This document shows positions 1 through 51,468 of a stretch of DNA of 51,468 bases, one piece after another. The stretch comes from a bacterium. GTDB lineage: Bacteria; Patescibacteriota; Minisyncoccia; Minisyncoccales; RBG-13-42-11. Every line of letters starts with the position of its first letter. Position 1 is the first letter of the stretch. The DNA is taken from positions 1 through 51,468 of the forward strand of contig JAUSLA010000015.1 of assembly GCA_030646565.1 (NCBI GenBank). The letters run 5' to 3'. A program made the position numbers and the translations under genes. The notes under the pieces were generated by a model, which saw only the letters and a list, made by a program, of their open reading frames with translations, did not search any database and was not told where the DNA came from.

Positions 1-382
1 ATATTAAACATAAGGGGAAAATGCAATAGCCGTGAATTGTCCTGAAAAATAGCACTTTTTCACGATTATTCGAGTCAAACCTTGATTTTGTCCAGTTTTG
101 TCGCTGTAGTAGACAAAATCGGGACTTTTTGATTAGTTCAGATTTTATGAATATGACACTTTTGTACCAATCGCGAAATGTGACAAAAATCTCCCCAGTT
201 CTCAAATTTCGTCTTACGGCTTGGACCGGGTGCAGAAGGTGGCAAAGTTTGACCCTACCTTATAAATTAGCTATAAAAAGAAGTAGAGCAAAATTATTTA
301 ACTATTAAGATTGAATGCATTGACCGGACGTAGTCAATATAGAGCGTCTGCTTCGGGGAAGAAAAATAAAAAATCATATAAA

Positions 383-1054
383 ATGGAAAAAAAAGAACAA
401 ACAAAAAAAGGCGAAATCGTGATATATGAAGCGTCTAAAGGCGAGGCGCGGGTTGAAGTACACTTGGAAAAAGAAACGGTCTGGCTGGATGCACATCAAA
501 TAGCACTTGTTTTCGGCGTGAATCGGCCGGCTATCGTTAAACATATCAATAATATTTATAGAACCGGAGAGCTGAATAAAAGTTCTACCTGTTCCATTTT
601 GGAACAGGTTGCCGCCGATGGAAAAGTGCGACAGATGAATATTTATAATTTAGATATGATTATATCTGTTGGATACAGGATTAATTCCGGACGCGCCACC
701 CAATTCGCGAGCTTTCTTGAAAATTGTGAGGATATAATTTCTTACGCTAAAAACTATTTTGCGGTGCATTTCAAGATTGATTATAAAAATGCGAGCGGAA
801 GCATTTCAGATTACTACCCGGATTATATTGTGAAAGTATCGCCACAAGAATACTATGTCGTTGAAATCAAAGGGCGTGAGGATATTAACGATGTTGAGAA
901 AATTAAACGGCTTGCTCAATGGTGCGTGGACGTAAACGCGAACCAAAAGAACGTCGTTTACAAAATGCTTTACATTAGACAGGAAGAATGGGAAGCCCAA
1001 CAACAGAAACCTCGCAATTTTCAAGAAGTTGTTCGGAATTGGATTAAAAAATAA
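383..1054 (+). pseudogene. Chimeric ORF: RhuM-family N-terminal domain fused to a type III restriction Res-like C-terminal nuclease fragment (probable gene remnant)
   Basis: The N-terminal ~100 aa (IVIYEASKGEARVEV...WLDAHQIALVFGV...ISVGYRINSGRATQF) matches the RhuM-family pattern and stops abruptly after ATQF, near nt 706. The C-terminal part (DYYPDYIVKV...YYVVEIKGRED) looks like the PD-(D/E)xK tail of type III Res subunits. I placed the start at ATG 383; the track ORF begins at TTG 311. Confidence 0.5.
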
Positions 1055-1196
1055 ATAAAACGGCGCGCCAGTACGAAAAAATGGGGTCAGGTTTATTTTT
1101 TACCCTGCGCCAGAATCGCTTTCGGCGACACGGTACAGGGGGCCAAAAGTTCTATCACTGGGGAAATGTTGGAATGATTTATGTTAAAATGAAAGT

Positions 1197-1727
1197 ATGA
1201 TTCCGAAAAAAAACAATTTTGCATATATTGACGCCGCCAACCTCCACAAAGGTGTTGCAAGCTTGGGCTGGGTGCTTGACTATAAAAGATTCAGGGTGTG
1301 GCTGTTAGAAAAGTATGAAGTTCGCACTGCTTACTTGTTTATTGGACTCATACCAAAATACAAAGAGCTTTATAAACGCCTGCAAGAATGGGGTTTCACG
1401 CTTGTGTTTAAAGAAGTGGTCTATGATGACGATGGGAAACCAAAGGGAAACTGTGATGCTGATTTGGTGTTGCAGGCAACGCGCGACACTTATGAAAATA
1501 GGTTTGATAACGCAATTATTATTACCAGCGATGGGGATTATTCTGGATTGGTTAAATTTCTTCAGGAACGACATAAATTACTCGGTATATTGTCTCCAAG
1601 GAACAAAGAAAAATGTTCCATTCTTCTTAAGCGAACAGGAGCTAGAATCGCTTATATAAACGATCAACGCTCCCATTTAGAACCCACCCAAAAAGAAAAA
1701 GCCCCCGATGGGGACGGAACCCTATAA
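1197..1727 (+). CDS. NYN domain (LabA/DUF88-like, PIN-fold) protein
   Basis: The protein has AYIDAANLHKG, KGNCDADLVLQA and IIITSDGDYSGLVKFL, which is the typical NYN acidic-residue layout. Confidence 0.7.
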   Translation: MIPKKNNFAYIDAANLHKGVASLGWVLDYKRFRVWLLEKYEVRTAYLFIGLIPKYKELYKRLQEWGFTLVFKEVVYDDDGKPKGNCDADLVLQATRDTYENRFDNAIIITSDGDYSGLVKFLQERHKLLGILSPRNKEKCSILLKRTGARIAYINDQRSHLEPTQKEKAPDGDGTL

Positions 1728-1876
1728 GGGTCTTTTTCGTGGTTATGATTATAATATAGCAAACCATATAAACAAGTCAATAGTTTATCCACATCCCCCA
1801 AATAAAAAATGAAAATGGTGAAAGTGGTGGTGTCGGGTCTATTTTTAATCCTTCGATAAACTCGGGGCAGGAAAAA

Positions 1877-1936
1877 GTCGAAGAGATAAATCTCTTCTCC
1901 ACCTTCAATTATCTGCGTTCCGTAAAACGGGACTTG
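1877..1936 (-). repeat. Family A two-hairpin palindromic element (reverse orientation)
   Basis: The sequence is GTCGAAGAGATAAATCTCTTCTCCACCTTC...GCGTTCCGTAAAACGGGACTTG. It carries hairpin 2 (GAAGAGAT/ATCTCTTC) and hairpin 1 (GTTCCGT/ACGGGAC). Confidence 0.7.
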
Positions 1937-1938
1937 TC

Positions 1939-2004
1939 GGGCGATGAAGTTTCCCCCTTCGGGGTTTCCCTTCATCTTCGTTTTCGTCCCGCTTTGCGGG
2001 ACTC
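1939..2004 (-). repeat. Family A element (reverse orientation), tandem to the previous copy
   Basis: The sequence is GGCGATGAAGTTTCCCCCTTCGGGGTTTCCCTTCATCTTCGTTTTCGTCCCGCTTTGCGGGACTC. It accounts for the spurious N-terminal 22 aa of track ORF 1944..3389. Confidence 0.75.
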
Positions 2005-2009
2005 AACAA

Positions 2010-3389
2010 ATGACTCAATCTCAAGCGCTTTCAATACTTAAAACCGGCGCCAGTGTTTTTTTGACCGGCGAACCCGGGTCCGGCAAGACGCATACGGTAA
2101 ATCGCCTTGCGGCATACTTGCGCGAGCAAGGCATTGAGCCGGCGATTACGGCCTCAACTGGCATTGCCGCGACACACATAGGCGGGGTGACAATTCATTC
2201 TTGGGGCGGCATAGGAATTAAAACGAAGTTGGACAAATACTCTCTTAATAAAATTGCGTCAAGTAAACACATCGCAAGTCGCATCAGACGCGCCAAAATC
2301 CTTGTCATAGATGAAGTATCAATGCTTTCTGCCGAAACGCTATCTATGATTGACGCAGTTTGTCGCGAAATCAAGCAGTGTCCGGAGCCGTTCGGCGGAA
2401 TGCAGATAGTCCTTGTCGGCGATTTTTTTCAACTTCCACCGATTATAAGGACGAACGCTGAACACAGCGCGCAAGCTACATTCATTGAAGAATCATCTGC
2501 TCGTTTCGCTTACGATTCACCTGCTTGGGCACGAGCGAAGCCGGTCGTTTGCTACCTTACCGAGCAGTACCGGCAGGACGATTATAATTTTCTTTCCATA
2601 CTCTCGTCAATACGGCGCAACTCTTTTAGCGATAATCAATTACGCTATATTGAAACGCGGAAAATTGAACGCCACTCGGCGCCGGATGGCGCGCCGAAAC
2701 TTTTTTCGCATAATGTTGACGTGGATCGCGTCAACGATGAAATGCTTGCTAAGCTTCCGGGCGAGCCGCAAACCTTTGATATGTTTTCGCGAGGTCCGGA
2801 GGCGCTTATTACCGCGCTTAAAAAGGGTTGCCTTTCGCCAGAGACACTTGAACTTAAAATCGGCGCGGCGGTGATGTTTACAAAAAATAATCCAAAGAAA
2901 GGATTCGCGAACGGCACGCTCGGTAAAATTGATGGATTTGATAAAGAAAGCTGCTATCCAATGGTAAAAATGCGAAGCGGGAGAAGAATTGAAGTTGAGC
3001 CGATGGATTGGACGGTGGAAGAGAACGGCAAGATACGCGGTAAAATTACACAACTGCCGCTCCGTCTTGCTTGGGCGATTACGATACATAAAAGCCAGGG
3101 AATGAGCCTGGACGAGGCGGTAATGGATCTCTCGCAAGTCTTTGAATTCGGGCAGGGCTATGTCGCTCTCTCGCGCGTCAGGCGGCTTTCGGGCCTGCAT
3201 CTTCTTGGCTGGAACGAGCGCGCGTTTCAGGTGCATCCGGAAGTATCGGCAAAAGATGAATCATTCCTTGCGGCATCAAAAAAAGTTGAAATAGAATTTG
3301 CCAAAATCCCGTCCGCTGAACTTATAAAAATGCACAGAAATTTCATCACTGCCTGCCAAAGACTTGGCAACGGAGGGGGGCGTCGCTAA
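2010..3389 (+). CDS. PIF1/RecD-like superfamily 1 DNA helicase
   Basis: Helicase motifs are present: Walker A GEPGSGKT, TASTGIAA, LVIDEVSM, VLVGDFFQLPP, ITIHKSQGMSLD and YVALSRVR. I placed the start at ATG 2010 (MTQSQAL), immediately after the repeat. Confidence 0.8.
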   Translation: MTQSQALSILKTGASVFLTGEPGSGKTHTVNRLAAYLREQGIEPAITASTGIAATHIGGVTIHSWGGIGIKTKLDKYSLNKIASSKHIASRIRRAKILVIDEVSMLSAETLSMIDAVCREIKQCPEPFGGMQIVLVGDFFQLPPIIRTNAEHSAQATFIEESSARFAYDSPAWARAKPVVCYLTEQYRQDDYNFLSILSSIRRNSFSDNQLRYIETRKIERHSAPDGAPKLFSHNVDVDRVNDEMLAKLPGEPQTFDMFSRGPEALITALKKGCLSPETLELKIGAAVMFTKNNPKKGFANGTLGKIDGFDKESCYPMVKMRSGRRIEVEPMDWTVEENGKIRGKITQLPLRLAWAITIHKSQGMSLDEAVMDLSQVFEFGQGYVALSRVRRLSGLHLLGWNERAFQVHPEVSAKDESFLAASKKVEIEFAKIPSAELIKMHRNFITACQRLGNGGGRR

Positions 3390-3390
3390 T

Positions 3391-4095
3391 TTAAGACCCG
3401 TTCTTAAATTTTAGCATTCTGAAAAATTCGGCATATCTATATCCCTTCTTTTTTCCTGCAATTTTAGACCATGCCCTTACTTTATTTTCAATTGCTTTTA
3501 AATCAGCTATCTGGCTTGAATGTTGAGATAAGGCCTCTATTTTCTTATCAATAGTTTGAGTAATATCAATAAATTTATTCGGTTTTTCGGTGGCGAAAAA
3601 CCAAATTTCTTTTATTTGGTGCGGCTGATATCCTTGTTTTAAAAGTTCGGGAAAAAAAGAGGCGGAGCCGGCGGCTGGATATATTGAATCAAAAACCGCT
3701 TCCGCTGTTTGGCGATGATCCCGATGAAAACGATGAGGATTATCAAAGCTATGGTTAGCGGGATCAAAACTCAAAATTATCTCCGGTTTTACTTTTCTGA
3801 TTATCTGAACTATTTTTTTTCTCAGAAATTGAGTGTTTTCAATTTCTCCGTCTTTCAATCCCAAAAAGAAGACATTATTTACCCCCAAGACATTGGCCGC
3901 TCTTTTTTGTTCTGTTTGCCTAATTTTTGCTAATTTTTTTGAAGAAAATTTAACTTTATGGCTGCCCTTTGACCCATCACTAATAATCAAATAAAATACC
4001 TCGTTATTTTCTTGAGCCATCTTTGAAATTGTGCCGGCGCAGGTGAAATCTAAATCATCGGGATGGGCTGAAATTGCTAAAAATTTATTTTTCAT
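3391..4095 (-). CDS. PIG-L/LmbE family deacetylase
   Basis: The protein has FLAISAHPDDLDF and a HRDH motif. I chose ATG 4095 (MKNKFLAIS); the track start at 4119 would overlap iscU by 35 nt. Confidence 0.7.
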   Translation of the reverse strand: MKNKFLAISAHPDDLDFTCAGTISKMAQENNEVFYLIISDGSKGSHKVKFSSKKLAKIRQTEQKRAANVLGVNNVFFLGLKDGEIENTQFLRKKIVQIIRKVKPEIILSFDPANHSFDNPHRFHRDHRQTAEAVFDSIYPAAGSASFFPELLKQGYQPHQIKEIWFFATEKPNKFIDITQTIDKKIEALSQHSSQIADLKAIENKVRAWSKIAGKKKGYRYAEFFRMLKFKNGS

Positions 4096-4597
4096 ATTCT
4101 TTGTGCAGCTCTTCTTCAACTTTAAAGAGGCCTCCGTGGTGCTTTTTAAGCTCCTCTCCTATCTTTTCTGCAGCTTCATGCCTCTCTTCCAATTCTTTTG
4201 AAATAGGTCTGCCTATTTTTTTGAAATAATCATATATTGCTTCAGCCAAAGCATCCACGGCCAAAAGCGAGCAGTGAATTTTTATAAATGGCACTCCGCC
4301 AAATTTTTTAACCAAGTCGTCTTTTTTAATTTTCATTGCTTCTTCTATGGTTTTTCCCTTAACCATAGTAGTCAACAAGCTCGTATTGGCAATCGCAACA
4401 GTACAGCCATACGTCTCAAATTTAATATCATTGATTATCTCCTTTCCCTTTTTATCTTTTGCAACTTTGATATAAAGATACATAATATCTCCGCACCTCA
4501 AATTGCCGACTTTTCCTATTCCATCGGCATTTTTAATCTTTCCGACATTCTGGGGCTTCCTAAAATGTTTCATTACTTCTTTTGAATATAAGTCCAT
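4085..4597 (-). CDS. iscU: Fe-S cluster scaffold protein IscU/NifU-like
   Basis: The protein has the scaffold motifs GNLRCGDIM, FETYGCTVAIA and HCSLLA, and the gene lies directly downstream of iscS. Confidence 0.85.
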   Translation of the reverse strand: MDLYSKEVMKHFRKPQNVGKIKNADGIGKVGNLRCGDIMYLYIKVAKDKKGKEIINDIKFETYGCTVAIANTSLLTTMVKGKTIEEAMKIKKDDLVKKFGGVPFIKIHCSLLAVDALAEAIYDYFKKIGRPISKELEERHEAAEKIGEELKKHHGGLFKVEEELHKEYEK

Positions 4598-4632
4598 AAC
4601 TAAGCTTCCGCAAGAAGCGAATATGTTGATTA

Positions 4633-5880
4633 TTAAGCTTTAAACGGTGAAATTTTTCTTAAATTTTTAATTATTCCCGGTAAAACCTTAAGAACGTAGT
4701 TTATTTCCTTTTCGGTCGTCCATTTACCCAAACTTAGCCGTAAAGAACCGTGAGCTTGCTCGTGCTTTAAACCAATCGCCAATAAAACATGGCTTGGCTC
4801 CAATTTAATGGAAGAACAGGCGGAACCCGTTGAGCCAGCCACGCCCAATAAATCCAGCTGAATTATTATCGATTCTCCCTCAATAAATTCAAACCAGAAA
4901 TTCGCATTGTTTGGCAGCCGCATTTTAGGATGGCCATTAAGATGAGAATTCGGCACTCGTGTCAAAATTCCCCTAATTAACTTATCTCTTAATTTTTGCA
5001 ATCTTTCTGCTTCCTTTTTTATTTCTTTTTTGGAAATTCTGCAGGCCTCGGCAAAACCTAAAATCGCAGCCACATTTACAGTAGAAGACCTTAAGCCAGA
5101 TTCCTGGCCGCCACCATGCAAAATAGGCTCAATTTTTGTTCCTTTTCTGATATACAGCAATCCTGCTCCTTTGGGACCATACATTTTATGGGAACTGGCT
5201 GTCAGTAAATCAATATTCATTAAATTTACATCAATGGGAATTTTCCCTAAGCTTTGAGAGCTGTCGGTATGAAAATACACTCCTTTTTCTTTGCAGATTT
5301 TCCCAATTTCTACAATCGGTTGAATTGTTCCAATTTCATTTGAGGCATGAATTATAGATACCAAAATCGTTTCTTTTTTAATTGCTTTATTAATATCTTC
5401 GGGGTTAATCCTGCCAAACTTATCCACCGCCATTCTGGTTATTTCAAACCCCTGCGATTCCAGCCATTTAGCTGACTCCATAATGCAAGGATGCTCAATT
5501 TGAGATATGACAATGTGGCGGCCGCCTCCGCTACTGCTTCGGCGAGCCAATGCAATGCCCTTCAATGCTAAATTATTGCTTTCTGTGGCCGAGCCGGTAA
5601 AAATTATTTCTTCGAGTTTTGCCCCTATGAAATTGGCAACCTCTTCCCTGCTCTCTTCTAAGTCCGCCTTAGCTTCTTGGCCAAAGCTATGAAGGGACAT
5701 TGTGTTGCCGAATTTTTTGGAAAAATAAGGCATCATTCTTTTAAGAACGCGCGGATCAACCGGAGTTGTGGCCGCGTAATCTAAATATACCCCCACACCA
5801 AACAAAAACCGCCTTTCTCGATTAAAATACCTTTGGTTTTCTGTCCTTGTTGTGGTGTGGGGGTATATTCTTTTTTGCAT
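4633..5880 (-). CDS. iscS: Cysteine desulfurase IscS/NifS
   Basis: The protein has YLDYAATTP, SSHKMYGPKG (the PLP lysine) and GSACSS (the catalytic Cys loop). ATG 5880 has a GGAAAG ribosome-binding site. An alternative GTG at 5796 would give the canonical short N-terminus. Confidence 0.85.
   Translation of the reverse strand: MQKRIYPHTTTRTENQRYFNRERRFLFGVGVYLDYAATTPVDPRVLKRMMPYFSKKFGNTMSLHSFGQEAKADLEESREEVANFIGAKLEEIIFTGSATESNNLALKGIALARRSSSGGGRHIVISQIEHPCIMESAKWLESQGFEITRMAVDKFGRINPEDINKAIKKETILVSIIHASNEIGTIQPIVEIGKICKEKGVYFHTDSSQSLGKIPIDVNLMNIDLLTASSHKMYGPKGAGLLYIRKGTKIEPILHGGGQESGLRSSTVNVAAILGFAEACRISKKEIKKEAERLQKLRDKLIRGILTRVPNSHLNGHPKMRLPNNANFWFEFIEGESIIIQLDLLGVAGSTGSACSSIKLEPSHVLLAIGLKHEQAHGSLRLSLGKWTTEKEINYVLKVLPGIIKNLRKISPFKA
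5785..5868. repeat. 84-nt palindrome in frame in the iscS 5' coding region
   Basis: The arms are ATATACCCCCACACCAAACAA (5785-5805) and TTGTTGTGGTGTGGGGGTATAT (5847-5868). The total length is 28 codons. Confidence 0.7.
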
Positions 5881-5895
5881 AATTTCTTTCCATTT

Positions 5896-5920
5896 CTGCT
5901 CGGGATAACTTCCCGAGCAG
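5896..5920 (-). other. Intercistronic hairpin between iscR and iscS
   Basis: A perfect 10-bp stem, CTGCTCGGGA-TAACT-TCCCGAGCAG, lies in the 43-nt spacer between the two genes. Confidence 0.5.
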
Positions 5921-5923
5921 ATT

Positions 5924-6328
5924 TTATTTGATAAGGTCGGCTAAAGTAATTGAGTTTAAGGTTGAATTAATGGAATCCTGGATTTTTCTCCAAAGATTTT
6001 TAGCCAAACATTTTCTTGCCCTTATACAATGGAATTTTTTATCAGCTCCAATACATTTCACTAAAAAAGTGTCTCCCTCCAATACCTTAAGAATTTCGGA
6101 GATTTTAATTTTTTTTGGATGTTTTGCCAGAAAATATCCGCCAAGAACGCCTTTTCTGGCTTTAACCAAACCTGTTTTTTCCAGCCTTGAAAGAATCTTT
6201 TCCAGATAATCAAAAGATATTCCTTCTTTTTTTGATATCGTTCTTAAGGAATTTATTTTTTCTTTGGATATAGCCAGATAAACTAATGCCCGTAATCCAT
6301 ATTGAGATTTCGTGGAAATTTTTAGCAT
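5924..6328 (-). CDS. iscR: Rrf2 family transcriptional regulator (IscR-like)
   Basis: The N-terminus MLKISTKSQYGLRALVYLA is a typical Rrf2 helix-turn-helix. It is the first gene of the isc cluster. Confidence 0.75.
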   Translation of the reverse strand: MLKISTKSQYGLRALVYLAISKEKINSLRTISKKEGISFDYLEKILSRLEKTGLVKARKGVLGGYFLAKHPKKIKISEILKVLEGDTFLVKCIGADKKFHCIRARKCLAKNLWRKIQDSINSTLNSITLADLIK

Positions 6329-6329
6329 A

Positions 6330-6356
6330 AAAGCCGACGATATTTGTCGGCTTTAG
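6330..6356 (-). terminator. Candidate terminator hairpin after the gpmA transcription unit
   Basis: The minus strand reads AAGCCGAC-AAATAT-CGTCGGCTT followed by TTAT. The T-run is short. Confidence 0.35.
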
Positions 6357-6386
6357 TTTATCAATAACAAGATCGGCTGTCAAGTA

Positions 6387-6491
6387 ATGAGTCCCGCAAA
6401 GTCGAAGAACTCTCGTTCTTCTCCACTCTTCGCTATGCTCGAGTGCGGAACGAAAATGAAGATGGGTCCCGCTCTGCTGGACTCATCGCTC
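6387..6491. repeat. Composite family A tract
   Basis: The tract reads ATGAGTCCCGCAAAGTCGAAGAACTCTCGTTCTTCTCCACTCTTCGCTATGCTCGAGTGCGGAACGAAAATGAAGATGGGTCCCGCTCTGCTGGACTCATCGCT. Track ORF 6387..6659 is repeat-derived. Confidence 0.7.
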
Positions 6492-6495
6492 CCAT

Positions 6496-7065
6496 CTAAA
6501 TTTCGTACTCTTTTATTCCCCCGGGAGGTATTTCAAAATTCACAATGTCCTCGTCTGATATTTTTTCAATATATTTTGCCAACGCCCTTAAGCTGTTGTG
6601 ACTGGCGACAACTAAAATATTCTTTCCCTGTTTCAAATCTTTTTCTATGTATTCTCTGAAAAACGGCACCACCCTGTTATAAACATCTTCCAAGCTTTCT
6701 CCCTTTGGGGGAGCTATATCCCAGCTTCTCCGCCATAGCCTTACTTGTTCCTCTCCGTATTTTTCTTTCATCTCGTCTTTATTAAGACCCTGTAATTCCC
6801 CATAATTTCTCTCATCTAAAGCCTTATTAATAATGATCGGCAGATCTTTTTTATTAAGATTTTCTAAAATTAAGCGAACTGTTTCTTTATTTCTGATTAA
6901 GGGCGAAGTATAAACTTTATCAATTTCAAAACCAGCCAGTTTTCCGGCAACTTCTTTTGCGCTTTCAATCCCCTCTTTACTCAAGGGAACATCAGTCCAG
7001 CCGGTGAATCGATTCTCTTTATTCCACTGCGACTCAAGATGCCTTAATAAAATTAATCTCGCCAT
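6496..7065 (-). CDS. gpmA: Phosphoglycerate mutase, 2,3-BPG-dependent type (short form)
   Basis: The protein starts LILLRHLESQWNKENRFTGWTDVPLS, and the gene is adjacent to eno. Confidence 0.75.
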   Translation of the reverse strand: MARLILLRHLESQWNKENRFTGWTDVPLSKEGIESAKEVAGKLAGFEIDKVYTSPLIRNKETVRLILENLNKKDLPIIINKALDERNYGELQGLNKDEMKEKYGEEQVRLWRRSWDIAPPKGESLEDVYNRVVPFFREYIEKDLKQGKNILVVASHNSLRALAKYIEKISDEDIVNFEIPPGGIKEYEI

Positions 7066-7069
7066 AAAA

Positions 7070-8350
7070 TTATTTTCCTAAGCTATCGACTAACTCTTTT
7101 TCTATTGCCAATAAGCGATTATATTTTGCCATTCTTTCTTTTTGAGTGGGAGCTCCAGCCTTAATAAAATTAGATCCAATACCAACCGCAAAGTCAGCGA
7201 TAAAATCGTCTTTTGTCTCGCCAGATCTATGTGAAACAATAATCTTCCAGCCGTATAATTTGGCTAATTTTGCGGCTGCGATCGCTTCCGAAATAGTTCC
7301 AATCTGATTTGGCTTTATAATTAACGCGTTGCAAATTTTTCTTTGATGAGCAAATTTTATTCTTTCCGGGTTCGTCACCGTTAAGTCATCGCCAACAACT
7401 AATATTTTTAATTTTAGATTTTTAACTTTAGACCTTAAAAACTTCCACCCTTTTACATCCTCTTCGGCAAAAGGATCTTCTATGGCCGTTATCGGATACT
7501 GCTGAAAAATCTCCAGATAAAAACTGAGGAGATCTTTCGAATTCAGAATACTCCCATCAAAATGATATTTTCCCTTTTTAAAAAAGGAATTAGCGGCCGC
7601 ATCAATGATAATTTCCGCCTTGCCCAAAAAACCCACTTTTTCGATCGCTTCCTTTGCTAAACTCAGCGCTTCTTTTGCATTTTTGACGGGAGGAATAAAA
7701 GCGCCTTCCATCCCCTGCTTGCTTCCCAATTGCCCGTATCTTTTTTTTAAAATTTTTCCCAGAGCAGAAAAAACTTTTTTTTCACGGTCAAAGCTTTCTC
7801 TAAAAGATTTTGTCTTGCAAGCAACCATTATCTCTTGGAGAGATAATTTCCCCTTGCCGTGCAACCCGCCTTCCAAAAGCAGAATGCAAGGCCTTGGTAG
7901 GGCTGGTTTTATGCCGGCAATTTTTGAAATCCATTTCCATAGGGGGAATTTTTTAGCTTTGGCTCCGGCTCTGGCAGTCGCTATTGATACTCCTAAAACA
8001 GCGTTTGCCCCCAAGCGGGATTTATTTTTCGTGCCGTCTAACTGAATCAAAGCTTCGTCAACCCTTTTTTGGTCTGATAAGTCTTCCTGTTTCAAAGACG
8101 GCGCGATAATTTTCTCTATATTTTCAATTACTTTTTTAACTCCCCTGCCGTCTTCATCTCTCAATTCTACCGCTTCATATTTTCCCGTAGAAACGCCCGA
8201 AGGCACCGATGCCAAAAATTTTCCAAAATCCGTTTCTAATTCCACCTCCACCGTCGGCATTCCTTTTGAGTCTAAAATTTCCCTGCCTCGTAGTAGAGAA
8301 ATTTTACTGCGGGGCCTGGCTGAAATTTTTTTTATTTTTAAATTATCCAT
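7070..8350 (-). CDS. eno: Enolase
   Basis: The protein has REILDSKGMPTVEVE, SVPSGVSTGKYEA and SHRSGETKDDFIADFAVG. Confidence 0.9.
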   Translation of the reverse strand: MDNLKIKKISARPRSKISLLRGREILDSKGMPTVEVELETDFGKFLASVPSGVSTGKYEAVELRDEDGRGVKKVIENIEKIIAPSLKQEDLSDQKRVDEALIQLDGTKNKSRLGANAVLGVSIATARAGAKAKKFPLWKWISKIAGIKPALPRPCILLLEGGLHGKGKLSLQEIMVACKTKSFRESFDREKKVFSALGKILKKRYGQLGSKQGMEGAFIPPVKNAKEALSLAKEAIEKVGFLGKAEIIIDAAANSFFKKGKYHFDGSILNSKDLLSFYLEIFQQYPITAIEDPFAEEDVKGWKFLRSKVKNLKLKILVVGDDLTVTNPERIKFAHQRKICNALIIKPNQIGTISEAIAAAKLAKLYGWKIIVSHRSGETKDDFIADFAVGIGSNFIKAGAPTQKERMAKYNRLLAIEKELVDSLGK

Positions 8351-9332
8351 TTAGCTTTTGAATGTAAGCGGCTGCGGAAATAGCGGCTTTGGCTCCCTCT
8401 CCTGCAGCGATAACTATCTGGTTATATAAGACATCGTCTACATCACCCGCGGCAAAAAGACCGGCGGTTTTAGTCATACAGGTTCTTGAGTCAACTACAA
8501 TTTCATCTCTCTTATTAAAATCAACCAGCCCTCTGACAAAAGAAGTGGCCGGCTGATAACCAATTTCAACAAAAACGCCTTCCACCGAAAGGTTGATTGT
8601 TTTTTTTGTTTTTCTTTCCTGATAACTTAACGATTCTACAAATTGATCGCCTTGAATTTTTTGCGCAGAAACATTAGTTATTGTTTCAACCTTGCCGCTT
8701 TTTTTAACTAATCCTTGATTTTCAGCGTCGGCTCCAACTTGCGGATTATATTCCAAAATATAAATTTTTTTGGCTATTTTACTTAGAAAAATGGCTGCTT
8801 CAAAACCGGCGTTTCCTCCGCCAACAATTGCCACTGTTTTGTCAAAAAACAAAGGGCCGTCGCATGTGACGCAATAACTCACTCCCTTTCCTAAAAATTC
8901 TTTTTCTCCGGGAACTTCCAAGCGCCTGGGATCAGCTCCCGAAGCAACAATGATTGCTTTTGACTGAAATCGCTGTTTGCTTTTGGTTAAAACCGAGAAA
9001 TTCCTCCCAATTTTTTTTATTTCTTTAGCCTCGTCTCTCTCAATTTCAATTTTCTGTTTTCTTAATTGTTTCTCGAATTTCTGGGTTAGTTCCATGCCGG
9101 ATACTTCTTCAAAACCGGGATAATTTTCAATAACCACTGCTTTTTCTGTTATGTACCCGCCAAAACTTTTAGTTATTAATAACGTATTCAGTCCTTGTCT
9201 TGCTGCGTAAATTCCAGCCGTAATTCCGGCCGGCCCTCCGCCAATAATTATTAAATCATAAACCGAGTCCCGCGAAGCGGGACGAAGGTGGAGAAGAGGA
9301 CGCAGTTCTCTTCGACTCGCTAAGTTACTCAT
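8343..9332 (-). CDS. trxB: Thioredoxin-disulfide reductase
   Basis: The protein has DLIIIGGGPAG, the redox-active CVTCDG, VGGGNAG and FAAGDV. The first ~21 aa are encoded by a family A element. Confidence 0.85.
   Translation of the reverse strand: MSNLASRRELRPLLHLRPASRDSVYDLIIIGGGPAGITAGIYAARQGLNTLLITKSFGGYITEKAVVIENYPGFEEVSGMELTQKFEKQLRKQKIEIERDEAKEIKKIGRNFSVLTKSKQRFQSKAIIVASGADPRRLEVPGEKEFLGKGVSYCVTCDGPLFFDKTVAIVGGGNAGFEAAIFLSKIAKKIYILEYNPQVGADAENQGLVKKSGKVETITNVSAQKIQGDQFVESLSYQERKTKKTINLSVEGVFVEIGYQPATSFVRGLVDFNKRDEIVVDSRTCMTKTAGLFAAGDVDDVLYNQIVIAAGEGAKAAISAAAYIQKLNG
9262..9321 (+). repeat. Family A element inside the trxB 5' coding region
   Basis: The sequence is ACCGAGTCCCGCGAAGCGGGACGAAGGTGGAGAAGAGGACGCAGTTCTCTTCGACTCGCT. 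Confidence 0.85.
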
Positions 9333-9419
9333 TAAATAATTTTCGCTAATTTTTATTCGTTAAACCAGTAAATATTGCTTCAAGATGTTAGAAATGTTTA
9401 ATGCCGGGTTTTAAAATAC

Positions 9420-10283
9420 TTAACGTATTGCTTCGGTAATAGCGTCTATTAAATCTACGGCCGTTAATGATTCTCCGAATTTTTTGCCAGCTAATTCTCC
9501 GGCCGATCCATTAATAAAAGCTGCCGCCTGTCCCGCTTCAAAAGGAGAAACGCCCCTTGCCATTAAAGCTCCAGCAATACCGGCTAAAGTATCTCCCGTT
9601 CCGCCTACCGTCATAAAAGGACTGCCGGTTTTATTTATAGCCACTTCTTTTCCGTTAGAGATTATGTCTATTTTTCCTTTGAGCAAAATCGTGATTTGAA
9701 AGCGGTCAGCTTCAGCTTGAACGATTTTTATTTTTTCTTCGTCCGGCAGTTGATAAATTTCTTTTCCGGTTAAAACAAAAAATTCGTATGTATGCGGGGT
9801 TATTAAAAAGTTTTTACCGGCTATAACACTTGGCTCTTTCGCAACTGCCTGAATTGCGTCAGCATCAATGACTGCGGGAACTTGAACCTGAGAAAGATAT
9901 TCCAAAATTGTTTCCTGTGTTTCCCTTGTTCTTCCCACACCGCCACCAATAACTACCGCTGTTTTCCCGTAGGAAACTGTTTTTGCGGCTTCCGTCATTA
10001 AAAGCATAGTAGCTAAATGTTTTTTGGCCAGCCAATCGCCTTCTAAGGGATAGGCGGCTAAAATCGGAGAAAAAGAAGCGATAATATCGGCTGCTCTTTT
10101 TGGGGCAATGATTCTTACCATATCCGCTCCCGCCCTAAAAGCAGCCAAAGCCGATAAAGCCGGGGAACCGGAATAAAATTCCGAGCCGCCGATAACGGTT
10201 AATAATCCGAAGTCGTATTTTTTACTGCCTTGCGGCCTTGTCTTATAGATATTTTTTAGGATATTTTTAGATACTTCTACCAT
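9420..10283 (-). CDS. nnrD: ADP-dependent NAD(P)H-hydrate dehydratase (YjeF C-terminal type)
   Basis: The protein has LLTVIGGSEFYSGSPALSALAAFRAGADMV and GGTGDTLAGIAGAL. Confidence 0.8.
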   Translation of the reverse strand: MVEVSKNILKNIYKTRPQGSKKYDFGLLTVIGGSEFYSGSPALSALAAFRAGADMVRIIAPKRAADIIASFSPILAAYPLEGDWLAKKHLATMLLMTEAAKTVSYGKTAVVIGGGVGRTRETQETILEYLSQVQVPAVIDADAIQAVAKEPSVIAGKNFLITPHTYEFFVLTGKEIYQLPDEEKIKIVQAEADRFQITILLKGKIDIISNGKEVAINKTGSPFMTVGGTGDTLAGIAGALMARGVSPFEAGQAAAFINGSAGELAGKKFGESLTAVDLIDAITEAIR

Positions 10284-10320
10284 AAGTTTATCTTTTTTAG
10301 CTTATTAGCTGGTTAGCTTT

Positions 10321-12054
10321 TTAGGCCTTCCCCGTTTTTCTTCTTAAATAAGCCGGCGTCTCCCAAAATCGTTCTTTTTCAGCTATCTCCCGCTCTATTT
10401 CTTCAATTTCTTTTTTTATCTGAATGGCGTTTTTTCTGATTTTTTCCTCTCCCCCATTTTGAACTAAAACCTGCTTGACTTGAGACAATTTTTCTTCTTC
10501 CGAAAAAATAGGCGCCGTTTCTTTTTCTTTTTCCTGTTTGACAAATTCAATAGCAATCTTTTTTGGTTCTTCCTTTTCAGATTTTTCTGCTTTGCGCCTC
10601 TTTTGCGCATCCGCCGATGAGGAGGATTCTCTAATGATTTTTTTCTTTTCTGGAATCTCCTTTTCTTCTATCGCGCCCTTAACAACTGCTGATATTTTTT
10701 TGTCGAAGAGCTTCGCTCTTCTCCGCTCTTCGCTGCGGCTCGAGCTATTGATTCTTTTTTTATGTACGGGCTGTTTTTTTTCTTCTCCAGTCGGAGAACT
10801 TCGTTCTTCTACACTCTTCGCTGCGGCTCGAGTAAGCGAAGGTTTAAGAAGAGGATATAATCCTCTTCGCCTACCCTTCACTTGCGCTCGGCTAAACAAC
10901 TTCATTCCGCAGCCGTTAGCCAAAAGGGTGGTTTTAATTATTTCTGAATACTTTGGGTTTTGAGAAATTCCAAAAATAATCTTGGCTTCCGGATGAACCA
11001 ATTCGGAAATGGTCTTTGATATTTGACTCACTTCGAAAAGAGAAAGATTTTTTTCTCCCGCAATATTAAACAAAACTCCTTTTGCCCCCCGAATATTGTA
11101 GGAATACAAAGGGGAGGAAAGGACTTTGTCAATCAATTCTTTAATTGAACCTTCTTTTCTCTGTACTTCAGCGGTATTTAAGTATACCAACCGTCCCTGC
11201 CCTTCCAAAATAGTTCTGAAATCGGCAAAATCAATATTAATTAAACCCGGCTCATAAATTGTTTCAATCAAACCGCCCAAACTTTCCGCTAAATTTTTAT
11301 TAATAACCGAAAGGGCTTGTTTCAAAGGAGTATCCTTATCAATAATCTGGAAGACCCTTTCGTTGGGAATAATCGTAATGGCATTGAGAGAATTTTTTAT
11401 TTTCTTTAAAGCGTCTTTGGCAATTTCCATTTTCTTTTCGCCTTCAAATTTGAAAGGCAAAGTAAAAATGCCATACGTGAGATTTCCCAAGCTTTTAGAA
11501 ATTTTAGCAAAAATAGGAGCCGCTCCCGAACCCGCTCCTCCTCCTAAAGAAGCGACTAAAATACATAAATCCTGGCCTTCTAAGAGTTTTTGAATTTTTT
11601 CCTTTGCTTCCAGGGCCGCATCCCTGCCAAAATCAGCATTCATGCCAGTTCCCAATCCATGGGTAAGGTTCTCGCCGAATTGAAAACGCAAAACCTTTTT
11701 CCCCAATGATTTTAAAGCCTGGAGGTCAGTGTTAGCTGCCGCAAAAGAAGCCTTAGACATTCCAGGAGCAATTTCCGATACAATTGAGCCTCCCCCGCCT
11801 CCAATTCCAATCACCCTTATTTTTGTTTTTTTAATTCCCTCGTTCTCAACTTTCGGTTTTTCAATGGCAAAGGACTTTTTTGTCAAAGAGGCCTTCTGCC
11901 GTCGAGTCGAAGACAAGACGAAAGAAGAAAAACTTTTCTTCGCACTCTTCTTCACCTGCCCGAGTCGCAACGAAGGGTGGAGAAGAAGGAATCTTCTTCG
12001 ACTCGCCCCGCTTCGCGGGGCTCGGTTTTTAATTTTTTTCTTAATTTTTCGCAT
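10321..12054 (-). CDS. ftsZ: Cell division GTPase FtsZ with a long repeat-bearing linker
   Basis: The protein has IGIGGGGGS, GLGTGMNADFG and GGGAGSGAAP, plus the C-terminal peptide ETPAYLRRK. A possible alternative TTG start at 11886 lies just downstream of the 5' repeat cluster. Confidence 0.85.
   Translation of the reverse strand: MRKIKKKIKNRAPRSGASRRRFLLLHPSLRLGQVKKSAKKSFSSFVLSSTRRQKASLTKKSFAIEKPKVENEGIKKTKIRVIGIGGGGGSIVSEIAPGMSKASFAAANTDLQALKSLGKKVLRFQFGENLTHGLGTGMNADFGRDAALEAKEKIQKLLEGQDLCILVASLGGGAGSGAAPIFAKISKSLGNLTYGIFTLPFKFEGEKKMEIAKDALKKIKNSLNAITIIPNERVFQIIDKDTPLKQALSVINKNLAESLGGLIETIYEPGLINIDFADFRTILEGQGRLVYLNTAEVQRKEGSIKELIDKVLSSPLYSYNIRGAKGVLFNIAGEKNLSLFEVSQISKTISELVHPEAKIIFGISQNPKYSEIIKTTLLANGCGMKLFSRAQVKGRRRGLYPLLKPSLTRAAAKSVEERSSPTGEEKKQPVHKKRINSSSRSEERRRAKLFDKKISAVVKGAIEEKEIPEKKKIIRESSSSADAQKRRKAEKSEKEEPKKIAIEFVKQEKEKETAPIFSEEEKLSQVKQVLVQNGGEEKIRKNAIQIKKEIEEIEREIAEKERFWETPAYLRRKTGKA
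10702..10893. repeat. Three family A units inside the ftsZ C-terminal linker coding region
   Basis: The units are GTCGAAGAGCTTCGCTCTTCTCCGCTCTTCGCTGCGGCTCGAG at 10702-10746, GTCGGAGAACTTCGTTCTTCTACACTCTTCGCTGCGGCTCGAG at 10790-10832, and ...GCGAAGGTTTAAGAAGAGGATATAATCCTCTTCGCCTAC... at 10833-10893. Confidence 0.75.
11899..12027. repeat. Family A cluster at the ftsZ 5' end
   Basis: The cluster reads CCGTCGAGTCGAAGACAAGACGAAAGAAGAAAAACTTTTCTTCGCACTC...CCGAGTCGCAACGAAGGGTGGAGAAGAAGGAATCTTCTTCGACTCGCCCCGCTTCGCGGGGCTCGG. Confidence 0.8.
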
Positions 12055-12124
12055 GTTAATTAAGTTTACTCCGTTAGAAATTTGCCGTCAATATCGGTAA
12101 TAAAATTTAAAAAATACCGATATT

Positions 12125-12586
12125 TTATTGGATGCTCAAAAGTTCCACCTCAAAAATCAAAAAGGCGTTAGGCGGAATGGGACCTCCCGGCGTCCCTTTT
12201 TCTCCGTAGCCAAGCTCCGGAGGAATTGTCAGTTTTCTTTTTTCTCCAACCTTCATTCCCAAAACCCCGATATCCCAGCCCTTTATCACTTGTCCCGCTC
12301 CCAACGTAAAAGAAAATGGAACACCCCTGTCTCTGCTGGAATCAAACTTTGTGCCATCAAGAAGAGTGCCTGTATAGTGGACAGAAACAATGTTTTCGTT
12401 TTCAGCTGTTTTTCCCTGCCCTTCTTGAATAACTTCTATTTTCAATCCTCCATTTTGTTCTTTTAATATAGCCCCCTGATTTTCTGAATTATTTTCTTTT
12501 GGCTTTTCTTTGTTCTGCAACATAAAATAAAAACCGAAAACAGCGACTATTAAAACAATTATTATCAAAACAATTTTGCTGGCCAT
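12125..12586 (-). CDS. FKBP-type peptidyl-prolyl cis-trans isomerase, N-terminally membrane anchored
   Basis: The protein has a hydrophobic N-terminus followed by [24 protein letters not shown] and FEVELLSI. Confidence 0.85.
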
Positions 12587-12675
12587 ATTTTTATTATATC
12601 AGAATGATTTCCAACAGCATAATCAAAAGGCTTGAAACGATGGAAATTAAGATTACCATTTTCCAGCTTATTTTT

Positions 12676-12906
12676 CTATTTAAAAAACCCATTGATTTCA
12701 AAAATCTTATTTTGTTGCCTTGACCCCTTAACTAATTTTAATTTTCCTGCCGGGATATTCAGACGAGAAGATAGAATATTTATTACTGCCCTGTTTGCCC
12801 TCCCCTCTTTGGGTTTTTCTCTCACATAAACATTGAAGGAATCGCTGCCCCTCTTAATGATTTTATTTTCTTTTGAATTTGGAAAAACTTTAATTTTAAT
12901 AAACAT
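12676..12906 (-). CDS. DUF167 (YggU-like) protein
   Basis: IKVFPNSKENKI...EKPKEGRANRAVINILS...KLVKGSRQQNKIFEI follows the DUF167 pattern. Confidence 0.7.
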   Translation of the reverse strand: MFIKIKVFPNSKENKIIKRGSDSFNVYVREKPKEGRANRAVINILSSRLNIPAGKLKLVKGSRQQNKIFEINGFFK

Positions 12907-13973
12907 TATGCATTATGTTTTATTTCAATAACATCGCCGTCCTGAATCACGTATTCCTTGCCCTCTGTACGGATTAATCCTTTTTCCCGGGCTTGAGAGA
13001 ATCCGCCTTTATCCAAAAGGTCTTTCCAGTTTATTACTTCAGCCTTGATAAAATGTTTTTCGAAATCGCTGTGTATTACTCCTCCTGCCTGCGGAGCCAT
13101 TAATCCTTTTTTAATTGTCCACGCTCTTGTTTCATCTGGCCCTGTGGTGAAAAAAGTGATGAGACCCAACAATTCGTATGCCTTTTTTATCAAAACATCC
13201 AATTCTGATTCCGCGGGCAAACCCAAAGACAATCTTTCCTCTTTACCAAAAACTGCTGCTTCAAGTTCCGTTAAAACGTCTATTATTAAAAACGGCCAAA
13301 GATTTTTTTGAAATTCTTCCGTTATATTTTTGGGAACTTCTTCATTGCTACCGTTTAATAAATACAATCTTGGCTTTATTGTCAGGAGTTGGTATTGGCG
13401 AATGATTTTTAATTCTTCTTCGCTGAAATTCTGCTCGCTCAAAATTTTACCAGTTTCCAAAAATTCTTTAACTTTTTTAAGGATTTCTAATTCTTTTAAG
13501 GCCTCTTTTTTGCCGGTCTTTGCATCTCCCTCCAAGGAGCTTGTCCTCTTTTCTGTTGTTTCCAAATCCTTTAGTATCAATTCCATGTCCAAAATTTCTT
13601 TATCAAATATAGGATTTATTTCCGGCTGAACGTTGACTATGTCATCCTTTGAAAACGCGCGCAAAACATATAAAATCGCGTCCGTCTCTCTTATGTTGGC
13701 TAAAAATTTATTCCCAAGACCTTCTCCCTTGCTGGCCCCCTTTACCAATCCCGCAATATCCAAAAATTCAATAGTTGTGTATATTTTTTTGGCTGATTTT
13801 GTCAATTCGGCAAGCTTGTCTACTCTTTCGTCTAAAACCGCAACAACGCCCACATTGGGGTCAATGGTGCAAAAAGGGTAGTTGGCCGTATCAACTTGTT
13901 TTTTGGTTATTGTTTGGAAAAGCGTTGATTTGCCCACATTAGGCAGACCCACTATTCCTATTGAAAGCGCCAT
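12906..13973 (-). CDS. ychF: Ribosome-binding ATPase YchF
   Basis: The protein has GIVGLPNVGKST, NYPFCTIDPNVG and the C-terminal TGS-like DGDVIEIKHN. Confidence 0.9.
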   Translation of the reverse strand: MALSIGIVGLPNVGKSTLFQTITKKQVDTANYPFCTIDPNVGVVAVLDERVDKLAELTKSAKKIYTTIEFLDIAGLVKGASKGEGLGNKFLANIRETDAILYVLRAFSKDDIVNVQPEINPIFDKEILDMELILKDLETTEKRTSSLEGDAKTGKKEALKELEILKKVKEFLETGKILSEQNFSEEELKIIRQYQLLTIKPRLYLLNGSNEEVPKNITEEFQKNLWPFLIIDVLTELEAAVFGKEERLSLGLPAESELDVLIKKAYELLGLITFFTTGPDETRAWTIKKGLMAPQAGGVIHSDFEKHFIKAEVINWKDLLDKGGFSQAREKGLIRTEGKEYVIQDGDVIEIKHNA

Positions 13974-14105
13974 ATTTTATTTATTATAAATATTTTAAAA
14001 ACTCTTTTGGGCTTATTTTAATTTCTCTCAAAATTTGCCTTAAAAGACCGCGATAGATATCTTCTCTACCACAATAACCCTATTTGAAGAAAAAATAAAG
14101 TTTAA

Positions 14106-14299
14106 AAAGAAAAAGGCCCCTGCGACCACCTAAAGGAAGGTGAGATTAGCAAGGGCACATAGCGCTCAAATATCTCCTGGGACAGGAGCGCCTTTACCAT
14201 CCCAGAATATCCCTGTTAGTCCCTTCGTGACCGGGAATCGTCTTTCGAAGGACCTAGCGTACCGCCAGTCAGAAGTTCGCTAGGCAACTTTCCGACTGT
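14106..14299 (-). ncRNA. Unassigned structured small RNA (~190 nt) with its own promoter and intrinsic terminator
   Basis: The minus-strand transcript is predicted from a TTGACA-16 nt-TGATATACT promoter. It ends at the hairpin CCCTTGC..CACCT-TCCTTT-AGGTG..GCAGGGG followed by CCTTTTTCTTTTT. Internal structure includes a possible pseudoknot (CAGTC/GACTG crossing CCTAGCG/CGCTAGG) and the stem GTCCTTCG/CGAAGGGAC. I could not assign an RNA family. Confidence 0.45.
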
Positions 14300-14305
14300 A
14301 TAAAT

Positions 14306-14333
14306 AGTATATCATATCCAATTAAGTTGTCAA
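14306..14333 (-). promoter_or_regulatory. Sigma70-type promoter for the 14.1-14.3 kb RNA
   Basis: Read on the minus strand, the -35 box TTGACA is at 14333-14328 and the extended -10 TGA-TATACT has its hexamer at 14311-14306. The spacer is 16 nt. Confidence 0.5.
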
Positions 14334-14475
14334 GAAGCGATTTTGAGAACATTATTTTATTAAAAAATCGCTAGACAGGTGGGTTTTTTGTAAAAAACTT
14401 ATAACTGTTCTGGATTTTTTAAAAACAGATGCGTATGATATAATAATTAGTAATAGCTTATTATTTTAAAAAAGG

Positions 14476-14718
14476 ATGGGAAAAATAAATCTAAAAAAAT
14501 TAATCAGTCGGCTTCAAGACGCCCTAATATACGAAGAAAGGTCTTTGATTAGCTCTCAACACGATTGCTATAAAAACCTGCCGGGAAATTTAAGCCAAAA
14601 AGAAGTGGAAGAAGCAAGAGAAATGCTGGACACCCTTTTAATCCAATCCTTGAACCATGCCAATGTTTTGGGTGATTTAATTATAAAATACTATGAAAAA
14701 TCTTTTAAAGAGCTTTGA
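14476..14718 (+). CDS. Hypothetical helical protein (possible detached N-terminal part of the downstream sensor kinase)
   Basis: This 80-aa helical ORF overlaps the next ORF by 26 nt in a different frame. Confidence 0.4.
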   Translation: MGKINLKKLISRLQDALIYEERSLISSQHDCYKNLPGNLSQKEVEEAREMLDTLLIQSLNHANVLGDLIIKYYEKSFKEL

Positions 14719-15736
14719 GGTTCTGCTTCCCTTAGAAACAGAAGCAAGCCAGATTTACTCTGCAATACTGGATGAGTTTCCTGGGGTTGATGAACTTGCT
14801 GAAAAAATCAGCCACATAAGAAACGAGGAAATTTACCACATACAAATAGCTAATAGCCTTATTAAAATAGGGAAAAAAGCAGAAAAAAGAAAAACAGGAA
14901 TCATTATTCCTTCCAAGAATACGCGGGACTTTCTGCAGAATGATTTTAATTTTAAGGGCTATTTATTAAATACGTTAACTCGGCTCCTTGATGCAAAAAT
15001 TCAGTCATTTATGTTGATTAATTTGCTGAATAAAAAAGATGTAAGGTATCAAAGGGCAAGGCAAACTCGCGATAATATAACAAAAATCATTATTCATAAT
15101 CTTAAAAGCCCTTTAACAATAACTAAATGGATCTCTGACTTGCTGCTGGAAGGGAAAAAAGAAAAATTAACTGGCGAGCAGAAAGAAATGGTAGAAAAAA
15201 TTAAAACTGCCAACAGTTCAATGTTTTCGCTTGTGAAAGATGTTTTAGAAATGAACCAAGCCGAAGAAAAGAAAAAATTGAAAAAAGAAAAAATTAACAC
15301 AACGAAGATTTTGGAAGAAATTATAAAAGAATCAAACAATCTAATTAAAATTACAGGCCAAAAAATTAATTTTCAACCGCCAAAAAAAGATATAATAGTT
15401 TTGAGTAACGCCGAAGTTTTAAAAAAAGTTCTCTCTGCCATTTTGACTAATGCTATCTCCTACGGAAAAAAGGGAGGAAAAATTTTCGTTAAGACAGAAA
15501 AAGAAAAAAACGGAAAAGTTTTAATTTCGGTGGCTGATAATGGAATTGGAATACCGCAAAAAGAACAAAAAGATATTTTTAAAAAGCTTTTCAGGGCATC
15601 TAATGCAAAAGTTCTTTATTCTGAAGGAAGCGGTCTTGGGCTTTATATCGCTAAGGAATTAGTTAAAAATATAGGCGGAAAAATCTGGTTTAAAAGCCAA
15701 GAAGGCAAAGGAAGCGAATTCTTTATACTCATTTAA
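14693..15736 (+). CDS. Sensor histidine kinase (HisKA + HATPase_c), apparently cytoplasmic
   Basis: The H-box is IIHNLKSPLT, the N-box is LTNAISYG, and the G-boxes are DNGIGIP and GSGLGLYIAKELV. I saw no transmembrane segment and no adjacent response regulator. Confidence 0.75.
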   Translation: MKNLLKSFEVLLPLETEASQIYSAILDEFPGVDELAEKISHIRNEEIYHIQIANSLIKIGKKAEKRKTGIIIPSKNTRDFLQNDFNFKGYLLNTLTRLLDAKIQSFMLINLLNKKDVRYQRARQTRDNITKIIIHNLKSPLTITKWISDLLLEGKKEKLTGEQKEMVEKIKTANSSMFSLVKDVLEMNQAEEKKKLKKEKINTTKILEEIIKESNNLIKITGQKINFQPPKKDIIVLSNAEVLKKVLSAILTNAISYGKKGGKIFVKTEKEKNGKVLISVADNGIGIPQKEQKDIFKKLFRASNAKVLYSEGSGLGLYIAKELVKNIGGKIWFKSQEGKGSEFFILI

Positions 15737-15749
15737 CAAAAGTTGAAAA

Positions 15750-15950
15750 CCTGCGTCCCGTAAAGCGGGGCGAAGACGATGCGAAGAGATAAATCTCTTA
15801 TCAAGTCCCGCTTTGCGGGACGCAGATGGAAAAGAAGGAAGAAACCTTCTTTGACTCTTAATCTTCGCTCGGTTCTACCTCGCTCAATAGATGAAGCAAC
15901 ATTTCATCGCCTAGGCGGGGCGATGAAGCTATTGCTTCATCTTCCCTTCA
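15750..15950. repeat. Element-only tract of about 4 tandem family A units
   Basis: The tract contains GCGTCCCGTAAAGCGGGGCG, AAGAGATAAATCTCTT, GTCCCGCTTTGCGGGAC, GATGAAGCAACATTTCATCGCCTA and GGCGATGAAGCTATTGCTTCATC. Track ORF 15779..16012 is repeat-derived. Confidence 0.75.
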
Positions 15951-15961
15951 CTTTCAGTAAT

Positions 15962-15985
15962 CAAAAATCCGCCTTGGGCGGATTT
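15962..15985 (-). terminator. Rho-independent terminator of the 16001..16294 gene
   Basis: The minus strand reads AAATCCGCC-CAA-GGCGGATTT followed by TTTTGA. Confidence 0.65.
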
Positions 15986-16000
15986 CTGTTATCTATAAAA

Positions 16001-16294
16001 TTAATATTCTAATTTTATCCCAAGTTTTTCGGCAACCTGATGAAACCACTTTTCGTGGCGATCAACTTTGTGAGCTAACATCACCATTTCCTGAAAATAA
16101 GTATCGGCCTTCTTGGCGTAAGCATCAATGGAAACCATAAGATTATTAAAATCCTCTTTTGTAGAAAGATTCTTTACAGCTTTCTCTAAATCTTCTCTAG
16201 TGGCAAATACATCAAACAGCTTATTAAATCTTTCGTCAATTTTCTCAAACTTCTCATCTAAATATTGAATCAATTCGCTAAAATCTTCTTTCAT
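16001..16294 (-). CDS. Hypothetical coiled-coil protein
   Basis: This 97-aa charged helical ORF has its own terminator. I recognised no family. Confidence 0.5.
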   Translation of the reverse strand: MKEDFSELIQYLDEKFEKIDERFNKLFDVFATREDLEKAVKNLSTKEDFNNLMVSIDAYAKKADTYFQEMVMLAHKVDRHEKWFHQVAEKLGIKLEY

Positions 16295-16296
16295 AT

Positions 16297-16349
16297 ACCG
16301 AGTCCCGCTTTGCGGGACGAAGGTGAAGAAGAATTAATATTCTTCGCCT
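16297..16349 (+). repeat. Family A element
   Basis: The sequence is ACCGAGTCCCGCTTTGCGGGACGAAGGTGAAGAAGAATTAATATTCTTCGCCT. Confidence 0.85.
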
Positions 16350-16398
16350 AATCTTATTATATGCGTTTTCAAACTATGCTGTCAAATATAAGTATTGT

Positions 16399-16437
16399 AC
16401 CGAAGGTGAAGAAGAGAACCTCGTCCTCTTTGCCTAC
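16399..16437 (+). repeat. Family A half-element (hairpin 2 only)
   Basis: The sequence is ACCGAAGGTGAAGAAGAGAACCTCGTCCTCTTTGCCTAC. It abuts the typA stop codon. Confidence 0.7.
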
Positions 16438-18224
16438 TTATTTATTGCTCTGGCTCTATCTATTTTTGTCAGATATTGTTTTCGCAACCGGACGCTTTTT
16501 GGGGTAATTTCCAAGTATTCGTCATCGGTCATAACTTCAAGCCCTCGCTCAATCGTAAGTAAAAATGGAGGAGTAAGATCAATTGCTTCGTCTGAACTTT
16601 TGGAGCGCATATTAGTAAGCTGTTTGCCTTTTGTGGGATTCACATCCATATCGTTTCCTTTTGAGGTATTGCCTATGACCATACCAATATATACTTCTGT
16701 GCCCGGATCAATATAAAGCATGCCTCGCTCCTGGAGACCCCACAAGGAGTATCCAAGCGTCTTCCCGTTGGTCATAGAAATCATTGAACCAACTCTTCGC
16801 TTGCGGATCTCTCCCGCATACGGTTTAAATCCTAAGAAACGCGAAGAAAGAATGCCCTTGCCCTTCGTGTCAATTATAAACTGATTTCTGTAGCCCAAAA
16901 GCCCCCTTGTAGGCCCTTCCAATGTAAGCCGCACTATGTCGCCGCGCTGGGCAATATTGTTCAAAATACACGAGCGCGCGCCAAGCCGTTCAATAATCGC
17001 GCCTTGATATTCCTGCGGCGTATCAATAATGACCTCTTCAAATGGCTCGGAGACCTCGCCATCATTTTCCTTACGGAAAATGACCTGCGGATTGGAGACC
17101 TGTACTTCGTAACCAGCGCGTCTCATATTCTCAAGAAGAATCGCGATGTGCAGTTCGCCCCTGCCATACACCCTGAAAGTATCCGTTGATGTAAAATCAA
17201 CCCGCAAACCGACATTAACTTCCAACTCGCGTTTCAAATAATCCCGCAGTTCGCGGGACGTTACATGCGTCCCTTCTCGCCCCATAAATGGAGAGCTGTT
17301 CACTAAAAAGTTAAGGGTAATGGTTGGCTCATCAATCGCGATAGCTGGAAGCGGTTCTGCGTTCGCATCGGTTGTTACCGTTTCGCCAATATCAATATCC
17401 GGCAGTCCGGCAATAAGCGCGATATCGCCTGCGCTTGTTTCTTGGACATCTATTCTTTCCAATCCATTGAAAGTAAAAATTTTAGTAATTTTGCCGGAGC
17501 GGATTTCGCCATTCTGTTTTTTCACAAACACATTGTCTCCGGATTTAAGAATGCCTTCATACACGCGCCCCACCGCCATGCGTCCTAAAAAATTATCATA
17601 GGCAAGATTAAATGGCTGGAACCGCAAGGGTTTTAAGTCCAATAATTCTGACGAAGCGCAGGGAACATAAGAAAGAATCATATCCAGAAGCGGCGTAAGA
17701 TCTTTTGATTCATCTTCAAGTTTAAGCTTTGCAACGCCTTGGCGGCCGACAGCGTAGACAACCGGAAAATTTGCCTGGTTGTCGTCAGCTCCAAGTTCCA
17801 GGAAAAGCTCGAGCACTTGTTCTTCCGCTTTTTTAGGATCTGCGGCTGTTTTATCTATTTTATTTATTATTACTATGGGTTTTAATCCAAATTCCAGGGA
17901 TTTTTTTAAAACGAAGCGGGTTTGCGGCATAGGGCCTTCTTGCGCGTCCACAACTAAAAGCACGGAGTCAATTGAACGCAAAACTCTTTCCACTTCCGAG
18001 CCGAAATCTGCATGGCCGGGAGTGTCCACTATATTTATCTTCGTACCGCGAAAAGAAATAGCCGCATTTTTTGAATAAATGGTAATGCCGCGTTCAAGTT
18101 CCAGCGCGTTTGAATCCATTGAAACCCCTTCTTTAAAAGCTCCGGTTTGGCGCAACAAAGCATCGGTCAAAGTTGTTTTGCCGTGATCAACATGAGCAAT
18201 GATAGCGATGTTTCTTATTTCCAT
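16434..18224 (-). CDS. typA: Translational GTPase TypA/BipA
   Basis: The protein has IAIIAHVDHGKTTL, DTPGHADF and NKID. I placed the start at ATG 18224 (MEIRN). The track start at 18236 lies inside the loop of a repeat hairpin. Confidence 0.9.
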   Translation of the reverse strand: MEIRNIAIIAHVDHGKTTLTDALLRQTGAFKEGVSMDSNALELERGITIYSKNAAISFRGTKINIVDTPGHADFGSEVERVLRSIDSVLLVVDAQEGPMPQTRFVLKKSLEFGLKPIVIINKIDKTAADPKKAEEQVLELFLELGADDNQANFPVVYAVGRQGVAKLKLEDESKDLTPLLDMILSYVPCASSELLDLKPLRFQPFNLAYDNFLGRMAVGRVYEGILKSGDNVFVKKQNGEIRSGKITKIFTFNGLERIDVQETSAGDIALIAGLPDIDIGETVTTDANAEPLPAIAIDEPTITLNFLVNSSPFMGREGTHVTSRELRDYLKRELEVNVGLRVDFTSTDTFRVYGRGELHIAILLENMRRAGYEVQVSNPQVIFRKENDGEVSEPFEEVIIDTPQEYQGAIIERLGARSCILNNIAQRGDIVRLTLEGPTRGLLGYRNQFIIDTKGKGILSSRFLGFKPYAGEIRKRRVGSMISMTNGKTLGYSLWGLQERGMLYIDPGTEVYIGMVIGNTSKGNDMDVNPTKGKQLTNMRSKSSDEAIDLTPPFLLTIERGLEVMTDDEYLEITPKSVRLRKQYLTKIDRARAINK

Positions 18225-18225
18225 A

Positions 18226-18285
18226 GCGAGTCCCATTTATGGGACGAAGCTGAAGAAGAGGACGCAGTCCTCTTCGCCTACCGAG
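18226..18285 (+). repeat. Family A element
   Basis: The sequence is GCGAGTCCCATTTATGGGACGAAGCTGAAGAAGAGGACGCAGTCCTCTTCGCCTACCGAG. Confidence 0.85.
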
Positions 18286-18301
18286 TTTTTATGTAATAAA
18301 A

Positions 18302-18350
18302 ACGAAGGTTAAAGGGAAGATGAAGCAACAGCTTCATCGCCCGCCTACCG
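18302..18350 (+). repeat. Family A half-element
   Basis: The sequence is ACGAAGGTTAAAGGGAAGATGAAGCAACAGCTTCATCGCCCGCCTACCG. Confidence 0.65.
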
Positions 18351-18364
18351 ATTCGCCTCTCTTT

Positions 18365-19585
18365 CTACCCTTCAACAAACGTAATCGCTATGCCTCTTTT
18401 ATTCCAACGGCCGGTACGCCCGATGCGGTGGATGTAGTCATCGTAAGTTGCCGGTATATCATAGTTGATGACGTGGCTTACATCGGCAATATCAAGGCCT
18501 CTGGCCGCAACATCAGTTGCAACCAAAACCTGGACGCGATTATCCTTAAACATGCCGAGCGCTTTTTGGCGTTGCGGATGGCTCTTGTTTCCATGTATGG
18601 ATTCCACCTTAAAACCTTTGCCGGCAAGCATTCTTGAAAGTTTTTCCACTCCGTATTTCGTGCGTCCGAAGATGAGCACCTTATTAAATTCTGCCTGATT
18701 TAAAAGATTATTAAGAATATCTAATTTTGTTTTGCCCTGCTCTATTCTAATAATATCCTGTTCAACATTTTTTGAAGTGTCTCTGGTCTTTACCGAAATC
18801 CTTATCGGATTCTTAGTAAATTCTTTGATAACCCTTTCTATATCGTTTGAAAGAGTTGCCGAGAAAAAAAGCGTCTGGTGTTCTTTTGACATTTCATTCA
18901 TTAAAAAGCGCGTGTCATTGATAAATCCCATATCAAGCATTCTGTCCGCCTCGTCCAGCACAACAGTGGTAAACCTGGACAGGTTAATCATTCTTCTTTC
19001 CATCAAATCTTTTAGGCGTCCGGGCGTGCCAATAATTAAGCTGTAATTATAGCGAAGTTCTGAAATCTGCCTGCCAATACTCATGCCCCCAACGCAACAA
19101 ACAGAAAAGACTCTCATTCCTTTAGCAAAAAATTTAAGATCCTGGTCGATTTGAATTGCGAGTTCGCGAGTCGGAGCAACAATTAAAATTTGTTCTCTTG
19201 GATTTTGCAGAATTTTATTAATGAGAGGTAAAAGAAAAGCGGCTGTCTTTCCCGTGCCGGTATCAGCAATACCTACGACGTCAAAACCTGCAATAATGTG
19301 CGGGATAATTTGGTCTTGAATAGGCGTTGGCGCATTGTAACCCTTAGCCATAACAGTTCTTATTAGCCGCTGGTCAATTTTAAAATCCTGAAACTTATGT
19401 TTAGATATGAAATTTTCATCTCTTTCAGCGGTAAGCGCTTTGTTAACAAACCTTTTGGGATCTATTCTTTCCCCGGGCCGGCCTCCCGGCCTTCTGCGGC
19501 CAAAACCTAAAGAACCCGCACTCTTTTGGTGGGATTGAAAAAGATATTTTTTCGGTCTTCTATTACTAAAACTTCTTGTATACAT
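18365..19585 (-). CDS. DEAD-box ATP-dependent RNA helicase
   Basis: The protein has ADTGTGKTAAF, PTRELA, VLDEADRMLDMGF, SAT and HRIGRTGR, with a basic N-terminal tail. Confidence 0.85.
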   Translation of the reverse strand: MYTRSFSNRRPKKYLFQSHQKSAGSLGFGRRRPGGRPGERIDPKRFVNKALTAERDENFISKHKFQDFKIDQRLIRTVMAKGYNAPTPIQDQIIPHIIAGFDVVGIADTGTGKTAAFLLPLINKILQNPREQILIVAPTRELAIQIDQDLKFFAKGMRVFSVCCVGGMSIGRQISELRYNYSLIIGTPGRLKDLMERRMINLSRFTTVVLDEADRMLDMGFINDTRFLMNEMSKEHQTLFFSATLSNDIERVIKEFTKNPIRISVKTRDTSKNVEQDIIRIEQGKTKLDILNNLLNQAEFNKVLIFGRTKYGVEKLSRMLAGKGFKVESIHGNKSHPQRQKALGMFKDNRVQVLVATDVAARGLDIADVSHVINYDIPATYDDYIHRIGRTGRWNKRGIAITFVEG

Positions 19586-19610
19586 AATTTTTTCGTAACT
19601 TCCGGCTTTT

Positions 19611-19682
19611 GTCGATGAAGTTTGCCTCCTTCGGAGTTTACCTTCATCTTCACCTTCACTTCTGCTTTCGCAGAAGCTCGGT
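19611..19682 (-). repeat. Family A element (reverse orientation)
   Basis: The sequence is GTCGATGAAGTTTGCCTCCTTCGGAGTTTACCTTCATCTTCACCTTCACTTCTGCTTTCGCAGAAGCTCGGT. Confidence 0.8.
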
Positions 19683-19745
19683 AAATAAAAAAGACCGGTT
19701 GGTCTCGTAGATTTTTTAATAGGGCTTTTATGCCTTAAATTTTTT

Positions 19746-19791
19746 AGTCGAAGAACATTTGTTCTTCTCCACCCTTCGCTGCGACTCGGGT
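19746..19791 (-). repeat. Family A element (short hairpin 1 variant)
   Basis: The sequence is AGTCGAAGAACATTTGTTCTTCTCCACCCTTCGCTGCGACTCGGGT. Confidence 0.75.
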
Positions 19792-19872
19792 ATGATAATA
19801 TTCTCTAAAAAATAAAAACTATGAGATTTGACTACAGTGATAGTATATATTAAAACCAATCTTTTGTCAATA

Positions 19873-19970
19873 ACCGAGTCCCGCTTCGCGAAGAATAATT
19901 GTTCTTCTTTACCCTTCGCTTCGCTCGGGTGCGGGATGAATGAAGAAGAAAACGCAGCTTTCTTCGCCGT
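19873..19970. repeat. Composite family A tract
   Basis: The tract reads ACCGAGTCCCGCTTCGCGAAGAATAATTGTTCTTCTTTACCCTTCGCTTCGCTCGGGTGCGGGATGAATGAAGAAGAAAACGCAGCTTTCTTCGCCGT. Confidence 0.7.
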
Positions 19971-20496
19971 AAAAAATAATACATTTCGCATTTTAAAAGG
20001 AGCTGAAACGAATATCTTAAACGATGGTAAGATAGACATTAAAGACGAGGCCTTGAAAAAACTGGATTATGTTATCGCCGGCATTCATTCTTCTTTAAAA
20101 ATGGAAAAATCCAAAATGACGGAAAGAATTATTCGGGCAATGAAAAATCCAAACGTTGATATTATTTCCCATCCGACAGGCCGAATCTTGAAAGCAAGGG
20201 ATGAATATCAAATTGACTTTGACAAGATTTTAAGAGCGGCTAAAGAATACAACGTTATTTTGGAAATAAACGCTTTTCCTGCTAGATTAGATCTTAACGA
20301 CCAGAATATCAGGAGGGCGAAATCAGCTGGAGTAAAAATGGCAATCAATACAGACGCTCATAAAAAAGACCAATTGAGATTTATTGAATTTGGAATAGCT
20401 CAAGCCAGGCGGGGTTGGGCGGAAAAAGAAGACATTATCAATACCCAGCCATTAGAAAAATTATTAGCTGAGTTCCGCTTTGCGGAACGAAAGTGA
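19936..20496 (+). pseudogene. PHP-domain (PolX / histidinol-phosphatase-like) C-terminal fragment
   Basis: The ORF has GAETNIL, VIAGIHSS, IISHPTGR, ILEINA and AINTDAH, but the N-terminal HxH metal motif of the PHP fold is absent. Family A repeats occupy the upstream sequence, and a repeat also supplies the stop codon. Confidence 0.55.
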
Positions 20497-20522
20497 AGAT
20501 GAGGACGCAGTCCTCACCGCCT
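20467..20522 (+). repeat. Family A element overlapping the 3' end of the PHP fragment
   Basis: The sequence is GCTGAGTTCCGCTTTGCGGAACGAAAGTGAAGATGAGGACGCAGTCCTCACCGCCT. The TGA at 20494-20496 lies in the inter-hairpin linker. Confidence 0.85.
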
Positions 20523-20526
20523 AAAT

Positions 20527-21030
20527 ATGCCAATAGAAAAATCAGCCGGAGCAGTAATTTTTAGAAGGGAATCCTTCACCGCGGCTCAAGCCGTTCGAGG
20601 CTCTGAGGAGTCCTCAGGCTCTCGAAGAGGTAAAAAAACAGAGTTTTTTTACCTTCTTTTGCATTATCCCAGCGAAAAGAGAGCGAAAAAAGAATATTGG
20701 GGTTTACCCAAGGGGCACATTGAAAAAGGGGAAACAATTGAACAAGCCGCTAAAAGGGAAACTAAAGAAGAAACTGGATTGATAGATATTAATTTTGAGC
20801 CAGGATTTCAAGAGGAAGAAAAGTATTTTTTTATGAAAGAAGGCAAGAGAATTTTTAAAACAGTCACTTTTTTATTGGGAGCGGCAAAAACAAAAGAAAT
20901 TACGCTTTCTTTTGAACATATCGGCTTTTTATGGCTGTCTTACGGAGAGGCCTTGGATAAGCTTACTTTTAAAAATGCCAAAGAAATTCTTCGAAAAGCA
21001 AATGACTTCCTTTCAAGAAAGAGTGTATAG
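20527..21030 (+). CDS. NUDIX hydrolase
   Basis: The Nudix box is GLPKGHIEKGETIEQAAKRETKEETGL. An extra ~20 aa (SFTAAQAVRGSEESSGSRRGKKT), encoded by an imperfect palindrome at ~20575-20632, sits near the N-terminus. Confidence 0.8.
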   Translation: MPIEKSAGAVIFRRESFTAAQAVRGSEESSGSRRGKKTEFFYLLLHYPSEKRAKKEYWGLPKGHIEKGETIEQAAKRETKEETGLIDINFEPGFQEEEKYFFMKEGKRIFKTVTFLLGAAKTKEITLSFEHIGFLWLSYGEALDKLTFKNAKEILRKANDFLSRKSV

Positions 21031-21252
21031 AGTTGTAAAAAAATCCCAATGGAACAAAAAGAAAAACCTCTTTACTAAAAAGAGAAGGAGTGCTAATAAA
21101 AAATGGGAGGTCTATTTTGTAAGTTCTTATAAGAACTTACAAACGACCCGATCAAATTTCTACAAAGAAATTTGATTTGGGGATTGTTCTTTGACAATTG
21201 ACAACCTGGGAGAAAAAGCAAAAAAGATAAACTTCAAGAAAGGAGAGAAAAA

Positions 21253-22659
21253 ATGTGTGGGATATTCGGGATAGTCAGCAATACAGATGTGGTCTCGAAA
21301 GTTTCCCTTGGTCTTTACGATCTTCAGCATCGGGGAGAGCAAGCCGTTGGGGTAGTTACTTCTGACGGTCAAAGATTACAACATTATAAAAGAGAAGGTT
21401 TGGTTATCGAAGCCTTTGGCGAGGAAAACCGGGAAGAAATTTTCCGGGAACTTTTGGGCAGATTTGGAATAGGTCACACTCTTTATTCTACAATAGGAAG
21501 GGGAGGAGAAAAGAAACAACCAAAAACTTTCCAGCCCTTAATTGGCAATTTTCATGGTCAGCCTTTTGCAATTGGACATAATGGCAATCTAATAGATATT
21601 GAGGAATTAAGGAAAGAAGCTGAAGGGAAAGGATATCAATTTCAGTCGAAGGTTTCTGATACCGAGATAATCGTGGCCCTTCTATCAACTTCCTCTGAAA
21701 AAGATTTTCTTGAAGCATTGATAAAGACTCTTCGCAGGCTGAAGGGATCATTTGCTTTAACTATTTTGTTTAAAGATAAAGTGTTTGGGGTGAGAAGTAA
21801 GTACGGTGTTAGGCCTCTTTGCCTTGGTCGAGACGAATCGAGTTTCATTTTGGCCTCGGAAAGTTGCGCTTTCTATACATTGGGGGCCAGTTTTGTCAGA
21901 GAAATCCAGCCGGGAGAAATAATAATTTTAGGAAAAAACGGAATCGAGAACTCTTTTATCTGGGCAGAAAATCCTCAGCTTCGACTCTGCGTATTTGAAT
22001 ATATCTACTTTGCCAGGCCAGACAGCAAGCTTGCTAATCAAAGTGTTTACTCCTACCGAGAAAATGCCGGCCGGGAAGTAGCTGCCGAGCATCCGGTTAG
22101 GGCAGATATGGTTTGTTCGGTACCAGAATCCGGCGAGATTTATAATTACAGCATTGCTCAAGCTCTTGGAATTCCGGTTCGGAAAGCTATTTTCCGAAGT
22201 CGCTATTTCACAACCAAAATCTTTTTGACTTCTCGGGATACTGACCGACGAGCCCTGGTGAGAAAAAAACTTCATGTCCTAAGAGAGGTTGTCCACGGTA
22301 AGAGGGTGGTAATCAGCGAGGATTCTATCGTCCGGGCTGATACTTCACCGGTAATAGTAGCTATGCTCAGGGAGGCAGGAGCAAGTGAAGTCCATTTAAG
22401 GGTGGGTTCTCCTCCTCTCCGCTGGCCTTGCTTTTTAGGGATTGATATGGCTACTAGAGTAGAGCTAGCGGCAGCAGATTTAACCGTAGAGGAAATAGGA
22501 AGGAAGATTATCCGGACAGATTCCCTTGGTTATCTTAGTCTTGATGGAATGATAACAGCTTCTGGCTTACCAAGAAAAAATCTTTGTTTAGGGTGTTTTA
22601 CTGGAGAATATCCAATTGAACCGCCCGAGAACTGGAACTCAAAACCGCCTTCTTGCTGA
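21253..22659 (+). CDS. purF: Amidophosphoribosyltransferase-like class II glutamine amidotransferase (divergent PurF)
   Basis: The N-terminal nucleophile MCGIFGI is present, as are HNGNLID and SDTEII. The PRTase region reads VVISEDSIVRADTS instead of the usual DDSIVRGTT. Confidence 0.7.
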   Translation: MCGIFGIVSNTDVVSKVSLGLYDLQHRGEQAVGVVTSDGQRLQHYKREGLVIEAFGEENREEIFRELLGRFGIGHTLYSTIGRGGEKKQPKTFQPLIGNFHGQPFAIGHNGNLIDIEELRKEAEGKGYQFQSKVSDTEIIVALLSTSSEKDFLEALIKTLRRLKGSFALTILFKDKVFGVRSKYGVRPLCLGRDESSFILASESCAFYTLGASFVREIQPGEIIILGKNGIENSFIWAENPQLRLCVFEYIYFARPDSKLANQSVYSYRENAGREVAAEHPVRADMVCSVPESGEIYNYSIAQALGIPVRKAIFRSRYFTTKIFLTSRDTDRRALVRKKLHVLREVVHGKRVVISEDSIVRADTSPVIVAMLREAGASEVHLRVGSPPLRWPCFLGIDMATRVELAAADLTVEEIGRKIIRTDSLGYLSLDGMITASGLPRKNLCLGCFTGEYPIEPPENWNSKPPSC

Positions 22660-22673
22660 GGCGGTTCTTTTTT
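22643..22673 (+). terminator. Rho-independent terminator overlapping the purF stop
   Basis: The sequence is AACCGCCT-TCTTGCTG-AGGCGGTT followed by CTTTTTT. Confidence 0.7.
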
Positions 22674-22700
22674 GGATTAATAGAATATCAGAAGATAAAA

Positions 22701-23048
22701 TTATCCGTTTACCTTCTCTATTATTTTTGTGAAAATTTGCGGATTGTTTTGAGCCAAATTTGAGAGAATTTTTCTGTCCAAGGCGATATTTTTTTGCTTT
22801 AATCCGTAAATAAATTTGCTATAAGAAATTCCCTGCTCTCGGCAGGCAGCGTTAATTTTGATTTGCCAAAGCGCTCTTTTTTCTCTTTTTTTAACTCTTC
22901 TGTCGCGATAAGCGTATTTCCAAGCATGGTAGAGCGCGTCTTTTGCCAATTTATATTTTGCTTTTCTTCCCCAACGAAAACCCTTGGCATATTTTAGCAG
23001 ATGCTTTCTTTTTTTGTGGGCAATTTTTCCTCTTTTTACTCTCGCCAT
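22701..23048 (-). CDS. rplT: 50S ribosomal protein L20
   Basis: The protein starts MARVKRG and includes KGFRWGRK and YAYRDRR. Confidence 0.95.
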   Translation of the reverse strand: MARVKRGKIAHKKRKHLLKYAKGFRWGRKAKYKLAKDALYHAWKYAYRDRRVKKREKRALWQIKINAACREQGISYSKFIYGLKQKNIALDRKILSNLAQNNPQIFTKIIEKVNG

Positions 23049-23058
23049 GGTTAGCTTA

Positions 23059-23247
23059 TTAGCTTTTTAGCAATTGTTTTATTTTTTTAGCTTCGTTTTT
23101 TGAAACTTCAATTAATTTCCGCCTTTTTCTTATTTTCTTTCCCGATTTTTTTGCCAGAAAATGGTCAAGACCGGTAGATCTTCTTAATATCTTGCCGGTT
23201 TTAGTGAATTTGAAGCGTTTTAAGATTGATTTTCGTATTTTCCCCAT
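23059..23247 (-). CDS. rpmI: 50S ribosomal protein L35
   Basis: This is a 62-aa basic protein containing KRFKFTKTGKILRR, located between infC and rplT. Confidence 0.9.
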   Translation of the reverse strand: MGKIRKSILKRFKFTKTGKILRRSTGLDHFLAKKSGKKIRKRRKLIEVSKNEAKKIKQLLKS

Positions 23248-23249
23248 AA

Positions 23250-23306
23250 ATCGAGTCCTGCTTTGCGGGACGAAGATGAAGATGAGGACGAAGTCCTCAT
23301 CGCCTA
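23250..23306 (+). repeat. Family A element filling the infC-rpmI spacer
   Basis: The sequence is ATCGAGTCCTGCTTTGCGGGACGAAGATGAAGATGAGGACGAAGTCCTCATCGCCTA. It occupies essentially the entire 59-nt intercistronic gap. Confidence 0.85.
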
Positions 23307-23816
23307 TTAACCTTTTGCGATAACGATTGTCAATCCTCTTGGCTCTCTTTTCAATTCCCGTTCAATTTTTATCGGGATAAATCCATCTATAATATTCAAG
23401 AATTTATTCATTTTCTCCCTGGCAAGATTCTGAAAGGCCTTTTCCCGGCCCCTAAGGCGCAGTTCAACAAAAATCCTATCCCCTTTTTTCAAAAATTTTT
23501 CCGCCTGGCGAGCCCTTACTTCCAAGTCATGAATAGAGATATTATAGCTCAATCTTATTCCTTTCGTTTCTCCCCCCACGTGTTTTTTGGCCTCTTTTTC
23601 TCTTTTCTCTTCCTGATAAAGATATTTGCCAAAATCTCCCAATTTACATACGGGCGGATCCACTTTTTCGGTAACCTGTATTAAGTCCAAATTGCGCTCC
23701 TGGGCCATTCGCCCGGCTTCCTCAAAACTAACAATGCCCAGTTGTTTTCCAGTTTCGTCAATTAATCTCACTTGAGCAGCTCTTATTTGGTTGTTGACTA
23801 ATATTCTTTTGTTCAA
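23307..23816 (-). CDS. infC: Translation initiation factor IF-3
   Basis: The protein has INNQIRAAQVRLIDETGKQLG and DLIQV...DPPVCKL. The start codon is non-ATG (TTG), which fits the known unusual starts of infC. Confidence 0.9.
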   Translation of the reverse strand: MNKRILVNNQIRAAQVRLIDETGKQLGIVSFEEAGRMAQERNLDLIQVTEKVDPPVCKLGDFGKYLYQEEKREKEAKKHVGGETKGIRLSYNISIHDLEVRARQAEKFLKKGDRIFVELRLRGREKAFQNLAREKMNKFLNIIDGFIPIKIERELKREPRGLTIVIAKG

Positions 23817-23828
23817 GATTTTCGATTG

Positions 23829-24179
23829 TGGAGATGGCGGGATTTGGACCCGCGTCTGAAGAGTTTGGCTAAAATAATTCTACAAGCTTAGTTTGGTTTA
23901 ATAAAAAACATAGAATTAAAACCAGACAAAACTTCTATATCTTTAATCCATCCATTTTCAGCGGTTTTTCTGGATTAAGAAAAGCCGCTTATCTCGCTGA
24001 TTTTTGACACTCATTTCCGCATAGCGAGAATCATCGGAACTGAATGGTCCAGCTACTTAAGCGTAAGCTAGGACGGGTTGTTTGAATAAGTTGGCACTTA
24101 TCCGATTGTTAGTTTTTACAAGAGCTAACAACTTGGCTTGCGTATTTCAGTTCATTCTTCATCGAAGCCATTCATCCCC
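23829..24179 (-). ncRNA. ssrA: tmRNA (SsrA)
   Basis: On the minus strand the 5' end GGGGATGAATGGCTTCGA pairs with the 3' end CATCTCC-A, giving the G3:U Ala-identity pair. The T-arm is GCGGG-TCCAAAT-CCCGC. The tag frame after GTAAAAACT...GGATAAGT reads GCC AAC TTA TTC AAA CAA CCC GTC CTA GCT TAC GCT TAA (ANLFKQPVLAYA). The gene lies next to smpB. Confidence 0.85.
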
Positions 24180-24244
24180 TCTATACAAAGATTTCAAAAA
24201 AATCTTTGTCGAGCCCGACCCCGTTACGAGCGGGGTATAGGGCA

Positions 24245-24691
24245 TTATCTCATTTTTAGCTCTTTTGCAATTTCCCTCTTGGTTTCCCGTTTTTTTATTG
24301 CCTCTCTCTTGTCAGCTGTCTTCTTTCCCTTTGCCAGTCCGAATTCCAGTTTTATTCTTCTTTTTACATTATATACCCTTAGCGGCGTCAAAGTCAACCC
24401 TTTTTGTTTTGTTTTGCCGATTAGGTATTTTATTTCCGCTTTTTTCAAAAGCAGCTTCTTTGGCCTTTCTTCTTCATAGTCCTCGGGCGCGTTTTTAGGC
24501 TGATAGGCCGGGACTTTCGCCCCGACCCAGAAAGCTTCCTCTCCTCTTAAAATAACATAAGATCCGGCTAAATTCACTTTGCCCGCTTTTATTGATTTTA
24601 CTTCCTGGCCGAGCAGAGAAATCCCTGCCTCAAACTTTTCCAGGATTTCATAATTGAAATAAGCCTTTTTATTCTCAGCAAATATTTTCAC
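24245..24691 (-). CDS. smpB: SsrA-binding protein SmpB
   Basis: The protein has NKKAYFNYEILEKFEAGISLLGQEVKS and a basic C-terminal tail. The start codon is GTG. Confidence 0.9.
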   Translation of the reverse strand: MKIFAENKKAYFNYEILEKFEAGISLLGQEVKSIKAGKVNLAGSYVILRGEEAFWVGAKVPAYQPKNAPEDYEEERPKKLLLKKAEIKYLIGKTKQKGLTLTPLRVYNVKRRIKLEFGLAKGKKTADKREAIKKRETKREIAKELKMR

Positions 24692-24821
24692 CCCGTAGAA
24701 GTCTGTTATTATATAGCCTACAGCTAATTTTAGACAGACCTTTGTCTTTTTAATTCTATCCCGTTATTACAGAGCAGAAAAAATTTTTTATAATTTTTTC
24801 TGCCAAAGACCTCTAACGGGG
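24691..24821. repeat. Family B-like inverted-repeat unit (long form)
   Basis: The ends are CCCCGTAGAAGTC (24691-24703) and GACCTCTAACGGGG (24808-24821). Internally there is a 12-bp palindrome, GCAGAAAAAATT/AATTTTTTCTGC. Confidence 0.5.
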
Positions 24822-24856
24822 TTCATCTCTTTTATTTTAGCAAAAAATGATATAAA

Positions 24857-24955
24857 CCCCGTTAGAAGTCATCATTTTTTGCTAAATTCATTTTACCTCT
24901 TTATTCTATCTTAAACTGATTATTTTTCAATCTTGATTTTGAATTTCTAACGGGG
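24857..24955. repeat. Family B-like inverted-repeat unit (long form)
   Basis: The ends are CCCCGTTAGAAGTC (24857-24870) and GAATTTCTAACGGGG (24941-24955). The left end is nested in a perfect 16-bp inverted repeat, TTTAGCAAAAAATGAT/ATCATTTTTTGCTAAA. Confidence 0.5.
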
Positions 24956-24967
24956 TAAACTTAAACT

Positions 24968-26581
24968 ATGCTTCGTCAAGAAATCATAAAATTAATAGAA
25001 AAGGCAATAAAAGAGCTTCGAAAAGAAAAAAAGTTATCTAAATTTGACATTGGCAAAATACAAGTTGAATGTCCGGAAAACGGGATTAACGGCGATTACG
25101 CCGCAAATATAGCGATGGCGATTGCGAAAATTGAGAAAAATAACCCGATGGGAACAGCGGAGAATATCAAATCCCAAATCTTAAATCTCAAATCCGGGCT
25201 TTTTGAAAAAATCGAAATAGCGAAGCCCGGCTTTATAAATTTTTTTGTTTCCAAAGAATATTTGCAAAATCAAATTGGAGTAATTCTAAAGCAAAAGGAA
25301 TCCTTCGGCAAGCTTAGGATTGGCCGCGGCCAAAAAGTTAATATAGAATTTATTTCAGCTAATCCTACGGGTCCCCTGACGGTTGGAAACGCCCGGGGCG
25401 GGCCCTTTGGAGATGTTTTAGGAAATGTTTTGAAAAAAGCCGGATTTAAAGTAAAAAAGACATATTACGTTAATGATTATGGAATGCAAATTTTAACGCT
25501 CGGCCATTCCGTTTTAAAAGATGAAAAAGCCCAATATAAAGGAGATTATATTGATTATTTAAATAAAAAAATAAAAGAGAAAGATCCCTATCAAGCGGGC
25601 AAGGAAGCGGCAGAAATGATTATTAAGAGAATGATTAAAAAAACAACCGATAAAATGGGCATTAGATTCAATGAATGGATTTGGGAAAGCGAGTTTCATA
25701 AGTCGGGAGCCGTAGACAAAGTTTTAGAATTTTTGAAGAGCAAAAATTTAATTTATAAAAAAGAAGGAGCCTTGTGGTTTAAATCATCAAAATTCGGAGA
25801 CTCCAGAGACAGGGTGGTGAGAAAACAAGACGGCTTGAAAACTTATTTGGCCGGGGATATCGCTTTCCATCAATATAAATTTGAAAAATTTGACAAGGCC
25901 ATCAATGTCTGGGGTTCAGATCATTCGGGCGATGTAGCCGGATTGCAGGCGGTTGCTGCCGCTCTCGGCCATAAAGGAAAGCTTGATATTATTCTTTTGC
26001 AGTTTGTCACTTTGTCTGAAGGAAAAGAAAAGCTGAAAATGTCAAAAAGATTAGGAGTTTATGTAGCGATGGACACATTGCTTAAGGAGGTGGGTTCTGA
26101 TATAGTTAGATTTATTTTTCTCCAAAAATCAGCAGGCTCTCACTTAAATTTTGATTTGTCTTTGGCAAAAGAGCAATCGCAAAAAAATCCCGTATATTAT
26201 ATCCAATACGCTTTCGCCAGAATATGCAGTATTCTCAAAAAATATGAAACGGAAAAAAACGGAGAAGCAATAACAGTGTCTTTAATTATACAATCTTCTC
26301 TTTGTAAATTTATTATTCATCCTACGGAACTGGAGCTTATCAAGCAGCTTTTAAGATTTCCAGAAATTATTGAAGATACAGCCAACGATTATCAGGTTCA
26401 AAGGTTGCCGCAATATGCTTTGGATTTAGCATCCGCCTTCCATCGATTTTACCGGGACTGCAAGGTTGTCTCCGAGGGAGAGGATTTAACCCAAGCTCGT
26501 TTATTGTTGGTTTTCTGTGTTAAAATTGTTCTAAAAAACACTTTAGATTTAATGGGCATATCTGCGCCGGAAAAAATGTAA
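24968..26581 (+). CDS. argS: Arginine--tRNA ligase
   Basis: The protein has SANPTGPLTVGNARGG (the HIGH-equivalent region), MSKR (the KMSK-like motif) and the C-terminal anticodon-binding domain ending APEKM. Confidence 0.9.
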   Translation: MLRQEIIKLIEKAIKELRKEKKLSKFDIGKIQVECPENGINGDYAANIAMAIAKIEKNNPMGTAENIKSQILNLKSGLFEKIEIAKPGFINFFVSKEYLQNQIGVILKQKESFGKLRIGRGQKVNIEFISANPTGPLTVGNARGGPFGDVLGNVLKKAGFKVKKTYYVNDYGMQILTLGHSVLKDEKAQYKGDYIDYLNKKIKEKDPYQAGKEAAEMIIKRMIKKTTDKMGIRFNEWIWESEFHKSGAVDKVLEFLKSKNLIYKKEGALWFKSSKFGDSRDRVVRKQDGLKTYLAGDIAFHQYKFEKFDKAINVWGSDHSGDVAGLQAVAAALGHKGKLDIILLQFVTLSEGKEKLKMSKRLGVYVAMDTLLKEVGSDIVRFIFLQKSAGSHLNFDLSLAKEQSQKNPVYYIQYAFARICSILKKYETEKNGEAITVSLIIQSSLCKFIIHPTELELIKQLLRFPEIIEDTANDYQVQRLPQYALDLASAFHRFYRDCKVVSEGEDLTQARLLLVFCVKIVLKNTLDLMGISAPEKM

Positions 26582-26587
26582 AAATAT

Positions 26588-27190
26588 ATGCTAAAGTTAA
26601 AAAATCGATATTTTCTTTTGCGCCACGGCCAGTCCTTTGTAAATTTAAAAGGGCTTGTTTCTTGCTGGCCGGAAAAGATTTATTCTCCCTTAACCAAAAG
26701 AGGAGTAGAACAGGTTAAAATAACCGCAAAAAAACTGAAAAATAAGAAGATTGATTTAATCTTTTCTTCAGATATGCTAAGAACGAAACAAACCGCTCAA
26801 ATCGCCGCAAAAGCAGTGGGCTTAAAAATAAAATTTGATAAAAGATTAAGAGATATTTATATGGGAGTTTTTAACGAAAAGCCTATAAAAGAAGCAGGAA
26901 AATTCTGGGCAATTGAAGGGAAAAAGCTTTCTGCTCTGGAATATTATAAAAGGAGGTTTATAATTAATCCCCCCAAGGGAGAAAACTACATTGACGTGGA
27001 AAGGAGAATGTTGAGTTTTATTAAGGATGTGGAAAAAAAATATCAAGGAAAAAATATCTTGCTTGTTGGCCATAAGCGTCCCTTTAGCCTGCTCGAGAAA
27101 ATTATTTTAAATTTGGGCGTTAAAAAGTTTGTTGAGGAAATAATTCAGGAAAAAGAGATGAAAAACGGAGAGTTGCGCGAGATTCGGTAG
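26588..27190 (+). CDS. Histidine phosphatase (phosphoglycerate mutase) family protein
   Basis: The protein has YFLLRHGQS and a later LLVGHKRP motif. Confidence 0.75.
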   Translation: MLKLKNRYFLLRHGQSFVNLKGLVSCWPEKIYSPLTKRGVEQVKITAKKLKNKKIDLIFSSDMLRTKQTAQIAAKAVGLKIKFDKRLRDIYMGVFNEKPIKEAGKFWAIEGKKLSALEYYKRRFIINPPKGENYIDVERRMLSFIKDVEKKYQGKNILLVGHKRPFSLLEKIILNLGVKKFVEEIIQEKEMKNGELREIR

Positions 27191-27246
27191 GCGATGAGGA
27201 CTGCGTCCTCATCTTCAATCTTCGCTTTCGTTATGCGAAAGCTTGA
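27189..27246 (-). repeat. Family A element filling the spacer upstream of ileS
   Basis: The sequence is AGGCGATGAGGACTGCGTCCTCATCTTCAATCTTCGCTTTCGTTATGCGAAAGCTTGA. Confidence 0.8.
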
Positions 27247-27249
27247 TTT

Positions 27250-30200
27250 ATGGATTTAGATTTCCCGAAAATAGAAACAAAAATATTAAAATTCTGGCAA
27301 GAAAAAAAGATTTTCGAGAAGCTTCGCAAAAAAAATCAAGGCCAAAAACGCTGGTCATTTTTAGATGGGCCGATAACGGCAAACAATCCAATGGGCGTCC
27401 ATCACGCTTGGGGGAGAACATATAAAGATTTATTCCAAAGGTATAAGGCAATGCAAGGTTATGATCAAAGGTTTCAAAACGGTTTTGATTGCCAGGGCCT
27501 TTGGGTTGAGGTGGAAGTAGAAAAAGAGCTTGGTTTTAAAACAAAAAAAGATATTGAAAAATACGGCATAGCCGAATTTATTGAAAAATGCAAAGAAAGA
27601 GTGAGAAAATACTCAAAAATTCAAACTGCGCAATCTCTTCGGCTTGGCCAGTGGATGGATTGGGAAAATTCTTATTATACGATGTCTGACGAAAACAACT
27701 ATGCTATATGGCAGTTTTTAAAAAAATGTTGGCAGGGAGGCCAGGTTCGCAAGGGTCGAGACGCTATTCCTTGGTGCCCTAGATGCGAAACCGCGATTTC
27801 CCAGCACGAGATTTTAACAGAAGATTATAAAGAGGTGACGCACGAATCTATTTATCTTGAATTTCCAATCGCGGGCAGGCAAAATGAATTTTTACTCGTT
27901 TGGACAACAACTCCTTGGACTATTCCAGCCAACATCGCCGTGGCGGTGGATGAGAAATTGGATTATTCATTAGTTGAAGGCAATTCAGGCGATTTTTTCT
28001 GGCTCGCCAAAGATTTGATAAGGAATGTTTTTAAAGTCGAAGAACTACGTTCTTCTTCATCTTCGTTTTCGCCATGCGAAAACTCGATAAAAAAATATAA
28101 AAAAATTATAAAAACTGTAAAAGGTAAAGAGCTTATTGGTTTAAAATACCGGGGACCGTTTGATAATTTAGACGCAGTGCGGAAAGTTGCTGATGAGAAC
28201 CAAGACAAATTCCATTTAATTATCGCAACGGATGAGCGTATAATGCCAATATCAATTGATGAGGGTACGGGTTTGGTGCATATCGCAGTAAGCGCCGGCG
28301 AGGAAGATTTTAAACTGGGTCAAAAATATGACTTGCCGATAATTCCCGTTATTGCCGATAATGCTGATTATCTTCCCGGGTTTGGTGATTTTTCCGGGAA
28401 AAACGCTAAAAATAATCCCCGTTTGATCCTTGATTATCTGATGGAAAAGGAAAAAACAGGCGAAGATTGGGTTTTTAAAATAGCTCCCTACGTTCATCGT
28501 TATCCTGTTTGTTGGCGATGCAAAACAGAACTTGTTTGGAAGGTTGCCGATGAGTGGTATATTTCTATGGATAAATTGAGGGGTCAATTGGCTAAGGCCG
28601 CCAAAAAAATTAAATGGATTCCATCTTTTGGATTAGACAGAGAGCTTGATTGGCTGAAAAATATGCATGATTGGCTAATTTCTAAAAAGCGTTATTGGGG
28701 GCTGGCTTTACCGATTTTTGAGTGTAAAAAATGCAATAATTTTGAAGTTATTGGAAGTAAAGAAGAGTTGGAAGCGAAGGCGGTTTCCGGATGGGAGCAA
28801 TTTAAAAATCATTCTCCTCACAGACCATGGATAGATGAAGTAAAAATCAAGTGTTCAAAATGCGGCGCAATCGTTTCTCGTATTCCAGACGTCGGCAATC
28901 CCTGGCTTGACGCCGGGATTGTGCCATTTTCTACGATGGGATATTTTTCCGATAAAAGATATTGGCAAAAATGGTTTCCAGCTGATTTTATTTGCGAATC
29001 ATTTCCCGGCCAGTTTAAGAATTGGTTTTATTCTCTGATTGTAATGAGCGCGGTTTTAGAGGGCGTGGGACCCGCAAAAACAATTTTTGGCCATGCTATG
29101 GTGCGCGATGAAAAGGGAGAGGAAATGCATAAATCCAAAGGAAACGCTATATGGTTTGACGAAGCTGTGGAGAAAATTGGAGCAGAGCCTATGCGTTGGA
29201 TGTATGCAAAATCAAATCCGGCGCATAACTTGCTTTTTGGGTATAAATCTGCAGAAGAAATTAAAAGAAAATTATTAACCCTCTGGAATAATTTTATCTT
29301 TTTTAAAACTTATTCAAAAACCGAGTCCCTCCTATATCGGGACGAGGTGAAGATGAGTGCGAAGAAAAGTTTTTCTTCTTTCGTCTCGTCTTCGACTCGA
29401 CGGCCGAAGTCCTCATCGCCTTCAAGTAATATTTTAGACAAATGGATTGTGTCTTGCTTGAACAACTTGATTGAAAAAGTTACCAAAAATTTGAACGAAT
29501 ATAACGCCGCAGTAGCTGTTGCGATAGAAGATTTTTTTATAGAAGATCTCTCCTTGTGGTATATCCGGAGGTCTCGTAAAAGATTCCAAAAACCGAAAAA
29601 TGATAAAGAAAAAAAAGAGGCGGTTCAAACTCTTCGCTACGTTCTTTTAAATCTAATAAAGCTGATTGCCCCTATGATGCCATTTTTATCCGAAGAAATT
29701 TATCAAAATTTAAAAACAAAGAAATTACCAGAATCCGTCCATCTTTGCGATTGGCCAGAAGCTGATAAAAAATTCATTAATGAAAAATTAGAAAAGCAGA
29801 TGCAGGAAGTTAGAGAAATTGCCGCAAAAGCTTTGGCCGAAAGAGCCAAGACAGGAATAAAAGTCAGACAGCCGCTCGCTTCTCTTAAGATAAAATCTTT
29901 GCCTACCGGCAGACGGGTCAAAAATGATAGAGAATTACTGGAGTTGATAAAAGAAGAAGTTAATATTAAAGAGATAATCTTTGATTCTAAGATAAAAAAC
30001 GAAGTGGAGCTGGATACAAAAATTACTCCAGAACTAAAAGAAGAAGGGATTATTAGGGAGATTATCCGCAACATCCAGGACTTAAGAAAAAAGGCAGGTT
30101 TAAAGCCGGAAAACAAGATTTTAGTCGTTTATTCGGCAGGTCCTAAACTAAACAAGATTTTGGAAAGGAATAAAAAATTTCTTTTGGCGGAAGCTAAAGT

Positions 30201-30306
30201 AAAGGACTTAATTTGCGAAGATAAATTCAAAAAATCGCTTGATGCGAAAAAAGATATTATGGTCGACAAGGAAAAATTATTATTAGCGATAAAAAAAGTT
30301 GGATAA
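27250..30306 (+). CDS. ileS: Isoleucine--tRNA ligase
   Basis: The protein has PITANNPMGVHHAWG (HIGH region), KSKGN (KMSKS) and editing-domain TTTPWT. It carries two in-frame family A insertions. Confidence 0.95.
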   Translation: MDLDFPKIETKILKFWQEKKIFEKLRKKNQGQKRWSFLDGPITANNPMGVHHAWGRTYKDLFQRYKAMQGYDQRFQNGFDCQGLWVEVEVEKELGFKTKKDIEKYGIAEFIEKCKERVRKYSKIQTAQSLRLGQWMDWENSYYTMSDENNYAIWQFLKKCWQGGQVRKGRDAIPWCPRCETAISQHEILTEDYKEVTHESIYLEFPIAGRQNEFLLVWTTTPWTIPANIAVAVDEKLDYSLVEGNSGDFFWLAKDLIRNVFKVEELRSSSSSFSPCENSIKKYKKIIKTVKGKELIGLKYRGPFDNLDAVRKVADENQDKFHLIIATDERIMPISIDEGTGLVHIAVSAGEEDFKLGQKYDLPIIPVIADNADYLPGFGDFSGKNAKNNPRLILDYLMEKEKTGEDWVFKIAPYVHRYPVCWRCKTELVWKVADEWYISMDKLRGQLAKAAKKIKWIPSFGLDRELDWLKNMHDWLISKKRYWGLALPIFECKKCNNFEVIGSKEELEAKAVSGWEQFKNHSPHRPWIDEVKIKCSKCGAIVSRIPDVGNPWLDAGIVPFSTMGYFSDKRYWQKWFPADFICESFPGQFKNWFYSLIVMSAVLEGVGPAKTIFGHAMVRDEKGEEMHKSKGNAIWFDEAVEKIGAEPMRWMYAKSNPAHNLLFGYKSAEEIKRKLLTLWNNFIFFKTYSKTESLLYRDEVKMSAKKSFSSFVSSSTRRPKSSSPSSNILDKWIVSCLNNLIEKVTKNLNEYNAAVAVAIEDFFIEDLSLWYIRRSRKRFQKPKNDKEKKEAVQTLRYVLLNLIKLIAPMMPFLSEEIYQNLKTKKLPESVHLCDWPEADKKFINEKLEKQMQEVREIAAKALAERAKTGIKVRQPLASLKIKSLPTGRRVKNDRELLELIKEEVNIKEIIFDSKIKNEVELDTKITPELKEEGIIREIIRNIQDLRKKAGLKPENKILVVYSAGPKLNKILERNKKFLLAEAKVKDLICEDKFKKSLDAKKDIMVDKEKLLLAIKKVG
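28036..28086 (-). repeat. Family A element in frame in ileS (17 codons)
   Basis: GTCGAAGAACTACGTTCTTCTTCATCTTCGTTTTCGCCATGCGAAAACTCG is translated as VEELRSSSSSFSPCENS. Confidence 0.8.
29320..29421 (+). repeat. Nested family A elements in frame in ileS (34 codons)
   Basis: ACCGAGTCCCTCCTATATCGGGACGAGGTGAAGATGAG[TGCGAAGAAAAGTTTTTCTTCTTTCGTCTCGTCTTCGACTCGACGGCCGAA]GTCCTCATCGCCT is translated as TESLLYRDEVKMSAKKSFSSFVSSSTRRPKSSSP. Confidence 0.85.
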
Positions 30307-30308
30307 AT

Positions 30309-30680
30309 ATGTCTATAAATGATAAAAAACAAGTATTAGGTCAAGGAGGCGCAAAACCGGCCAAGCCAGATACTTCAATATTTGGAGGAAAGCCCTATTT
30401 AACAATGAATGAAGCTATATGGAAACTGAAACAGGCGTCTCCTGCTATTCCCAATGCTGGAGGCGCTACGTACTCACGGGATCAAATAAGGAAAATGGCA
30501 GAAGATGTGAAAAATGATCTGCGAAGATATGGCGCTGAAAGTTATATGGACCCCAAAAAAAATCTTCCTAAATATTTTAAAGATTTGAAAAGGAAAGAAG
30601 TTTCGGCTCCGACTACAGCTGAAAAAATAGAAGCAAGAAAAAAGATGGATTTTTTGAGCAAACACTTATTGGGCAAGTAA
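30309..30680 (+). CDS. Hypothetical protein
   Basis: This 123-aa ORF is tightly packed between ileS and recO. I recognised no family. Confidence 0.5.
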   Translation: MSINDKKQVLGQGGAKPAKPDTSIFGGKPYLTMNEAIWKLKQASPAIPNAGGATYSRDQIRKMAEDVKNDLRRYGAESYMDPKKNLPKYFKDLKRKEVSAPTTAEKIEARKKMDFLSKHLLGK

Positions 30681-30681
30681 A

Positions 30682-31404
30682 ATGTTTACTCATTACAGGA
30701 CTCAAGGATTTATCCTGGGAAAAACAGACAGGGGGGAATTTGACCGTGTCGTCACAATTTATACAAAGGATTTCGGCAAGATGGATTTTTTGGCCAAGGC
30801 CGAAAGAAAAATCAATTCGAAATTAAGAGGAGGGCTGGGATTGTTTTATTTATCAGACATTGAATTCATTCAGGGCAAGGCCTACAAAATCTTAACAGAT
30901 GTAATTTTAATCAATAATTTTGAAAATTTAAGAAAAGATTTTAAGATATCGGCCTTGTCTTTCAAAATTGCCAAAACCTTAGATTCTCTTATTAGGGGCC
31001 AGGAGTCCGACTTAAGAATTTGGGAGTTTTTGAATGAAATTTTTGAAAAATTAAGCAATCGGCCATTGGCTATTAGCCACTGGCAATTATTATATTATTA
31101 TTTTCTCTGGAACCTTTTTTCAATATTGGGCTATCGGCCGGAATTATATTTTTGTTCTGTCTGCCGAAAAAAATTGACGTTCGGGAAAATTTATTTTAGT
31201 TTCAAAACAGGAGGATTGGTTTGCAGCTCTTGTCAAGGATCATTAGCCAAAGAGGTTAATCCGAATGCTGTAAAAATAATCAGAATTATCATTAAAGGGG
31301 ATTGGCCCACTTTAAAAAAGCTGAAATTTGGCGCAGAAGATTTAAAATCGCTCGAAATATTTTCCAAGCATTATCTTCTGGAGGTTTTGAGTGAAACGGA
31401 ATAA
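30682..31404 (+). CDS. recO: DNA repair protein RecO
   Basis: The N-terminal OB-fold pattern is TQGFILGKTDRGEFDRVVTIYTKDFGK, and the zinc motif is CSVC...CSSC. Confidence 0.8.
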   Translation: MFTHYRTQGFILGKTDRGEFDRVVTIYTKDFGKMDFLAKAERKINSKLRGGLGLFYLSDIEFIQGKAYKILTDVILINNFENLRKDFKISALSFKIAKTLDSLIRGQESDLRIWEFLNEIFEKLSNRPLAISHWQLLYYYFLWNLFSILGYRPELYFCSVCRKKLTFGKIYFSFKTGGLVCSSCQGSLAKEVNPNAVKIIRIIIKGDWPTLKKLKFGAEDLKSLEIFSKHYLLEVLSETE

Positions 31405-31434
31405 ACTGATAGTATTTATTAAAGAACGTTTTTT

Positions 31435-33102
31435 ATGTTCAATAAACTTAACCTTTCCATTGTTATTTTGGCCTTAGCCACCGGTATTTTGGGTTTTTAT
31501 TATTATCAGAAAAATATCTACTCAAAGGAAACGCTTAAATTGGAAATTTTGAGCCAGGATTCGGTCGACCTCCTTGAAGAAGTTGAATATATTGTTAAAT
31601 ATAAAAACAACGGAAACGCCCGGTTGGAAGAGCCGGAACTTACTTTTGAATTTCCGGAATACTCCATTCCAGCAGGAGAGAATTCTTTAAGGGTCGTTAA
31701 AAAAACCGAAGATCTGGGAGGGCCTATTTATCCCGGCCAGGAAAAAATATTCAGGTTCAAAGCAAGACTTTTAGGCAAGGAGAATGAGGCAAAAATTGCC
31801 AAGGCCACTTTGTCTTACCAACCCAAAAATTTGAAAGCCCGTTATGAATCCGCTACCAGTTTTATTACCGTAATTAAAAAAGTGCCCCTTACTTTTGAAT
31901 TTGACCTGCCCTCCCAAAGCGAATCAGGAAAAGATATCAGATTCAAATTAAATTATTTTTCCAATACAGATTATCCTATTCAAAACTTAAGAATTACAGT
32001 TGAATATCCTTCAGATTTTGAGTTTATTGAATCAACGCCAAAGTCCCTGGAAAAAATAGAGTGGGATTTAGGTTCTTTGAACAAAGCAGAAGGCGGCCGG
32101 ATTGAAATTGCGGGAAAATTAAGGGGCAATATTAACGACGAGAAAATCTTTCAAGCGAAAATAGGAATCTGGCAGGGCGGAGAATTTATTTTATTGAAAA
32201 CAGCGCAAAAGGGAGTGGAGATAGCCAAGCCCGACATTAATATTACCCAGCAAATCAACGGCAGCCCCGATTATACGGCTTCGCCCGGAGATCTTCTGCA
32301 TTATGAAATTTCTTTCAAGAACTTTGGAGAAGTGCCATTGACCAATCTTTTTTTGATAAACAGATTAGACGGGGCAGCATTTGATTTTCAGACGCTCAAA
32401 TCCAATTCCGGAGATTTTGAACCCGGAGACAATTCAGTTGTCTTTGACTGGAAACGGGTTCAAGAGCTTCAATTTTTAAATGTCGGAGGAGAAGGAAAGG
32501 TTGAATTTTGGATAAAATTGAAAGAGGACTTCGGAGTTCTTAACAATACCGCAATTCAGAATAAAGTTTATCTTTCCCAGGCAAAAGAAGAGTTTATTAA
32601 TAAGGTCAATACAAAACTGGTCATAGACCAGAAGGGATATTTCCAGGATGAAATTTTTGGTAATTCAGGCCCTATACCCCCTAAAGTCGGAGAGAGCACC
32701 ACTTATACAATAACCTGGCAAGCGAAAAATTATTATAATAATACAAAAAACATTAAAGTAAAAGCTGTTTTACCGAGAGAAGTGAAGCTTACCGGCAAAA
32801 TTTTTCCGGAAGGAGAAGCTGGTAAATTCGCTTTTGATTCCCTTTCGCGTGAACTAGTTTGGGAGGTTGGCGAAATGTCTGCGGGCCAGGGAGTCCAAAA
32901 CTCTCCGCTAAATATCTCTTTTCAGGTTGTGTTTATCCCGACTGCTTCGCAAATAGGAATGACAGCAGAACTCATCGGCCAAGCCAGTATTACGGGAGAG
33001 GACCAATGGACAAAGGACTCTATTTTAGCTCTTGATTCCGCTATCACCACCGATTTGCCGGACGACGACACTGTTTCCGAACAGCAAGGCATCGTCCAGT
33101 AG
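31435..33102 (+). CDS. Membrane-anchored surface protein with repeated beta-sandwich (DUF11/CARDB-like) regions
   Basis: An N-terminal transmembrane helix is followed by repeated segments of the kind Y.I.Y.N.G...L.N. I made no specific family call. Confidence 0.5.
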   Translation: MFNKLNLSIVILALATGILGFYYYQKNIYSKETLKLEILSQDSVDLLEEVEYIVKYKNNGNARLEEPELTFEFPEYSIPAGENSLRVVKKTEDLGGPIYPGQEKIFRFKARLLGKENEAKIAKATLSYQPKNLKARYESATSFITVIKKVPLTFEFDLPSQSESGKDIRFKLNYFSNTDYPIQNLRITVEYPSDFEFIESTPKSLEKIEWDLGSLNKAEGGRIEIAGKLRGNINDEKIFQAKIGIWQGGEFILLKTAQKGVEIAKPDINITQQINGSPDYTASPGDLLHYEISFKNFGEVPLTNLFLINRLDGAAFDFQTLKSNSGDFEPGDNSVVFDWKRVQELQFLNVGGEGKVEFWIKLKEDFGVLNNTAIQNKVYLSQAKEEFINKVNTKLVIDQKGYFQDEIFGNSGPIPPKVGESTTYTITWQAKNYYNNTKNIKVKAVLPREVKLTGKIFPEGEAGKFAFDSLSRELVWEVGEMSAGQGVQNSPLNISFQVVFIPTASQIGMTAELIGQASITGEDQWTKDSILALDSAITTDLPDDDTVSEQQGIVQ

Positions 33103-33164
33103 CGAGTCCCATTTATGGGACGAAGCTGAAGATGAGTCCCGCAGAGCGGGACTCATCGCCTACC
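33102..33164 (+). repeat. Family A element with a hairpin 1-like sequence nested in hairpin 2
   Basis: The sequence is GCGAGTCCCATTTATGGGACGAAGCTGAAGATGAGTCCCGCAGAGCGGGACTCATCGCCTACC. Confidence 0.85.
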
Positions 33165-33221
33165 AAATCCCGCTTTTTATTTCTTAATAAATTAGATAGA
33201 ATAAATCCAGTGGAAAATTTA

Positions 33222-34541
33222 ATGCAAAAAATTGTATCTTTAGCTAAAAGACGGGGATTTATTTTTCAATCTTCGGAAATTTACGGCGGCATAGAAGCTT
33301 TTTGGGACTACGGGCCCTTGGGTTCCCTTTTAAAAAATAACATAAAACAGGAGTGGTTAAAAACTTTTGTTCAGAAAAGAGAAGACATAGTTTTGATTGA
33401 TACGCCAATTATTATGCATCCTAAAACTTGGGAAGCGTCAGGCCATTTAAAAAACTTTACAGATCCTCTGGTTGAATGCAAAAATTGCCATGGCAGATTC
33501 CGGGAAGACCATTTGATAAAAAAGGAATGCCCGAATTGCGGCAAAAAAGACTTCACCCCTTCAAAACAATTCAATCTAATGTTCAAAACATTTTTGGGGC
33601 CGGTTGAAGACGACTCCCACATCGCTTATTTAAGGCCGGAAACAGCCCAATCAATGTTTACGGATTTTAATCTGGCGCAAGAATCAATGCGGCTGAAACT
33701 GCCTTTCGGAATAGCGCAAATCGGCCGTTCTTTCAGAAATGAAATTACTACCGGTAATTTTATTTTTCGCTCAAGAGAATTTGAACAGGCTGAAATTGAA
33801 TATTTTGTGAAACCCGGCGAAGACGAAAAATTTTTTGAAGAATGGGTTGATAATTGGGAAAATTTTATTCTTAATCTCGGCATTAAAAAAGAAAATCTAA
33901 GAAGGTATGAACATAAAAAAGAGGCCTTATCTCATTATTCCAAAAGAACAATTGATATTGAGTATAAATATCCTTTTGGCTGGGCGGAGCTTACCGGTAT
34001 CGCGAATAGAACTAATTATGACCTTTCCCAGCATTCTAAGTTCTCGGGAAAAGAATTAGTTTATTTTGACGAAGAAACCAAAGAAAAATATACTCCTTTT
34101 GTGATAGAACCGAGTTTGGGAATAGACAGGCTTTTATTGGCATTGCTATGCGATGCTTATCAGGAAATTGAAGGCGGAAGAACCGAAACTACAAAATCTG
34201 CCAAAGAAACAGAGATTGTTTTAAAATTAAATAAAAAAATAGCGCCGGTCAAAGTTGCGGTTTTACCCCTGGTAAAGAACAAGCCGGAATTGGTCAAAAA
34301 AGCAAAAGAGGTTTATCAATTATTAAAACCCCATTTTATCTGCCAATATGACGAAGTCGGCTCAATCGGAAGAAGGTATCGTAGGATAGACGAGATAGGC
34401 TGCCCTTTTGCGATAACTGTTGATTTTGAAACACTGGAAAAAGGAGATGTTACTCTGCGCAACCGCGACACGATGAAGCAGGAAAGGGTAAAAGTAGAAG
34501 AATTAGTCAAAGCGATAAAAGAAAAATTGGAAGAAGAGTAA
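33222..34541 (+). CDS. glyQS: Glycine--tRNA ligase (class II, alpha2 type)
   Basis: The protein starts MQKIVSLAKRRGFIFQSSEIYGG and has FRNEITTGNFIFRSREFEQAEIEYF and GIDRLL. I placed the start at ATG 33222, downstream of the repeat. Confidence 0.9.
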   Translation: MQKIVSLAKRRGFIFQSSEIYGGIEAFWDYGPLGSLLKNNIKQEWLKTFVQKREDIVLIDTPIIMHPKTWEASGHLKNFTDPLVECKNCHGRFREDHLIKKECPNCGKKDFTPSKQFNLMFKTFLGPVEDDSHIAYLRPETAQSMFTDFNLAQESMRLKLPFGIAQIGRSFRNEITTGNFIFRSREFEQAEIEYFVKPGEDEKFFEEWVDNWENFILNLGIKKENLRRYEHKKEALSHYSKRTIDIEYKYPFGWAELTGIANRTNYDLSQHSKFSGKELVYFDEETKEKYTPFVIEPSLGIDRLLLALLCDAYQEIEGGRTETTKSAKETEIVLKLNKKIAPVKVAVLPLVKNKPELVKKAKEVYQLLKPHFICQYDEVGSIGRRYRRIDEIGCPFAITVDFETLEKGDVTLRNRDTMKQERVKVEELVKAIKEKLEEE

Positions 34542-34586
34542 AAAGAAGGTTTGACGTAATTGAAAAATAAATTATAATAGAATTAT

Positions 34587-34787
34587 ATGGTAAAAGTAGT
34601 TGAGAGAAATTCAATAAAAATAGGCAAAGAACCGGTAGTGATTTTGACATTGAAAAAATGGGAAGAAATTGAAGAAACCATAGAGGATTTAGAAGATGCC
34701 GCGAGATTTAATATTGCTTTTGAGGAAAGCCGAGGTAAGAACTCCATTAGTTTAGAAAAGATAAAGAAAAAATATAAATTAAAATAA
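34587..34787 (+). CDS. Type II antitoxin (small, acidic C-terminus)
   Basis: This 66-aa ORF ends 1 nt before the RelE-like toxin gene begins, the classic antitoxin-toxin arrangement. Confidence 0.6.
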   Translation: MVKVVERNSIKIGKEPVVILTLKKWEEIEETIEDLEDAARFNIAFEESRGKNSISLEKIKKKYKLK

Positions 34788-35072
34788 ATGTTCCAAGTTC
34801 TTTTTAGTTCTCGAGCAGAAAGAGAATTTGATAAATTATCCGCAGCATTAAAACAAGAATTTTATATTGAATTTAAAAAACTTTCAGAAAATCCGTTTTT
34901 ACATCCGCAAGTTAGAAAAATCGAAGGAACTAAATTTGGCTATCGCCTTCGTCTCGGACGCTGGCGAATTTTATTTGCCTTCTTTCAAAAAGAAAAAAGA
35001 ATTGAAATTGTTGATATATTTTTGAAAAAAGGTAGGGGAGATTATCGTAAAAGAAAACATCTTTTAGGTTAA
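34788..35072 (+). CDS. RelE/ParE-family type II toxin
   Basis: The 94-aa protein has FKKLSENPF...KIEGTKFGYRLRLGRWRILF...IEIVDI, the typical RelE/StbE pattern. Confidence 0.75.
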   Translation: MFQVLFSSRAEREFDKLSAALKQEFYIEFKKLSENPFLHPQVRKIEGTKFGYRLRLGRWRILFAFFQKEKRIEIVDIFLKKGRGDYRKRKHLLG

Positions 35073-35076
35073 ATCC

Positions 35077-35158
35077 CTGCGACCGTGACACAATGAAACA
35101 GGAAAGAATAAAGACTGGTGAATTAATAAAAAACCTCGGGCTTTGTTTAAAAAATTAA
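35077..35158 (+). pseudogene. Displaced duplicate of the glyQS 3' end
   Basis: CTGCGACCGTGACACAATGAAACAGGAAAGAATAAAGACTGGTGAATTAATAAAAAAC... aligns to glyQS 34455-34520. The peptides compare as RDTMKQERIKTGELIK versus RDTMKQERVKVEELVK. Confidence 0.65.
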
Positions 35159-35291
35159 ACAGTTGCCAGTATTTGTACAAGCCCTTTAGGGCTTGATTTT
35201 TTATGGAAGGATGATATAATCCGGGCAGAATAAAAGTGCTGATTTATCGGTCGCCTGACCTTAATGGCAGGCAAAAAAGGAGGAAGCGAAA

Positions 35292-35639
35292 ATGCCATTG
35301 GTTGTCGTGAACAAGAACCCCGAGAAGATTGATTGCGGATTACTGGAAAGGCTTGTTGATCGTCTACCAGGATTGGTAGCCAGTGCCTTAACTTGCGAGC
35401 ATCCTGACGGAGGATTAGAAGCTCAAGATGTTGAAGTCTGGGTGCAGGATTTTGGCCCCAATGATATAAATACAACAGACGTAGAAATTATAATTTGGGC
35501 TAATCTGTATCCGGAGAGGCAGGCGAATCTCGATGATAGGCGAGAGAAAATCTGCAAAGGGGTTCGGTTAATATTGCCAAAAATGATTAAGGGTTTTGTG
35601 TGGGTTATTTTGAATCCGGGTTCGTTTGGAGAATTCTAA
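35292..35639 (+). CDS. Hypothetical protein, visibly GC-richer than its neighbours
   Basis: A strong SD (AAAGGAGGAAGCGAAAATG) precedes the gene and the protein starts MPLVVV. The antisense track ORF 35155..35475 has no comparable support. Confidence 0.5.
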   Translation: MPLVVVNKNPEKIDCGLLERLVDRLPGLVASALTCEHPDGGLEAQDVEVWVQDFGPNDINTTDVEIIIWANLYPERQANLDDRREKICKGVRLILPKMIKGFVWVILNPGSFGEF

Positions 35640-35757
35640 GTTCTTTTCCGCAAGTTTGCGAGAGTATAGGGAGTGGGGCAAAAAGGGTTTATACCCTTTG
35701 AGCTTCACCCCCCATTTTTATTTCTTTAATTTATGAAAAATTTCTGCTATAATTAAA

Positions 35758-37026
35758 TTGCTTATGTTCAAGAAAATTACTTTAAAAAATGGCTTGCGGA
35801 TTATTGTTGTTCCTCAAAAAAGCACCCAAGCAGTAACGGTTTTAGTTTTGGTCGGGACTGGCTCTAAATATGAAACAAAAGAGATAAGCGGCATTTCCCA
35901 TTTTTTAGAGCATATGTTTTTCAAGGGGACAAAAAAGAGGCCGGACAACGTAGAAATTGCCGAGACATTAGATAAGGTGGGCGGAATTTACAATGCTTTT
36001 ACAGGTGAAGATTATACCGGATATTTTGCCAAGGTGGCAGCTTCCAATTTTGATTTGGCTCTGGATTGGGTTTCTGATATTTTTTTGAACTCCAATTTGC
36101 CGGGAAAAGAAATAGAGAAAGAGAAAGGAGTGATTATCGAAGAGATTAATATGCTATATGACAATCCTATGGCTTATGTCGGGCTTTTATGGAACAAACT
36201 CTTGTATGGCGATCAGCCGGCCGGTTGGGATATTGCCGGCGCAAAAGAAACGGTTTCTGCAATAAACCGCCAAAAGCTGCTGGATTATTTTAATAATCAT
36301 TATATCTCTTCAAACACCATTGTTTGTTTAGCCGGAAATTTCAAGGAACAGCAAGCCATTGAAAAGACAAAGAGATATTTTTCTTCTATGCGAATAAGCA
36401 ACCCCGCGGTTAAGCAAAAAGTTATTGATGCTCAAGAGCAACCCAAATCATTAGTTCATTATAAAGAGACAGACCAAACGCATCTTCGTTTGGGAGTGAG
36501 GGGCTTTAATCTTTTTCACCCCAAAAGATATGTTCAGGATATCTTGGGGAACGTTTTAGGGGGGATGATGAGTTCCCGTTTGTTTATTGAGATTAGGGAA
36601 AAATTAGGACTGGCTTATTATATTAAAACAGAAATTGAATCCAATCCCGACACGGGTTTTTTGGTAACTGCGGCCGGTGTTGACAGCAAGAGAATAGAAA
36701 AAGCGATTTCGGTCATTTTGAAAGAATATAAAAAAATATCGGAGGAAAAAGTAAGTCCCTCCGAACTGAAAAAAACAAAAAACAATCTCAAAGGAAGGCT
36801 TTCTTTGTCGATGGAGTCATCCGACGCCCAGGCCTCTTTTTACGGCATTCAAGAGCTTTTAGAGAAAAAAGTTATGACCCCTGCGGAGTTTTTTAAAGAA
36901 ATTGATAAAGTTAGCGCAAATGATATGTTAAAAGTGGCAAAAGATATTTTCCAGCCAAAAAATCTCAATTTAGTTTTAGTGGGTCCATTCAAAGACAATA
37001 CCAGATTTGAAAAATTATTGGCGTAA
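35758..37026 (+). CDS. M16 family (insulinase/pitrilysin-like) zinc peptidase
   Basis: The protein has the inverted zinc motif HFLEHMFFKGT. An alternative ATG start is at 35764. Confidence 0.8.
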   Translation: MLMFKKITLKNGLRIIVVPQKSTQAVTVLVLVGTGSKYETKEISGISHFLEHMFFKGTKKRPDNVEIAETLDKVGGIYNAFTGEDYTGYFAKVAASNFDLALDWVSDIFLNSNLPGKEIEKEKGVIIEEINMLYDNPMAYVGLLWNKLLYGDQPAGWDIAGAKETVSAINRQKLLDYFNNHYISSNTIVCLAGNFKEQQAIEKTKRYFSSMRISNPAVKQKVIDAQEQPKSLVHYKETDQTHLRLGVRGFNLFHPKRYVQDILGNVLGGMMSSRLFIEIREKLGLAYYIKTEIESNPDTGFLVTAAGVDSKRIEKAISVILKEYKKISEEKVSPSELKKTKNNLKGRLSLSMESSDAQASFYGIQELLEKKVMTPAEFFKEIDKVSANDMLKVAKDIFQPKNLNLVLVGPFKDNTRFEKLLA

Positions 37027-37030
37027 CGGT

Positions 37031-37084
37031 CAAAGAGGACTTTGTCCTCTTTTCCACCTTCGTCCCGTAAAACGGGACTCGGTT
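37031..37084 (-). repeat. Family A element filling the M16-perM spacer
   Basis: The sequence is CAAAGAGGACTTTGTCCTCTTTTCCACCTTCGTCCCGTAAAACGGGACTCGGTT. Confidence 0.85.
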
Positions 37085-37085
37085 T

Positions 37086-38120
37086 ATGGGTGATGAAAAA
37101 GTTTTAGATATTTCTTGGGGAACAATTTTAAAATTATCTACTGCCATTATTTGTTTTTACATTCTTTTTTTAATCAAGGATATTTTAATTTGGTTTATTT
37201 TTGCGATAATAATTTCAATTTTATTCAATCCGGCAATTGATTTCCTAGAAAAAAGAAAAATCCCGCGAGTAATAAGCGTAGTGTTAATTTACTCTATTTT
37301 TTTGGGGATTTTAAGCGCTTTTTTGTATCTGACAGTCATTCTTTTCCTGAAAGAAATTCAGCAGTTCTCTCAGTTTTTGCCTCAATATTGGGGGAAATTA
37401 TCCCCGGTTTTAAGAAGTTTGGGGCTGCCAATTTTTGAGAGCACCGAGAATTTTTTTCAAACCTTAGGCGGGAATTTGGAAAAAATAAGCCGCAGCTTGA
37501 CCGGCATTATGTTTTCGGTTTTTGGGGGGATATTATCAACCATCTTGACCATCACTATGGCTATTTTTATTTCTTTAGAGCGAAAACCGATTGAAAAATT
37601 AATTGACCTCATTTTTTCTAAAAATTACGAGGCATACGCTCTTTCTCTTTGGGGAAGATGTCAAGAGAGAGTAAGTGGTTGGTTTTTAATGAGAATCATC
37701 GCCTGTTTATTTGTCGGAGCGCTTTCCTACTTTGCCTTTTTGCTTTTTGACGTAAAGTACTCTTTTTCTTTGGGATTAATTGCCGGCATTCTTAATTTTA
37801 TCCCTGTGGTAGGTCCCCTAGCCGCCGGCATCTTAATATTTACAGTTGCTTTGTTTGATTCTTTTGCGAAGGCAGTGTTTGTTTTAATTGCTTTTGTTTT
37901 AATCCAGCAGGTAGAAAATAATGTTTTAACGCCGATTCTTTCCAAAAGATTTCTTGGACTGTCCCCGGTTTTAGTTCTTGCTTCTTTGGCTATCGGAGGC
38001 GCGCTTTTAGGCATTATGGGAGCTGTTTTAGCTGTGCCTTTGGCCGGAATTTTGTTTGAATTTATTAAAGAATTTTTGCACAAAAGAAAAACAGGAAAAG
38101 AAAAAGCCGTAGTCTTATAA
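37086..38120 (+). CDS. AI-2E family transporter (PerM/UPF0118)
   Basis: The protein is polytopic and carries the QQVENNVLTPIL signature region. Confidence 0.75.
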   Translation: MGDEKVLDISWGTILKLSTAIICFYILFLIKDILIWFIFAIIISILFNPAIDFLEKRKIPRVISVVLIYSIFLGILSAFLYLTVILFLKEIQQFSQFLPQYWGKLSPVLRSLGLPIFESTENFFQTLGGNLEKISRSLTGIMFSVFGGILSTILTITMAIFISLERKPIEKLIDLIFSKNYEAYALSLWGRCQERVSGWFLMRIIACLFVGALSYFAFLLFDVKYSFSLGLIAGILNFIPVVGPLAAGILIFTVALFDSFAKAVFVLIAFVLIQQVENNVLTPILSKRFLGLSPVLVLASLAIGGALLGIMGAVLAVPLAGILFEFIKEFLHKRKTGKEKAVVL

Positions 38121-38176
38121 AAATTTCTAATTTTTAATTTCTAAAATTTGGTCATTGGAAATAGGAAATTAAATAC

Positions 38177-38851
38177 ATGGCTATTTTATACATAGTGGCA
38201 ACTCCCATAGGCAACCTCAAGGATATTAGCTTTCGAGCATTGGAGACACTGAGGGGGGTTGATTTAATTTTATGCGAGGATACGAGAGTAACAAAAAAAT
38301 TACTGGATTATTATAAGATTAACGTTCCCACCTTAAGCTGTCATCAACATTCCGAACTAAAAAAAGTTGAATATATTATTCAGCTTTTAAAAAGGGGGAA
38401 AAATTTAGCATTAGTTTCCGATGCCGGCACTCCCGGCATTTCAGACCCCGGCAATAAATTAATCAACATAATCGCTGCGAGGCCCGGCCTCCCAATAAAC
38501 ATTGTGCCTATTCCCGGGCCTTGCGCGATAACGGCCGCGGCTTCGGTTTCTGGTTTTCCGACGGACAGGTTTCTGTTTTTGGGTTTTCCGCCCGTCAAAA
38601 ATAAAAGGAAAAAGTTTTTTAAAGAAGCTGCCAGCTCAAAATATACGGTGATTTTTTATGAATCTCCCCATAGAATAATCAAAACATTAAAGGAGATTGG
38701 GTTTTTTGCAAGAGAGCGGGAGATTGCGGTTTGCCGGGAATTAACAAAAAAATTTGAAACGATTTACAGAGGAAGCGTTGAAAAAGTTATCCAAGACATA
38801 GAAAAAGATGAAATTAGGGGAGAGTTCGTCGTTATTTTAGGAGAAAAATAA
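38177..38851 (+). CDS. rsmI: 16S rRNA (cytidine1402-2'-O)-methyltransferase
   Basis: The protein has LYIVATPIGNLKDISFRALETL, ILCEDTR, SDAGTPGISDPG and FYESPHR. Confidence 0.9.
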   Translation: MAILYIVATPIGNLKDISFRALETLRGVDLILCEDTRVTKKLLDYYKINVPTLSCHQHSELKKVEYIIQLLKRGKNLALVSDAGTPGISDPGNKLINIIAARPGLPINIVPIPGPCAITAAASVSGFPTDRFLFLGFPPVKNKRKKFFKEAASSKYTVIFYESPHRIIKTLKEIGFFAREREIAVCRELTKKFETIYRGSVEKVIQDIEKDEIRGEFVVILGEK

Positions 38852-39284
38852 TAGTGACTGCAATAGTGAGGGCTTGGCTGATAATTTTCCAGAAGAGGGG
38901 AATTTTTTTATTTCTGAAAGAATGCGTTTTTATATGGTGAAATGCGCGATGGATTTTAAGCAGTTTGTTTTCCGGGAATACAAATGCCAGAAAAGCCAAG
39001 CCATCCGGCAAAATCGCGGTAATGCCGGCCAAAAGAGCAATTAAAGGGTTTTTAGCCAAAACAAGAATCAATAAAACGCCGGAGGAAAAATCAAGAAAAA
39101 TTTTGAAGAAATCAAAAAAGGAGTGGCGCCATTTTCCCTCCCCAATGTTTTTTATGGAATATTCTGAATGGGGCAAGAAATCCAAAAGATAATGCGAAAA
39201 CAAAGCCAAAAAAATGGCTATGGGGACAGATTTTATTTCCTCGGCAATGGCGGCTCCCACCAGTAAATGAGAAACGAGAATCAT
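38832..39284 (-). CDS. Membrane-bound metal-dependent hydrolase-like protein (YdjM/DUF457-like)
   Basis: The protein starts MILVSHLLVGAA, contains HYLLDFLPH and has several transmembrane helices. I placed the start at ATG 39284. The longer track N-terminus (MKKRTQFSSPS) is repeat-encoded. Confidence 0.55.
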   Translation of the reverse strand: MILVSHLLVGAAIAEEIKSVPIAIFLALFSHYLLDFLPHSEYSIKNIGEGKWRHSFFDFFKIFLDFSSGVLLILVLAKNPLIALLAGITAILPDGLAFLAFVFPENKLLKIHRAFHHIKTHSFRNKKIPLFWKIISQALTIAVTIIFLLK

Positions 39285-39286
39285 AG

Positions 39287-39343
39287 AGGGCGAAGAGAAC
39301 TGCGTTCTCTTCTTCACCTTCGTCCCGCCTTGCGAGACTCGGT
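39287..39343 (-). repeat. Family A element
   Basis: The sequence is AGGGCGAAGAGAACTGCGTTCTCTTCTTCACCTTCGTCCCGCCTTGCGAGACTCGGT. Confidence 0.85.
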
Positions 39344-39398
39344 AAATTAAGGTAAATTATGATAAAGTGAAAATGTATTTTCCATTATACCACACACT

Positions 39399-40907
39399 AT
39401 GAAAAATAAATTTTATATTACAACCACTCTTCCTTATGTAAACGCAGAGCCCCATATCGGTTTTTCTTTAGAAATTGTTCAGGCCGATGTTATTGCCAGA
39501 TATCAGAGGGCTTTGGGCAAAGATGTTTTTTTTAACACCGGAACCGACGAACACGGGCTGAAAATTTACCGCAAAGCATTAGAAGAAAATAAAAACCCCC
39601 AAGATTACGTTGACGAATACGCCGCAAAATACGAGTGCCTCAAAAGGGCTTTGAATTTAAGCTACACCAATTTTATCCGCACCACCGACGCCCATCACGT
39701 TTTAGCTGCCCAGAAATTTTGGATACGTTGTCTGAAAAACGGAGATATCTATAAAAAAAACTATAAAATCAAATACTGCGTTGGCTGCGAACTGGAAAAA
39801 ACCGATTCAGAATTAGCAAAGGGAAAATGTCCCATTCATCCTAATCTGTCCTTAGAGCAAATAGAGGAGGAGAATTATTTTTTTAGATTTTCCAAATACC
39901 GACAGCCACTCCTTGATTTTTACAAGAAATACCCTGACTTTGTAATACCGGTGTCCAGATTTGCTGAAGTGAAAAGTTTTATTAGACAAGGGCTTCGGGA
40001 TTTTAGCGTTTCGCGACTTAAAGAAAAAATGCCTTGGGGTGTTCCGGTTCCAGGAGACGATTCTCAAGTTTTTTTTGTTTGGTTTGACGCTTTGATCAAT
40101 TATATTTCCGCTTTGGGTTGGCCCGAGCAAAAGAAGAATTTTCGGGCATATTGGGGAAATAAAAGAAACCCTAACGCCCTTCAAGTTGCCGGTAAAGACA
40201 ATTTGCGCCAGCAATCAGCTATATGGCAAGCCATGCTTATGTCTGCCGGCCTTCCTAATTCAAGGAAAATTATTATACACGGATTTATTACCGTTGCCGG
40301 CCAGAAAATGTCCAAAAGTTTGGGAAATGTGGTTTCTCCCTTTGAATTGGTCAAAAAATACGGGACTGACCCTGTAAGATATTTTCTTTTGCGGGAAATT
40401 CCACCGACCGAGGACGGCGATTTTACCTATGAGAAGTTTGAATCAAGATATAATTCTGATTTGGCCAATGGATTAGGAAATTTGGCGGCGAGAGTAATAA
40501 CGCTTGCAAAAATTTCTAATACCGAGCTTCCACTTGTGGAAGCGAAGGTGAAGAAGAGAACGGAGTTCTCTTCGCCTTTCAAATTTCTAATTTCCAAACA
40601 AATCCAAAATCCAAAATTCAAAACAACAATAAACAAAACTTGGGGAAAATATCACAAGGCTTTAGGCGAATTTAAGTTTAATGAGGCGTTAGTTGCAGTT
40701 TGGAATTTAATTGGTTTTTGCGACCGTTACATTGAAAAAGAAAAACCATGGGAAAAAAGCCAAAAACAAAAAGAAGTTATTGGCGATTTATTATTAGCTA
40801 TTAATGAAATAGCGAAACTTTTAGAGCCATTTTTGCCCGAGACATCAGAAAAAATCTTTCAGCAATTAAAAAATAAAAAAAGCAAATCTCTCTTTCCCAG
40901 AATCTAA
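39399..40907 (+). CDS. metG: Methionine--tRNA ligase
   Basis: The protein has TTLPYVNAEPHIGF (HIGH region) and KMSKSLGN. It carries one in-frame family A insertion. Confidence 0.9.
   Translation: MKNKFYITTTLPYVNAEPHIGFSLEIVQADVIARYQRALGKDVFFNTGTDEHGLKIYRKALEENKNPQDYVDEYAAKYECLKRALNLSYTNFIRTTDAHHVLAAQKFWIRCLKNGDIYKKNYKIKYCVGCELEKTDSELAKGKCPIHPNLSLEQIEEENYFFRFSKYRQPLLDFYKKYPDFVIPVSRFAEVKSFIRQGLRDFSVSRLKEKMPWGVPVPGDDSQVFFVWFDALINYISALGWPEQKKNFRAYWGNKRNPNALQVAGKDNLRQQSAIWQAMLMSAGLPNSRKIIIHGFITVAGQKMSKSLGNVVSPFELVKKYGTDPVRYFLLREIPPTEDGDFTYEKFESRYNSDLANGLGNLAARVITLAKISNTELPLVEAKVKKRTEFSSPFKFLISKQIQNPKFKTTINKTWGKYHKALGEFKFNEALVAVWNLIGFCDRYIEKEKPWEKSQKQKEVIGDLLLAINEIAKLLEPFLPETSEKIFQQLKNKKSKSLFPRI
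40521..40577 (+). repeat. Family A element in frame in metG (19 codons)
   Basis: ACCGAGCTTCCACTTGTGGAAGCGAAGGTGAAGAAGAGAACGGAGTTCTCTTCGCCT is translated as TELPLVEAKVKKRTEFSSP. Confidence 0.85.
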
Positions 40908-40910
40908 AAT

Positions 40911-41840
40911 ATGTTTACAGCTTTTGTCATTATTGTTGGGTTGGTGATTTTTGAGATAATCAGCAGCATTGATAACGCTATTATTAACGCTCATATTCTA
41001 AAAACAATGAGCGTTAAATGGCGGAAAATTTTTCTCTTCTGGGGTATTTTTACCGCGGTTTTTCTCGTCAGGGGCCTTCTTCCTTTAGCAATTGTTTGGC
41101 TGTCGGTTCCTGAAATTGGTTTTTGGGGAGTATTCCAATCAATGTTTAAGAGTTCGCCGGAAATTGCCCAGACAATAGAAGCAAGAAAGGGCATAATTTT
41201 GATTGGAGCCGGCGTTTTTCTTTTATTGATTTATCTTCATTGGCTATTTTTGGAAAAAAAAGACCCATTTTTTGTTTCTGACAAGTTAATAAAGCCGAAT
41301 TATGGGGTCTGGTTTTTTGCTTTTGCCGCCATAATTTTAGTCTCCCTTTTGTATCTGGCAAGAAATTCTTACCAACTAATGTTATCTGCCGCTATAGGTT
41401 ATGCCGTGTTTTTTATTATGTATGGTTTTCGCGAGCAAGCGGCCAAAGAAGAGGCAAGACTGGAGGGTGGCCAGTCACATTTGAGTAATTTTTCAAAATT
41501 AATGTTTCTTGAAGTATTGGACACTTCTTTCAGTTTTGACGGAGTCATTGGCGCTTTTGCTTTTACCACTGCAATCCCTTTAATTTTTTTGGGAAACGGA
41601 ATAGGAGCTTTGGTTGTAAGACAATTGACTATCAGCGGCATAGAGCGGGTGGAAAAATACAAATGGCTGAAAAACGGGGCAATGACTTCAATAGGAATTT
41701 TAGGCGTTTTTATTATTGCCAAAAGTTTCGGCGTCCATATTCCAGAATACTTGCCCACCTTAACGACTATCGGGCTTGTAGGTTTAACCTTTTGGAGGTC
41801 TCATCAACTTTTAAAAAAGAATAACCAAGGTGCTAATTGA
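40911..41840 (+). CDS. Integral membrane protein (DUF475/TerC-like)
   Basis: The protein is polytopic and contains SSIDNAIINA. Confidence 0.55.
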   Translation: MFTAFVIIVGLVIFEIISSIDNAIINAHILKTMSVKWRKIFLFWGIFTAVFLVRGLLPLAIVWLSVPEIGFWGVFQSMFKSSPEIAQTIEARKGIILIGAGVFLLLIYLHWLFLEKKDPFFVSDKLIKPNYGVWFFAFAAIILVSLLYLARNSYQLMLSAAIGYAVFFIMYGFREQAAKEEARLEGGQSHLSNFSKLMFLEVLDTSFSFDGVIGAFAFTTAIPLIFLGNGIGALVVRQLTISGIERVEKYKWLKNGAMTSIGILGVFIIAKSFGVHIPEYLPTLTTIGLVGLTFWRSHQLLKKNNQGAN

Positions 41841-41916
41841 CACCCATTCCCATTTGAACCCCGAAGGAGAAAACTTCGTTTTCCCTACGGGGCAAGTTTC
41901 AACGCTTTTATGTTAA
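41830..41916 (+). other. 28-codon upstream ORF: a duplicated tatD N-terminus interrupted by a family B element
   Basis: The GTG start overlaps the upstream gene's stop. The ORF encodes VLIDTHSHLN, then element-derived codons, and its stop TAA (41914-41916) overlaps codons 2-3 of tatD. Confidence 0.55.
41859..41896 (+). repeat. Family B hairpin element (38 nt)
   Basis: The sequence is CCCCGAAGGAGAAAACTTCGTTTTCCCTACGGGGCAAG. Confidence 0.75.
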
Positions 41917-42818
41917 TTGACACTCACTCGCATTTAAATTTCAACGCCTACAAAAATGATGCAGATGAAGTGATAAAAAGAGCACTAGACAATGATATCT
42001 GGATGCTCAATGTCGGCTCGCAATTTTCCACCTCAAAAAGGGCGGTTGAAATAGCCGAAAAATATCCAAAAGGAGTGTATGCCGCCGTCGGCCTTCACCC
42101 AATACATTTAACTGAAGGAATTTTTAAAACAAAAATTGATACAGAAGAAATTGAATTTAAAAAAGCTGAAGAAGATTTTTATTACGAAAAATATAAAGAA
42201 TTAGCCCGATCTAAAAAAGTTGTCGCTATCGGCGAGGTTGGTTTAGATTATTATTATCGGCCAAAAACAAAAACAAAACTTGAACAGTTCAAAAACAAAC
42301 AAAAAGAAGCGCTTTTGGCGCAGTTGGCTTTAGCCAAAGAGCTGAATTTGCCAGTAATTTTCCATTGCCGTTCAGCACATAAGGATTTGATAGAAATCCT
42401 CAACTATAAAACAAGAACTACAAACTATAAACCGAATGGAGTAGTTCATTGTTTTACCGGAAATTTGGAAGAGGCAAAACAATATCTGGAATTGGGGCTT
42501 TATCTTGGTTTGAACGGGATAATTTTTAAGCTGGAGGTCGCTGAGACTTCGTCTCATCTCTCATCTCGTGCGGCTTCGCCGCACTCGGTTTTAGACGAAG
42601 TTATCAAAAATATTCCTTTAAATAGAATTTTAGTTGAAACAGATTGCCCCTATTTGACGCCGCCACCTTTTGAAGGACGAAATGAACCTTTGTATATTAA
42701 ATCAGTTGTCCAGCGAATAGCTGAAATTAAAAATATGAACTACGAGGAAATAGCTAAAATTACTACTGAAAATGCCAAAAAATTATTTACCGAGTTCCGT
42801 GAAGCGGAACGAAGGTGA
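41910..42818 (+). CDS. tatD: TatD family metal-dependent hydrolase
   Basis: The protein has MLIDTHSHLNF, GEVGLDYY, FHCR, HCFTG and VETDCPYLTP. It contains one internal family A insert, and a second copy supplies the last 9 codons and the stop. Confidence 0.9.
   Translation: MLIDTHSHLNFNAYKNDADEVIKRALDNDIWMLNVGSQFSTSKRAVEIAEKYPKGVYAAVGLHPIHLTEGIFKTKIDTEEIEFKKAEEDFYYEKYKELARSKKVVAIGEVGLDYYYRPKTKTKLEQFKNKQKEALLAQLALAKELNLPVIFHCRSAHKDLIEILNYKTRTTNYKPNGVVHCFTGNLEEAKQYLELGLYLGLNGIIFKLEVAETSSHLSSRAASPHSVLDEVIKNIPLNRILVETDCPYLTPPPFEGRNEPLYIKSVVQRIAEIKNMNYEEIAKITTENAKKLFTEFREAERR
42534..42590 (-). repeat. Family A element in frame in tatD (19 codons)
   Basis: GAGGTCGCTGAGACTTCGTCTCATCTCTCATCTCGTGCGGCTTCGCCGCACTCGGTT is translated as EVAETSSHLSSRAASPHSV. 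Confidence 0.8.
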
Positions 42819-42844
42819 AGAAGAGGACGCAGTCCTCTTCGCCT
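42789..42844 (+). repeat. Family A element (near-consensus) spanning the tatD stop
   Basis: The sequence is ACCGAGTTCCGTGAAGCGGAACGAAGGTGAAGAAGAGGACGCAGTCCTCTTCGCCT. The stop TGA at 42816-42818 lies in the linker. Confidence 0.9.
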
Positions 42845-42867
42845 TTCAAAAATTTAAATCAAAATTT

Positions 42868-43704
42868 ATGCCAAAAGTCGCAATTATCGGAGGAAGCGGG
42901 GTTTACGACTCCGGAATTTTTAAAAAGGAAAAAGAGGTTAGAATAAAAACTCCGTTCGGCTATCCTTCCTCGCCAATTGAAATCGGCGATTTTCTGGGCC
43001 CCGAAGGAGACGCTTCGCGACCCTACGGGGCAAGCCAAAAAATCGCTTTTTTGGCAAGGCACGGAAAGAATCATCAATTTCCTCCGCATAAAGTTCCTCA
43101 AAAAGCCAACCTTTGGGCTTTGAAAAAACTAGGCGTTGAAAGAATAATTGGAATTTGCGCTGTCGGCTCTTTAAAGAAAAGTTTTAAGCCGGGAGACATT
43201 GTGATTTGCGATCAGTTTATAGATTTTACCAAAAAACGGGAATACACTTTTTATGATGGTTCGACGAGCTCACCACTTAGCAGTAAGGCGATACACATTT
43301 CTTTGGCCGACCCTTTTTGTCCTGAATTAAGAAAGTTATTTTTTAAAGAAGCGAAAAAGCTAAAAATCCCAGTTCATCAAAAAGGGACTTATCTTTGCAT
43401 CGAAGGGCCGAGATTTTCAACTCGGGCGGAATCAAAATTCTTCAGAAATTTTGCCGATATTATTGGAATGACTTTAATTCCTGAAGCGGTTTTGGCCAGA
43501 GAATTGGAGATTTGTTATTTATCTTTAGCTATGGTAACCGATTACGATGTTTGGCAAGACAGCCCTGTAAGCGCGGAAGAAGTGATAAAGACAATGAAAG
43601 ACAACTTGGAGAAAATCAAAAAATTATTAAAAAATACCATTCCTCAAATTAAAATTCAAAGAAATTGTCCTTGCAAAACAGCTCTCAAAAACGCCAAAAT
43701 TTAA
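42868..43704 (+). CDS. mtnP: S-methyl-5'-thioadenosine phosphorylase
   Basis: The protein has MPKVAIIGGSGVYD, FLARHG, GPRFSTRAE and GMTLIPEAVLARE. I placed the start at ATG 42868. Confidence 0.85.
   Translation: MPKVAIIGGSGVYDSGIFKKEKEVRIKTPFGYPSSPIEIGDFLGPEGDASRPYGASQKIAFLARHGKNHQFPPHKVPQKANLWALKKLGVERIIGICAVGSLKKSFKPGDIVICDQFIDFTKKREYTFYDGSTSSPLSSKAIHISLADPFCPELRKLFFKEAKKLKIPVHQKGTYLCIEGPRFSTRAESKFFRNFADIIGMTLIPEAVLARELEICYLSLAMVTDYDVWQDSPVSAEEVIKTMKDNLEKIKKLLKNTIPQIKIQRNCPCKTALKNAKI
42999..43034 (+). repeat. Family B hairpin element in frame in MTAP (36 nt)
   Basis: CCCCGAAGGAGACGCTTCGCGACCCTACGGGGCAAG encodes most of the GPEGDASRPYGAS segment. It lies just before the conserved FLARHG. 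Confidence 0.75.
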
Positions 43705-43725
43705 TTGGTTTAGCGAATGTTAGAT

Positions 43726-43782
43726 AGCCGAGCCGCAGGCGACGGGTGGAGAAGAACACGAATGTGTTCTTCGACTAGCCGA
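43726..43782 (+). repeat. Family A element (short hairpin 1 variant)
   Basis: The sequence is AGCCGAGCCGCAGGCGACGGGTGGAGAAGAACACGAATGTGTTCTTCGACTAGCCGA. Confidence 0.75.
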
Positions 43783-43919
43783 TATTTAACATAATTTGCG
43801 TTGAACATTGTATTTTTTACTCCATTTGTGGTATAATTTAATTAGAGTGGATATTCTTTAAGCGGGAAACGCAAAACAAAATTATAAATTCGAAGAGATA
43901 TAGTATTCAATAAAAAAAT

Positions 43920-44723
43920 ATGATACAAAAATTTTTTTTGATTTTAGGAATTGTTGCGACGTTAGTAATGGCCGTGCTTTTGATAGGCGTCTACAAACTT
44001 CCCCTGCCGCCAGCCAGCGAGCTTCAAAAAGAAAACAGTTTTATATTTACTGCCGAATATTCCAAGGATAATTTTGAAGTTATAGAAGTAGCGCACATTG
44101 ATAAGCCGGGATATGTTGTGGTTCATGAAAACAACAATGGCACGCCGGGCGAGGTTTTGGGTGTGAGCGGGTTAATAACTGGCACCAATTATGACATAGA
44201 GATTCCCATAGACAGCAGGCAAAGTACAACGAGTGTTATTACAAAACTTTATTATGACAACGGAGATTCTGTATTTGATGTTAAATCTGATGTTCCGGTA
44301 GAGTCAGATAGCGCAACAATAATAGGCCCTGTGGTTGGTCCGTCGGTCAGTCCTGGGGTATTCACCGGAAACTTGCAGCAATTTGAGCCATTCAGAGTTA
44401 ACGCTACAATATTGGATATATACACCATAAACGATGATGGCGTAAAAAAAATGGGTAAAATCAGAATTAACAATATATTGGAGCAATGTGGATCAGCAGT
44501 CTGGGAATGTAAAACAAAAATATCAGCGGGAGACGTATTAGACGTATATTTCCAGCAAGGCACTGTTGTAGGGTCACAGTGTCCTCCTGAGGGAAGCGCA
44601 GCGCCTTGCAGTATTGGTTATAGTGTTGGAAAGGGCGACCAAATAGAAGCAGGACTTCAAATTAACATAGAAGATTCCTCGTATAAGAAAAACACGATTT
44701 TTGTAATAAGAAAAATAGAATAG
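43920..44723 (+). CDS. Secreted or membrane-anchored hypothetical protein
   Basis: The protein has an N-terminal signal-anchor (FFLILGIVATLVMAVLLIGV), a DKPGYVVVHENNNGTPGEVLGVS segment and a Cys-rich C-terminus. The gene has its own terminator. Confidence 0.5.
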   Translation: MIQKFFLILGIVATLVMAVLLIGVYKLPLPPASELQKENSFIFTAEYSKDNFEVIEVAHIDKPGYVVVHENNNGTPGEVLGVSGLITGTNYDIEIPIDSRQSTTSVITKLYYDNGDSVFDVKSDVPVESDSATIIGPVVGPSVSPGVFTGNLQQFEPFRVNATILDIYTINDDGVKKMGKIRINNILEQCGSAVWECKTKISAGDVLDVYFQQGTVVGSQCPPEGSAAPCSIGYSVGKGDQIEAGLQINIEDSSYKKNTIFVIRKIE

Positions 44724-44750
44724 ATAATATTAAAAAAGAGCAGCCAATTA

Positions 44751-44781
44751 CCATAAGGAGCTAAGCTCCTTATGGTTTTTT
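44751..44781 (+). terminator. Rho-independent terminator
   Basis: The sequence is CCATAAGGAGC-TA-AGCTCCTTATGG followed by TTTTTT. Confidence 0.75.
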
Positions 44782-44784
44782 AAT

Positions 44785-44942
44785 ACCGAGTTCGCCAAAG
44801 GTGGACGAAGGTGACTCAAAGAAGATAAATCTTCTTTTCCACCTGCGTCCCACTTTGTGGGACTTGGTAGATGAGGAAGTAGTCCTCATCGCTTACTTGA
44901 GCGAAGCGAAGAGTGAAGATGAGGAAGTAGTCCTCATCGCTT
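44785..44942. repeat. Element-only tract of about 3 family A units upstream of leuS
   Basis: The tract reads ACCGAGTTCGCCAAAGGTGGACGAAGGTGACTCAAAGAAGATAAATCTTCTTTTCCACCTGCGTCCCACTTTGTGGGACTTGGTAGATGAGGAAGTAGTCCTCATCGCTTA...GAAGATGAGGAAGTAGTCCTCATCGCTTA. Confidence 0.8.
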
Positions 44943-44976
44943 AGACAAAATCGGGTTTTTGGGATATGATATTTTT

Positions 44977-45063
44977 ATGAATTATAATCCGCAGGTAATT
45001 GAAAAAAAGTGGCCCCGTAAAGATTTTTCTATGGAAAAATCAACGGGGCAAGCAGAAACATGA
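44977..45063 (+). other. 28-codon upstream ORF: a leuS-like N-terminus interrupted by a family B element
   Basis: The ATG at 44977 opens an ORF encoding MNYNPQVIEKKW followed by element-derived codons. Its stop TGA (45061-45063) overlaps the leuS ATG (45060-45062) as ATGA. Confidence 0.55.
45013..45052 (+). repeat. Family B hairpin element (40 nt)
   Basis: The sequence is CCCCGTAAAGATTTTTCTATGGAAAAATCAACGGGGCAAG. Confidence 0.7.
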
Positions 45064-47549
45064 AATATGAACCGCAGAAAATAGAACCTAAATGGCAAAA
45101 GTATTGGGAGGAACAGGGATATTATCTGGCAGAGGATTTTTCAAAAAAGCCAAAAAAGTATATTTTATTTGAATTTCCTTATCCTTCGGGGGAAGGTCTT
45201 CACGTTGGCCACGCTAGGAGTTATGTTGCCATAGACGCCCTTTCCAGAAAAAAAAGAATGGAAGGATATAATGTTTTATTCCCAATTGGCTGGGATGCTT
45301 TTGGTTTGCCGACAGAGAATTACGCCATCAAAACCGGTATTCATCCCCAAAAAGCAACCGAGCAAAACATCGCTAATTTTAAAAGACAAATGAAAAACTT
45401 GGGCCTTTCTTTTGATTGGTCAAGAGAAATTAATACCACCGACCAAAAATACTACAAATGGACTCAATGGATTTTTCTTAAACTCTACGAGAGGGACTTA
45501 GCTTACCAAGCGGAAATTCCGGTGAATTGGTGTCCTTCCTGTAAAATTGGCTTGGCTAATGAAGAAGTTGTTGGCGCAGGATGCGAGAGATGTGGGACTC
45601 CTGTTGAAAAAAAGATTTTAAAGCAGTGGATGCTTAAAATTACCTCGTACGCAGACAGATTAATAGACGACTTGGAGATGGTTGATTATCCAGAGAGAGT
45701 GAAGTCCCAGCAAAAAAACTGGATCGGTAAAAGCTATGGCGTAGAGATTGATTTTAAGACAACAGGGGCGGAAGAAATAGGCGAAGAGGACAAGTCCTCT
45801 TCTTCACCTTCGTCCCGCAAGCGGGACTCGGTCATTAAGGTTTTTACCACCAGAGCAGACACTCTTTTTGGAGTAACGGCAGTTGTTTTAGCTCCCGAAC
45901 ACGAAATTATTTCAAAATTAAAATCTCGAATTTTAAATCTGAAAGAGGTGCAAGATTACATTAATCAAGCGGTAAAGAGGAGTGAATTTGAGAGGACAGA
46001 ATTGGCGAAAGAAAAAACGGGAGTTGAGTTAAAAGGAGTTAAAGCGATAAATCCGGCTAACGGAGAAGAGGTGCCGGTCTGGGTAGGAGATTATGTGGTG
46101 GCTGTTTATGGCGGCGGAGCGGTTATGGTAGTTCCTGCTCACGATTTTAGGGATTACGATTTTGCCAAAAAATACGGCCTGGAGATAAGAGAAGTTGTTT
46201 CGGTTTGCCCGCCGAAGCCCGAAGGGCGAAGGTGGGGCGGAGATATTTCGAGGGAAGCTTTTGTTGGCTACGGCGTTTTAATTAACTCGGGCCAATTTAA
46301 TGGTTTAACTTCTGAAAAAGCAATTGAAGAAATCACCGCCTGGCTTGAAGTAAGGAATGAAAGTAAAAAAACAATAAAATACAAATTAAGGGACTGGGTT
46401 TTTTCCAGGCAGCATTACTGGGGAGAGCCGATTCCAATTATTCATTGTCCAAAATGCGGGGCAGTGCCGGTGTTAGAAAAAGATTTACCGATAGAGCTTC
46501 CTTATGTTGAAAAATATCAGCCAACAGGAACGGGTGAATCGCCTTTGGCAGTGATTTCAGAATGGGTTAACGTTGCTTGTCCTGAATGCGGCAGCCCGGC
46601 TAAAAGGGAAACAGACACTATGCCCAACTGGGCTGGTTCTAACTGGTATTATATAAGATATTGCGACCCGGATAATAGCAAAGAAATAGCCGATTCTCAA
46701 AAATTGAAATATTGGCTTCCGGTTGACTGGTATAACGGCGGAATGGAGCACACCACTTTGCATCTTTTATATTCTCGTTTTATATATAAATTTCTTTTTG
46801 ATATCAGGGTTGTTTTTCAGCCAGAGCCCTACAAAAAAAGAACTTCACACGGCATGGTCTTGGCCCAAGACGGCAGAAAAATGTCAAAGTCTTTCGGAAA
46901 TGTTATTAATCCTGACGATATTGTCCGGCAATATGGAGCCGACACTCTGCGACTTTATGAAATGTTTATGGGGCCTTTCGGGGAAACAATTGCCTGGAAC
47001 AGCCAAGGATTGAAAGGGTGCCATCGTTTTTTGGAAAAAGTTTGGAGATTAGCTTTAGAATCATCTGCAGAAAATAAAACCAGCGCTAATATATTAAGGG
47101 CCCTGCACAAATTGAATAAAAAAGTGGAAGAGGACTTAGAGGAAACAAAATTTAACACGATAATTGCATCTTTTATGGAGTTTGTTAACCTGGCCCTGGA
47201 GAATGAAAAAGAAATTAGTAGAGAGGCAATTGAGCGATTCTTAATTTTACTTTCTCCTTTTGCTCCCCATATTTCAGAAGAGTTGTGGGAGAAGATTGGG
47301 AAAAATGGCAGCATTCAAAAGCAAGAATGGCCAAAGTACGATCCGTTATTAGTTAAAGAAGAGATTGTTAATTTGATTATTCAGATCAATGGAAAAGTCC
47401 GGGACAAGATTGAGGTTGACCCGGCTCTTTCCGAAGAAAAAGCCAAAGAGATTGCGTTTGCGCGAGAAAAAATTAAAAAATGGATAGATGGCAAGGAAAT
47501 AAAAAAAATAATTTTCATTAAAGATAAGATCATAAATATCGTCGTATAG
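45060..47549 (+). CDS. leuS: Leucine--tRNA ligase
   Basis: The protein has EFPYPSGEGLHVGHARSY (HIGH region), KMSKSFGN, and the editing domain with VFTTRADT. Confidence 0.95.
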   Translation: MKYEPQKIEPKWQKYWEEQGYYLAEDFSKKPKKYILFEFPYPSGEGLHVGHARSYVAIDALSRKKRMEGYNVLFPIGWDAFGLPTENYAIKTGIHPQKATEQNIANFKRQMKNLGLSFDWSREINTTDQKYYKWTQWIFLKLYERDLAYQAEIPVNWCPSCKIGLANEEVVGAGCERCGTPVEKKILKQWMLKITSYADRLIDDLEMVDYPERVKSQQKNWIGKSYGVEIDFKTTGAEEIGEEDKSSSSPSSRKRDSVIKVFTTRADTLFGVTAVVLAPEHEIISKLKSRILNLKEVQDYINQAVKRSEFERTELAKEKTGVELKGVKAINPANGEEVPVWVGDYVVAVYGGGAVMVVPAHDFRDYDFAKKYGLEIREVVSVCPPKPEGRRWGGDISREAFVGYGVLINSGQFNGLTSEKAIEEITAWLEVRNESKKTIKYKLRDWVFSRQHYWGEPIPIIHCPKCGAVPVLEKDLPIELPYVEKYQPTGTGESPLAVISEWVNVACPECGSPAKRETDTMPNWAGSNWYYIRYCDPDNSKEIADSQKLKYWLPVDWYNGGMEHTTLHLLYSRFIYKFLFDIRVVFQPEPYKKRTSHGMVLAQDGRKMSKSFGNVINPDDIVRQYGADTLRLYEMFMGPFGETIAWNSQGLKGCHRFLEKVWRLALESSAENKTSANILRALHKLNKKVEEDLEETKFNTIIASFMEFVNLALENEKEISREAIERFLILLSPFAPHISEELWEKIGKNGSIQKQEWPKYDPLLVKEEIVNLIIQINGKVRDKIEVDPALSEEKAKEIAFAREKIKKWIDGKEIKKIIFIKDKIINIVV
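45779..45832 (-). repeat. Family A element in frame in leuS (18 codons)
   Basis: AGGCGAAGAGGACAAGTCCTCTTCTTCACCTTCGTCCCGCAAGCGGGACTCGGT is translated as GEEDKSSSSPSSRKRDSV. Confidence 0.85.
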
Positions 47550-47574
47550 TTTAAAAATTAGAAATTTCGTTATT

Positions 47575-49401
47575 ATGTGTGGAATAGTCGGTTATATCGG
47601 GAAACAAAAAGCCCTGCCGATTTTAATGGAGGGGCTAAGAAGAGAAAGCTACCGCGGGTATGATTCCAGCGGTATTGTTGTTTTGGATAATGGAAAGCCG
47701 GTTTGCGTAAAAGCTGTCGGGAAATTGGAAAATTTAGAGAAAAAACTTCAGGGAAACCAATTAGATGGTTCTGTGGGGGTGGGCCACGTTCGCTGGTCAA
47801 CCCATGGCGGTGTTACGGAAGAAAATGCTCATCCTCATTCAGATTGCCAGGGGAATATTTTTTTAGTTCATAATGGAATAATTGAAAACTATAAAGAGTT
47901 AAAAGATAAGCTAATATCAGAAGGCCATAAATTTGTTTCAGAAACAGATACGGAAACAATAATCCATCTTATTGAAAAATTTTTCAAGGGAAATTTAGAG
48001 AAGGCGGTTAGAGAAGCCCTTCCTTTGCTCAAGGGAACCTATGGATTAGCTGTTATAGCTCGCGACGACCCTCAAAAAATTGTAGTCGCCCGTCTTTCTA
48101 GTCCCTTGCTGGTTGGTTTGGGGGATAATGAATATTTAGTTGCTTCCGACCCTGCTGCAATAATTGCCCATACAAAAAAAGTTATTTATCTTGACGATGG
48201 AGAGATAGTTACCCTGACCCCGGATAATTTTTTTATACAAGACGCGAATCAAAATCATGTGGAAAAAACAGTTAACGAGATCGACTGGAACATTGAAGAG
48301 GCGCAGAAGGGTGGTTACTCTCATTTTATGCTCAAAGAAATAATAGAGCAACCGGAAAGCATCACTAATACTCTAAGGGGAAAGTTGATTGCAGAATCTG
48401 GTTCGGCAAAACTCGGCGGGTTGGAATTAGTCCAGGAGAAACTGAAAGAAGTAGAAAGGTTTAACATTGTCGCTTGCGGCACGGCGTATTATGCGTCTTT
48501 GGTGGGCAGGTATATGCTGGAAGAATATGCGGGCATTCCTTGTGAAGCGGATTTTGCTTCAGAATTCCGCTACCGAAAATTTATATTAACCAAAAAAACC
48601 GCTTCTCTTTTTATTTCCCAATCAGGAGAAACAGCCGATACTTTGGCCGCCTTGGCCGAGGTAAAAAGGAAAGGAGGATTAACTTTGAGTATTGTTAATG
48701 TGGTTGGCTCTTCGGTCGCCAGAGAAACAGACGCCGGGGTTTACAATCACGCTGGCCCTGAAATCGGAGTAGCCTCAACAAAGGCCTTCACTTCTCAGTT
48801 GGCCATATTGGCGTTATTAACCTTGTTTTTAGGAAGGCAGAGAGAAATGTCTTTGGTGACGGGGCAAAGAATTGTCAAAGAGATTTCAAGAATCCCCGAG
48901 CTCTCAAGGAAAGTTTTGGAGAATAATGGTAAGATAAAAGAGCTGGCGGAAAAATACAAAAATTTTGACAACTTTCTTTTTCTTGGCAGAAAATACAATT
49001 ATCCCGTTGCTTTGGAGGGAGCTTTAAAATTAAAAGAAATATCCTATATTCACGCGGAAGGCTGCGGCGCCGGCGAAATGAAGCACGGCCCCATTGCTTT
49101 AATTGATGAAAAATTTCCAACCGTGGCTATCTGTCCTTTAGATTCTGTCTATGAAAAAATGGTTTCCAATATTGAAGAAATAAGAGCGAGAAAGGGCCCT
49201 GTAATTGCCATTGCCACAGAGGGAGACAAAGATATTGAAAAAATAGCTGACGATGTAATCTATATTCCAAAAACTTTGGAAATGCTGACTCCCATTCTGT
49301 CAGTCATTCCTCTCCAGCTTTTTGCTTATCATATGGCCGTCTTAAATGGAAAAGATCCGGATTATCCCCGGAATCTTGCGAAAAGTTGCACGGTGGAGTA
49401 A
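47575..49401 (+). CDS. glmS: Glutamine--fructose-6-phosphate aminotransferase
   Basis: The protein starts MCGIVGYIG, has two SIS domains and ends with the canonical C-terminal NLAKSCTVE. Confidence 0.95.
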   Translation: MCGIVGYIGKQKALPILMEGLRRESYRGYDSSGIVVLDNGKPVCVKAVGKLENLEKKLQGNQLDGSVGVGHVRWSTHGGVTEENAHPHSDCQGNIFLVHNGIIENYKELKDKLISEGHKFVSETDTETIIHLIEKFFKGNLEKAVREALPLLKGTYGLAVIARDDPQKIVVARLSSPLLVGLGDNEYLVASDPAAIIAHTKKVIYLDDGEIVTLTPDNFFIQDANQNHVEKTVNEIDWNIEEAQKGGYSHFMLKEIIEQPESITNTLRGKLIAESGSAKLGGLELVQEKLKEVERFNIVACGTAYYASLVGRYMLEEYAGIPCEADFASEFRYRKFILTKKTASLFISQSGETADTLAALAEVKRKGGLTLSIVNVVGSSVARETDAGVYNHAGPEIGVASTKAFTSQLAILALLTLFLGRQREMSLVTGQRIVKEISRIPELSRKVLENNGKIKELAEKYKNFDNFLFLGRKYNYPVALEGALKLKEISYIHAEGCGAGEMKHGPIALIDEKFPTVAICPLDSVYEKMVSNIEEIRARKGPVIAIATEGDKDIEKIADDVIYIPKTLEMLTPILSVIPLQLFAYHMAVLNGKDPDYPRNLAKSCTVE

Positions 49402-49433
49402 ATTATTCGTATAAATTCGTAATTCGTAGGGTT

Positions 49434-51155
49434 ATGGAAAATCTTTTGTTAAACCAACCGAATAAAAAAATAATTTTACTGGGCAATGAAGCTATTGTTA
49501 GGGGGGCTTTGGAATCGGGGGTTCAATTTGTTTCTACGTATCCTGGCACTCCGGCTTCGGAAATCGGCAATACATTTTTTAAACTATCCCAAGATAAAGA
49601 ATACAAAGGATATTTTGAATTTTCGGTAAATGAAAAAACGGCTTTAGAAGCAGGTATCGGAGCCTCTTTTTCAGGACTTAAAACTTTGGTGGCAATGAAA
49701 AATTTTGGCGTGAATGTTTGCCTAGACGCTTTACTGCCTTTTATTTATACGGGAACAAAAGGGCCGACAGTTATTGTTGTTGCCGATGATCCTTCTTGCC
49801 ACAGTTCCGCCCAATCCGAAGAAAACAGCAGAGGATTCGCTTATCTTGCGCATATTCCGATATTAGAACCCGCTGATCCGCAAGAGTGCAAAGATTTTTT
49901 GAAATTAGCTTTTCGAATTTCCGAAAAATTTAAAATTCCTGTAATGCTTAGAACAACCACCAGAGTCAGCCATCAGCGTATGCCGGTATTGTTAAATAAA
50001 TTACCTGTCGCAAAACTTGGCCTTCCGGGAAATTTCGTTAAAAATCCGAAAAATTTTATTACTTTCCCGCCGAGGGTTTTAGAGATGAAAAAAGAGTTAT
50101 TGGAAAAAATTGAAAAGATAAGAAGTCTCGCGGAAAATTCTTCAATCAATATTATCGATCATAAAGGATCTTATGGCGGAAAAAAACTCGGCATTATTAC
50201 TTCGGGTATTTCGTACCTCAACACAAAAGAAGCATTAAAAGAGCTTGATTTAAATTTGCCGATCTTGAAATTAGGATTTTTTAATCCTTTGCCGGAACAA
50301 AAAATAACAGTTTTTTTAAAAGGGCTCAAAAAAGTTTTAATAGTAGAAGAACTGGAACCATATTTGGAAAAAGAGTTGCTCGGCCTAGCTAAAAAAACGA
50401 ATTGCAAAATAGAAGTGGTGGGAAAAGAGTTATTGCCGGAAATCGGAGAGTTAAAGCCAGAGACTGTCGCCCTAGCTATTGCTAAATTTTCAAACACAAA
50501 ATACGAGATACAAAATATAAAATATAAAACACAGGCCTTGAAACGTTTTCCTCAGCTTTGTCCGGGATGTCCTTACTGGGCGGTATTGTCTGCTGTTAAG
50601 AAAGCTGTTGATCCTGAAAAAGTTATTTTTGGCGGAGATATCGGTTGCTATATGCTGTTTGGAATGCCCAATCTTAATATGCAAGATTATTTACTCTGTA
50701 TGGGTTCTTCTATTGGAATTGCTCACGGCATCAAAAAAGCGACTGCCGGCCAAAAGCTTATTGCTTTTATTGGAGACTCAACTTTTTTGCATGCGGGGAT
50801 TCCGGCTTTGATCAATACGATTTTTAATAAATCAAATCCTTTAATTATTATTTTAGACAATCAGACCACAGCAATGACCGGCCATCAGCCGAATCCCGCT
50901 ATGGCGAAAAAAATTAATGAAGAATATAAATTCGGCTTCACTGATCCCGATTTTTCCGCAAAAAGCGATGGATGCCAGCCGGCAATAATTATTGAAGACA
51001 TAGTGCGCGCTTGCGGAGTTAAAAATTTAAAAGTAATCGATCAGGTTAAGCAGGAAGAACTTGTGGGTACGATAAAAGAATTTTTAGAAAAAGACGAGGT
51101 TTCAGTGATTATTGCCCGCAAAATGTGCGCGCTATTGGCAAAAAGTTTAAAATAA
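49434..51155 (+). CDS. iorA: Indolepyruvate:ferredoxin oxidoreductase alpha subunit-like (TPP enzyme)
   Basis: The protein has LLGNEAIVRGALESGV, TYPGTPASEI, CPGCPY and GDSTFLHAG (the TPP-binding motif). I placed the start at ATG 49434. Confidence 0.75.
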   Translation: MENLLLNQPNKKIILLGNEAIVRGALESGVQFVSTYPGTPASEIGNTFFKLSQDKEYKGYFEFSVNEKTALEAGIGASFSGLKTLVAMKNFGVNVCLDALLPFIYTGTKGPTVIVVADDPSCHSSAQSEENSRGFAYLAHIPILEPADPQECKDFLKLAFRISEKFKIPVMLRTTTRVSHQRMPVLLNKLPVAKLGLPGNFVKNPKNFITFPPRVLEMKKELLEKIEKIRSLAENSSINIIDHKGSYGGKKLGIITSGISYLNTKEALKELDLNLPILKLGFFNPLPEQKITVFLKGLKKVLIVEELEPYLEKELLGLAKKTNCKIEVVGKELLPEIGELKPETVALAIAKFSNTKYEIQNIKYKTQALKRFPQLCPGCPYWAVLSAVKKAVDPEKVIFGGDIGCYMLFGMPNLNMQDYLLCMGSSIGIAHGIKKATAGQKLIAFIGDSTFLHAGIPALINTIFNKSNPLIIILDNQTTAMTGHQPNPAMAKKINEEYKFGFTDPDFSAKSDGCQPAIIIEDIVRACGVKNLKVIDQVKQEELVGTIKEFLEKDEVSVIIARKMCALLAKSLK

Positions 51156-51156
51156 G

Positions 51157-51468
51157 ATGTCTGATAAAATCAATGAATTCAATATCGTTATTGTCGGAGT
51201 CGGAGGCCAAGGGCTTTTAACTATTCTGCAGATTATTGCAGAAGCCGCCCTTTTGGAAGGTTATAAAGTAAGGACTTCCGAGCTTCACGGGCTGGCTCAA
51301 AGGGGAGGGTCAGTAGAGGTTCATATTAGGTTTGGAAAGCAAATTTTCTCTCCGTTGGTTCCGGCTCAAAAAGCAGACTTGATAATGGCTTTGGAAATGC
51401 AGGAAGCTCTTCGCGGAAGATATTTTGCAAACGCAAAAACGAAATTTATGGTGAATAAGTATGTTATA
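51157..51468 (+). CDS. iorB: Indolepyruvate oxidoreductase beta subunit-like, 3'-truncated by the window edge
   Basis: The frame is open from ATG 51157 to the end of the window, which is why it is absent from the ORF track (no stop codon). It encodes NIVIVGVGGQGLLT...ELHGLAQRGGSV. Confidence 0.7.
   Translation, partial: MSDKINEFNIVIVGVGGQGLLTILQIIAEAALLEGYKVRTSELHGLAQRGGSVEVHIRFGKQIFSPLVPAQKADLIMALEMQEALRGRYFANAKTKFMVNKYVI

Follow-up and report, generated by a model that had tools for sequence, protein, structure and literature searches.

A family of short, doubly hairpinned repeats runs through the window (the whole 51,468-nt stretch of DNA analysed here), filling spacers and lying in frame inside essential genes. 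On balance, we think it probable that these are very small non-autonomous mobile DNA elements, mobilised in trans as folded single-stranded DNA by a hairpin-recognising enzyme, which would probably be of the HUH type or of another hairpin-recognising kind. If so, a Parcubacteria/Nealsonbacteria-like CPR bacterium with a tiny genome carries dozens of mobile double-hairpin copies, including some in its tRNA synthetase and FtsZ genes. We found no earlier description of the element, for the CPR group or otherwise.

The copies are far too numerous for chance. A covariance model, R1, was made from 14 copies and searched with filters off at E<0.01: it returned 37 matches at 31 separate loci between 1872 and 45835, which bears out an earlier note on this DNA that had counted 30 or more. 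The units occupy 2093 nt (4.07% of the window), and the seed patterns for hairpin 1 and hairpin 2 each gave 13 matches against 0.03 expected. Both orientations occur, as do half units (for example, 16396-16439 and 10832-10876), a tract of overlapping units (44782-44946) and nested copies (29353-29404 within 29317-29425; 44810-44871 within 44782-44898), all as that note had described. The family is real and not an artefact of assembly: metG with its insert is reproduced in an independent Logan assembly, and numerous independent MAGs, a closed genome among them, contain the family.

Each unit consists of ACCGAG, hairpin 1, CGAAGGTGAAG, hairpin 2 and CGCC(T), and is mostly 57 or 54 nt long. Among 83 distinct copies from ~25 CPR genomes, 97.9% of stem positions are paired, compared with 82.1% in shuffles (0 of 500 reached the observed value) and at most 59% of cells in slid controls; 14 of the 17 stem pairs show compensatory changes. 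Hairpin 1 is closed, across a GA/GAA internal loop, by a third helix (ACC/GGT) that also covaries, so that covariation upholds all three helices. The earlier note had proposed that the two stem arms change together, which they do, and that palindromy rather than primary sequence is maintained. The second proposal stands in part: the stems drift with compensation, but the unpaired segments (ACCGAG, CGAAGGTGAAG and CGCC) are almost unchanging from species to species. Every hairpin variant that the note listed is present in the window: GTGCGGC/GCCGCAC at 42532-42592, CTTCCAC/GTGGAAG at 40518, GTCCCAT/ATGGGAC at 18222 and 33098, GATGAAGC/GCTTCATC at 15914 and 18298, and GAAGAACA/TGTTCTTC at 19742 and 43724. 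The fold is strand-specific (45 C-GNA-G triloops on the unit strand, 1 on the opposite strand), and folds as single-stranded DNA have z-scores of -3.7 to -4.7. No Rfam family matches the unit. Unit length is a multiple of three in 57% of cases (33% expected), and open frames average 3.9 out of 6, compared with 2.6 after shuffling.

Copies in spacers and at gene boundaries are given here with strand and covariance-model (CM) score. A degenerate unit lies in the NYN/PIF1 spacer (1872..1926, -, 25.2 bits), and a second one, whose hairpin 2 is long and nested, overlaps the PIF1-like ORF at its 5′ end (1935..2010, -, 51.6 bits). The Rrf2/phosphatase spacer (6396..6495) holds a short B-form unit (6396-6446, -, 21.0 bits) and a weak partial one (6436-6495, +, 12.7 bits). 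The convergent HK/typA spacer contains a full unit (15797..15860, +, 62.7 bits); beyond it come a unit without hairpin 1 (15914..15961, -, 17.4 bits), a full unit placed 2 nt before the ATG of an opposite-strand ORF of 97 codons (16294..16353, +, 69.9 bits) and another without hairpin 1 that adjoins the typA stop codon (16396..16439, +, 30.8 bits). A full unit adjoins the likely typA start codon (18222..18283, +, 79.0 bits), followed by one without hairpin 1 (18298..18346, +, 17.2 bits), a long-hairpin-2 variant (19606..19685, -, 31.7 bits) and a B-form unit (19742..19793, -, 28.8 bits). At 19870..19973 (+, 39.1 bits) a unit split by another copy lies in the remnant of a PHP-domain ORF, recognised by homology to the PHP gene of L112, the closest relative found (protein identity 79-83%). 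Full units also lie just upstream of the NUDIX gene (20464..20526, +, 77.3 bits; the orthologous L112 copy has a different hairpin 1), in the infC/rpmI spacer (23247..23309, +, 85.3 bits), between the phosphatase gene and ileS (27185..27250, -, 60.8 bits), in the DUF11/proS spacer (33098..33165, +, 55.9 bits; a hairpin-1-type stem replaces hairpin 2, and the site is empty in L013) and upstream of metG (39284..39346, -, 80.0 bits). A 57-nt unit fits between the M16 stop and the AI-2E start, reading CTCGGT-TT-ATG (37024..37086, -, 76.6 bits), a B-form unit lies downstream of the PNP gene (43724..43780, +, 31.0 bits), and a four-unit tract precedes leuS (44782..44946: 44782+, 44810- nested in the first, 44844+ and 44902+; 25-49 bits).

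The in-frame copies are also borne out: they are found in ileS (twice), leuS, metG, tatD, ftsZ and trxB. In metG, exactly 57 nt (TELPLVEAKVKKRTEFSSP) are inserted between AAT and TTC and add aa 378-396 (40518..40581, +, 70.5 bits; defined by orthologues), in a disordered inter-domain loop of MetRS (AF2 pLDDT<50 at 381-393). In the leuS editing domain, 54 nt (GEEDKSSSSPSSRKRDSV) add aa 240-258 (45775..45835, -, 74.1 bits; orthologue alignment), and in ileS a 54-nt insertion adds aa 261-281 (28031..28091, -, 55.0 bits), a segment missing from an 81%-identical orthologue. A second ileS site, at about aa 690-724 (29317..29425, +, 24.9 bits), is an in-frame composite with another unit in the hairpin-2 loop (29353-29404, -, 11.9 bits) and is 87-93% identical to L029 copies. 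The tatD gene has an insertion at aa 208-228 (42532..42592, -, 25.8 bits), missing from TatD 1j6o, and takes its last 9 codons and TGA stop from a full unit (42786..42848, +, 83.2 bits). In ftsZ the copies are in two places: four units or half units in the C-terminal linker (10697..10895: 10697-, 10785-, 10832+, 10843-; 16-31 bits), which lies past the core (78-381) and leaves the C-terminal peptide in place, and three in a K-rich N-terminal tail (11879..12029: 11879+, 11956+, 11974-; 13.5-29.5 bits) that is much shorter in orthologues. In trxB an antisense full unit makes up codons 4-25 of the ORF (aa 5-24 in the insert) as an N-terminal extension (9259..9321, +, 76.9 bits), and the sole ATG is upstream of the unit. 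The trxB and ftsZ N-terminal cases are confirmed but depend on the start codon chosen. Because 54 and 57 are multiples of three and most frames are stop-free, insertions survive as peptides of 18-19 residues, and the positions tolerated in these essential proteins are surface loops, linkers and termini.

Comparison with relatives supports reading these segments as lineage-specific insertions. LeuRS is 829 aa long in the window and modally 798 aa among orthologues, which have 19-residue inserts near residue 240, 271, 298, 368 or 387, or none; the window's inserts are likewise missing from MetRS and IleRS relatives. L112 has 2 copies in 17.8 kb where its window counterpart has about 7, and it is empty at four window loci: HisPhos/ileS, both ileS positions and the M16/AI-2E junction (the last is occupied in CP179888). 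Another pair of genomes, L114 and L115 (about 77-92% nucleotide identity), shows clean insertion differences in the POR gene, the leuS/glmS spacer and the EPSP/CofD spacer. These variable positions and empty sites, together with the high copy number, agree with the mobile insertion, like that of Rickettsia palindromic elements (RPEs), that had been suggested from the window. A genome-wide pattern search followed by the covariance model on its matches gave 88 matches, every strong one in CPR loci, and some 60 loci outside CPR, which were chance matches to the pattern, yielded a single marginal model hit; by this measure the family appears restricted to Parcubacteria/Nealsonbacteria-type CPR bacteria.

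Integration follows a one-sided rule. Of 59 copies, 58 have T at position -6, 46 have C at -5 and 48 have A at -4, while -3 to -1 vary; TCA at -6 to -4 precedes 7 of 40 window units (background 1.5%). Units integrate in a single orientation relative to this target, with the junction 3 nt downstream of the T-C/T-A motif. The unit's own 3′ end, TCGCCT, copies the motif, and units can therefore land behind or inside each other, giving tandem arrays (such as the 57-nt tandem array of L067) and nested copies. Clean filled/empty pairs have exact boundaries and no target-site duplication: in L114 versus L115 they read TCAAAAA^[101 nt, two units]TATG and TCAAAG^[unit]. Relative to genes, units occur both ways round, which makes a single RNA role unlikely; the strand asymmetry of the triloops and an orientation independent of transcription point instead to a folded single DNA strand. 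An enzyme specific for hairpins would recognise such a strand and cut and join it in trans; the best candidate type is an HUH endonuclease (such as IS200/IS605 TnpA, a RAYT, or an IS91/Helitron-like Rep).

The search for this enzyme came back empty. Across all 40 of the main ORFs in the window, Pfam scans revealed no mobilising-enzyme candidate, in agreement with the earlier statement that the window has no transposase or RAYT-like gene, and a crude HUH/Y1 motif search of 336 kb of CPR loci found nothing. Viral contigs held no true copies in one scan with an exact-match pattern, and phage and plasmid collections gave no BLAST match.

The rival reading that survives best, though we judge it unlikely, is that the unit is a host-functional structured motif (an RNA or DNA binding site, a terminator, a portable translation-initiation region, or an element at which mRNA is stabilised or processed), selected locus by locus, with mobility incidental or long extinct. 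Its unpaired core hardly varies among species with protein identities of 55-70%, and copies from one genome do not group together (mean identity 0.69 between genomes, 0.70 within). Near-consensus copies occupy the same M16/AI-2E junction in genomes just 55-60% identical in protein; with the near-equal identities, this could mean selection on resident copies for a host function, rather than recent transposition alone. Placement is also suggestive: 16 of 59 copies stand exactly 2 nt before the start (ATG) of an ORF of 60 or more codons on the opposite strand, and antisense copies outnumber sense ones 13 to 5 in co-directional spacers, an orientation that would place hairpin 1 with its purine-rich arm 7-12 nt ahead of the ATG. 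Orthologous infC/rpmI copies stay paired despite many changes. However, the L112 copy at that site is decaying (35.7 bits, against 85.3 in the window), and L112 has empty sites (one reads TCATAA^) with stop and start codons that overlap, so that it functions without the unit. Intragenic copies run both ways (16 antisense, 13 sense) at positions that vary among orthologues, and tandem arrays, nested copies, a loop asymmetry of the DNA mini-hairpin type and the empty Rfam search also fit poorly with a host role.

Propagation without a dedicated enzyme seems to us improbable; it could proceed by gene conversion between copies, or by template switching or slippage where replication or repair meets stable hairpins. 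The fruitless enzyme search speaks for it, conversion could explain both the shared junction in distant genomes and the swapping of hairpin 1 at orthologous sites, and a unit between duplicated gene ends in L115 (an insertion in the leuS/glmS spacer flanked by a ~24-nt duplication of the gene end, which simple cut-and-join does not predict) fits recombinational gain or loss. Exact boundaries, a specific one-sided target and a single orientation are nevertheless hard to obtain without a sequence-specific protein.

Still less probable is SINE-like spread, in which target-primed reverse transcription would copy an RNA intermediate with the help of a reverse transcriptase of the sort common in CPR genomes. 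Three sense in-frame copies carry a heptamer tract, (TTCAAAN)n or (TCCAAAA)n, on their 3′ side (background 0.1%), and in L114 versus L115 such a tract arrived along with the unit; besides the long L115 duplication, direct repeats of at least 9 nt flank 12% of copies (0.9% in controls). Yet most of these long repeats belong to simple-sequence tracts that were already there or to a distinct palindromic module, the majority of copies lack any flanking duplication, and the conserved target is at the 5′ junction rather than the tail. An 11-nt repeat at metG would make that insertion 71 nt and shift the frame, and no reverse transcriptase is encoded among the window ORFs. A classical DDE-transposase MITE (an IS deletion derivative with terminal inverted repeats and fixed target duplications) would likewise be small, abundant, in both orientations and at gene boundaries, but it is hardly credible and already contradicted by the ends (ACCGAG versus AGGCGA, not inverted repeats), the absence of a fixed-length duplication and the one-sided target.

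The enzyme-mobilised elements favoured here are best read as akin in kind to RPEs and REP elements and unrelated to them in sequence. RPE insertion in frame in housekeeping genes was reportedly described by Ogata and colleagues in 2000. Like the CPR unit, RPEs are dispersed palindromic repeats of a reduced genome, located in spacers and in frame in housekeeping genes unrelated to one another, whose products gain a conserved peptide at tolerated positions, and they likewise have no known mobilising enzyme (PMC10969869). RPEs are about 100-150 bp long and form ten families in Alphaproteobacteria. The CPR unit, by contrast, is 54-57 nt and confined to CPR/Parcubacteria, and its fold is a defined one of three helices, its T-C/T-A target lies on one side only, 3 nt from the junction, and it forms tandem arrays and nested copies. 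We know of no sequence motif common to the two, which are compared by description only.

REP/REPIN sequences, which RAYT (TnpA-REP) mobilises, and IS200/IS605 elements with their palindrome-only derivatives lack terminal inverted repeats and target duplications. In their subterminal hairpins structure counts for more than sequence, and short, conserved single-stranded motifs flank the hairpin; they integrate beside a short specific sequence, and their fold is strand-specific. Compensatory changes are also seen in REPs. The CPR unit shares the traits of ends, hairpins, single-stranded motifs, target and strand-specific fold. There are multiple differences: the hallmark GTAG-hairpin of REPs is missing, the two hairpins are neither copies of each other (as LE/RE in IS608) nor an inverted doublet (as in REPINs), and a Y1 transposase or RAYT was not found. 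Against an enzyme of this type, three variable bases separate the CPR target from the cut, which in IS200/IS605 a tetra- or pentanucleotide abuts. IS608-type elements are biased in replication strand, whereas window units divide about 21 to 18 (taking a skew switch at about 19.7 kb as the origin), with no bias.

Integron attC sites (57-141 nt) are also recognised as a folded single strand, structure rather than sequence being conserved, and the structure-conserved CPR unit is near the lower end of their size range. It differs in having no R″/R′ end boxes (RYYYAAC...GTTRRRY), in a 5′ end that pairs with the unit's middle and not its 3′ end, and in bounding no gene cassettes and having no integrase. 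Hairpin-forming elements are repetitive in sponge mitochondria, GC clusters occur in fungal mitochondrial DNA, and double-hairpin elements of the latter were reportedly described by Paquin and colleagues in 2000. These too span tens of bases, with two hairpins, and enter spacers and coding or rRNA genes without destroying them; they belong to organelle genomes and are unrelated in sequence, so no homology is implied, and to our knowledge no one-sided T-C-A target rule has been reported for them. Lastly, some CPR units lie precisely between one gene's stop codon and the start codon of the next, and some copies may have secondary uses as start-codon-proximal or stop-codon-supplying sequence.

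The window is 51.5 kb of tightly packed housekeeping genes (trxB, eno, ftsZ, typA, infC-rpmI-rplT, argS, ileS, recO, proS, metG, tatD, leuS and glmS) at about 39% G+C. Protein searches placed the nearest relatives of its proteins in the Parcubacteria and Candidatus Nealsonbacteria, which belong to the candidate phyla radiation (CPR), and returned no relative above 81% identity. Genomes of CPR bacteria (Patescibacteria) are among the smallest and most gene-dense and are usually described as repeat-poor. The double-hairpin repeat under study, here called the unit, is nonetheless dense: the hairpin patterns that the earlier note had picked out by eye occur 13 times each versus 0.03 times expected. 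Fourteen full copies were aligned, a consensus fold was derived and a covariance model (R1) was built from it; scanning the window with all filters off, R1 gave 37 matches (E<0.01) at 31 separate loci between 1872 and 45835, together 2093 nt or 4.07% of the window. The scan recovered every stem variant that had been named by eye, along with copies in both orientations, half units, nested copies and a tract of four overlapping units (44782-44946). An assembly artefact is excluded in two ways. First, metG and its insert are reproduced in an independent Logan assembly; second, the family recurs in many independent metagenome-assembled genomes (MAGs) and in a closed 639-kb genome. The Logan contig (L001, a 3.5-kb short-read contig from SRR13727527) equals window 39297-42810, and its two ends fall exactly inside the flanking units at 39284-39346 and 42786-42848. 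Units fragment CPR assemblies at predictable points, and they explain MAG assembly breaks at defined points.

The unit is laid out as ACCGAG, hairpin 1, CGAAGGTGAAG, hairpin 2 and CGCC(T), with modal lengths of 57 and 54 nt; hairpin 1 begins about 6 nt from the 5′ end and hairpin 2 stops about 5 nt from the 3′ end. A third helix pairs the ACC with the GGT of CGAAGGT, closing hairpin 1 through a GA/GAA internal loop, and it covaries among copies (ATC/GAT, AGC/GCT, CCC/GGG, CTC/GAG). Covariation was assessed, against 500 shuffles and slid controls, on a set of 83 distinct copies drawn from the window plus about 25 further genomes. Fitting the alignment to the model biases it towards structure, but the margin is nonetheless large: standard pairs fill 97.9% of stem cells (82.1% in shuffles, at most 59% in slid controls), double changes occur in 14 of the 17 pairs and in 246 cells where 66 are expected, and none of the 500 shuffles matches the observed value on any covariation measure. 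The claim that palindromy rather than primary sequence is maintained therefore divides: the covariation bears out its first part, and the second part falls because the unpaired core is nearly invariant across species, so that sequence and structure are both constrained. Some units depart from the standard layout, having a long nested hairpin 2 (1935-2010 and 19606-19685), a short “B form” in which hairpin 1 is cut to a few bases (10697, 10785, 11956, 19742, 43724 and 6396) or, in some window units, no hairpin 1 at all.

Is it the DNA or an RNA transcript that folds? As single-stranded DNA, units fold at -13 to -16 kcal/mol (z-scores -3.7 to -4.7). The unit strand has 45 C-GNA-G triloops and its complement has 1; DNA mini-hairpins of exceptional stability, d(GCGAAGC) among them, are known to have this loop type. 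There are also 21 G-T pairs versus 12 A-C pairs. Relative to genes, units point either way (16 antisense and 13 sense copies within genes; 13 antisense and 5 sense copies in co-directional spacers), which makes one shared role at the RNA level unlikely. Taken together, these observations point to selection acting on a single folded strand of DNA.

The earlier note had placed units in frame within essential genes, and in leuS, metG, ileS (twice), tatD and ftsZ the segments are indeed insertions, which orthologues lack or carry elsewhere. The leucyl-tRNA synthetase (LeuRS) of the window has 829 aa, the modal length among 120 orthologues being 798 aa; its segment GEEDKSSSSPSSRKRDSV is missing from the closest orthologue (75% identity), and other orthologues have unit-derived peptides of 16-25 residues near residues 240, 271, 298, 368 or 387. 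In MetRS the insert is exactly 19 codons long (TELPLVEAKVKKRTEFSSP) and lies between AAT and TTC, where an orthologue runs on uninterrupted (EISN/FKFS). Its AlphaFold model (mean pLDDT 88) renders the insert as a coil between two helices, with pLDDT <50 at 381-393. Neither IleRS insert is present in an 81%-identical orthologue; the first is 54 nt long and the second is a unit with an opposite-orientation unit in its hairpin-2 loop. The internal TatD insert is missing from a solved TatD structure, and the unit at 42786-42848 provides the final nine codons and TGA stop of tatD. FtsZ contains four units in its disordered C-terminal linker, beyond which the C-terminal peptide ETPAYLRRK stays in frame, and about 45 unit-derived residues in its K-rich N-terminal tail; orthologues have a short tail there, and this N-terminal case depends on start-codon choice. 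The sole ATG of trxB is upstream of the unit, which appears to be translated as an N-terminal extension if that start codon is used. In the cases examined, the intragenic insertions that persist are in loops, linkers and termini. The units themselves have lengths divisible by three more often than expected (57% vs 33%, with peaks at 57 and 54 nt) and a mean of 3.9 stop-free frames of 6, versus 2.6 in shuffles.

Other short inserts occur in the same proteins. TatD has another segment, of about 16 residues (aa ~66-82, window 42105-42155), that is missing from the solved T. maritima homologue and has no R1 match. CPR orthologues of LeuRS, MetRS and IleRS carry further short in-frame inserts at variable positions (“GGSASGG”-type 10-mers, “KSKIKNQKSK” tracts and “SFAKASASVKTSADKSGGKA”-type 20-mers), a recurrence which suggests that several further repeat families behave like the unit.

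Comparison of relatives gives filled and empty versions of the same sites. The closest relative found (L112, GCA_030649805.1; 79-83% protein identity) is syntenic with window 20.4-38.8 kb and has two units, one of them decayed (35.7 bits vs 85.3 for the window copy), where the window has about seven. The phosphatase/ileS junction, both ileS positions and the M16/AI-2E junction are empty in this relative, and the flanking genes even overlap at empty sites. A second pair of relatives (L114 and L115, 77-92% nucleotide identity) differs by an in-frame unit in a POR gene, by a further unit between leuS and glmS and, in the EPSP/CofD spacer, by one single and one double unit. The exact junctions that can be read from filled/empty pairs are TCATAA^, TCAAAG^ and TCAAAAA^, with no target duplication at any of them. 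The repeat read by eye is real, and its interpretation as a mobile insertion is essentially right. Two observations make an additional host-function component possible: mean unit similarity is as high between genomes as within them, and the M16/AI-2E junction, empty in the closest relative, holds near-consensus copies in genomes with only 55-60% protein identity. The latter pattern would reflect either a hot spot of insertion from which units are lost precisely, or resident copies shaped by selection or gene conversion.

Two sites have a more complicated history. In L115 (12440-12600) the leuS/glmS unit has a copy of the final ~24 nt of leuS on either side, the two having diverged, and L114 (12430-12470) has one copy of this leuS end and no unit; a long duplication made on insertion would fit this arrangement, and so would recombinational loss between the repeats. 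Upstream of the NUDIX gene (window 20464-20526, L112 767-832) the two units share hairpin 2 and have wholly different hairpins 1, that of L112 matching the window unit at 27185-27250 instead, which suggests that a unit was replaced or converted here, or that one re-inserted at this site.

The sequence into which units insert follows a one-sided rule. In the 5′ flanks of 59 distinct units from all genomes, position -6 is T in 58, position -5 is C in 46 (T in 11), position -4 is A in 48 (G in 8) and positions -3 to -1 show no constraint; among window units the motif is less marked, yet about twelve-fold enriched. This T-C/T-A motif at -6 to -4 is found on the 5′ side only, the right end of the unit being TCGCCT. 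In leuS and metG it consists of ancestral codons and therefore belongs to the target and not to the element. Because the T-C-G-C-C-T of its own 3′ end offers a fresh target behind it, the unit can build an array with a 57-nt period, as seen in L067 (a locus from another genome), and nested copies use as targets CCTCATC, which is the 3′ hairpin-2 arm, and a right-end TCG. The rule could be thought to mark stop or start codons rather than a target, but the reverse complement of TCA (TGA/TAA) ends no long ORFs, and the ancestral codons of leuS and metG contradict this reading too. Outside genes, 16 of the 59 units precede the ATG of an opposite-strand ORF by exactly 2 nt, a placement that follows from the target (TCAT is the reverse complement of ATGA) and from the near-absence of other neutral space in such genomes; it may additionally be exploited, as the purine-rich arm of hairpin 1 would then lie 7-12 nt before the start codon.

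Terminal inverted repeats are absent (the unit starts with ACCGAG, whereas its 3′ end reads AGGCGA when reverse-complemented), and the longest words shared by the two flanks are distributed almost as in mismatched controls. Direct repeats of at least 9 nt flank 12% of copies versus 0.9% of mismatched controls. These repeats (9-19 nt) were considered as target duplications and rejected: they are pre-existing heptamer or simple tracts (metG and, in other genomes, L032 and L097) or a separate palindromic module (L087, L096 and L005), and at metG a true duplication would mean a 71-nt, frameshifting insertion. Heptamer tracts, (TTCAAAN)n or (TCCAAAA)n, occur directly 3′ of three sense in-frame units (window 40582-40625, L032 downstream of 6459-6522 and L114 14548-14565) against a background of 0.1%; comparison of L114 with L115 has the tract arriving along with the unit, and each heptamer contains the target motif TCANNN. 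The palindromic module, TTCAA-TGAATC-TTC-GATTCA-TTT, adjoins the 5′ side of units in L087 (~7700-7730), L096 (~1520-1545) and L005 (~4440-4465), flanks one L087 unit on both sides and may belong, like the unit, to a modular set of repeats. In L097, a perfect 236-nt duplicate (3440-3675 and 4292-4527, 852 nt apart) has one unit per copy, and ORFs between or beside the duplicates gave no Pfam match.

To survey other genomes, GTDB was scanned (one genome per species) with the pattern ACCGAG-N13-18-CGAAGGTGAAGAAG, and R1 was then run on the returned loci. The matches listed are of two kinds: fortuitous ones from GC-rich genomes, and numerous ones from CPR loci (Ca. Nealsonbacteria, “Parcubacteria group”, Minisyncoccales, Ca. 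Paceibacter and bins that carry the label Saccharibacteria). Among them R1 confirms at least 88 units, every strong one in a CPR locus, and the roughly 60 non-CPR loci among the matches listed give a single marginal R1 hit. No viral, phage or plasmid carriers of units were found: BLAST of one unit against phage and plasmid collections had no match, and the one viral-contig match to the exact pattern is attributable to chance (only 17.5 bits with R1). A literature search on CPR, Patescibacteria, Parcubacteria and Nealsonbacteria found no account of such repeats, and the family appears to be previously undescribed.

What moves the unit? It is a discrete element, polymorphic for presence between relatives, with a one-sided, sequence-specific target, no duplication, no inverted ends and a strand-specific fold kept by compensatory change. 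Folded single-stranded unit DNA is probably mobilised in trans by a nuclease or ligase that recognises hairpins. HUH-type mobilisation is proposed because this feature set is common to HUH-enzyme elements (IS200/IS605, REP/RAYT and IS91/Helitron). The closest mechanistic likeness is to REP/RAYT or IS200/IS605-derived palindromic elements: like them, the unit is without inverted termini or target duplication, has subterminal hairpins at both ends and folds specifically on one DNA strand. A simple IS608-like model fits less well, since the IS608 target TTAC^ abuts the cut whereas three variable bases separate motif and junction here. Nor do the window units have the lagging-strand-template orientation bias expected of the IS200/IS605 type, the leading/lagging split around the skew switch at ~19.7 kb being about 21 vs 18 units, a small sample around a putative origin. 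As the earlier note had said, the window holds no transposase or RAYT gene (Pfam on 40 window ORFs and 10 small or neighbouring ORFs). A crude regex motif search for HUH/Y1 candidates in 336 kb of related loci found none, and clustering 356 ORFs from unit-bearing loci for a recurrent neighbour gene gave syntenic housekeeping genes only. With the defining enzyme not found and two expected features absent or unclear, the HUH-mobilised class is a candidate only. A more specific picture, which we offer tentatively and think somewhat unlikely, is that CPR bacteria, with genomes from ~0.6 Mb up, maintain a new kind of single-strand DNA transposition that is active and guided by structure. It would act on a 54/57-nt three-helix unit, cut at TCRNNN^, that has evolved a multiple-of-three length and stop-poor frames and so colonises coding sequence as well as spacers, reshaping essential proteins (aminoacyl-tRNA synthetase loops, FtsZ tails) and supplying start-proximal and stop sequences; the enzyme would be single-copy and host-resident, either RAYT-like or wholly new.

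Among described repeats, Rickettsia palindromic elements (RPE) are selfish palindromes in frame in housekeeping genes of a reduced genome (PMC10969869). The unit is RPE-like in kind, as had been proposed, being a palindromic repeat in frame in unrelated housekeeping genes and missing from orthologues; it differs from RPE in length (54-57 nt vs ~100-150) and host phylum. Fungal mitochondrial double-hairpin elements are similar to the unit in size and shape. A MITE of the DDE type would have inverted termini, which are lacking, and a fixed-length target duplication, which neither the flank words nor the filled/empty pairs reveal. An integron attC site is also rejected: the unit ends do not pair together (through helix 1 the 5′ end pairs with the mid-part instead), and units sit inside genes and between ordinary operon genes and bound no cassettes. 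The GA-[helix]-GAA arrangement can be read as hammerhead-like, but it lacks the CUGANGA core, and none of the ribozyme models gives it a score. With Rfam 15 at gathering thresholds tmRNA alone passes in the whole window, and a permissive search with one representative unit (42760-42870) had chance hairpins as its best matches (E>0.7). CRISPR/TIGR arrays are dismissed, as copies are dispersed, the sole arrays are head-to-tail without spacers and the window has no cas/tas gene. We file the unit as a small palindromic, non-autonomous mobile repeat that tolerates translation, with an unusually well-defined anatomy and target rule.

One 57-nt element family makes up 4% of the window and is common to many Parcubacteria species. 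It explains length variation and “low-complexity” inserts in CPR core proteins (aminoacyl-tRNA synthetases, FtsZ), which disturb orthologue alignments, phylogenomic markers and structure prediction, and ORF calls that are too long or too short at gene ends. It also represents a second, independent case after Rickettsia of selfish palindromes written into essential proteins. The integration rule (no duplication, a one-sided T-C/T-A motif and an end that mimics the target) amounts to a concrete biochemical hypothesis, and comparing unit-rich lineages with those having few decayed copies could help to find the enzyme in unculturable hosts.

Three other features of the window deserve mention. The tmRNA gene (23826-24179, minus strand; Rfam 132.7 bits) adjoins smpB, has no unit inside and encodes, by ARAGORN, the tag peptide ANLFKQPVLAYA ending in a stop. 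At 311-3389, a RhuM/TnsA-N-like gene, an NYN-domain gene and a PIF1-like helicase are adjacent and have a mobile or defence flavour; two units overlap the 5′ end of the helicase gene, and no Rep/HUH domain was detected there. Helitron transposases include a Pif1-type helicase. Between about 19600 and 20000, GC skew turns from negative to positive and gene orientation from the minus to the plus strand, so that the region looks like a replication origin, though one with no visible dnaA; this skew switch also has clustered units (19606-19973) and the remnant of a PHP-domain ORF.

Follow-up and report, generated by a model that had tools for sequence, protein, structure and literature searches.

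How a gene for an essential-type cytoskeletal protein comes to hold clusters of palindromic repeats at both of its ends, and whether these repeats end up in the protein, is the question raised by an ftsZ gene in the window, the whole 51,468-nucleotide stretch of DNA analysed here. The window belongs to a CPR genome of 770 kb in 74 contigs (labelled G000; 39.8% GC, 93% complete), and database relatives of this clade carry the names Nealsonbacteria or Pacebacteria. The initial annotation had described the two clusters, had seen in the disordered C-terminal linker a safe harbour for the elements, and had left it undecided whether the upstream cluster extends the N-terminus or lies in a 5' UTR. 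The gene and its product are laid out as follows.

10321 to 12054, reverse strand: long FtsZ paralogue (ftsZ), 577 aa from ATG 12054, from the open reading frame list and Pfam
10909 to 11823, reverse strand: globular GTPase core, residues 78-382, from Pfam and AlphaFold2, with no repeat-model match
10444 to 10908, reverse strand: disordered C-terminal linker, residues 383-537, AlphaFold2 pLDDT 40-50, without secondary structure
10336 to 10443, reverse strand: conserved C-terminal module, residues 538-573, a predicted helix (543-565) and then WETPAYLRRK
10336 to 10365, reverse strand: end peptide WETPAYLRRK, C-terminal of helix 543-565

The gene lies between a gene for an FKBP-type isomerase and a carbohydrate-kinase gene. 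Its product is recognisably FtsZ, since Pfam places Tubulin at residues 78-239 and FtsZ_C at residues 304-381 (PF00091, 115.5 bits against a cut-off of 33; PF12327, 59.1 bits against 27), and the comparison with solved FtsZ structures gives an E-value of 2e-66 (228 bits) over residues 78-381. The nucleotide-binding signature reads GGGAGSG at 171-177, that is, GGGTGSG with T replaced by A, and the T7-loop reads NIDFAD with the acidic residues D275 and D278; G171-G173, S176, G177, D275 and D278 are invariant among 49 homologues. The other end of the protein is conserved as well. The last ~40 residues are kept in all relatives, with the consensus EEKVRKNALQIKKEAEExEKEMLEKEKFWETPAFLRKK, and R540, K541, Q545, E554, E561, W564, P567 and R571 do not vary in the 49 homologues. 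The terminal peptide, FWETPAYLRRK here and FWETPAFLRKK in the homologue consensus, has two substitutions, F to Y and K to R; its retention, claimed from the start, is thus borne out by the invariant W564, P567 and R571. The AlphaFold2 model, which rests on 49 homologues, shows secondary structure over residues 79-380 (pLDDT mostly 65-95), whereas residues 1-77 and 382-540 have none and score 40-53, in agreement with the proposed disorder of the linker.

The repeats in ftsZ belong to a family that fills the genome, which has 770 GC-rich perfect hairpins compared with 70 in a shuffled genome. A unit profile made from four units (nhmmer) gives 157 matches at E<=1e-3 genome-wide, and a two-hairpin profile, family A, gives 375 at the same threshold. 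The core motif occurs 49 times in the host genome, 0-7 times in 40 relatives and not once in reversed-pattern controls. A unit consists, in order, of (T)ACC, CGAG, a short hairpin 1, CGAAGGGTGGA, the hairpin GAAGAAC-loop-GTTCTTC and GACTCG; its ends, CGAGTC...GACTCG, are inverted. Units measure 41-48 nt (15-16 codons), the exception being a double module of 70 nt. Whichever of the six frames is read, the unit consensus lacks a stop codon. Most copies are intergenic, and between roughly a quarter and a third of them lie in frame within genes. Open frames of at least 300 aa hold 46 unit copies, or 29% of the copies, compared with the 57% of the genome that such frames cover, a depletion that fits selection against most genic insertions. 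Frame usage among the 53 in-frame copies is skewed (19/15/8/5/4/2 over the six frames, counts that are not fully independent), with A/S/E/R-rich readings favoured. Unit length modulo 3 was also considered as a filter on genic copies and shows a weak trend only, a length congruent to 1 being found in 1/26 genic and 9/50 other copies; since units are usually clustered, the length of a single unit is not the constrained quantity.

Six copies lie within ftsZ, in mixed orientations.

12003 to 12028, reverse strand: module i of the N-cluster, a hairpin-1 unit with the sequence ACCGAG-CCCCGC-GAA-GCGGGG-CGAG, giving the peptide NRAPRSGAS; family-A model E 0.003, 7-bp perfect hairpin
11956 to 12005, forward strand: module ii of the N-cluster, a complete unit in the orientation opposite to that of ftsZ, giving the peptide SRRRFLLLHPSLRLG; nhmmer E 1.2e-14
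11888 to 11957, reverse strand: module iii of the N-cluster, a double hairpin of 70 nt, giving the peptide QVKKSAKKSFSSFVLSSTRRQKAS
about 10834 to 10905, reverse strand: linker unit 1, a composite of a partial 5' half-unit and a reverse-orientation family-A hairpin, read as SRAQVKGRRRGLYPLLKPSL
10787 to 10836, reverse strand: linker unit 2, read as LTRAAAKSVEERSSPTG; nhmmer E 1.3e-15
10700 to 10747, reverse strand: linker unit 3, read as SSSRSEERRRAKLFD in another frame than unit 2; nhmmer E 7.7e-14

The clusters described at both ends of the gene are therefore real, as are the three linker units, each with an nhmmer or family-A match; for unit 1 the family-A model matches 10835-10873 on the forward strand (E 9e-5) around a 9-bp hairpin at 10848-10868. 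The linker cluster spans 10700-10905, and the N-terminal cluster stands with its limits redrawn from 11899-12027 to 11888-12028. Module ii matches a copy at 19746-19790 at 91%. Module iii is identical at 66/70 positions to a copy inside ileS at 29345-29414, 17 kb away, and the two copies share a reading frame (SAKKSFSSFVSSSTRR in ftsZ, SAKKSFSSFVLSSTRR in ileS); this agreement was counted in favour of ATG 12054 as the start. The six copies occupy residues ~10-56 and ~384-452, both without structure in the AlphaFold2 model. The repeat model has no match in the globular core, and neither the core nor the last ~40 residues contain a repeat-derived segment. This confinement of element segments to residues 1-77 and 382-540 supports the safe-harbour reading, which extends to the N-terminal tail provided that this tail is translated.

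Whether it is translated depends on the start codon, for which there are two candidates.

12063 to 12091, reverse strand: sigma-70-type promoter of leaderless type, read from sequence as TTGACG, 17 nt, TAAACT, 8 nt and then ATG 12054
11884 to 11886, reverse strand: TTG, the second candidate, at which the automatic public gene call of 521 aa (P0001) begins

If the TTG is used, the upstream cluster (11888-12028) is untranslated, its hairpins lie in a structured 5' leader and only the three linker units are coding. This would agree with the automatic call and with the folding of the cluster RNA, which is stable (-65 kcal/mol, z -3.1 against shuffles); the resulting N-tail of 22 aa is short, yet that of P0047 has 14. 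The frame from ATG 12054 runs on in phase as far as the core and meets no stop, which counts against the TTG, but this openness across the cluster says little, as the units hardly contain stops whichever frame is read. Other observations speak against the shorter protein. The leaderless-type promoter sits directly at ATG 12054, and among ~30 relatives most have a -10-like box 6-8 nt upstream of the ftsZ ATG, usually with a -35-like hexamer ~17 nt further up. The window N-terminus MRKIKKKIKN resembles the M-x-KK-x-KKK N-termini of relatives and looks ancestral, and without the cluster the N-tail would have the usual length of 32 aa. Moreover, in a sister genus (G012) a like block lies behind the first codons, between the core and an ATG with the same leaderless-type promoter. 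A Shine-Dalgarno argument for either codon was dropped, since this genome has no such signal (8% of starts compared with 7% of random positions), and nothing of that kind favours the TTG. A duplicated gene start was likewise considered and rejected, as LTKKSFAIEK is no copy of MRKIKKKIKN. Judged from these sequence features, ATG 12054 is probably the start, and TTG 11886 is an unlikely one that still deserves some weight; the account in which the upstream cluster stays untranslated is the most serious of the alternatives, and we likewise think it unlikely. The N-terminal question that had been left undecided thus leans towards extension, and since the start is most likely ATG 12054, the upstream cluster would be translated and form part of the protein. 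The 577-aa protein with a translated N-cluster would be expected to contain the repeat-derived peptide SAKKSFSSFVLSSTR.

Relatives, searched with one genome per genus, show what the tails look like without repeats. In 17 of the 18 other parsed genera the ftsZ tails have neither a repeat-like hairpin nor a model match. Linkers of repeat-free relatives measure 50-121 aa (mostly 73-104) and their N-tails ~25-32 aa, compared with a linker of 157 aa (by a motif-based delimitation) and an N-tail of 78 aa in the window FtsZ. When the repeats are subtracted, the window tails come to ~100 and ~32 aa, and so match those of repeat-free relatives. When ftsZ DNA was parsed at 24 loci (the window gene and 23 relatives), the hairpin density came to 0.09 per kb in the core, compared with 1.9 in the N-tail and 1.1 in the linker. 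At the protein level, repeat-derived 5-mers are absent from the C-terminal module (none in 3,234 residues of 85 proteins), and in relatives' tails 54 were observed against 22.7 +/- 5.1 in shuffled sequences, an enrichment that is partly compositional. A comparison already named in the initial annotation is whether the linker peptides are conserved as protein where the palindromes are lacking, and the safe-harbour idea was not refuted by it: shared tail peptides always accompany a palindrome. The nearest relatives, at 81-82% core identity (P0003-P0008, and the DNA of L036), share no tail peptides and have no hairpin or model match, and relatives with similar peptides, such as TRAAAKGKEEDLSSSPT in P0014/L032, bear a nucleotide palindrome at the same spot.

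The sister genus provides a closer view of how such tails change. It is represented by six ftsZ alleles, five of which were fetched as further alleles, with cores that are 95-99% identical. A 54-nt block (hairpin 2 and a second hairpin 1) is present in four of the N-tails and absent from two. L032 has a private 48-nt unit at the start of the linker, L003 has another further along it, and the linker of L031 (P0033) holds the same module as the window N-cluster in an identical frame, so that QVKKSAKKSFSSFVLSSTRRQKAS is found there too. Other gaps measure 36, 33, 18, 12, 9 and 6 nt; gaps are multiples of three, except for a 112-nt gap in L003 and for gaps of 1 and 4 nt that the aligner placed in one divergent hairpin, and all six frames stay open. 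These alignments show gain and loss of whole units in frame, which is the behaviour predicted by the safe-harbour idea. Since near-identical alleles differ by whole in-frame units, FtsZ tail length is being altered today by selfish DNA. For the window gene itself, no same-species empty-site allele, and no allele beyond 82% core identity, was found in protein searches with the full-length sequence and with residues 1-261, or with a degenerate DNA pattern in JGI metagenomes. Because there is no close relative among these, insertion into the window ftsZ is inferred by analogy with the sister genus.

A different reading of the same alleles is that the hairpins are kept for a function, as RNA or DNA structure that tunes ftsZ expression or mRNA stability, or as a means of adjusting tail length. 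The stems do still pair through two-sided changes (CTTTC...GAAAG in L032 versus CTTCC...GGAAG in L033), both repeat regions of the window ftsZ fold more stably than shuffles (z -3.1 for the N-cluster and -3.9 for the linker), and such repeats occur in FtsZ tails of several lineages. However, sequence copied in from elsewhere in the family can also leave stems paired, units are gained and lost among alleles with 95-99% identity, and the places, orientations and frames of the units differ by lineage. The mainly intergenic distribution of the family across the genome and the 17 of 18 other genera that do without tail hairpins likewise speak against a kept function, which we regard as improbable. 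Local slippage, tandem duplication or a repeat assembly artefact, to which the 88% likeness of linker units 2 and 3 at a distance of 88 nt, the run of N in the linker of L027 and the frequent confusion of metagenome assemblies by repeats might point, is highly implausible given that many contigs hold dispersed copies matched by the ftsZ units (E down to 1e-15), that module iii is 94% identical to the ileS copy 17 kb away, that units 2 and 3 do not share a frame and duplicating 88 nt would disrupt it, and that five independent G012-genus assemblies have the same architecture with intact frames.

The explanation that we favour, and consider likely as a whole, is that hairpin repeats colonised ftsZ, are tolerated in its disordered tails and are translated as extra peptide. 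Short non-autonomous hairpin repeats that fill this 770-kb CPR genome would have entered ftsZ, and copies would persist only within the Lys-rich N-terminal tail and the C-terminal linker, both intrinsically disordered. The reading frame would be kept open by the copies themselves because the unit consensus is stop-free in all six frames, and it is this, together with their confinement to disordered parts, that would let them persist. They would then be transcribed and translated, most likely from ATG 12054 on a leaderless or near-leaderless mRNA, as additional low-complexity and mostly basic peptide, lengthening the N-tail from ~32 to 78 aa and the linker from ~100 to 157 aa, while the GTPase core, the C-terminal helix and the putative tether-binding peptide would remain intact. 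On this explanation the window copies probably arrived by insertion, as in the sister genus, are probably translated and are presumably neutral passengers.

Candidates for the machinery that moves the units were examined without success. MITEs are marked by terminal inverted repeats and target-site duplications. The unit ends are inverted, and direct repeats of 4 nt (GGAG and AACC) border the two private 48-nt insertions of L003 and L032, which hinted at a target-site duplication; genome-wide, matches between 4-nt flanks are at chance level and recurrent flanks look element-derived, so no such rule is supported. Four small GIY-YIG nuclease genes are present in the host genome, and the repeats nearest to them lie 739-1,738 nt off compared with a random median of 917 nt, so these nucleases were rejected for want of association. 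A RAYT enzyme was ruled out as well, as Y1_Tnp (PF01797) has no match in the host genome (93% complete) or in G012 (100% complete), in a search that scored in 6 of 14 control genomes.

RAYT (Y1) transposases mobilise the REP and BIME elements of Proteobacteria, which resemble the CPR units as short imperfect palindromes that occur in hundreds of copies and in clusters of alternating orientation, mostly between genes. Unlike these elements, the CPR units are found in genomes (the host and G012) without a Y1_Tnp gene, are flanked by ACCGAG and CGAAG with no GTAG-type head, and are genic and in frame in about a quarter to a third of their copies. Among known systems the Rickettsia palindromic elements (RPEs; Ogata et al. 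2000, 2002) come closest, by description rather than by sequence; a later paper (PMC10969869) presents them as multi-copy elements of ~100-150 bp in a small, reduced genome, many of them in frame in unrelated housekeeping genes and read through, and as encoding a conserved peptide. The CPR units are likewise multi-copy palindromes that lie in frame in unrelated genes (ftsZ and ileS) with the frame continuing. Relative to that description, they differ in being 41-48 nt long and modular with one or two hairpins, in being open in six frames and used in several frames and in both orientations, and in living in a CPR bacterium, an unrelated lineage. A search of the available literature found no publications on such repeats in CPR bacteria. 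What is new here is thus the lineage, as in-frame palindromic insertion is already a known kind of event.

The host protein is also of a known kind. The FtsZ linker is hypervariable in length, composition and sequence across orthologues (PMC9586301), and the window FtsZ has the familiar order of core, disordered linker and conserved C-terminal peptide. Tolerance of repeats fits this picture, with the difference that the source of length change is visible here as whole hairpin units gained or lost in frame. Such tolerance is not unlimited, because the charge patterning of the linker matters (PMC9586301).

The window gene is not the only ftsZ of this genome. A second FtsZ of 309 aa is encoded on contig C14 directly downstream of ftsA, and the window gene, with ftsA on that other contig, does not occupy the dcw-cluster position. 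The 309-aa copy scores 340 bits against solved FtsZ structures, compared with the 228 bits of the window FtsZ; it carries no repeats and ends at the globular core, with no linker and no peptide, as do all 119 of 119 others among the best listed homologues of this canonical copy (298-322 aa). Some CPR genomes have a divergent FtsZ copy besides the canonical one, according to passages of a published account (PMC9871819), and the lower score together with the position of ftsA beside the other copy identifies the window gene as this divergent second FtsZ. The tail-less canonical copy and the restriction of the peptide to the divergent copy, both seen here, are unmentioned in those passages. On sequence grounds, no FtsZ of the host genome other than the divergent copy has a linker and a putative tether peptide. 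FtsA, a known partner of the FtsZ C-terminal peptide in other bacteria, is encoded in this genome and is a candidate partner of the window-FtsZ peptide; SepF is absent from the host genome.

These findings have several implications. The likely start of the gene is corrected from the called TTG (521 aa) to ATG 12054 (577 aa). More generally, the locus is a natural experiment in which two disordered tails of an essential-type cytoskeletal protein would have accepted dozens of arbitrary repeat-encoded residues, and the fold and tether module accept none. It is tempting to go further and to propose a linked pair of ideas, namely that hairpin units are the main source of FtsZ-tail change in these CPR lineages and that the high tolerance of repeats comes from a role of the long paralogue chiefly in bearing the tether for the tail-less FtsZ; we put this forward only tentatively and think it more doubtful than the explanation above. 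If true, the first idea would explain in concrete terms how the FtsZ linker, long known to be hypervariable, can change in nature. In chloroplasts, FtsZ2 has the end peptide and FtsZ1 does not. A similar split of labour would then hold here, in which only the flexibility of the linker and the end peptide matter. A divergent paralogue as the sole FtsZ with a putative tether peptide in this clade would in any case bear on how CPR bacteria divide.

The 70-nt double-hairpin module of the N-terminal repeat cluster of the long ftsZ recurs at two further sites, one inside ileS (window 27247-30306, +) and the other in the linker of an ftsZ from a different genus (locus L031, encoding protein P0033), and its reading frame is identical at all three sites (SAKKSFSSFV.SSTRR). 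The ileS copy is located as follows:

window 29345-29414: 70-nt double-hairpin module inside ileS

In the sister genus with near-identical ftsZ alleles (that of genome G012), a hairpin-1 unit is fixed in the ftsZ N-tail at codons ~10-19 (L032 and L033), and the two alleles differ within it by two-sided changes that keep the pairing (CTTTC..GAAAG versus CTTCC..GGAAG). Such pairing-preserving changes hint that the hairpin is under selection or that sequence has been copied from one family member to another. The genome of the window also contains four stand-alone genes for small GIY-YIG nucleases (open frames of 82-99 aa), none of which lies near the hairpin repeats, and the number of such genes in relatives ranges from none to about seven:

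C57:24152-24370: small GIY-YIG nuclease gene
C19:2060-2266: small GIY-YIG nuclease gene
C8:3274-3486: small GIY-YIG nuclease gene
C71:5884-6087: small GIY-YIG nuclease gene

Upstream of the gene, the sequences considered are window positions 12055-12091 and the 70 nt preceding the ftsZ ATG in L002-L036. Most relatives have a -10-like box 6-8 nt upstream of the ATG of the long ftsZ (TATACT, TATAAT or TAAACT), usually with a -35-like hexamer ~17 nt further upstream; across the family, the long ftsZ accordingly looks leaderless. In L005 (G014), a repeat unit lies outside the gene, 35-70 nt upstream of the ATG and directly upstream of the -35 box. Across the whole genome of the window, no Shine-Dalgarno signal was found upstream of long open reading frames (GGAG/GAGG at 8% versus 7% at random positions), and a -10-like box is present just upstream of about 11% of starts versus 2% at random.

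The 3' part of ftsZ is irregular in two relatives. In L020 (G005), the conserved C-terminal module is lost in frame and is found downstream in another frame, so that either the frame has shifted or the assembly is wrong here; L027 (G020) has a run of N within the linker. The genome of the window encodes a second FtsZ, directly downstream of ftsA and outside the window:

C14, about 11172-13366 (-): canonical FtsZ, 309 aa

This protein stops at the end of the globular core (..VIATGF*), with neither linker nor tether peptide. All 119 other homologues among the best matches listed are likewise 298-322 aa long, and therefore the tether peptide in this clade is found only on the long FtsZ of the window. 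This arrangement calls to mind chloroplast FtsZ1 and FtsZ2.

Follow-up and report, generated by a model that had tools for sequence, protein, structure and literature searches.

A predicted small RNA gene with three covarying pseudoknots, found in scattered genomes of the Patescibacteria

Introduction

What occupies the 502-nt intergenic gap that separates ychF (12906-13973, minus strand) from a small ORF and the kinase gene paired with it (beginning at 14476 on the plus strand) in a genome of the Patescibacteria? Bacteria of this group, also called CPR, are ultra-small and keep hardly any spare DNA in their tiny genomes; they represent a large share of bacterial diversity, and to our knowledge very few of their non-coding RNAs have been described. 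The window analyzed here is the whole 51,468-nt stretch of contig JAUSLA010000015.1, and a sequence-only reading of it had placed in the gap a gene for a structured RNA of no assigned family, equipped with a promoter and a terminator. This proposal is supported by the conservation of a family of related loci, by covariation of their helices and by the lack of a match in Rfam, and we regard the existence of both the gene and the family as practically certain. Below we describe the locus, its relatives and the predicted fold, and weigh what such an RNA might do.

Results

A predicted transcription unit upstream of ychF

The elements that define the locus are as follows.

14328-14333, minus strand: -35 box TTGACA (sequence and promoter scan)
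14306-14314, minus strand: extended -10 element TGATATACT (TG-n-TATACT), 16-nt spacer to the -35 box (sequence and promoter scan)
14106-14299, minus strand: predicted RNA of about 194 nt, its ends inferred from promoter and terminator and unmapped
14104-14156, minus strand: intrinsic terminator, hairpin plus U-tract (read from the sequence; equivalent ends in relatives)

The promoter proposed earlier, TTGACA, 16 nt and TGA-TATACT, is present on the minus strand at 14333-14306, where it matches 11 of 12 consensus positions with the TG extension and is the top promoter-like site found by the promoter scan within 13500-15000. The 5' end of the RNA is placed at about 14299, which is 7 nt past the -10 element, and the 3' end inside the U-tract. 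The stem-rich, GC-enriched stretch of some 190 nt that had been described there is recovered as about 194 nt with about 50% G+C, the values being 0.49-0.53 across 14100-14300 versus 0.20-0.30 in the flanks. The single-sequence fold has an energy of -71.2 kcal/mol and is modestly better than those of dinucleotide shuffles (z = -2.44), while the covariance model of the family (R3) scores the locus at 115.9 bits across 14155-14298.

The strong 3' hairpin and U-tract of the sequence-only reading can be read at 14156-14104, with equivalents in relatives. The hairpin itself (14156-14116) comprises 41 nt and is interrupted (GCCCUUGC...GCAGGGGC, with an inner CACCU/AGGUG stem), and the U-tract CUUUUUCUUUUU lies directly 3' of it at 14115-14104. 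An automated terminator scan, in which loops were limited to 8 nt, left this hairpin unlisted, probably because its stem is interrupted and the enclosed part is above the loop limit. Hence the evidence for the terminator is the direct reading of the sequence together with the hairpin-plus-U-tract ends of the relatives. An AT-rich spacer of about 130 nt separates the terminator from the start of ychF.

As had been noted, no ORF fits the region; only ORFs of 32 and 47 aa are present in it, and neither is conserved. Within the 770-kb assembly the locus occurs once, as judged by a blastn-short search with 14095-14345 against all 74 contigs in which the other matches were T-runs and chance words of 12-17 nt only, and this rules out that it belongs to the hairpin-repeat (RPE/MITE-like) families of the genome. 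No flanking repeats are seen. The minus-strand region 14299-14106 is supported as an independent non-coding RNA gene with a predicted transcript of about 194 nt, its own putative sigma-70 promoter and its own intrinsic terminator.

A rare and scattered family

When 60 relatives were searched with a BLAST-type method, a single true homologue (G048) emerged; it carries a TTGACA promoter and a terminator of its own and shows compensatory changes. A sequence-only model then yields 8 real members among 301 genomes of the order (2.7%), not counting weak matches in three genomes (G008, G211, G216) that are without the central P2 core described below. Within the family to which the present genome belongs, 1 of 26 genomes carries the RNA, namely the present one, and the weak model matches there skip the entire P2 core and are likewise not counted as members. 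In a 401-genome sample of the phylum, a model built from 15 sequences identifies four carriers (about 1%).

The conserved core was also used as a search pattern, AAAGACG-N(0,1)-TTCCCGGTC-N(6,25)-ACAGGGA. It occurs at 12 loci among 185,579 species genomes, and all of the taxon-bearing titles of these are Patescibacteria (two are titled only 'bacterium'); the taxa include Saccharibacteria, Kerfeldbacteria, Nealsonbacteria, Niyogibacteria, and Paceibacteria. The pattern also matches 31 metagenome contigs but none of 2.9 million viral contigs. Two pattern matches (L072, L078) have neither promoter nor P2 and look like chance. After duplicates and these two chance matches are dropped, about 37 distinct members are at hand, from Patescibacteria genomes and from groundwater or sediment metagenomes. 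Their cores are 75-90% identical between copies of different classes, including those of Saccharibacteria, Kerfeldbacteria, and Paceibacteria, and one Kerfeldbacteria genome has two diverged copies (L053, L055). Many copies are on short contigs or close to contig ends. The family is uncatalogued and, as far as searched, confined to Patescibacteria, where it occurs in only about 1-3% of genomes and its carriers are scattered over several classes. This rarity and scatter suggest an accessory function that is often lost, horizontally transferred, or both.

The transcription signals are conserved together with the core. A promoter with at least 9 of 12 matches, having a TTGAC(A)-like -35 box and a TG-extended -10 element at the expected distance, is found in 31 of the 37 members. 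Among the six without a promoter call, the 5' end of one (L057) is cut by the contig end and the other five remain uncalled when -35 variants are scanned, two of them (L079, L082) showing no promoter at all. In alignments TTGACA(A) is invariant across the eight members of the order, and a TATGnTAnnAT-like extended -10 element is conserved in relatives. The 3' ends of relatives have a G+C-rich hairpin and a U-tract in the same relative place, and nearly all complete copies retain the promoter and a terminator. The terminator directly abuts the last helix, P4, in many members, while extra hairpins or spacers lie between the two in the present locus and in those of the G076 and G048 types. The SD-like AGGAG in the 3' strand of helix P3 is not followed by any conserved small ORF, as start codons and lengths differ or are missing. 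Homology and covariation were among the checks proposed at the outset for an RNA gene. Across about 37 relatives, promoter, core and helices are retained, and compensatory changes are numerous.

Three successive pseudoknots

The paired elements of the predicted fold are listed from 5' to 3' in the RNA.

14286-14298, minus strand: 5' strand of stem A, CAGUCGGAAAGUU, with one bulged A; pairs with 14266-14277
14278-14284, minus strand: 5' strand of helix B, CCUAGCG, in the 8-nt loop of stem A; pairs with 14253-14259
14266-14277, minus strand: 3' strand of stem A, AACUUCUGACUG (covariation)
14253-14259, minus strand: 3' strand of helix B, CGCUAGG, which abuts P2 (covariation)
14246-14251, minus strand: 5' strand of P2, CCUUCG; pairs with 14222-14227
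14228-14245, minus strand: core loop AAAGACGAUUCCCGGUCA, with P2a and the 5' strand of PK2 inside it; little or no variation over 40 aligned sequences
14242-14240 with 14231-14229, minus strand: P2a, GAC with GUC inside the core loop (one compensatory change)
14236-14233, minus strand: 5' strand of PK2, UCCC, in the core loop; pairs with GGGA at 14213-14210
14222-14227, minus strand: 3' strand of P2, CGAAGG (covariation)
14210-14216, minus strand: ACAGGGA, which holds the 3' strand of PK2, GGGA; invariant, and RNAalifold picks its pairing with UCCC
14200-14207, minus strand: 5' strand of P3, UUCUGGGA; pairs with 14175-14182
14186-14192, minus strand: 5' strand of P4, GGCGCUC, inside the P3 loop; pairs with 14161-14167
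14175-14182, minus strand: 3' strand of P3, UCCCAGGA (covariation)
14161-14167, minus strand: 3' strand of P4, GAGCGCU (covariation)

The predicted fold is a succession of three pseudoknots, in which stem A is combined with helix B, the P2/P2a loop with the pairing of UCCC to GGGA, and P3 with P4. Over 40 sequences, 87.9% of 1266 cells are standard pairs, compared with 31-53% when the partners are slid by one to three columns, and two-sided changes are seen in 27 of the 34 pairs; the observed measures are not attained by any of 500 column shuffles. The covariance-model alignment is fitted to stem A, P2, and P4 and unfitted to helix B and P3, and the covariation signal would be the same for pairing within one molecule or between two copies. 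With these limits, stem A, helix B, P2, P3, and P4 are each backed by covariation as helices of the predicted structure.

The 5' pseudoknot had been anticipated from the interleaved words CAGUC/GACUG, now part of stem A, and CCUAGCG/CGCUAGG, now helix B, and both covary in relatives. Stem A is 81-82% paired and all eight of its modelled pairs change on both sides in the covariance-model alignment. Helix B is 87.3% paired with five of six pairs covarying in columns that were not fitted to it, and it takes forms as different as CCAAC:GUUGG, CCGGC:GCCGG, UCUAC:GUAGA, CCUAUC:GAUAGG, and GCAGC:GCUGC.

In the central domain P2 closes an 18-nt invariant loop (AAAGACGNUUCCCGGUCN). The helix was modelled in two parts, which are 93.5 and 80.3% paired, with all seven pairs covarying, and a P2 helix of varying sequence can form at the same anchored place in every member examined, though weakly in three of them (L053, L074, L096), and is 6-9 bp long in most of the 37 members. 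The core that runs from the loop to the following strand (AAAGACGNUUCCCGGUC...ACAGGGA) varies hardly or not at all across the 40 sequences aligned. The pairings proposed inside it nevertheless show a few informative changes: the compensatory change in P2a is from A-U to G-C (in L067), and PK2 is 100% paired, with one compensatory change from U-A to C-G (in L068) and two one-sided changes. An extended PK2, in which the GU of GGUC would pair with the AC of ACAGGGA, is disfavoured since the change of GAC:GUC to GGC:GCC in L067 keeps P2a and breaks the extension.

At the 3' side, P3 is 74.3% paired versus 43-58% with slid partners in an alignment unfitted to it, and P4 is 81.9% paired with five of six pairs covarying, the variants including GUGCUC:GAGCAC, GUGUCC:GGACAC, GUGUUC:GAACAC, GAUCC:GGAUC, and GGCACU:AGUGCC. 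The 3' strand of P4 sits 7-10 mostly A-rich nucleotides beyond P3. The earlier reading had recognized the core words of both helices, CUGGGA/UCCCAG for P3 and GGCGCUC/GAGCGC for P4, and both are present and covary, but the view that they are mutually exclusive does not hold, because the two helices cross without overlapping and so can form together as an H-type pseudoknot. In 25 of the 37 members the P3/P4 pseudoknot scores in the top 5% of the member's own dinucleotide shuffles. It is missing altogether in two members (L084, L090), which indicates that the 5' and central domains are the conserved heart of the predicted RNA.

Neighboring genes

The genes that flank the RNA are unrelated from member to member. 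At most loci the next gene is co-oriented and within 50-300 nt, and in two members (L054, where it is recG, and L055) the downstream gene is convergent. In L057 and L083 hrcA comes next, and a separate promoter and CIRCE-like operator for it lie past the terminator of the RNA, and in L073 and L079 the RNA gene lies between rpsJ and rplC. Several members adjoin tRNA genes, beside which genes for stable RNAs are often found. Six ychF orthologues from the same family as the present genome (about 78% identity) each have a different upstream gene, and the RNA is not found upstream of any of them. A leader of ychF is rejected on the differing neighbors in relatives and on these six orthologues without the RNA, and the differing neighbors together with the convergent genes in two members point to a stand-alone RNA gene.

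No partner protein is found among the products of the neighboring genes, and the only recurrent neighbor family is that of the translational GTPases, at four loci. As a candidate partner we considered a 97-aa coiled-coil protein encoded in the window (16001-16294, minus strand), and L079 encodes a 44%-identical homologue of it 350 nt upstream of its RNA, but it is rejected since, of the 11 genomes that carry the RNA, only 2 have a gene for it. The neighbors are otherwise ordinary housekeeping genes (typA, ychF, rpsJ/rplC, tsf, rpsT, recA, dnaK), and genes for integrases, transposases, reverse transcriptases or defence do not recur beside the RNA.

Known RNA families

The sequence-only reading had seen no match to known RNAs, and this agrees with a search of Rfam 15 at the locus and among 35 other members. 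A cmscan of the window at the gathering threshold matches only a tmRNA elsewhere and leaves the locus unmatched, and at E values up to 10 the segment 13950-14500 returns noise of 11-18 bits only (best 18 bits, E about 9). None of the 35 other members is matched over the RNA, 19 of them having been searched at E up to 1 and 16 at the gathering threshold. The search covers raiA, OLE, ROOL, GOLLD, and LOOT as well as the riboswitch and ribozyme classes. Full-text literature searches for a described family found none. A LOOT RNA (RF03000) lies 400 nt downstream of the RNA in one member (L075); a literature search on the LOOT motif added nothing, and a link between the two RNAs is rejected, this being the only such case.

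One rival account is that the gene encodes an RNA with a familiar housekeeping role (SRP RNA, RNase P RNA, or tmRNA), and it gains some appeal from the fact that neither SRP RNA nor 6S RNA is detectable in the lineage. SRP RNA was attractive at first for this reason, as none is detectable in the order and the slot seemed open. Neither SRP RNA model (RF00169, RF01854) matches in any of 26 genomes, the present one and 25 relatives, although the positive controls were detected. In 21 genomes (the present one and 20 relatives) the GTPase domain of Ffh and FtsY (PF00448) yields nothing beyond P-loop fragments scoring about 20 bits, with 14 of 14 controls found, and a DTAGR motif occurs in no ORF of the present genome. 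That Parcubacteria have lost ffh and ffs has been published (PMC4508563), and SRP RNA is ruled out by this loss, by the missing Ffh/FtsY and by a distribution that is too rare. RNase P RNA and tmRNA are ruled out since the genome has its copies elsewhere, the former on another contig (G000:C57:14969-15401, 98 bits) and the latter, an ordinary one, at 23826-24179 of the window (132.7 bits). With Ffh/FtsY absent, the other two RNAs located elsewhere and the RNA present in only about 1-3% of genomes, the chance that this is a familiar housekeeping RNA is close to nil. 6S RNA has a rod-like fold with paired 5' and 3' ends and a central bubble. RF00013 is undetected in the present genome and in 25 relatives and does not match the locus, and the predicted fold of three local pseudoknots and a separate terminator hairpin has no end-paired rod, and 6S RNA is ruled out on both counts.

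Discussion

We propose that transcription of the RNA would start from its own near-consensus sigma-70 promoter and stop at its own intrinsic terminator, and that the product may act in trans as a compact, stable folded particle without regulating ychF in cis. The invariant central pseudoknot would be where a putative partner binds, either a protein or a small ligand, and the two covarying outer pseudoknots may serve as a scaffold, of which the 3' one appears dispensable in two members. That the RNA is a trans-acting folded molecule whose pseudoknot core binds a protein or small ligand is, in our estimate, about an even bet.

The same core could be viewed as the aptamer of a riboswitch or attenuator, in which P2 and PK2 would sense a general cellular signal and the ligand would set termination versus read-through into the next gene. 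A compact H-type pseudoknot with invariant unpaired nucleotides and an intrinsic terminator close behind it, abutting P4 in many members, is what such a device would look like; the next gene is co-oriented at most loci, and RNAalifold run on eight sequences offered a pairing of the GGG of ACAGGGA with a CCC past P4, at the foot of the terminator, as a possible alternative. The next genes would be ychF here and rplC, hrcA-grpE-dnaK, a thiC-like gene, and hppA elsewhere. These downstream genes, however, share no function or family, the gene is convergent in L054 and L055, and hrcA has its own promoter and operator beyond the terminator. Moreover, the distance from P4 to the terminator varies, the extra hairpins or spacers between them in the present locus and in the G076 and G048 types speak against a conserved switch geometry, and here the terminator is set off from ychF by its AT-rich spacer, and we consider such a cis-acting switch unlikely. 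A distribution as patchy as that observed, with 1 of 26 genomes in the family, 2.7% of the order and about 1% of the phylum sample, would in turn fit an RNA with an accessory role, mobile or defence-type in nature, that spreads horizontally and has its partner encoded elsewhere. The similarity of the cores across classes, the genome with two diverged copies and the many copies on short contigs or near contig ends point in the same direction, but the 2.9 million viral contigs contain no match, housekeeping genes rather than recurring integrase, transposase, reverse transcriptase or defence genes surround the RNA, and flanking repeats are not seen at the present locus. We therefore hold a mobile or defence-type role to be quite unlikely.

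A catalytic RNA is a further reading: small ribozymes typically have nested or tandem pseudoknots and a handful of invariant unpaired nucleotides, and self-cleaving classes are patchy. The predicted RNA resembles them in both structure and distribution, but it matches no ribozyme in Rfam 15, its alignment has no conserved cleavage-site context and it is not associated with mobile elements, which makes a self-cleaving or otherwise catalytic RNA improbable. Its stand-alone organization, its sRNA-like size, its strong promoter and terminator and its conserved GGA-containing stretches (ACAGGGA, CAGGAGA) might instead suggest a regulatory sRNA of the base-pairing or sponge type, or an RNA that functions as 6S RNA does, by binding RNA polymerase. 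Yet the GGA motifs are within helices rather than loops, and three covarying pseudoknots with an invariant tertiary core go far beyond what seed pairing requires. In a 6S analogue, a rod with a central bubble and ends paired with each other would be expected, whereas here the ends are not so paired, and RF00013 is unmatched, so that we give either version very little credence. A bolder reading would make the central pseudoknot a new aptamer or a catalytic core, and the family a new ligand-sensing or ribozyme class specific to the CPR. We regard this as a rather doubtful prospect, and were it true the RNA would be a free-standing sensor, or a general read-through switch before ychF, the rplC operon, and hrcA-dnaK.

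RNAs of roughly 190 nt with three covarying pseudoknots and an invariant core that is kept across classes are of a type from which new riboswitches, ribozymes or RNP components have emerged in the past. A defined family of about 37 sequences is now to hand with a consensus fold and a search pattern, and an Rfam entry could end the annotation of such loci as empty intergenic DNA. The present weight of the finding is limited by the rarity of the RNA and by the absence of a functional clue, and its interest is moderate now and would be high if the core is a new aptamer or catalyst.

Comparison with known systems

H-type pseudoknot aptamers are found in the SAM-II/SAM-V, preQ1-II, guanidine-III, and fluoride riboswitches. 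The central domain is similar to these in that it is predicted to be a compact hairpin-loop pseudoknot with invariant loop nucleotides, followed by the terminator in many members, and it has an A-rich strand that could line a groove. It differs in having two extra flanking pseudoknots, no conserved downstream gene, convergent neighbors in two cases, and no match to the models. The tandem arrangement of several H-type pseudoknots within one small stable RNA is reminiscent of PK1-PK4 of tmRNA, but a tRNA-like domain and a tag reading frame are both absent here.

The closest parallel is with orphan, stand-alone structured non-coding RNAs such as the raiA motif RNA, which Weinberg et al. in 2017 and later work reportedly uncovered by comparative genomics. 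The RNA described here differs from them in having no Rfam 15 match, in belonging to the phylum Patescibacteria and in being far rarer in its lineage (about 1-3% of genomes). It shares with them a separate predicted transcript of roughly 200 nt, pseudoknots, many invariant nucleotides, covarying helices, restriction to a lineage, the lack of a conserved cis-regulated gene, and a function unassigned at discovery. It is a new family within a known kind, the orphan structured non-coding RNAs of bacteria.

Genomic contexts of the RNA family

The genomic setting of the RNA gene differs among members of the family, and in two metagenome contigs (L073 and L079) it is flanked on its two sides by rpsJ and rplC, encoding ribosomal proteins S10 and L3, as follows.

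L073, about 3888-4060: RNA gene, between rpsJ and rplC
L079, 6510-6544, in the orientation of the RNA: core of the RNA, between rpsJ and rplC

The gene therefore lies within an otherwise contiguous fusA-tuf-rpsJ-rplC-rplD ribosomal cluster, and it keeps its own promoter and terminator there; the promoter scan of the family showed no promoter in L079.

Two further elements were found close to individual family members.

L075 (a contig with a family member), 610-725, plus strand: LOOT RNA (Rfam RF03000), 75 bits
Window, 16001-16294, minus strand: 97-aa coiled-coil protein (MKEDFSELIQYLDEKF...), single copy

In L075 the family member is followed, approximately 400 nt downstream, by the LOOT RNA, another orphan ncRNA; none was seen adjoining any other member. 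L079 encodes a homologue of the 97-aa protein (44% identical), which is located 350 nt upstream of its RNA gene. We considered this protein as a partner of the RNA and rejected it because it is encoded in only two of the 11 RNA-bearing genomes.

Separately, two relatives (L110 and L111) have in common a stretch (…gcgaccttgaaactctaagccgct…ctaagctacttcgacttatcgtctg…) that is conserved and apparently does not code for protein. It lies ~100-200 nt upstream of ychF, between this gene and a small zinc-ribbon ORF, and may be another RNA element.

Copy variation, minimal members and contig ends

The RNA occurs twice in a single Kerfeldbacteria MAG, as diverged copies at separate loci, L053 (PFMD01000028.1) and L055 (PFMD01000011.1). 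In the L053 copy, helix B contains a mismatch and P2 is weaker. The members at L084 (267-375) and L090 (5263-5376) represent naturally occurring minimal forms: the P3/P4 pseudoknot is absent and the terminator follows almost directly after ACAGGGAUA. Two contigs of MAG DBS2-1.bin105 break off within the RNA gene, one at the contig start (L057) and one at the contig end (L059), and overlap by ~150 nt with small differences. They probably represent a single locus split by strain variation. Several further family members are also positioned at contig ends.

tmRNA and the SRP system

The window also encodes an ordinary, one-piece tmRNA, for which ARAGORN gives the tag peptide ANLFKQPVLAYA.

Window, 23826-24179, minus strand: tmRNA, Rfam 132.7 bits

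No ORF of the 770-kb assembly that includes the window contains the DTAGR motif, and neither Ffh/FtsY (PF00448) nor SRP RNA was found in this genome or in 20-25 sampled relatives, which agrees with the loss of SRP already reported for Parcubacteria (PMC4508563).

Follow-up and report, generated by a model that had tools for sequence, protein, structure and literature searches.

Rickettsia palindromic elements (RPE), reportedly described by Ogata et al. in 2000, are among the systems closest to the repeats analyzed here. Like the present family, RPE (also discussed in PMC3733652) are short palindromic repeats of a small genome that reside in spacers and, in frame, in unrelated, often essential genes, translation enzymes among them; surface loops and termini tolerate the copies, and some are translated at N-termini. 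RPE-1 spans about 100-150 nt and occurs in Alphaproteobacteria, whereas the units described here span 55-62 nt, come from Patescibacteria, and combine two hairpins and conserved linkers with cargo nested in the second hairpin. The sequences seem unrelated, and the likeness is one of working and not of membership; judged from the sequence, the RPE trait of a palindromic repeat in frame within ORFs of unrelated function appears in 12 units and six proteins.

REP/BIME repeats (PMC3733652) resemble the family in being high-copy hairpin repeats that lie chiefly in intergenic regions near ORF ends, some providing stop codons, and that occur as single copies, head-to-head dimers and clusters, with intragenic copies coding for about 20-80 aa, tRNA synthetase genes included. 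CGTC-tagged REPs (Di Nocera et al. 2013, PMC3733652) have a palindrome headed at one end by the conserved tetranucleotide CGTC (or TGTC/CCTC), with an 8-9 bp stem whose first two positions are A/T pairs, a loop of 4-5 nt and an unpaired tail of about CCA, and lack a dedicated transposase, whereas GTAG REPs and REPINs combine a GTAG head with an associated gene for a RAYT, an IS200/IS605-like tyrosine transposase. Bacterial MITEs (Correia/NEMIS, ERIC and those of Coxiella, PMC5896051) are likewise small, non-autonomous, co-transcribable and hairpin-folding, and can add peptide segments to proteins whose ORFs they extend or interrupt. Membership of the present family in the CGTC REPs, GTAG REPs and MITEs was rejected on defining features.

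Fungal mitochondria contain double-hairpin elements and GC clusters, G+C-richer mini-elements of an A+T-rich compact genome that are found in coding regions as well, and some mitochondrial elements are bypassed by the ribosome. These elements are organellar and unrelated in sequence to the family analyzed here, in which conservation of the frame argues for translation, unlike in the bypassed mitochondrial elements. RNA-level removal or ribosomal bypass was rejected also because stop-free, frame-keeping sequence, found in 12 of 12 in-gene units, would be needless if the units were skipped.

A double-hairpin repeat family

The units consist of ACCGAG, hairpin S1 (a G+C-rich stem of 7 bp with a 3-nt loop), CGAAGGTGAA, hairpin S2 (9 bp, 3-nt loop) and GCCT; the top-scoring canonical unit, used as the reference, reads ACCGAG-TTCCGT-gaa-GCGGAA-CGAAGGTGAA-GAAGAGGAC-gca-GTCCTCTTC-GCCT. 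In the window, that is, the whole stretch of 51,468 nt analyzed, a covariance model (R1) trained on 11 units detects, at a threshold of E<0.01, about 37 full-length units, which make up 4.1% of the DNA (0.72 per kb). In the stems, 97.7% of the cells are paired compared with only about 50% in slid controls, double (compensatory) changes occur at 8 of the 16 stem pairs, and the DNA fold z of canonical units is about -4. The arms of S2 behave like short inverted repeats able to bracket cargo, of which the 49-mer described below is one example. An Rfam 15 scan of the window at gathering scores yielded no family for the units, its sole match being tmRNA at 23826-24179.

Unlike REPs, the family always pairs two hairpins that differ from each other, and neither GTAG nor, apparently, CGTC serves as a constant head. 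In 7/11 reference units, the reverse strand of S1 reads CGTCCCGC...GCGGGAC, starting with CGTC, and in the other 4 it starts with CGTT or CGCT; since the fourth of these bases forms the first position of the stem and covaries, CGTC appears not to be a fixed head. The lengths of both stems and loops and the tails ACCGAG and GCCT, without CCA, differ from those of CGTC REPs. The consensus has no GTAG head, and no transposase, RAYT-like gene or Y1 domain came up among the 40 window ORFs scanned with Pfam. Unlike MITEs, whole units have no terminal inverted repeats, the ends ACCGAGT... and ...TTCGCCT not being reverse complements, and only the S2 arms are TIR-like around cargo; nor is a target-site duplication visible at the single clean site, in ileS. 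Given these two absences, we infer mobility solely from the distribution of the copies.

Coding DNA holds 14/37 unit midpoints against a coding density of 86% (p = 1e-11), and units occupy 14/27 spacers of at least 40 nt. A CRISPR-like array was rejected, the spacing being irregular and tracking gene boundaries. Between relatives, filled and empty sites are found for the same spacers, namely His-phosphatase/ileS and M16/AI-2E. The unit in the former provides the TAG stop of the upstream His-phosphatase gene and ends 3 nt short of the ileS ATG; the sibling genome L001 is without it, and stop and start overlap there. At the site orthologous to the unit upstream of glyS, the LacPavin genome (L007) carries the 49-mer long form (see below) instead. 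L001 contains 2 units in 17.8 kb and L002 1 unit in 22.9 kb.

Features of the ileS-ftsZ region and of other unit-bearing loci in the window (CM, covariance model)
Feature	Position	Strand	Basis
Unit at N-terminus of TrxB-like reductase (minus-strand gene)	9259-9320	+	CM 79 bits
ftsZ maximal ORF, 577 codons	10321-12054	-	Pfam Tubulin + FtsZ_C
Three FtsZ C-terminal-linker units (within 10698-10875)	10698-10747; 10786-10835; 10824-10875	-; -; +	CM matches
Compound element, ftsZ 5' tail, ~144 nt, ~48 codons	11882-12026	-	Sequence; CM matches
49-mer, ftsZ copy	11899-11947	-	Sequence search
Intergenic unit, His-phosphatase gene/ileS spacer	27186-27250	-	R1 match
ileS host gene, 1018 aa	27250-30306	+	Pfam; homologues
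Second, canonical ileS unit, CP1/editing region, read VEELRSSSSSFSPCENSI	28035-28088	-	CM 62.2 bits
Complete ileS long form, 102 nt = 34 codons (TESLLYRDEVKMSAKKSFSSFVSSSTRRPKSSSP)	29320-29421	+	Sequence; private insert
49-mer, ileS copy, cargo of long-form unit	29355-29403	+	Sequence search
Unit upstream of glyS; S2 interior with different cargo, an S1-like hairpin	33098-33164	+	R1 match
In-frame MetRS unit (TELPLVEAKVKKRTEFSSP)	40518-40580	+	CM match
In-frame TatD-family hydrolase unit (EVAETSSHLSSRAAS)	42533-42592	-	CM 35.1 bits; gap vs 1J6O
Top-scoring canonical unit, reference	42786-42847	+	CM 84 bits; DNA fold z = -4.0
In-frame unit, LeuRS editing domain (GEEDKSSSSPSSRKRDSV)	45776-45835	-	CM 75.4 bits; 18-aa gap vs 1H3N

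In-frame units in ileS, ftsZ and other genes

The original prediction concerned a 49-nt sequence in ileS that equals the reverse complement of one in the ftsZ region with a single mismatch (C/T). Reading both sites and an approximate pattern search bear this out (48/49), and the much lower identity that a proper alignment might have revealed did not emerge; on the contrary, a repeat search widens the block to 70 nt (11888-11957 and 29345-29414; 66/70, 94%). At up to 3 mismatches, the 49-mer occurs exactly twice in the window and in none of 100 dinucleotide-preserving shuffles of it. The maximal ORFs of both genes read it as SAKKSFSSFV(S/L)SSTRR. Because the 49-mer is open in all six frames, the common frame of the two copies alone has a 1-in-6 probability by chance. 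As to the claim that both copies are read in this frame, the ileS copy must be translated, and translation of the ftsZ copy, as part of the N-terminus of FtsZ, is probable but unproven: the ORF opens with the conserved Lys-rich N-terminus of the family. FtsZ homologues begin M-x-[KR]-K-x-K-K, a median of 36 residues ahead of GIGGGG, and the true ftsZ start is likely the ATG at 12054 (MRKIKKKIKN...). The NCBI annotation starts the 521-aa product P0121 at a TTG at 11886, which leaves the 49-mer upstream of the start; this TTG (11886-11884) lies within the final bases of the ftsZ compound element.

In ileS, the 49-mer lies inside a long form of the unit that runs ACCGAG, S1, CGAGGTGAA, S2 left arm GATGAG, 49-mer, S2 right arm CCTCATC, GCCT, an architecture matched by 77 environmental copies. 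The 49-mer is also a unit in its own right, diverged and oppositely oriented (R1 minus-strand match 29354-29404, 13.7 bits, E 0.06; its foreign equivalents score 17-22 bits, E 1e-4 to 6e-3). The long form is located in the linker joining the catalytic and anticodon-binding domains and maps to a variable linker of Thermus thermophilus IleRS (1ILE). The comparison with sibling ileS genes that had been proposed as a check found the in-frame insert missing from 11/11 aligned homologues, one of them 81% identical, with a net gain of 66 nt relative to L001. The second ileS unit is, in the nucleotide alignment, a clean 54-nt (18-codon) insertion into a site that is empty in L001, and corresponds to a gap in 1ILE (DNA fold z = -4.0); the filled site reads GTTTTTAAA[54 nt]AAAAAAATAT and the empty one GTTTTTAAAAAAGAATAT, with at most 1 nt duplicated, within an A-run. 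In a poor AlphaFold2 model of IleRS (12-sequence alignment; mean pLDDT 57.7, pTM 0.36), the inserts at residues 263-281 and 692-721 fall below 50 and their flanks are better predicted.

In the ftsZ compound element, an S1 module (ACCGAG-CCCCGC-gaa-GCGGGG) is combined with a unit in inverted orientation and with half of a long form, which carries the 49-mer. Both this element and the C-terminal-linker blocks are missing from FtsZ of L015, and the ftsZ gene of genome CP179888.1 has the same compound architecture. The identity of the FtsZ core is 81% between the window and L015, 90% between CP179888 and L095, and 72% between the window and CP179888, and the N-tail inserts are present in the window and CP179888 only; near-identical compound elements were gained independently in the ftsZ 5' tail of two lineages. 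The long form is identical at 85/87 nt between two ftsZ genes in which four-fold sites are saturated (33% identity).

Altogether, 12 units lie within six conserved proteins, namely IleRS (two sites), FtsZ (both tails), MetRS, LeuRS, TatD and the TrxB-like reductase; the ORFs are intact across all of them, and in each protein the inserts, both of those in IleRS included, are missing from homologues or solved structures. The MetRS unit lies between the catalytic and anticodon-binding domains, where L002 MetRS shows a 19-aa gap. The N-terminus of the TrxB-like reductase reads MSNLAS[RRELRPLLHLRPASRDS]VYDLIIIGGG, with no alternative in-frame ATG, GTG or TTG, and that of a homologue begins MGKIYDLIIIGGG.

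Probable spread of the family and alternative explanations

A search with a 25-nt core for further copies of the subvariant gave 13 in two other genomes, both of Nealsonbacteria, and metagenome contigs contain about 82. The 49-mer of ftsZ is identical (49/49) to both copies in CP179888.1, and the 70-mer of ileS is nearer to a LacPavin copy (67/70) than to the ftsZ copy; the 49-mer is the consensus of a widespread subfamily, and the ileS and ftsZ copies each resemble foreign copies as closely as one another, which supports spread of a mobile subfamily. Conservation is 80-100% between GGTGAAGAAGAG and CTCTTCGCC and falls beyond, and the long form is 94-100% identical between genomes with proteins that are 40-76% identical. 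This conservation is greater than simple decay of selfish DNA predicts, and the compensatory differences between orthologous units could indicate host-level constraint; both observations count against the explanation favored below, as do the missing transposase in the window, the lack of a target-site duplication at the one clean site and of terminal inverted repeats, and the lack of a recurrent neighbor gene.

The sharing had been attributed to recent spread or gene conversion and not to convergent protein evolution. Spread at the nucleotide level stands, since most copies of the sequence are non-coding and on either strand; a private exchange between the two genes does not. Gene conversion or ectopic recombination acting directly between ileS and ftsZ would account for the high identity of the 49-mer and of the widened block, but the foreign copies are equally close and no similarity extends past the ends of the element itself; we consider this reading extremely improbable, and direct conversion was rejected on the identity matrix. 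Selection for a Lys/Ser-rich peptide, with KKSAKKSFSSFVSSSTRR as a functional protein tag and nucleotide identity secondary, is very unlikely. The five internal long-form inserts (ileS, two ftsZ N-tails, gatB in L028 and the ftsZ C-linker in L095) are indeed all read in the hydrophilic KKSAKKSFSSFVSSSTRR frame, a bias with a chance probability of (1/5)^4 = 0.0016 given that 5/6 frames are open. Purging of the hydrophobic frames, ECEEKFFFFRLVF and TKEEKLFFALFF among them, accounts for this bias, about 95% of the copies are non-coding or at gene edges, the identity covers synonymous positions too, and the hosts are unrelated, with the inserts in disordered loops or tails. A profile of the element-encoded peptide, run against 5.8 billion proteins, was uninformative: it retrieved two tiny ORFs only and missed even the IleRS of the window, probably through low-complexity filtering. 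Repeats can mislead assemblers and the window is a contig of a metagenome-assembled genome, but the chance that mis-joined repeats produced the pattern is close to negligible: the ORFs remain in frame through 12 units, and the same architecture recurs in CP179888.1, a complete and independent genome, as well as in dozens of metagenome contigs from different samples.

That the units, the 49-mer long form above all, are a host-functional motif under purifying selection at gene boundaries (an mRNA stabilizer, a processing or termination site, or a protein-binding site, with in-gene copies as tolerated by-products) is doubtful, and compatible with mobility. It would fit the stem covariation, the compensatory manner in which orthologous copies differ, the fact that the long form stays nearly identical among genomes in which synonymous sites are saturated, and the placement of units right at stop and start codons, the end of five of them lying 2-4 nt ahead of an ATG. 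However, units point either way relative to transcription at similar frequencies, so that there is no single RNA sense; in L001, an orthologous copy is decayed and its stems are broken; density varies about 6-17 fold among related genomes, many orthologous spacers are empty in relatives, and Rfam offers no match. Possible, and still on the unlikely side, is that the ~82-nt long-form core (S2 arms and 49-mer) is either a horizontally spreading mini-element that targets resident hairpin loops or an extremely constrained nucleic-acid motif that a factor conserved in Nealsonbacteria-like CPR bacteria recognizes. Such a core would explain the cross-genome identity of the long form, the two independent arrivals in ftsZ 5' tails in nearly identical compound form, and the compensatory-only substitutions in the adjacent hairpin stems.

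The explanation that we consider probable, taken as a whole, is that the double-hairpin repeats have a ~102-nt long form whose conserved interior is the 49-mer, and that these repeats are a new family of the already known REP/RPE-like kind, non-autonomous mobile DNA that multiplied in this Parcubacteria (Nealsonbacteria-like) genome and is read through in frame in tolerant protein loops. Copies would insert at many places, and those that break genes would be purged; the survivors would occupy spacers, or tolerant loops and tails of proteins if frame-keeping, stop-free and hydrophilic. The copies in ileS and ftsZ would then have arrived separately, as members of a subfamily that is young or highly conserved, with no exchange between the genes. 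As a guess, the transposition chemistry might involve a single-stranded hairpin substrate and a trans-acting HUH/tyrosine-type enzyme, or replication or repair. No recurrent non-housekeeping neighbor was found among 570 clustered ORFs adjoining the 95 foreign copies; the neighbors are all housekeeping genes (ArgRS, SmpB, IleRS, FtsZ, His-phosphatase and others), so that guilt by association yields no candidate for the mobilizing enzyme.

No description of repeats of this type in Patescibacteria was found in the searchable literature. CPR/Patescibacteria genomes are considered highly streamlined, yet about 4% of these 51 kb belongs to one repeat family, with in-frame copies in three aminoacyl-tRNA synthetases, FtsZ, TatD and a TrxB-like reductase. 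Gene calling and comparison of protein lengths in metagenome-assembled genomes are affected, the ftsZ start being probably mis-called and ORF ends running into units, and metagenome assemblies may break or be confused at these repeats. Essential proteins gain new disordered linker segments from the family, and the conservation of the long form across lineages provides a concrete handle on DNA mobility and exchange among uncultivated episymbionts.

The shared block and the repeat family to which it belongs

The original prediction, that a block of 49 nucleotides is common to ileS and ftsZ, reads correctly at both sites, with a single-base difference. In the window, a pattern search allowing up to three mismatches recovered the 49-mer at exactly two places, 29355-29403(+) and 11899-11947(-), with zero matches in 100 dinucleotide-preserving shuffles, and a repeat search lengthened the match to 70 nt with 94% identity (11888-11957 and 29345-29414). 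In the IleRS and FtsZ maximal ORFs, the 49-mer reads as SAKKSFSSFV(S/L)SSTRR.

The repeat search revealed one modular repeat that abounds across the window (39% G+C), which comprises an entire 51,468-bp contig of a Parcubacteria/Patescibacteria MAG with Nealsonbacteria and Staskawiczbacteria as its nearest named relatives. The canonical unit consists of ACCGAG, hairpin S1 (7-bp stem and 3-nt loop, typically GTCCCGC nnn GCGGGAC), CGAAGGTGAA, hairpin S2 (9-bp stem, typically GAAGAGGAC gca GTCCTCTTC) and GCCT. In a reference alignment of 11 units, 97.7% of the stem cells are paired, compared to about 50% when the partner columns are slid, and double changes occur at 8 of the 16 stem pairs; the DNA of canonical units folds into two hairpins (z ~ -4), and no Rfam family matches the units. 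A covariance model (filters off, E<0.01) detects ~37 full-length units in the window, covering 2,122 nt (4.1%; 0.72 per kb), against two in 17.8 kb of the syntenic sibling contig L001 (IleRS 81% identical) and one in 22.9 kb of another relative's contig, L002 (IleRS 65% identical). The units are strongly depleted in coding DNA (14 of 37 midpoints at 86% coding density, p = 1e-11), are present in 14 of the 27 spacers that measure 40 nt or more, and occur in both orientations relative to transcription with similar frequency.

In some spacers (44782-44945, 15747-15961 and 19609-19972), 3-4 units of either orientation overlap or interleave, and these clusters make up larger palindromes (BIME-like mosaics). 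Five units stop 2-4 nt 5' of the ATG of the downstream gene (starts 16294, 18236, 23246, 27250 and 37086), where the mRNA reads ...GCGGGACTCGGTnnATG, so that any Shine-Dalgarno-like sequence would fall in an S1 hairpin arm; in several cases the gene upstream ends on a stop codon contributed by the unit (TGA, within GGTGAAG, at 20496 and 42818; TAG at 27190).

The ileS 49-mer is flanked by both arms of S2, and the rest of that unit is canonical. The covariance model also matches the 49-mer on the opposite strand (13-14 bits in the window; 17-22 bits, E 1e-4 to 6e-3, for equivalent 49-mers elsewhere), which identifies it as a diverged unit nested head-to-tail-reversed within the S2 loop; other cargo occupies the same position in further units.

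Host ORFs, long-form unit, alternative cargo and in-gene inserts in the window
Feature	Coordinates	Strand	Remarks
IleRS host ORF	27250-30306		1018 aa; Pfam-confirmed
FtsZ host ORF	10321-12054		maximal ORF; Pfam-confirmed
ileS long-form unit	ACCGAG (29320) to GCCT (29421)	+	102 nt = 34 codons
Alternative cargo at S2 position	33098-33164		S1-like hairpin
Alternative cargo at S2 position	1936-2010 and 19609-19685		longer stem-loops
IleRS site 1	28035-28088		clean 54-nt insertion vs L001; possible duplication <=1 nt, in A-run
IleRS site 2			long form; net +66 nt vs L001; in place of unrecognisable 14-codon linker
MetRS insert			19-aa gap vs L002
LeuRS insert			18-aa gap vs structure 1H3N
TatD insert			15-aa gap vs structure 1J6O
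FtsZ insert			units in C-terminal linker
TrxB-like reductase insert			at N-terminus; no alternative in-frame ATG/GTG/TTG

Other features of these contigs include a tmRNA gene at 23826-24179(-) (Rfam RF00023, 132.7 bits) adjoining smpB-syntenic genes, and a short rpmI (L35) gene at ~23055-23246(-), absent from the 80-aa ORF list. At the contig start, 311-3389, which may represent an islet of mobile or defence genes, a RhuM/TnsA-like-N ORF (311-1054), an NYN-domain ORF (1197-1727) and a PIF1-like helicase (1944-3389), its start flanked by units (1873-2010), follow one another. In the relative L002 (GCA_043814215.1), argS is separated from the His-phosphatase/ileS genes by an inserted cassette (4711-9251) that resembles a diversity-generating retroelement and encodes bAvd, an RVT_1 reverse transcriptase and, after these, a 1015-aa protein; neither the window nor L001 has it.

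Units within protein-coding genes

Compared to 11 homologues, IleRS contains two private inserts. Aligned to T. thermophilus IleRS (1ILE), site 1 falls at a gap in the CP1/editing region and site 2 in the variable linker preceding the anticodon-binding domain; in a low-quality AF2 model, both are at pLDDT <50, with better predicted flanks. Altogether, six conserved proteins in the window hold 12 units fully inside, and all 12 keep the frame and are stop-free, which argues for their translation and against their removal or bypass.

An environmental GatB (L028, 10084-11679(-)) has two in-frame units, of which one, the long form (TELPFTEAKVKKSAKKSFSSFVSSSTRRTKFSSPS), lies in the GatB_N domain region and the other, which is canonical (TERSEVKKRAKPSSPA), precedes the Yqey domain; a PBP2 (L014) has an internal unit (EEDLSSSSPFAAARV). 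The IleRS in the syntenic position of the LacPavin genome (L007, 38-1816), which has no insert at site 2, is 39.5% identical to that of the window, against 53-65% for neighbouring proteins; the enzyme may belong to another IleRS type, or the gene may have been replaced.

In ftsZ, the 49-mer is part of a compound element in the 5' tail. The NCBI product (P0121, 521 aa) starts at a TTG (11886-11884) within the last bases of this element, and by that annotation the 49-mer lies 5' of the gene. The maximal ORF, however, starts with MRKIKKKIKN (ATG 12054), like the conserved Lys-rich N-terminus of 108 homologues (M-x-[KR]-K-x-K-K, with a median of 36 residues ahead of GIGGGG); a tail of ~34 residues is regained once the ~48-codon element is taken out; and in CP179888.1, too, an open ftsZ frame runs from MARKKQSKKSK across a comparable compound element and on into the core. 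These observations favour the upstream ATG, so that the NCBI start (TTG 11886; region 11884-12054) is probably mis-called, and translation of the ftsZ copy appears fairly likely.

Two near-identical FtsZ genes (99% core), L035 2231-4135 (metagenome contig JABUBO010002921.1) and L012 3100-4962 (CP179888.1), are distinguished by an indel of 14 residues (...KPVAPLPVIASQLL...) within the C-terminal linker, a strain-level length polymorphism in the very disordered region where the repeats reside.

Copies in other genomes and the origin of the identity

Among the species-representative genomes scanned, a 25-nt core has 13 further exact matches, 11 in Ca. Nealsonbacteria LacPavin_0920_SED4_MAG_36_17 and two in CP179888.1, the complete genome of Ca. 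Nealsonbacteria ER9H13parc1, nearly all within long-form context. A metagenome scan yielded 89 stretches (loci L016-L095) with ~82 copies; the 77 copies whose flanks are complete give the consensus GCGAAGGTGAAGAAGAG-TGCGAAGAAAAGTTTTTCTTCTTTCGTCTCGTCTTCGACTCGACGG-ACGAAGTCCTCTTCGCCT, with 80-100% conservation between the S2 arms and decay in the S1 region and beyond. The ileS 49-mer is identical to this consensus and matches the ftsZ copy at 48/49 positions, as it does many LacPavin copies; the ftsZ 49-mer is 49/49 to both CP179888.1 copies; and the ileS 70-mer is closer to a LacPavin copy (L007:4872, 67/70) than to the ftsZ copy of the window (66/70). These identities show no special relationship between ileS and ftsZ; the near-identity is a property of the subfamily, so that direct gene conversion between the two genes, one of the readings originally offered, is disfavoured. 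The spread of a nucleotide module, as originally proposed, stands, though not as a two-gene event; convergent protein evolution is excluded, as had been argued, because most copies are non-coding and on either strand.

The FtsZ cores form two groups, the window with L015 (81%) and CP179888.1 with L095 (90%), at 72% identity between groups. The N-tail compound element is found only in the window and CP179888.1, and L095 has a long form in the C-terminal linker instead; the simplest reading is that the N-tail element was gained twice independently. Yet the two N-tail elements are identical at 85 of 87 nt, whereas identity in the flanking ftsZ cores is 71% and their four-fold sites have reached saturation at 33%. 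Compensatory differences are seen in the hairpin stems adjoining these elements, in orthologous units of the PHP|NUDIX spacer (window vs L001) and in the unit upstream of glyS (window vs LacPavin); another orthologous unit in L001 is decayed. Given that LacPavin and window proteins are 40-65% identical and the 49-mers 94-98%, the long form would have to be young and moving, possibly from one lineage to another, or else strongly constrained at the nucleotide level.

Every one of the six frames of the 49-mer, and all but one of those of the long form, is open, yet the five internal coding long forms (ileS, two ftsZ N-tails, gatB in L028 and the ftsZ C-linker in L095) are all read in a single orientation and frame, KKSAKKSFSSFVSSSTRR; by chance, four further copies would agree with a probability of (1/5)^4 = 0.0016. 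Purging of the hydrophobic alternatives (ECEEKFFFFRLVF, TKEEKLFFALFF) explains this most simply. Of the ~82 environmental copies, only 2 lie deep within ORFs, suggesting that the ileS insertion is a rare survivor.

Proposed mobility and relation to known repeats

Pfam scans of 40 window ORFs detected no transposase, and no recurrent non-housekeeping neighbour of the foreign copies was found. Terminal inverted repeats are lacking from the unit as a whole, and no target duplication is seen at the clean ileS site. This pattern would fit an insertion that recognises hairpins and leaves no duplication, like that of IS200/IS605- or RAYT-type enzymes, or else a route through repair or replication. 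REPs and RPEs are known inside genes, including tRNA synthetase genes and N-termini (PMC3733652), and the double-hairpin family works like these intragenic elements. It lacks features that define the CGTC and GTAG REP families, from which it differs in stem/loop geometry and in having no fixed head and no CCA tail, and likewise features that define MITEs. In our literature searches, no description of repeats of this sort in Patescibacteria was found. The double-hairpin repeat represents a new family within a known class of elements, unusual in the cargo nested within it, its identity across lineages, its repeated occurrence in FtsZ tails and its bias towards one frame.

What the first reader, a model, noticed from the sequence alone, without database searches (positions are those of the whole stretch)
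34455..35158. Toxin-antitoxin pair inserted at the 3' end of glyQS, flanked by a displaced copy of that gene end
The last ~65 nt of glyQS (from 34455) recur, about 70 percent identical by eye, immediately after the RelE-like toxin gene (35077-35158). The displaced copy keeps an open frame encoding RDTMKQERIKTGELIKNL...stop. This is the signature left when an integrating element carries its own copy of the target gene's 3' end and displaces the native one. Here the cargo between the two copies is only the antitoxin-toxin pair (~620 nt), with no integrase, so it may be the remnant of a larger island.
Basis: partly seen in the sequence, partly recalled or inferred. Interest (0 to 1): 0.6.

Follow-up and report, generated by a model that had tools for sequence, protein, structure and literature searches.

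The report
Toxin-antitoxin cassette displacing glyQS gene end
A small toxin-antitoxin gene pair was spliced into the end of the essential glycyl-tRNA synthetase gene of an uncultured ultra-small bacterium, pushing an older copy of the gene's end downstream; no integrase is present, and the same cassette occupies this spot in distantly related bacteria.

Summary
The last ~85 nt of glyQS (34455-34541) recur directly after the toxin stop (35075-35158). The core is 39/53 identical (z about 8 against shuffles), and a glyQS-end profile hits it at E 2e-9. Between the copies lies one self-contained cassette: a sigma-70 promoter, a small antitoxin and a RelE-fold toxin.

The empty-site test supports insertion. 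Relatives without the pair (GlyRS 83-84% identical, and over 30 others) carry one gene end. The closest relative with the pair carries two.

The same cassette sits in the glyQS-to-M16-peptidase interval in at least six families of the order. Cassette similarity does not follow host similarity, so cassettes are exchanged horizontally.

In four genomes, one with a different target gene, the two gene ends differ mainly at synonymous sites (dN/dS about 0.1). They are therefore alleles from different lineages, not a decaying local duplicate.

No integrase is linked to the cassette in any genome, and its borders are tight. A "remnant of a larger island" is therefore unlikely.

Best reading: integrase-free, homology-anchored recombination. 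This resembles "insertion with long target duplication" of restriction-modification genes and the displacement arrays at Rhs/T6SS loci. Interest is moderate.

The parts
33222..34541 (+). glyQS (class II glycyl-tRNA synthetase, 439 aa), intact
   Evidence: Pfam tRNA-synt_2b and HGTP_anticodon. It is 92% identical to P0002 and has thousands of homologs.
34455..34541 (+). Copy 1: the working 3' end of glyQS (about 29 codons plus stop) that is repeated downstream
   Evidence: nhmmer score 65 bits against the glyQS-end profile.
34551..34578 (+). Cassette promoter TTGACG-16 nt-TATAAT, 10 nt after the glyQS stop
   Evidence: 11/12 match to consensus. The same TTTGACA-N17-TAtAAT-N7-ATGG leader is conserved in all related cassettes.
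34587..34787 (+). Antitoxin, 66 aa, weakly Phd/YefM- or RelB-like
   Evidence: Pfam PF02604 E 0.004, below cut-off. NCBIfam phd_fam and RelB hits are weak. It always lies directly upstream of the toxin in about 20 loci.
34788..35072 (+). Toxin, 94 aa, RelE/ParE superfamily with a RelE-like fold
   Evidence: Pfam PF05016 scores 25 bits against a cut-off of 23. A profile search hits RelE3 3bpq and aRelE 1wmi. The AF2 model has pLDDT 91.6, and its top Foldseek hits are E. coli RelE 4fxe_E (TM 0.74/0.83) and 1wmi.
35075..35158 (+). Copy 2: displaced, partly decayed glyQS 3' end, with its own in-register stop codon
   Evidence: A second copy occurs only in TA-bearing genomes.
35178..35204 (+). Hairpin plus T-run terminator after copy 2. 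It now ends the TA transcript and may be the former glyQS terminator.
35292..35639 (+). ORF115, a second, separately acquired small gene at the same spot. It has its own promoter at 35193-35220 and a hairpin at 35666-35715.
   Evidence: It is absent from the closest relative L032. G+C is 0.42-0.455 against 0.27-0.355 for the TA cassette. Homologs occur only in unrelated contexts.
35764..37026 (+). M16 peptidase gene, the ancestral downstream neighbour of glyQS
   Evidence: Pfam. It is adjacent to or overlaps glyQS in TA-less relatives.

Best explanation
A self-contained type II toxin-antitoxin cassette (own promoter, small antitoxin, RelE-fold toxin; 34551-35072) entered the chromosome by recombination, without a dedicated integrase. 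The incoming DNA carried the cassette joined to a foreign allele of the last ~30 codons of glyQS. That conserved gene end served as the homology arm. The far end was joined near glyQS codon 410, either by an illegitimate joint or by single-crossover (Campbell-type) integration of a circularised fragment. GlyRS therefore stayed intact, now ending in copy 1. The other version of the gene end was pushed behind the toxin gene as a fossil (copy 2). Which copy is the resident one is inferred from relatives and not shown for the window. The fossil now serves only as the 3' untranslated tail of the TA transcript. Shown: the insertion, the empty sites, the lack of any linked integrase, recurrence at the same site, horizontal exchange of cassette alleles, and the selection signature between the two ends. 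Inferred: the recombination route, and DNA uptake by transformation (RecA and ComEC are encoded). Later events were insertion of ORF115 between copy 2 and the peptidase gene in this lineage, and allele replacement inside the cassette in the sister lineage.
For: (1) Empty sites. L033-L040 (GlyRS 83-84% identical) and G007/G004 have one gene end followed by the M16 gene. None of more than 30 TA-less loci has a second copy.
(2) The closest relative L032 (GlyRS 92%) has glyQS-TA-copy 2-M16. Its copy 2 runs into the same downstream hairpin sequence as in TA-less L036/L037. In L043, the stop of copy 2 overlaps the start of the next gene (TAAATG).
(3) The cassette lies in the glyQS-M16 interval in WIN, L046, L043, L048, L041, L047, L054, L058, L065, L067 and L056. 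Yet only 12 of 401 genomes of the order carry it.
(4) Cassette similarity is uncoupled from host similarity. L046 is 90% nt identical to L043 and L052 (M16 only 67-70% aa) but 78% to the window (M16 85%). The window toxin is closest to L041 (84% aa, GlyRS 52%). Mantel r 0.17, p 0.24.
(5) Copy 1 against copy 2 gives dN/dS 0.16 (L043), 0.09 (L048) and 0.09 (L064). In the window pS is about 0.8 against pN 0.19-0.34.
(6) There is a second target. In L064 a related cassette is flanked by a ~150-nt duplicate of the 3' end of a different gene.
(7) No integrase is linked. Each genome examined has at most one Xer-like recombinase (none detected in G002), on another contig. RecA and ComEC are present.
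(8) The last ~270-330 nt of glyQS no longer group with the TA-less sister clade, which the preceding 690 nt do at 100/99 support.
(9) Cassette G+C is 0.27-0.355 against 0.325-0.43 in the flanking genes.
Against: The recombination route is inferred, not observed. The mosaic signal in glyQS is weak and the partition was chosen after seeing the data (AU p 0.097 for 327 nt, 0.026 for 267 nt). At protein level the C-terminal part shows no clear alternative donor. About 90 nt is too short to say which window copy is native or which lineage donated copy 1. In L032 the two copies are 48/48 identical. That fits a true target duplication or later gene conversion better than two foreign alleles. In four lineages copy 2 begins within 0-16 nt of the toxin stop, which random illegitimate joints do not obviously predict. 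Microhomology at the joints is not convincing.
Confidence: 0.6

Rival explanations
1. First reader's reading. An integrase-bearing island integrated site-specifically into the 3' end of glyQS, bringing a replacement gene end as e14 does at icd. It then lost everything but the addictive TA pair.
For: The topology fits attL/attR: working gene end, cargo, displaced gene end. Empty sites exist. TA pairs resist deletion (general knowledge).
Against: No integrase lies at this site in the window or in about 20 related loci. Each genome has at most a single Xer-like recombinase, elsewhere. The deletion would have had to end within a few nt of the toxin stop on one side. It would also have had to leave the promoter 10 nt from the glyQS stop on the other, in several lineages independently. 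The two copies share no identical core longer than 8 nt. The 5' edge of copy 2 differs between lineages. The same architecture occurs at a different gene in L064.
Confidence: 0.1
2. True 'insertion with long target duplication' (Nobusato/Furuta type). The cassette inserted into staggered breaks or by replication repair, so both copies were first identical copies of the resident glyQS end. They diverged afterwards.
For: L032 has a 48/48 identical repeat. No mobility gene is present. The pattern is documented for restriction-modification genes, mostly in competent species (PMC2853133).
Against: In the window, L043, L048 and L064 the copies differ by 13-40% with dN/dS of 0.09-0.16. A silent fossil should accumulate replacement changes and frameshifts as fast as silent ones. 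Synonymous differences near saturation (pS 0.7-0.8) would imply great age, yet the fossils keep open frames and in-register stops.
Confidence: 0.17
3. The cassette and the duplicated end are ancient at this locus and vertically inherited across the order. Many losses followed, and gene conversion from copy 1 keeps copy 2 recognisable. The apparent horizontal transfer is only allele replacement between cassettes.
For: Ten of the 12 cassette-bearing genomes have it in the same three-gene neighbourhood. Very divergent alleles (46-48% aa) sit at the same place in G002. L032 shows conversion-like identity. The allele swap in L046 is confined to the cassette interior.
Against: It needs very many losses (389 of 401 genomes lack it). 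TA-less sister clades show no scar. The edges of copy 2 and its downstream neighbours differ between lineages. It does not explain how the duplicate arose in the first place.
Confidence: 0.1
4. Chance similarity or assembly artefact.
For: The sequence is AT-rich, and the genome is a metagenome-assembled genome in 74 contigs.
Against: z is about 8 against shuffles, and the profile E-value is 2e-9. The frame and stop are in register. An independent contig is identical. The same layout occurs in other studies' assemblies.
Confidence: 0.01

Closest known systems
Insertion with long target duplication of restriction-modification gene complexes (Nobusato et al. 2000, Gene 259:99; Furuta et al. 2010, PMC2853133)
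   Same: An addiction-type gene pair is inserted with no transposase or integrase. It is flanked by direct repeats longer than 30 bp that are single-copy in the empty-site genome. The repeats often overlap the 3' end of the neighbouring gene. Most hosts are naturally competent.
   Different: There the repeats are nearly identical to each other and to the target. Here they are 60-87% identical with a purifying-selection signature, pointing to two alleles; only L032 is 48/48. The cargo is a TA pair, not an R-M system. The same site is used across an order.
Sequential displacement of 3' modules at T6SS effector-immunity, Rhs and CDI loci by homology-facilitated illegitimate recombination (Kirchberger et al. 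2017, PMC5361080; de Vries and Wackernagel 2002; Prudhomme et al. 2002, as cited there)
   Same: A conserved upstream sequence anchors incoming DNA. The new 3' end plus cargo takes over, and the old 3' end is shifted downstream as an orphan. Alleles in one array come from different strains rather than from duplication.
   Different: In those systems the displaced part is itself the variable toxin/immunity module. Here the displaced part is the tail of a housekeeping synthetase, and the cargo is an unrelated selfish cassette.
Integrative elements that insert into the 3' end of a protein gene and supply a replacement end (e14 at icd in E. coli; streptococcal ICEs at rpsI, rplL and others; from my own knowledge)
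   Same: Working gene end, cargo, displaced gene end, and empty sites in relatives.
   Different: Those carry a tyrosine or serine recombinase and an exact core. Neither is present here.
RelBE-type type II toxin-antitoxin systems
   Same: A small antitoxin gene abuts a ~94-aa toxin. The toxin has the RelE fold and a Pfam RelE/ParE-superfamily match.
   Different: The antitoxin matches Phd/RelB models only below their cut-offs. Activity is untested.

Membership tests
RelE/ParE-superfamily toxin (type II TA) | Sequence match to the family model above its curated cut-off | tested here: met
   PF05016 scores 25.0 bits against a cut-off of 23. Ten of 11 cassette toxins match.
RelE/ParE-superfamily toxin (type II TA) | RelE-type alpha/beta fold | tested here: met
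   The AF2 model has pLDDT 91.6. Top Foldseek hits are E. coli RelE 4fxe_E (E 2.6e-6, TM 0.74/0.83), aRelE 1wmi and Mtb RelE1. ParE entries rank lower.
RelE/ParE-superfamily toxin (type II TA) | Two-gene operon with a small upstream antitoxin gene abutting the toxin gene | tested here: met
   The antitoxin stop is at 34785-34787 and the toxin ATG at 34788. The arrangement is conserved in about 20 loci.
RelE/ParE-superfamily toxin (type II TA) | Toxicity neutralised by the antitoxin; ribosome-dependent mRNA cleavage | not testable with these tools
   Needs expression in a laboratory strain.
Phd/YefM or RelB antitoxin | Match to the family model above cut-off | tested here: inconclusive
   PF02604 scores 17.4 bits (cut-off 29.8). 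TIGR01552 scores 16.3 (cut-off 20.8). RelB models score 14-15 (cut-off 50).
Integrase-driven integrative element at a gene 3' end (e14/icd type) | Recombinase gene inside the element, next to an att site | tested here: not met
   Nothing but the two TA genes lies between the copies. The only PF00589 gene of the genome is on contig C34. The same holds in five other cassette-bearing genomes.
Integrase-driven integrative element at a gene 3' end (e14/icd type) | Identical core sequence at both junctions, at the same position in all insertions | tested here: not met
   The longest exact match is 8 nt. The 5' edge of copy 2 differs between the window, L043, L046 and L048.
Integrase-driven integrative element at a gene 3' end (e14/icd type) | Empty site in relatives with a single gene end | tested here: met
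   L033-L040, G007, G004 and more than 30 loci have a single nhmmer hit.
Insertion with long target duplication (Nobusato 2000; Furuta 2010) | Insert under 20 kb flanked by direct repeats over 30 bp that are single-copy in the empty genome, with no mobility genes | tested here: met
   The repeat is about 85 nt and the insert about 530 nt. The empty sites and absence of an integrase are as above.
Insertion with long target duplication (Nobusato 2000; Furuta 2010) | Both repeats nearly identical to each other and to the target | tested here: not met
   The window core is 74% identical and the full repeat about 60%, with dN/dS well below 1. Only L032 has 48/48.
Homology-anchored displacement (HFIR-like) | The two copies are alleles of different origin | tested here: met
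   dN/dS is 0.09-0.16 in three genomes. In the window pS is about 0.8 against pN 0.19-0.34.
Homology-anchored displacement (HFIR-like) | Donor-derived tract in the anchor gene upstream of the cargo | tested here: inconclusive
   The partition trees disagree. AU p is 0.097 (327 nt) and 0.026 (267 nt, chosen post hoc). The protein-level signal is weak.
Homology-anchored displacement (HFIR-like) | Microhomology at the illegitimate joint | tested here: inconclusive
   Possible GTTA (window) and AAGAT (L048) overlaps, judged by eye only, in decayed sequence.
Integron gene cassette | IntI integrase and an attC site 3' of the cassette | tested here: not met
   No second tyrosine recombinase is present. 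No sequence after the toxin stop is shared among the cassettes. attC folding was not modelled.

The most novel reading that the evidence does not exclude
In Patescibacteria, this RelE-type cassette family may be an integrase-free hitch-hiker that uses the conserved tail of an essential gene as a portable homology arm. Each transfer by DNA uptake would overwrite the resident gene end with the donor's allele and leave the old end as a fossil. The glyQS-M16 junction would then act as an order-wide landing pad, where cassettes are gained, swapped and stacked with other small genes, and where the tails of essential genes become mosaic as a side effect.
Probability: 0.35. Interest if true: 0.6.

Novelty: new variant of a known kind. 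Interest (0 to 1): 0.42.

Why it matters
It provides a worked natural example of a selfish addiction module entering a tiny, streamlined genome at the very end of an essential gene without disabling it and without its own recombinase. Empty sites, a sister-lineage filled site and recurrent use of one site across families are all documented. The selection signature between the two gene ends is a simple test. It separates "a foreign allele came with the cargo" from "the target was duplicated", which the literature on long target duplications has left open. If general, the finding bears on how CPR bacteria acquire genes, on why small accessory genes cluster behind conserved genes, and on how the tails of housekeeping genes become mosaic.

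Tried and rejected
- Third copy. I looked for a third glyQS-end copy between ORF115 and the peptidase gene, which tandem insertions would predict. Alignment and nhmmer found none.
- Fossil travelling with the cassette. The fossil is absent after the toxin in L049, L052, L053, L060-L063 and L066. The exception is L042, where glyQS is replaced upstream by rpmF.
- Cassette promoter as an older glyQS tail. This idea was prompted by L041, where glyQS reads through the -35 box. nhmmer gives no hit, so it is left as a curiosity.
- Native end and donor. About 90 nt is uninformative for assigning the native end or the donor of copy 1 from an identity matrix.
- Mosaic GlyRS at protein level. N-part and C-part identities are uncorrelated (r 0.09), but no clear alternative donor emerges.
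- RNA gene as the repeated target in L064. Rfam and ARAGORN found nothing.
- ORF115 as part of the same element. Its homologs lie in unrelated contexts.
- One fetch, G170:C62, was not needed.
Full report
**What is there**

The window comes from a 770-kb metagenome-assembled Patescibacteria genome; its best GlyRS matches are named Nealsonbacteria or Paceibacterota. The gene order is as follows:
- DUF11 surface protein (31435-33102)
- glyQS (33222-34541)
- a near-consensus promoter, TTGACG-16-TATAAT (34551-34578)
- a 66-aa antitoxin (34587-34787)
- a 94-aa toxin (34788-35072)
- a second copy of the glyQS end (35075-35158)
- a hairpin/T-run terminator (35178-35204)
- a 115-aa ORF with its own promoter and hairpin (35292-35639)
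- the M16 peptidase gene (35764-37026)
- an AI-2E transporter gene

- The best ungapped match is 34459-34511 against 35079-35131, 39/53 identical. It is the top repeat family in the region.
- Shuffles of the downstream 2 kb give 29.0 +/- 1.2, with a maximum of 33.
- The copy is in frame, DRDTMKQERIKTGELIKNLGLCLKN*, and its stop is in register with that of glyQS.
- A profile of 44 glyQS ends finds it at E 2.4e-9. Nothing else in the genome scores below E 0.5.
- A Logan contig from SRR13727527 is identical over 34563-37073, so the layout is not an assembly artefact.

**The cargo**

- The toxin passes the Pfam RelE/ParE model PF05016 (25 bits, cut-off 23).
- A profile of 11 cassette toxins hits RelE3 (3bpq) and archaeal RelE (1wmi).
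- A confident AF2 model (pLDDT 91.6) is closest to E. coli RelE 4fxe_E and 1wmi, ahead of the ParE entries.
- The antitoxin resembles Phd/RelB only below cut-off.
- Cassette G+C is 0.27-0.355, against 0.325-0.43 in the flanking genes.

**Empty-site test**

- In family-level relatives G007 and G004, glyQS overlaps the start of the M16 gene and no TA pair is present.
- Closer relatives (GlyRS 83-84%, L033-L040) have glyQS, 7-183 nt of small hairpin units, then M16. They have one gene end only.
- The closest relative (L032 = L046, GlyRS 92%, another study's assembly) has glyQS-antitoxin-toxin-copy 2-M16 and lacks ORF115.
- Its copy 2 continues into TAAATGTTCAATGAATCTTTGATTCATTTC. This is the same sequence that follows the glyQS stop in TA-less L036/L037, so copy 2 sits in native continuity.
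- None of more than 30 TA-less loci has a second copy.

**The same cassette elsewhere**

- Searches with the toxin recovered about 20 loci.
- The cassette, with a conserved TTTGACA-N17-TAtAAT-N7-ATGG leader, lies in the glyQS-to-M16 interval in the window, L046, L043/44/45, L048, L041, L047, L054, L058, L065 (G002), L067 and L056.
- It lies just after the next gene (AI-2E) in three genomes of one genus, and in other contexts in a few more.
- Only 12 of 401 genomes of the order carry it, spread over at least nine families.
- A displaced glyQS end follows the toxin in the window, L046, L043-45 (and L042) and L048. In L041, L047, L052, L054 and L065 the toxin stop abuts the M16 start within 5-26 nt.

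**Horizontal exchange**

- Cassette similarity does not follow host similarity. L046's cassette is 90% nt identical to L043 and L052, and 93-100% over the central ~350 nt. Its M16 is only 67-70% aa identical to theirs.
- Against the window, its sister lineage (GlyRS 92%, M16 85%), L046's cassette is 78% identical.
- The window's toxin is closest to L041 (84% aa), whose GlyRS is 52% identical.
- Across eight loci, the Spearman correlation between TA and M16 identity is 0.17 (Mantel p 0.24).
- The high-identity tract in L046 is confined to the cassette interior. The window and L046 share the right-junction motif (toxin TAA, then CCC(T)GCGA). This suggests one ancestral insertion in their common ancestor, followed by an allele swap inside the cassette.

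**The two gene ends are alleles, not a decaying duplicate**

- Codon-wise comparison of copy 1 and copy 2 gives dN/dS of 0.16 (L043), 0.09 (L048) and 0.09 (L064).
- In the window, pS is 0.79-0.83 against pN 0.19-0.34.
- A fossil diverging in place should push the pairwise ratio toward about 0.5 and collect frameshifts. Instead the fossils keep open frames and in-register stops.
- This supports the idea that one end came in with the cargo as a foreign allele.
- L032 is the exception, with 48/48 identity and a 25-nt gap. This fits later gene conversion or a true duplication.

**A second target**

In L064 (G170, contig C51) a related cassette (toxin 53% and antitoxin 64% aa identical to the window's) is flanked by a ~150-nt duplicate of the 3' end of a Cys-rich protein gene. 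The alignment score is 91 against 22.5 +/- 2.5 for shuffles. Another TA pair follows. The architecture is therefore not specific to glyQS.

**No integrase**

- Only the two TA genes lie between the copies.
- The genome has one tyrosine recombinase, Xer-like, on contig C34.
- Four of five other cassette-bearing genomes likewise have a single one on another contig; the fifth (G002) has none.
- The two copies share no exact core longer than 8 nt, and the 5' edge of copy 2 differs among lineages.
- With such tight cassette borders, a "remnant of a larger island" would need precise deletions several times over.
- RecA and ComEC are encoded, and RecO lies nearby in syntenic relatives.

**A possible footprint of the homology anchor**

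- For nt 301-990 of glyQS, the window and L032 are sister to TA-less L033/L037 (100/99 support).
- For the last 327 nt they are not. They sit nearest the TA-bearing L043.
- Forcing the clade costs 21 lnL units: AU p 0.097 for 327 nt and 0.026 for 267 nt, with the partition chosen post hoc.
- Protein-level comparison is noisy. I treat this as suggestive only.

**Interpretation**

The evidence best fits integrase-free, homology-anchored insertion. DNA carrying a foreign glyQS tail plus the cassette recombined with the resident gene. The far end was joined near codon 410, or a circularised fragment integrated by a single crossover. The resident tail was pushed downstream.

Two known patterns are closest:
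- "Insertion with long target duplication" of restriction-modification genes (Nobusato 2000; Furuta 2010, PMC2853133).
- Displacement of 3' modules at T6SS/Rhs/CDI loci by homology-facilitated illegitimate recombination (Kirchberger 2017, PMC5361080).

It differs from the first in having diverged, selection-shaped repeats. It differs from the second in that the displaced piece is a housekeeping gene tail.

Three things remain unresolved:
- which window copy is native;
- why copy 2 begins so close to the toxin stop in every lineage;
- whether L032's identical repeat reflects conversion or a different route.

**Earlier notes of this scan**

Searches report similar TA-between-duplicated-gene-ends layouts in other genomes and pointed me to the Nobusato/Furuta papers, which I then read. 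I use these notes as leads, not as evidence.

**Verdict**

The pair is inserted DNA that most likely brought its own gene end and displaced the resident one. It is not a decayed integrase island. This is a new variant of a known, under-appreciated insertion mode, of moderate interest.

Noticed in passing
window 35159-35760: ORF115 (35292-35639) is a separately acquired small gene at the same spot. It has its own promoter (35193-35220), higher G+C and a terminal hairpin. The closest relative L032 lacks it. Homologs (up to 72% identical, all 'hypothetical', Patescibacteria) lie in unrelated contexts. Function is unknown.
   Followed up: partly
L033 5318-5500; L037 5318-5373; L040 1820-1826: In TA-less relatives the glyQS-M16 spacer consists of small palindromic units (AATGAATCTTCGATTCATT, AATAAATTTTCAATTTATT). 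Copy number varies from zero (L040) to about five between near-identical strains.
   Followed up: no
L041 2780-2835: In this distant genome the glyQS reading frame runs through the cassette promoter. The -35 box TTGACA is the codons Asp-Leu-Thr, and the stop lies in the -10 region. No displaced copy is present.
   Followed up: partly
L042 2450-3400: This locus has the same cassette, displaced glyQS end, NUDIX gene and M16 start as L043. Upstream, however, lies rpmF (L32) instead of glyQS, and a double-hairpin repeat is inserted in the cassette leader. It is either a rearrangement at the cassette's left border or a chimeric assembly.
   Followed up: no
L064 (G170:C51), reverse strand, oriented 460-610 and 1251-1400: A related TA cassette is flanked by a ~150-nt duplicate of the 3' end of a Cys-rich protein gene (dN/dS 0.09). 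The upstream copy has an in-frame TAG. A second TA pair (62 aa plus a 144-aa PIN-like protein) follows directly.
   Followed up: partly
L056 1125-1170 and 2189-2235: A ~47-nt direct repeat (AAATC..TAGATGTTTAA..ACGCTTTGA) brackets the TA cassette plus a membrane-protein ORF in G361. Alignment score is 43 against a shuffle maximum of 36.
   Followed up: no
L043 2737-2775; L047 660-700; L052 150-190; L065 1139-1185; L067 (oriented) 1228-1265: A conserved leader motif lies upstream of the cassette's -35 box: (A)ATTTCAAAATTYCT...CGATYGTGGATTTTT. In several lineages it starts right after the glyQS stop. Its role (operator, UP element or recombination site) is unknown.
   Followed up: no
L065 (G002) 1219-1704; L067 (G170:C62): Very divergent alleles of the cassette (46-57% aa) occupy the same glyQS-M16 slot. 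The G170:C62 toxin carries an in-frame stop, so it is a decaying copy.
   Followed up: no
L043 3371-3766: A NUDIX hydrolase gene lies between the displaced glyQS end and M16 in the L043 lineage. Its start overlaps the fossil's stop codon (TAAATG).
   Followed up: no
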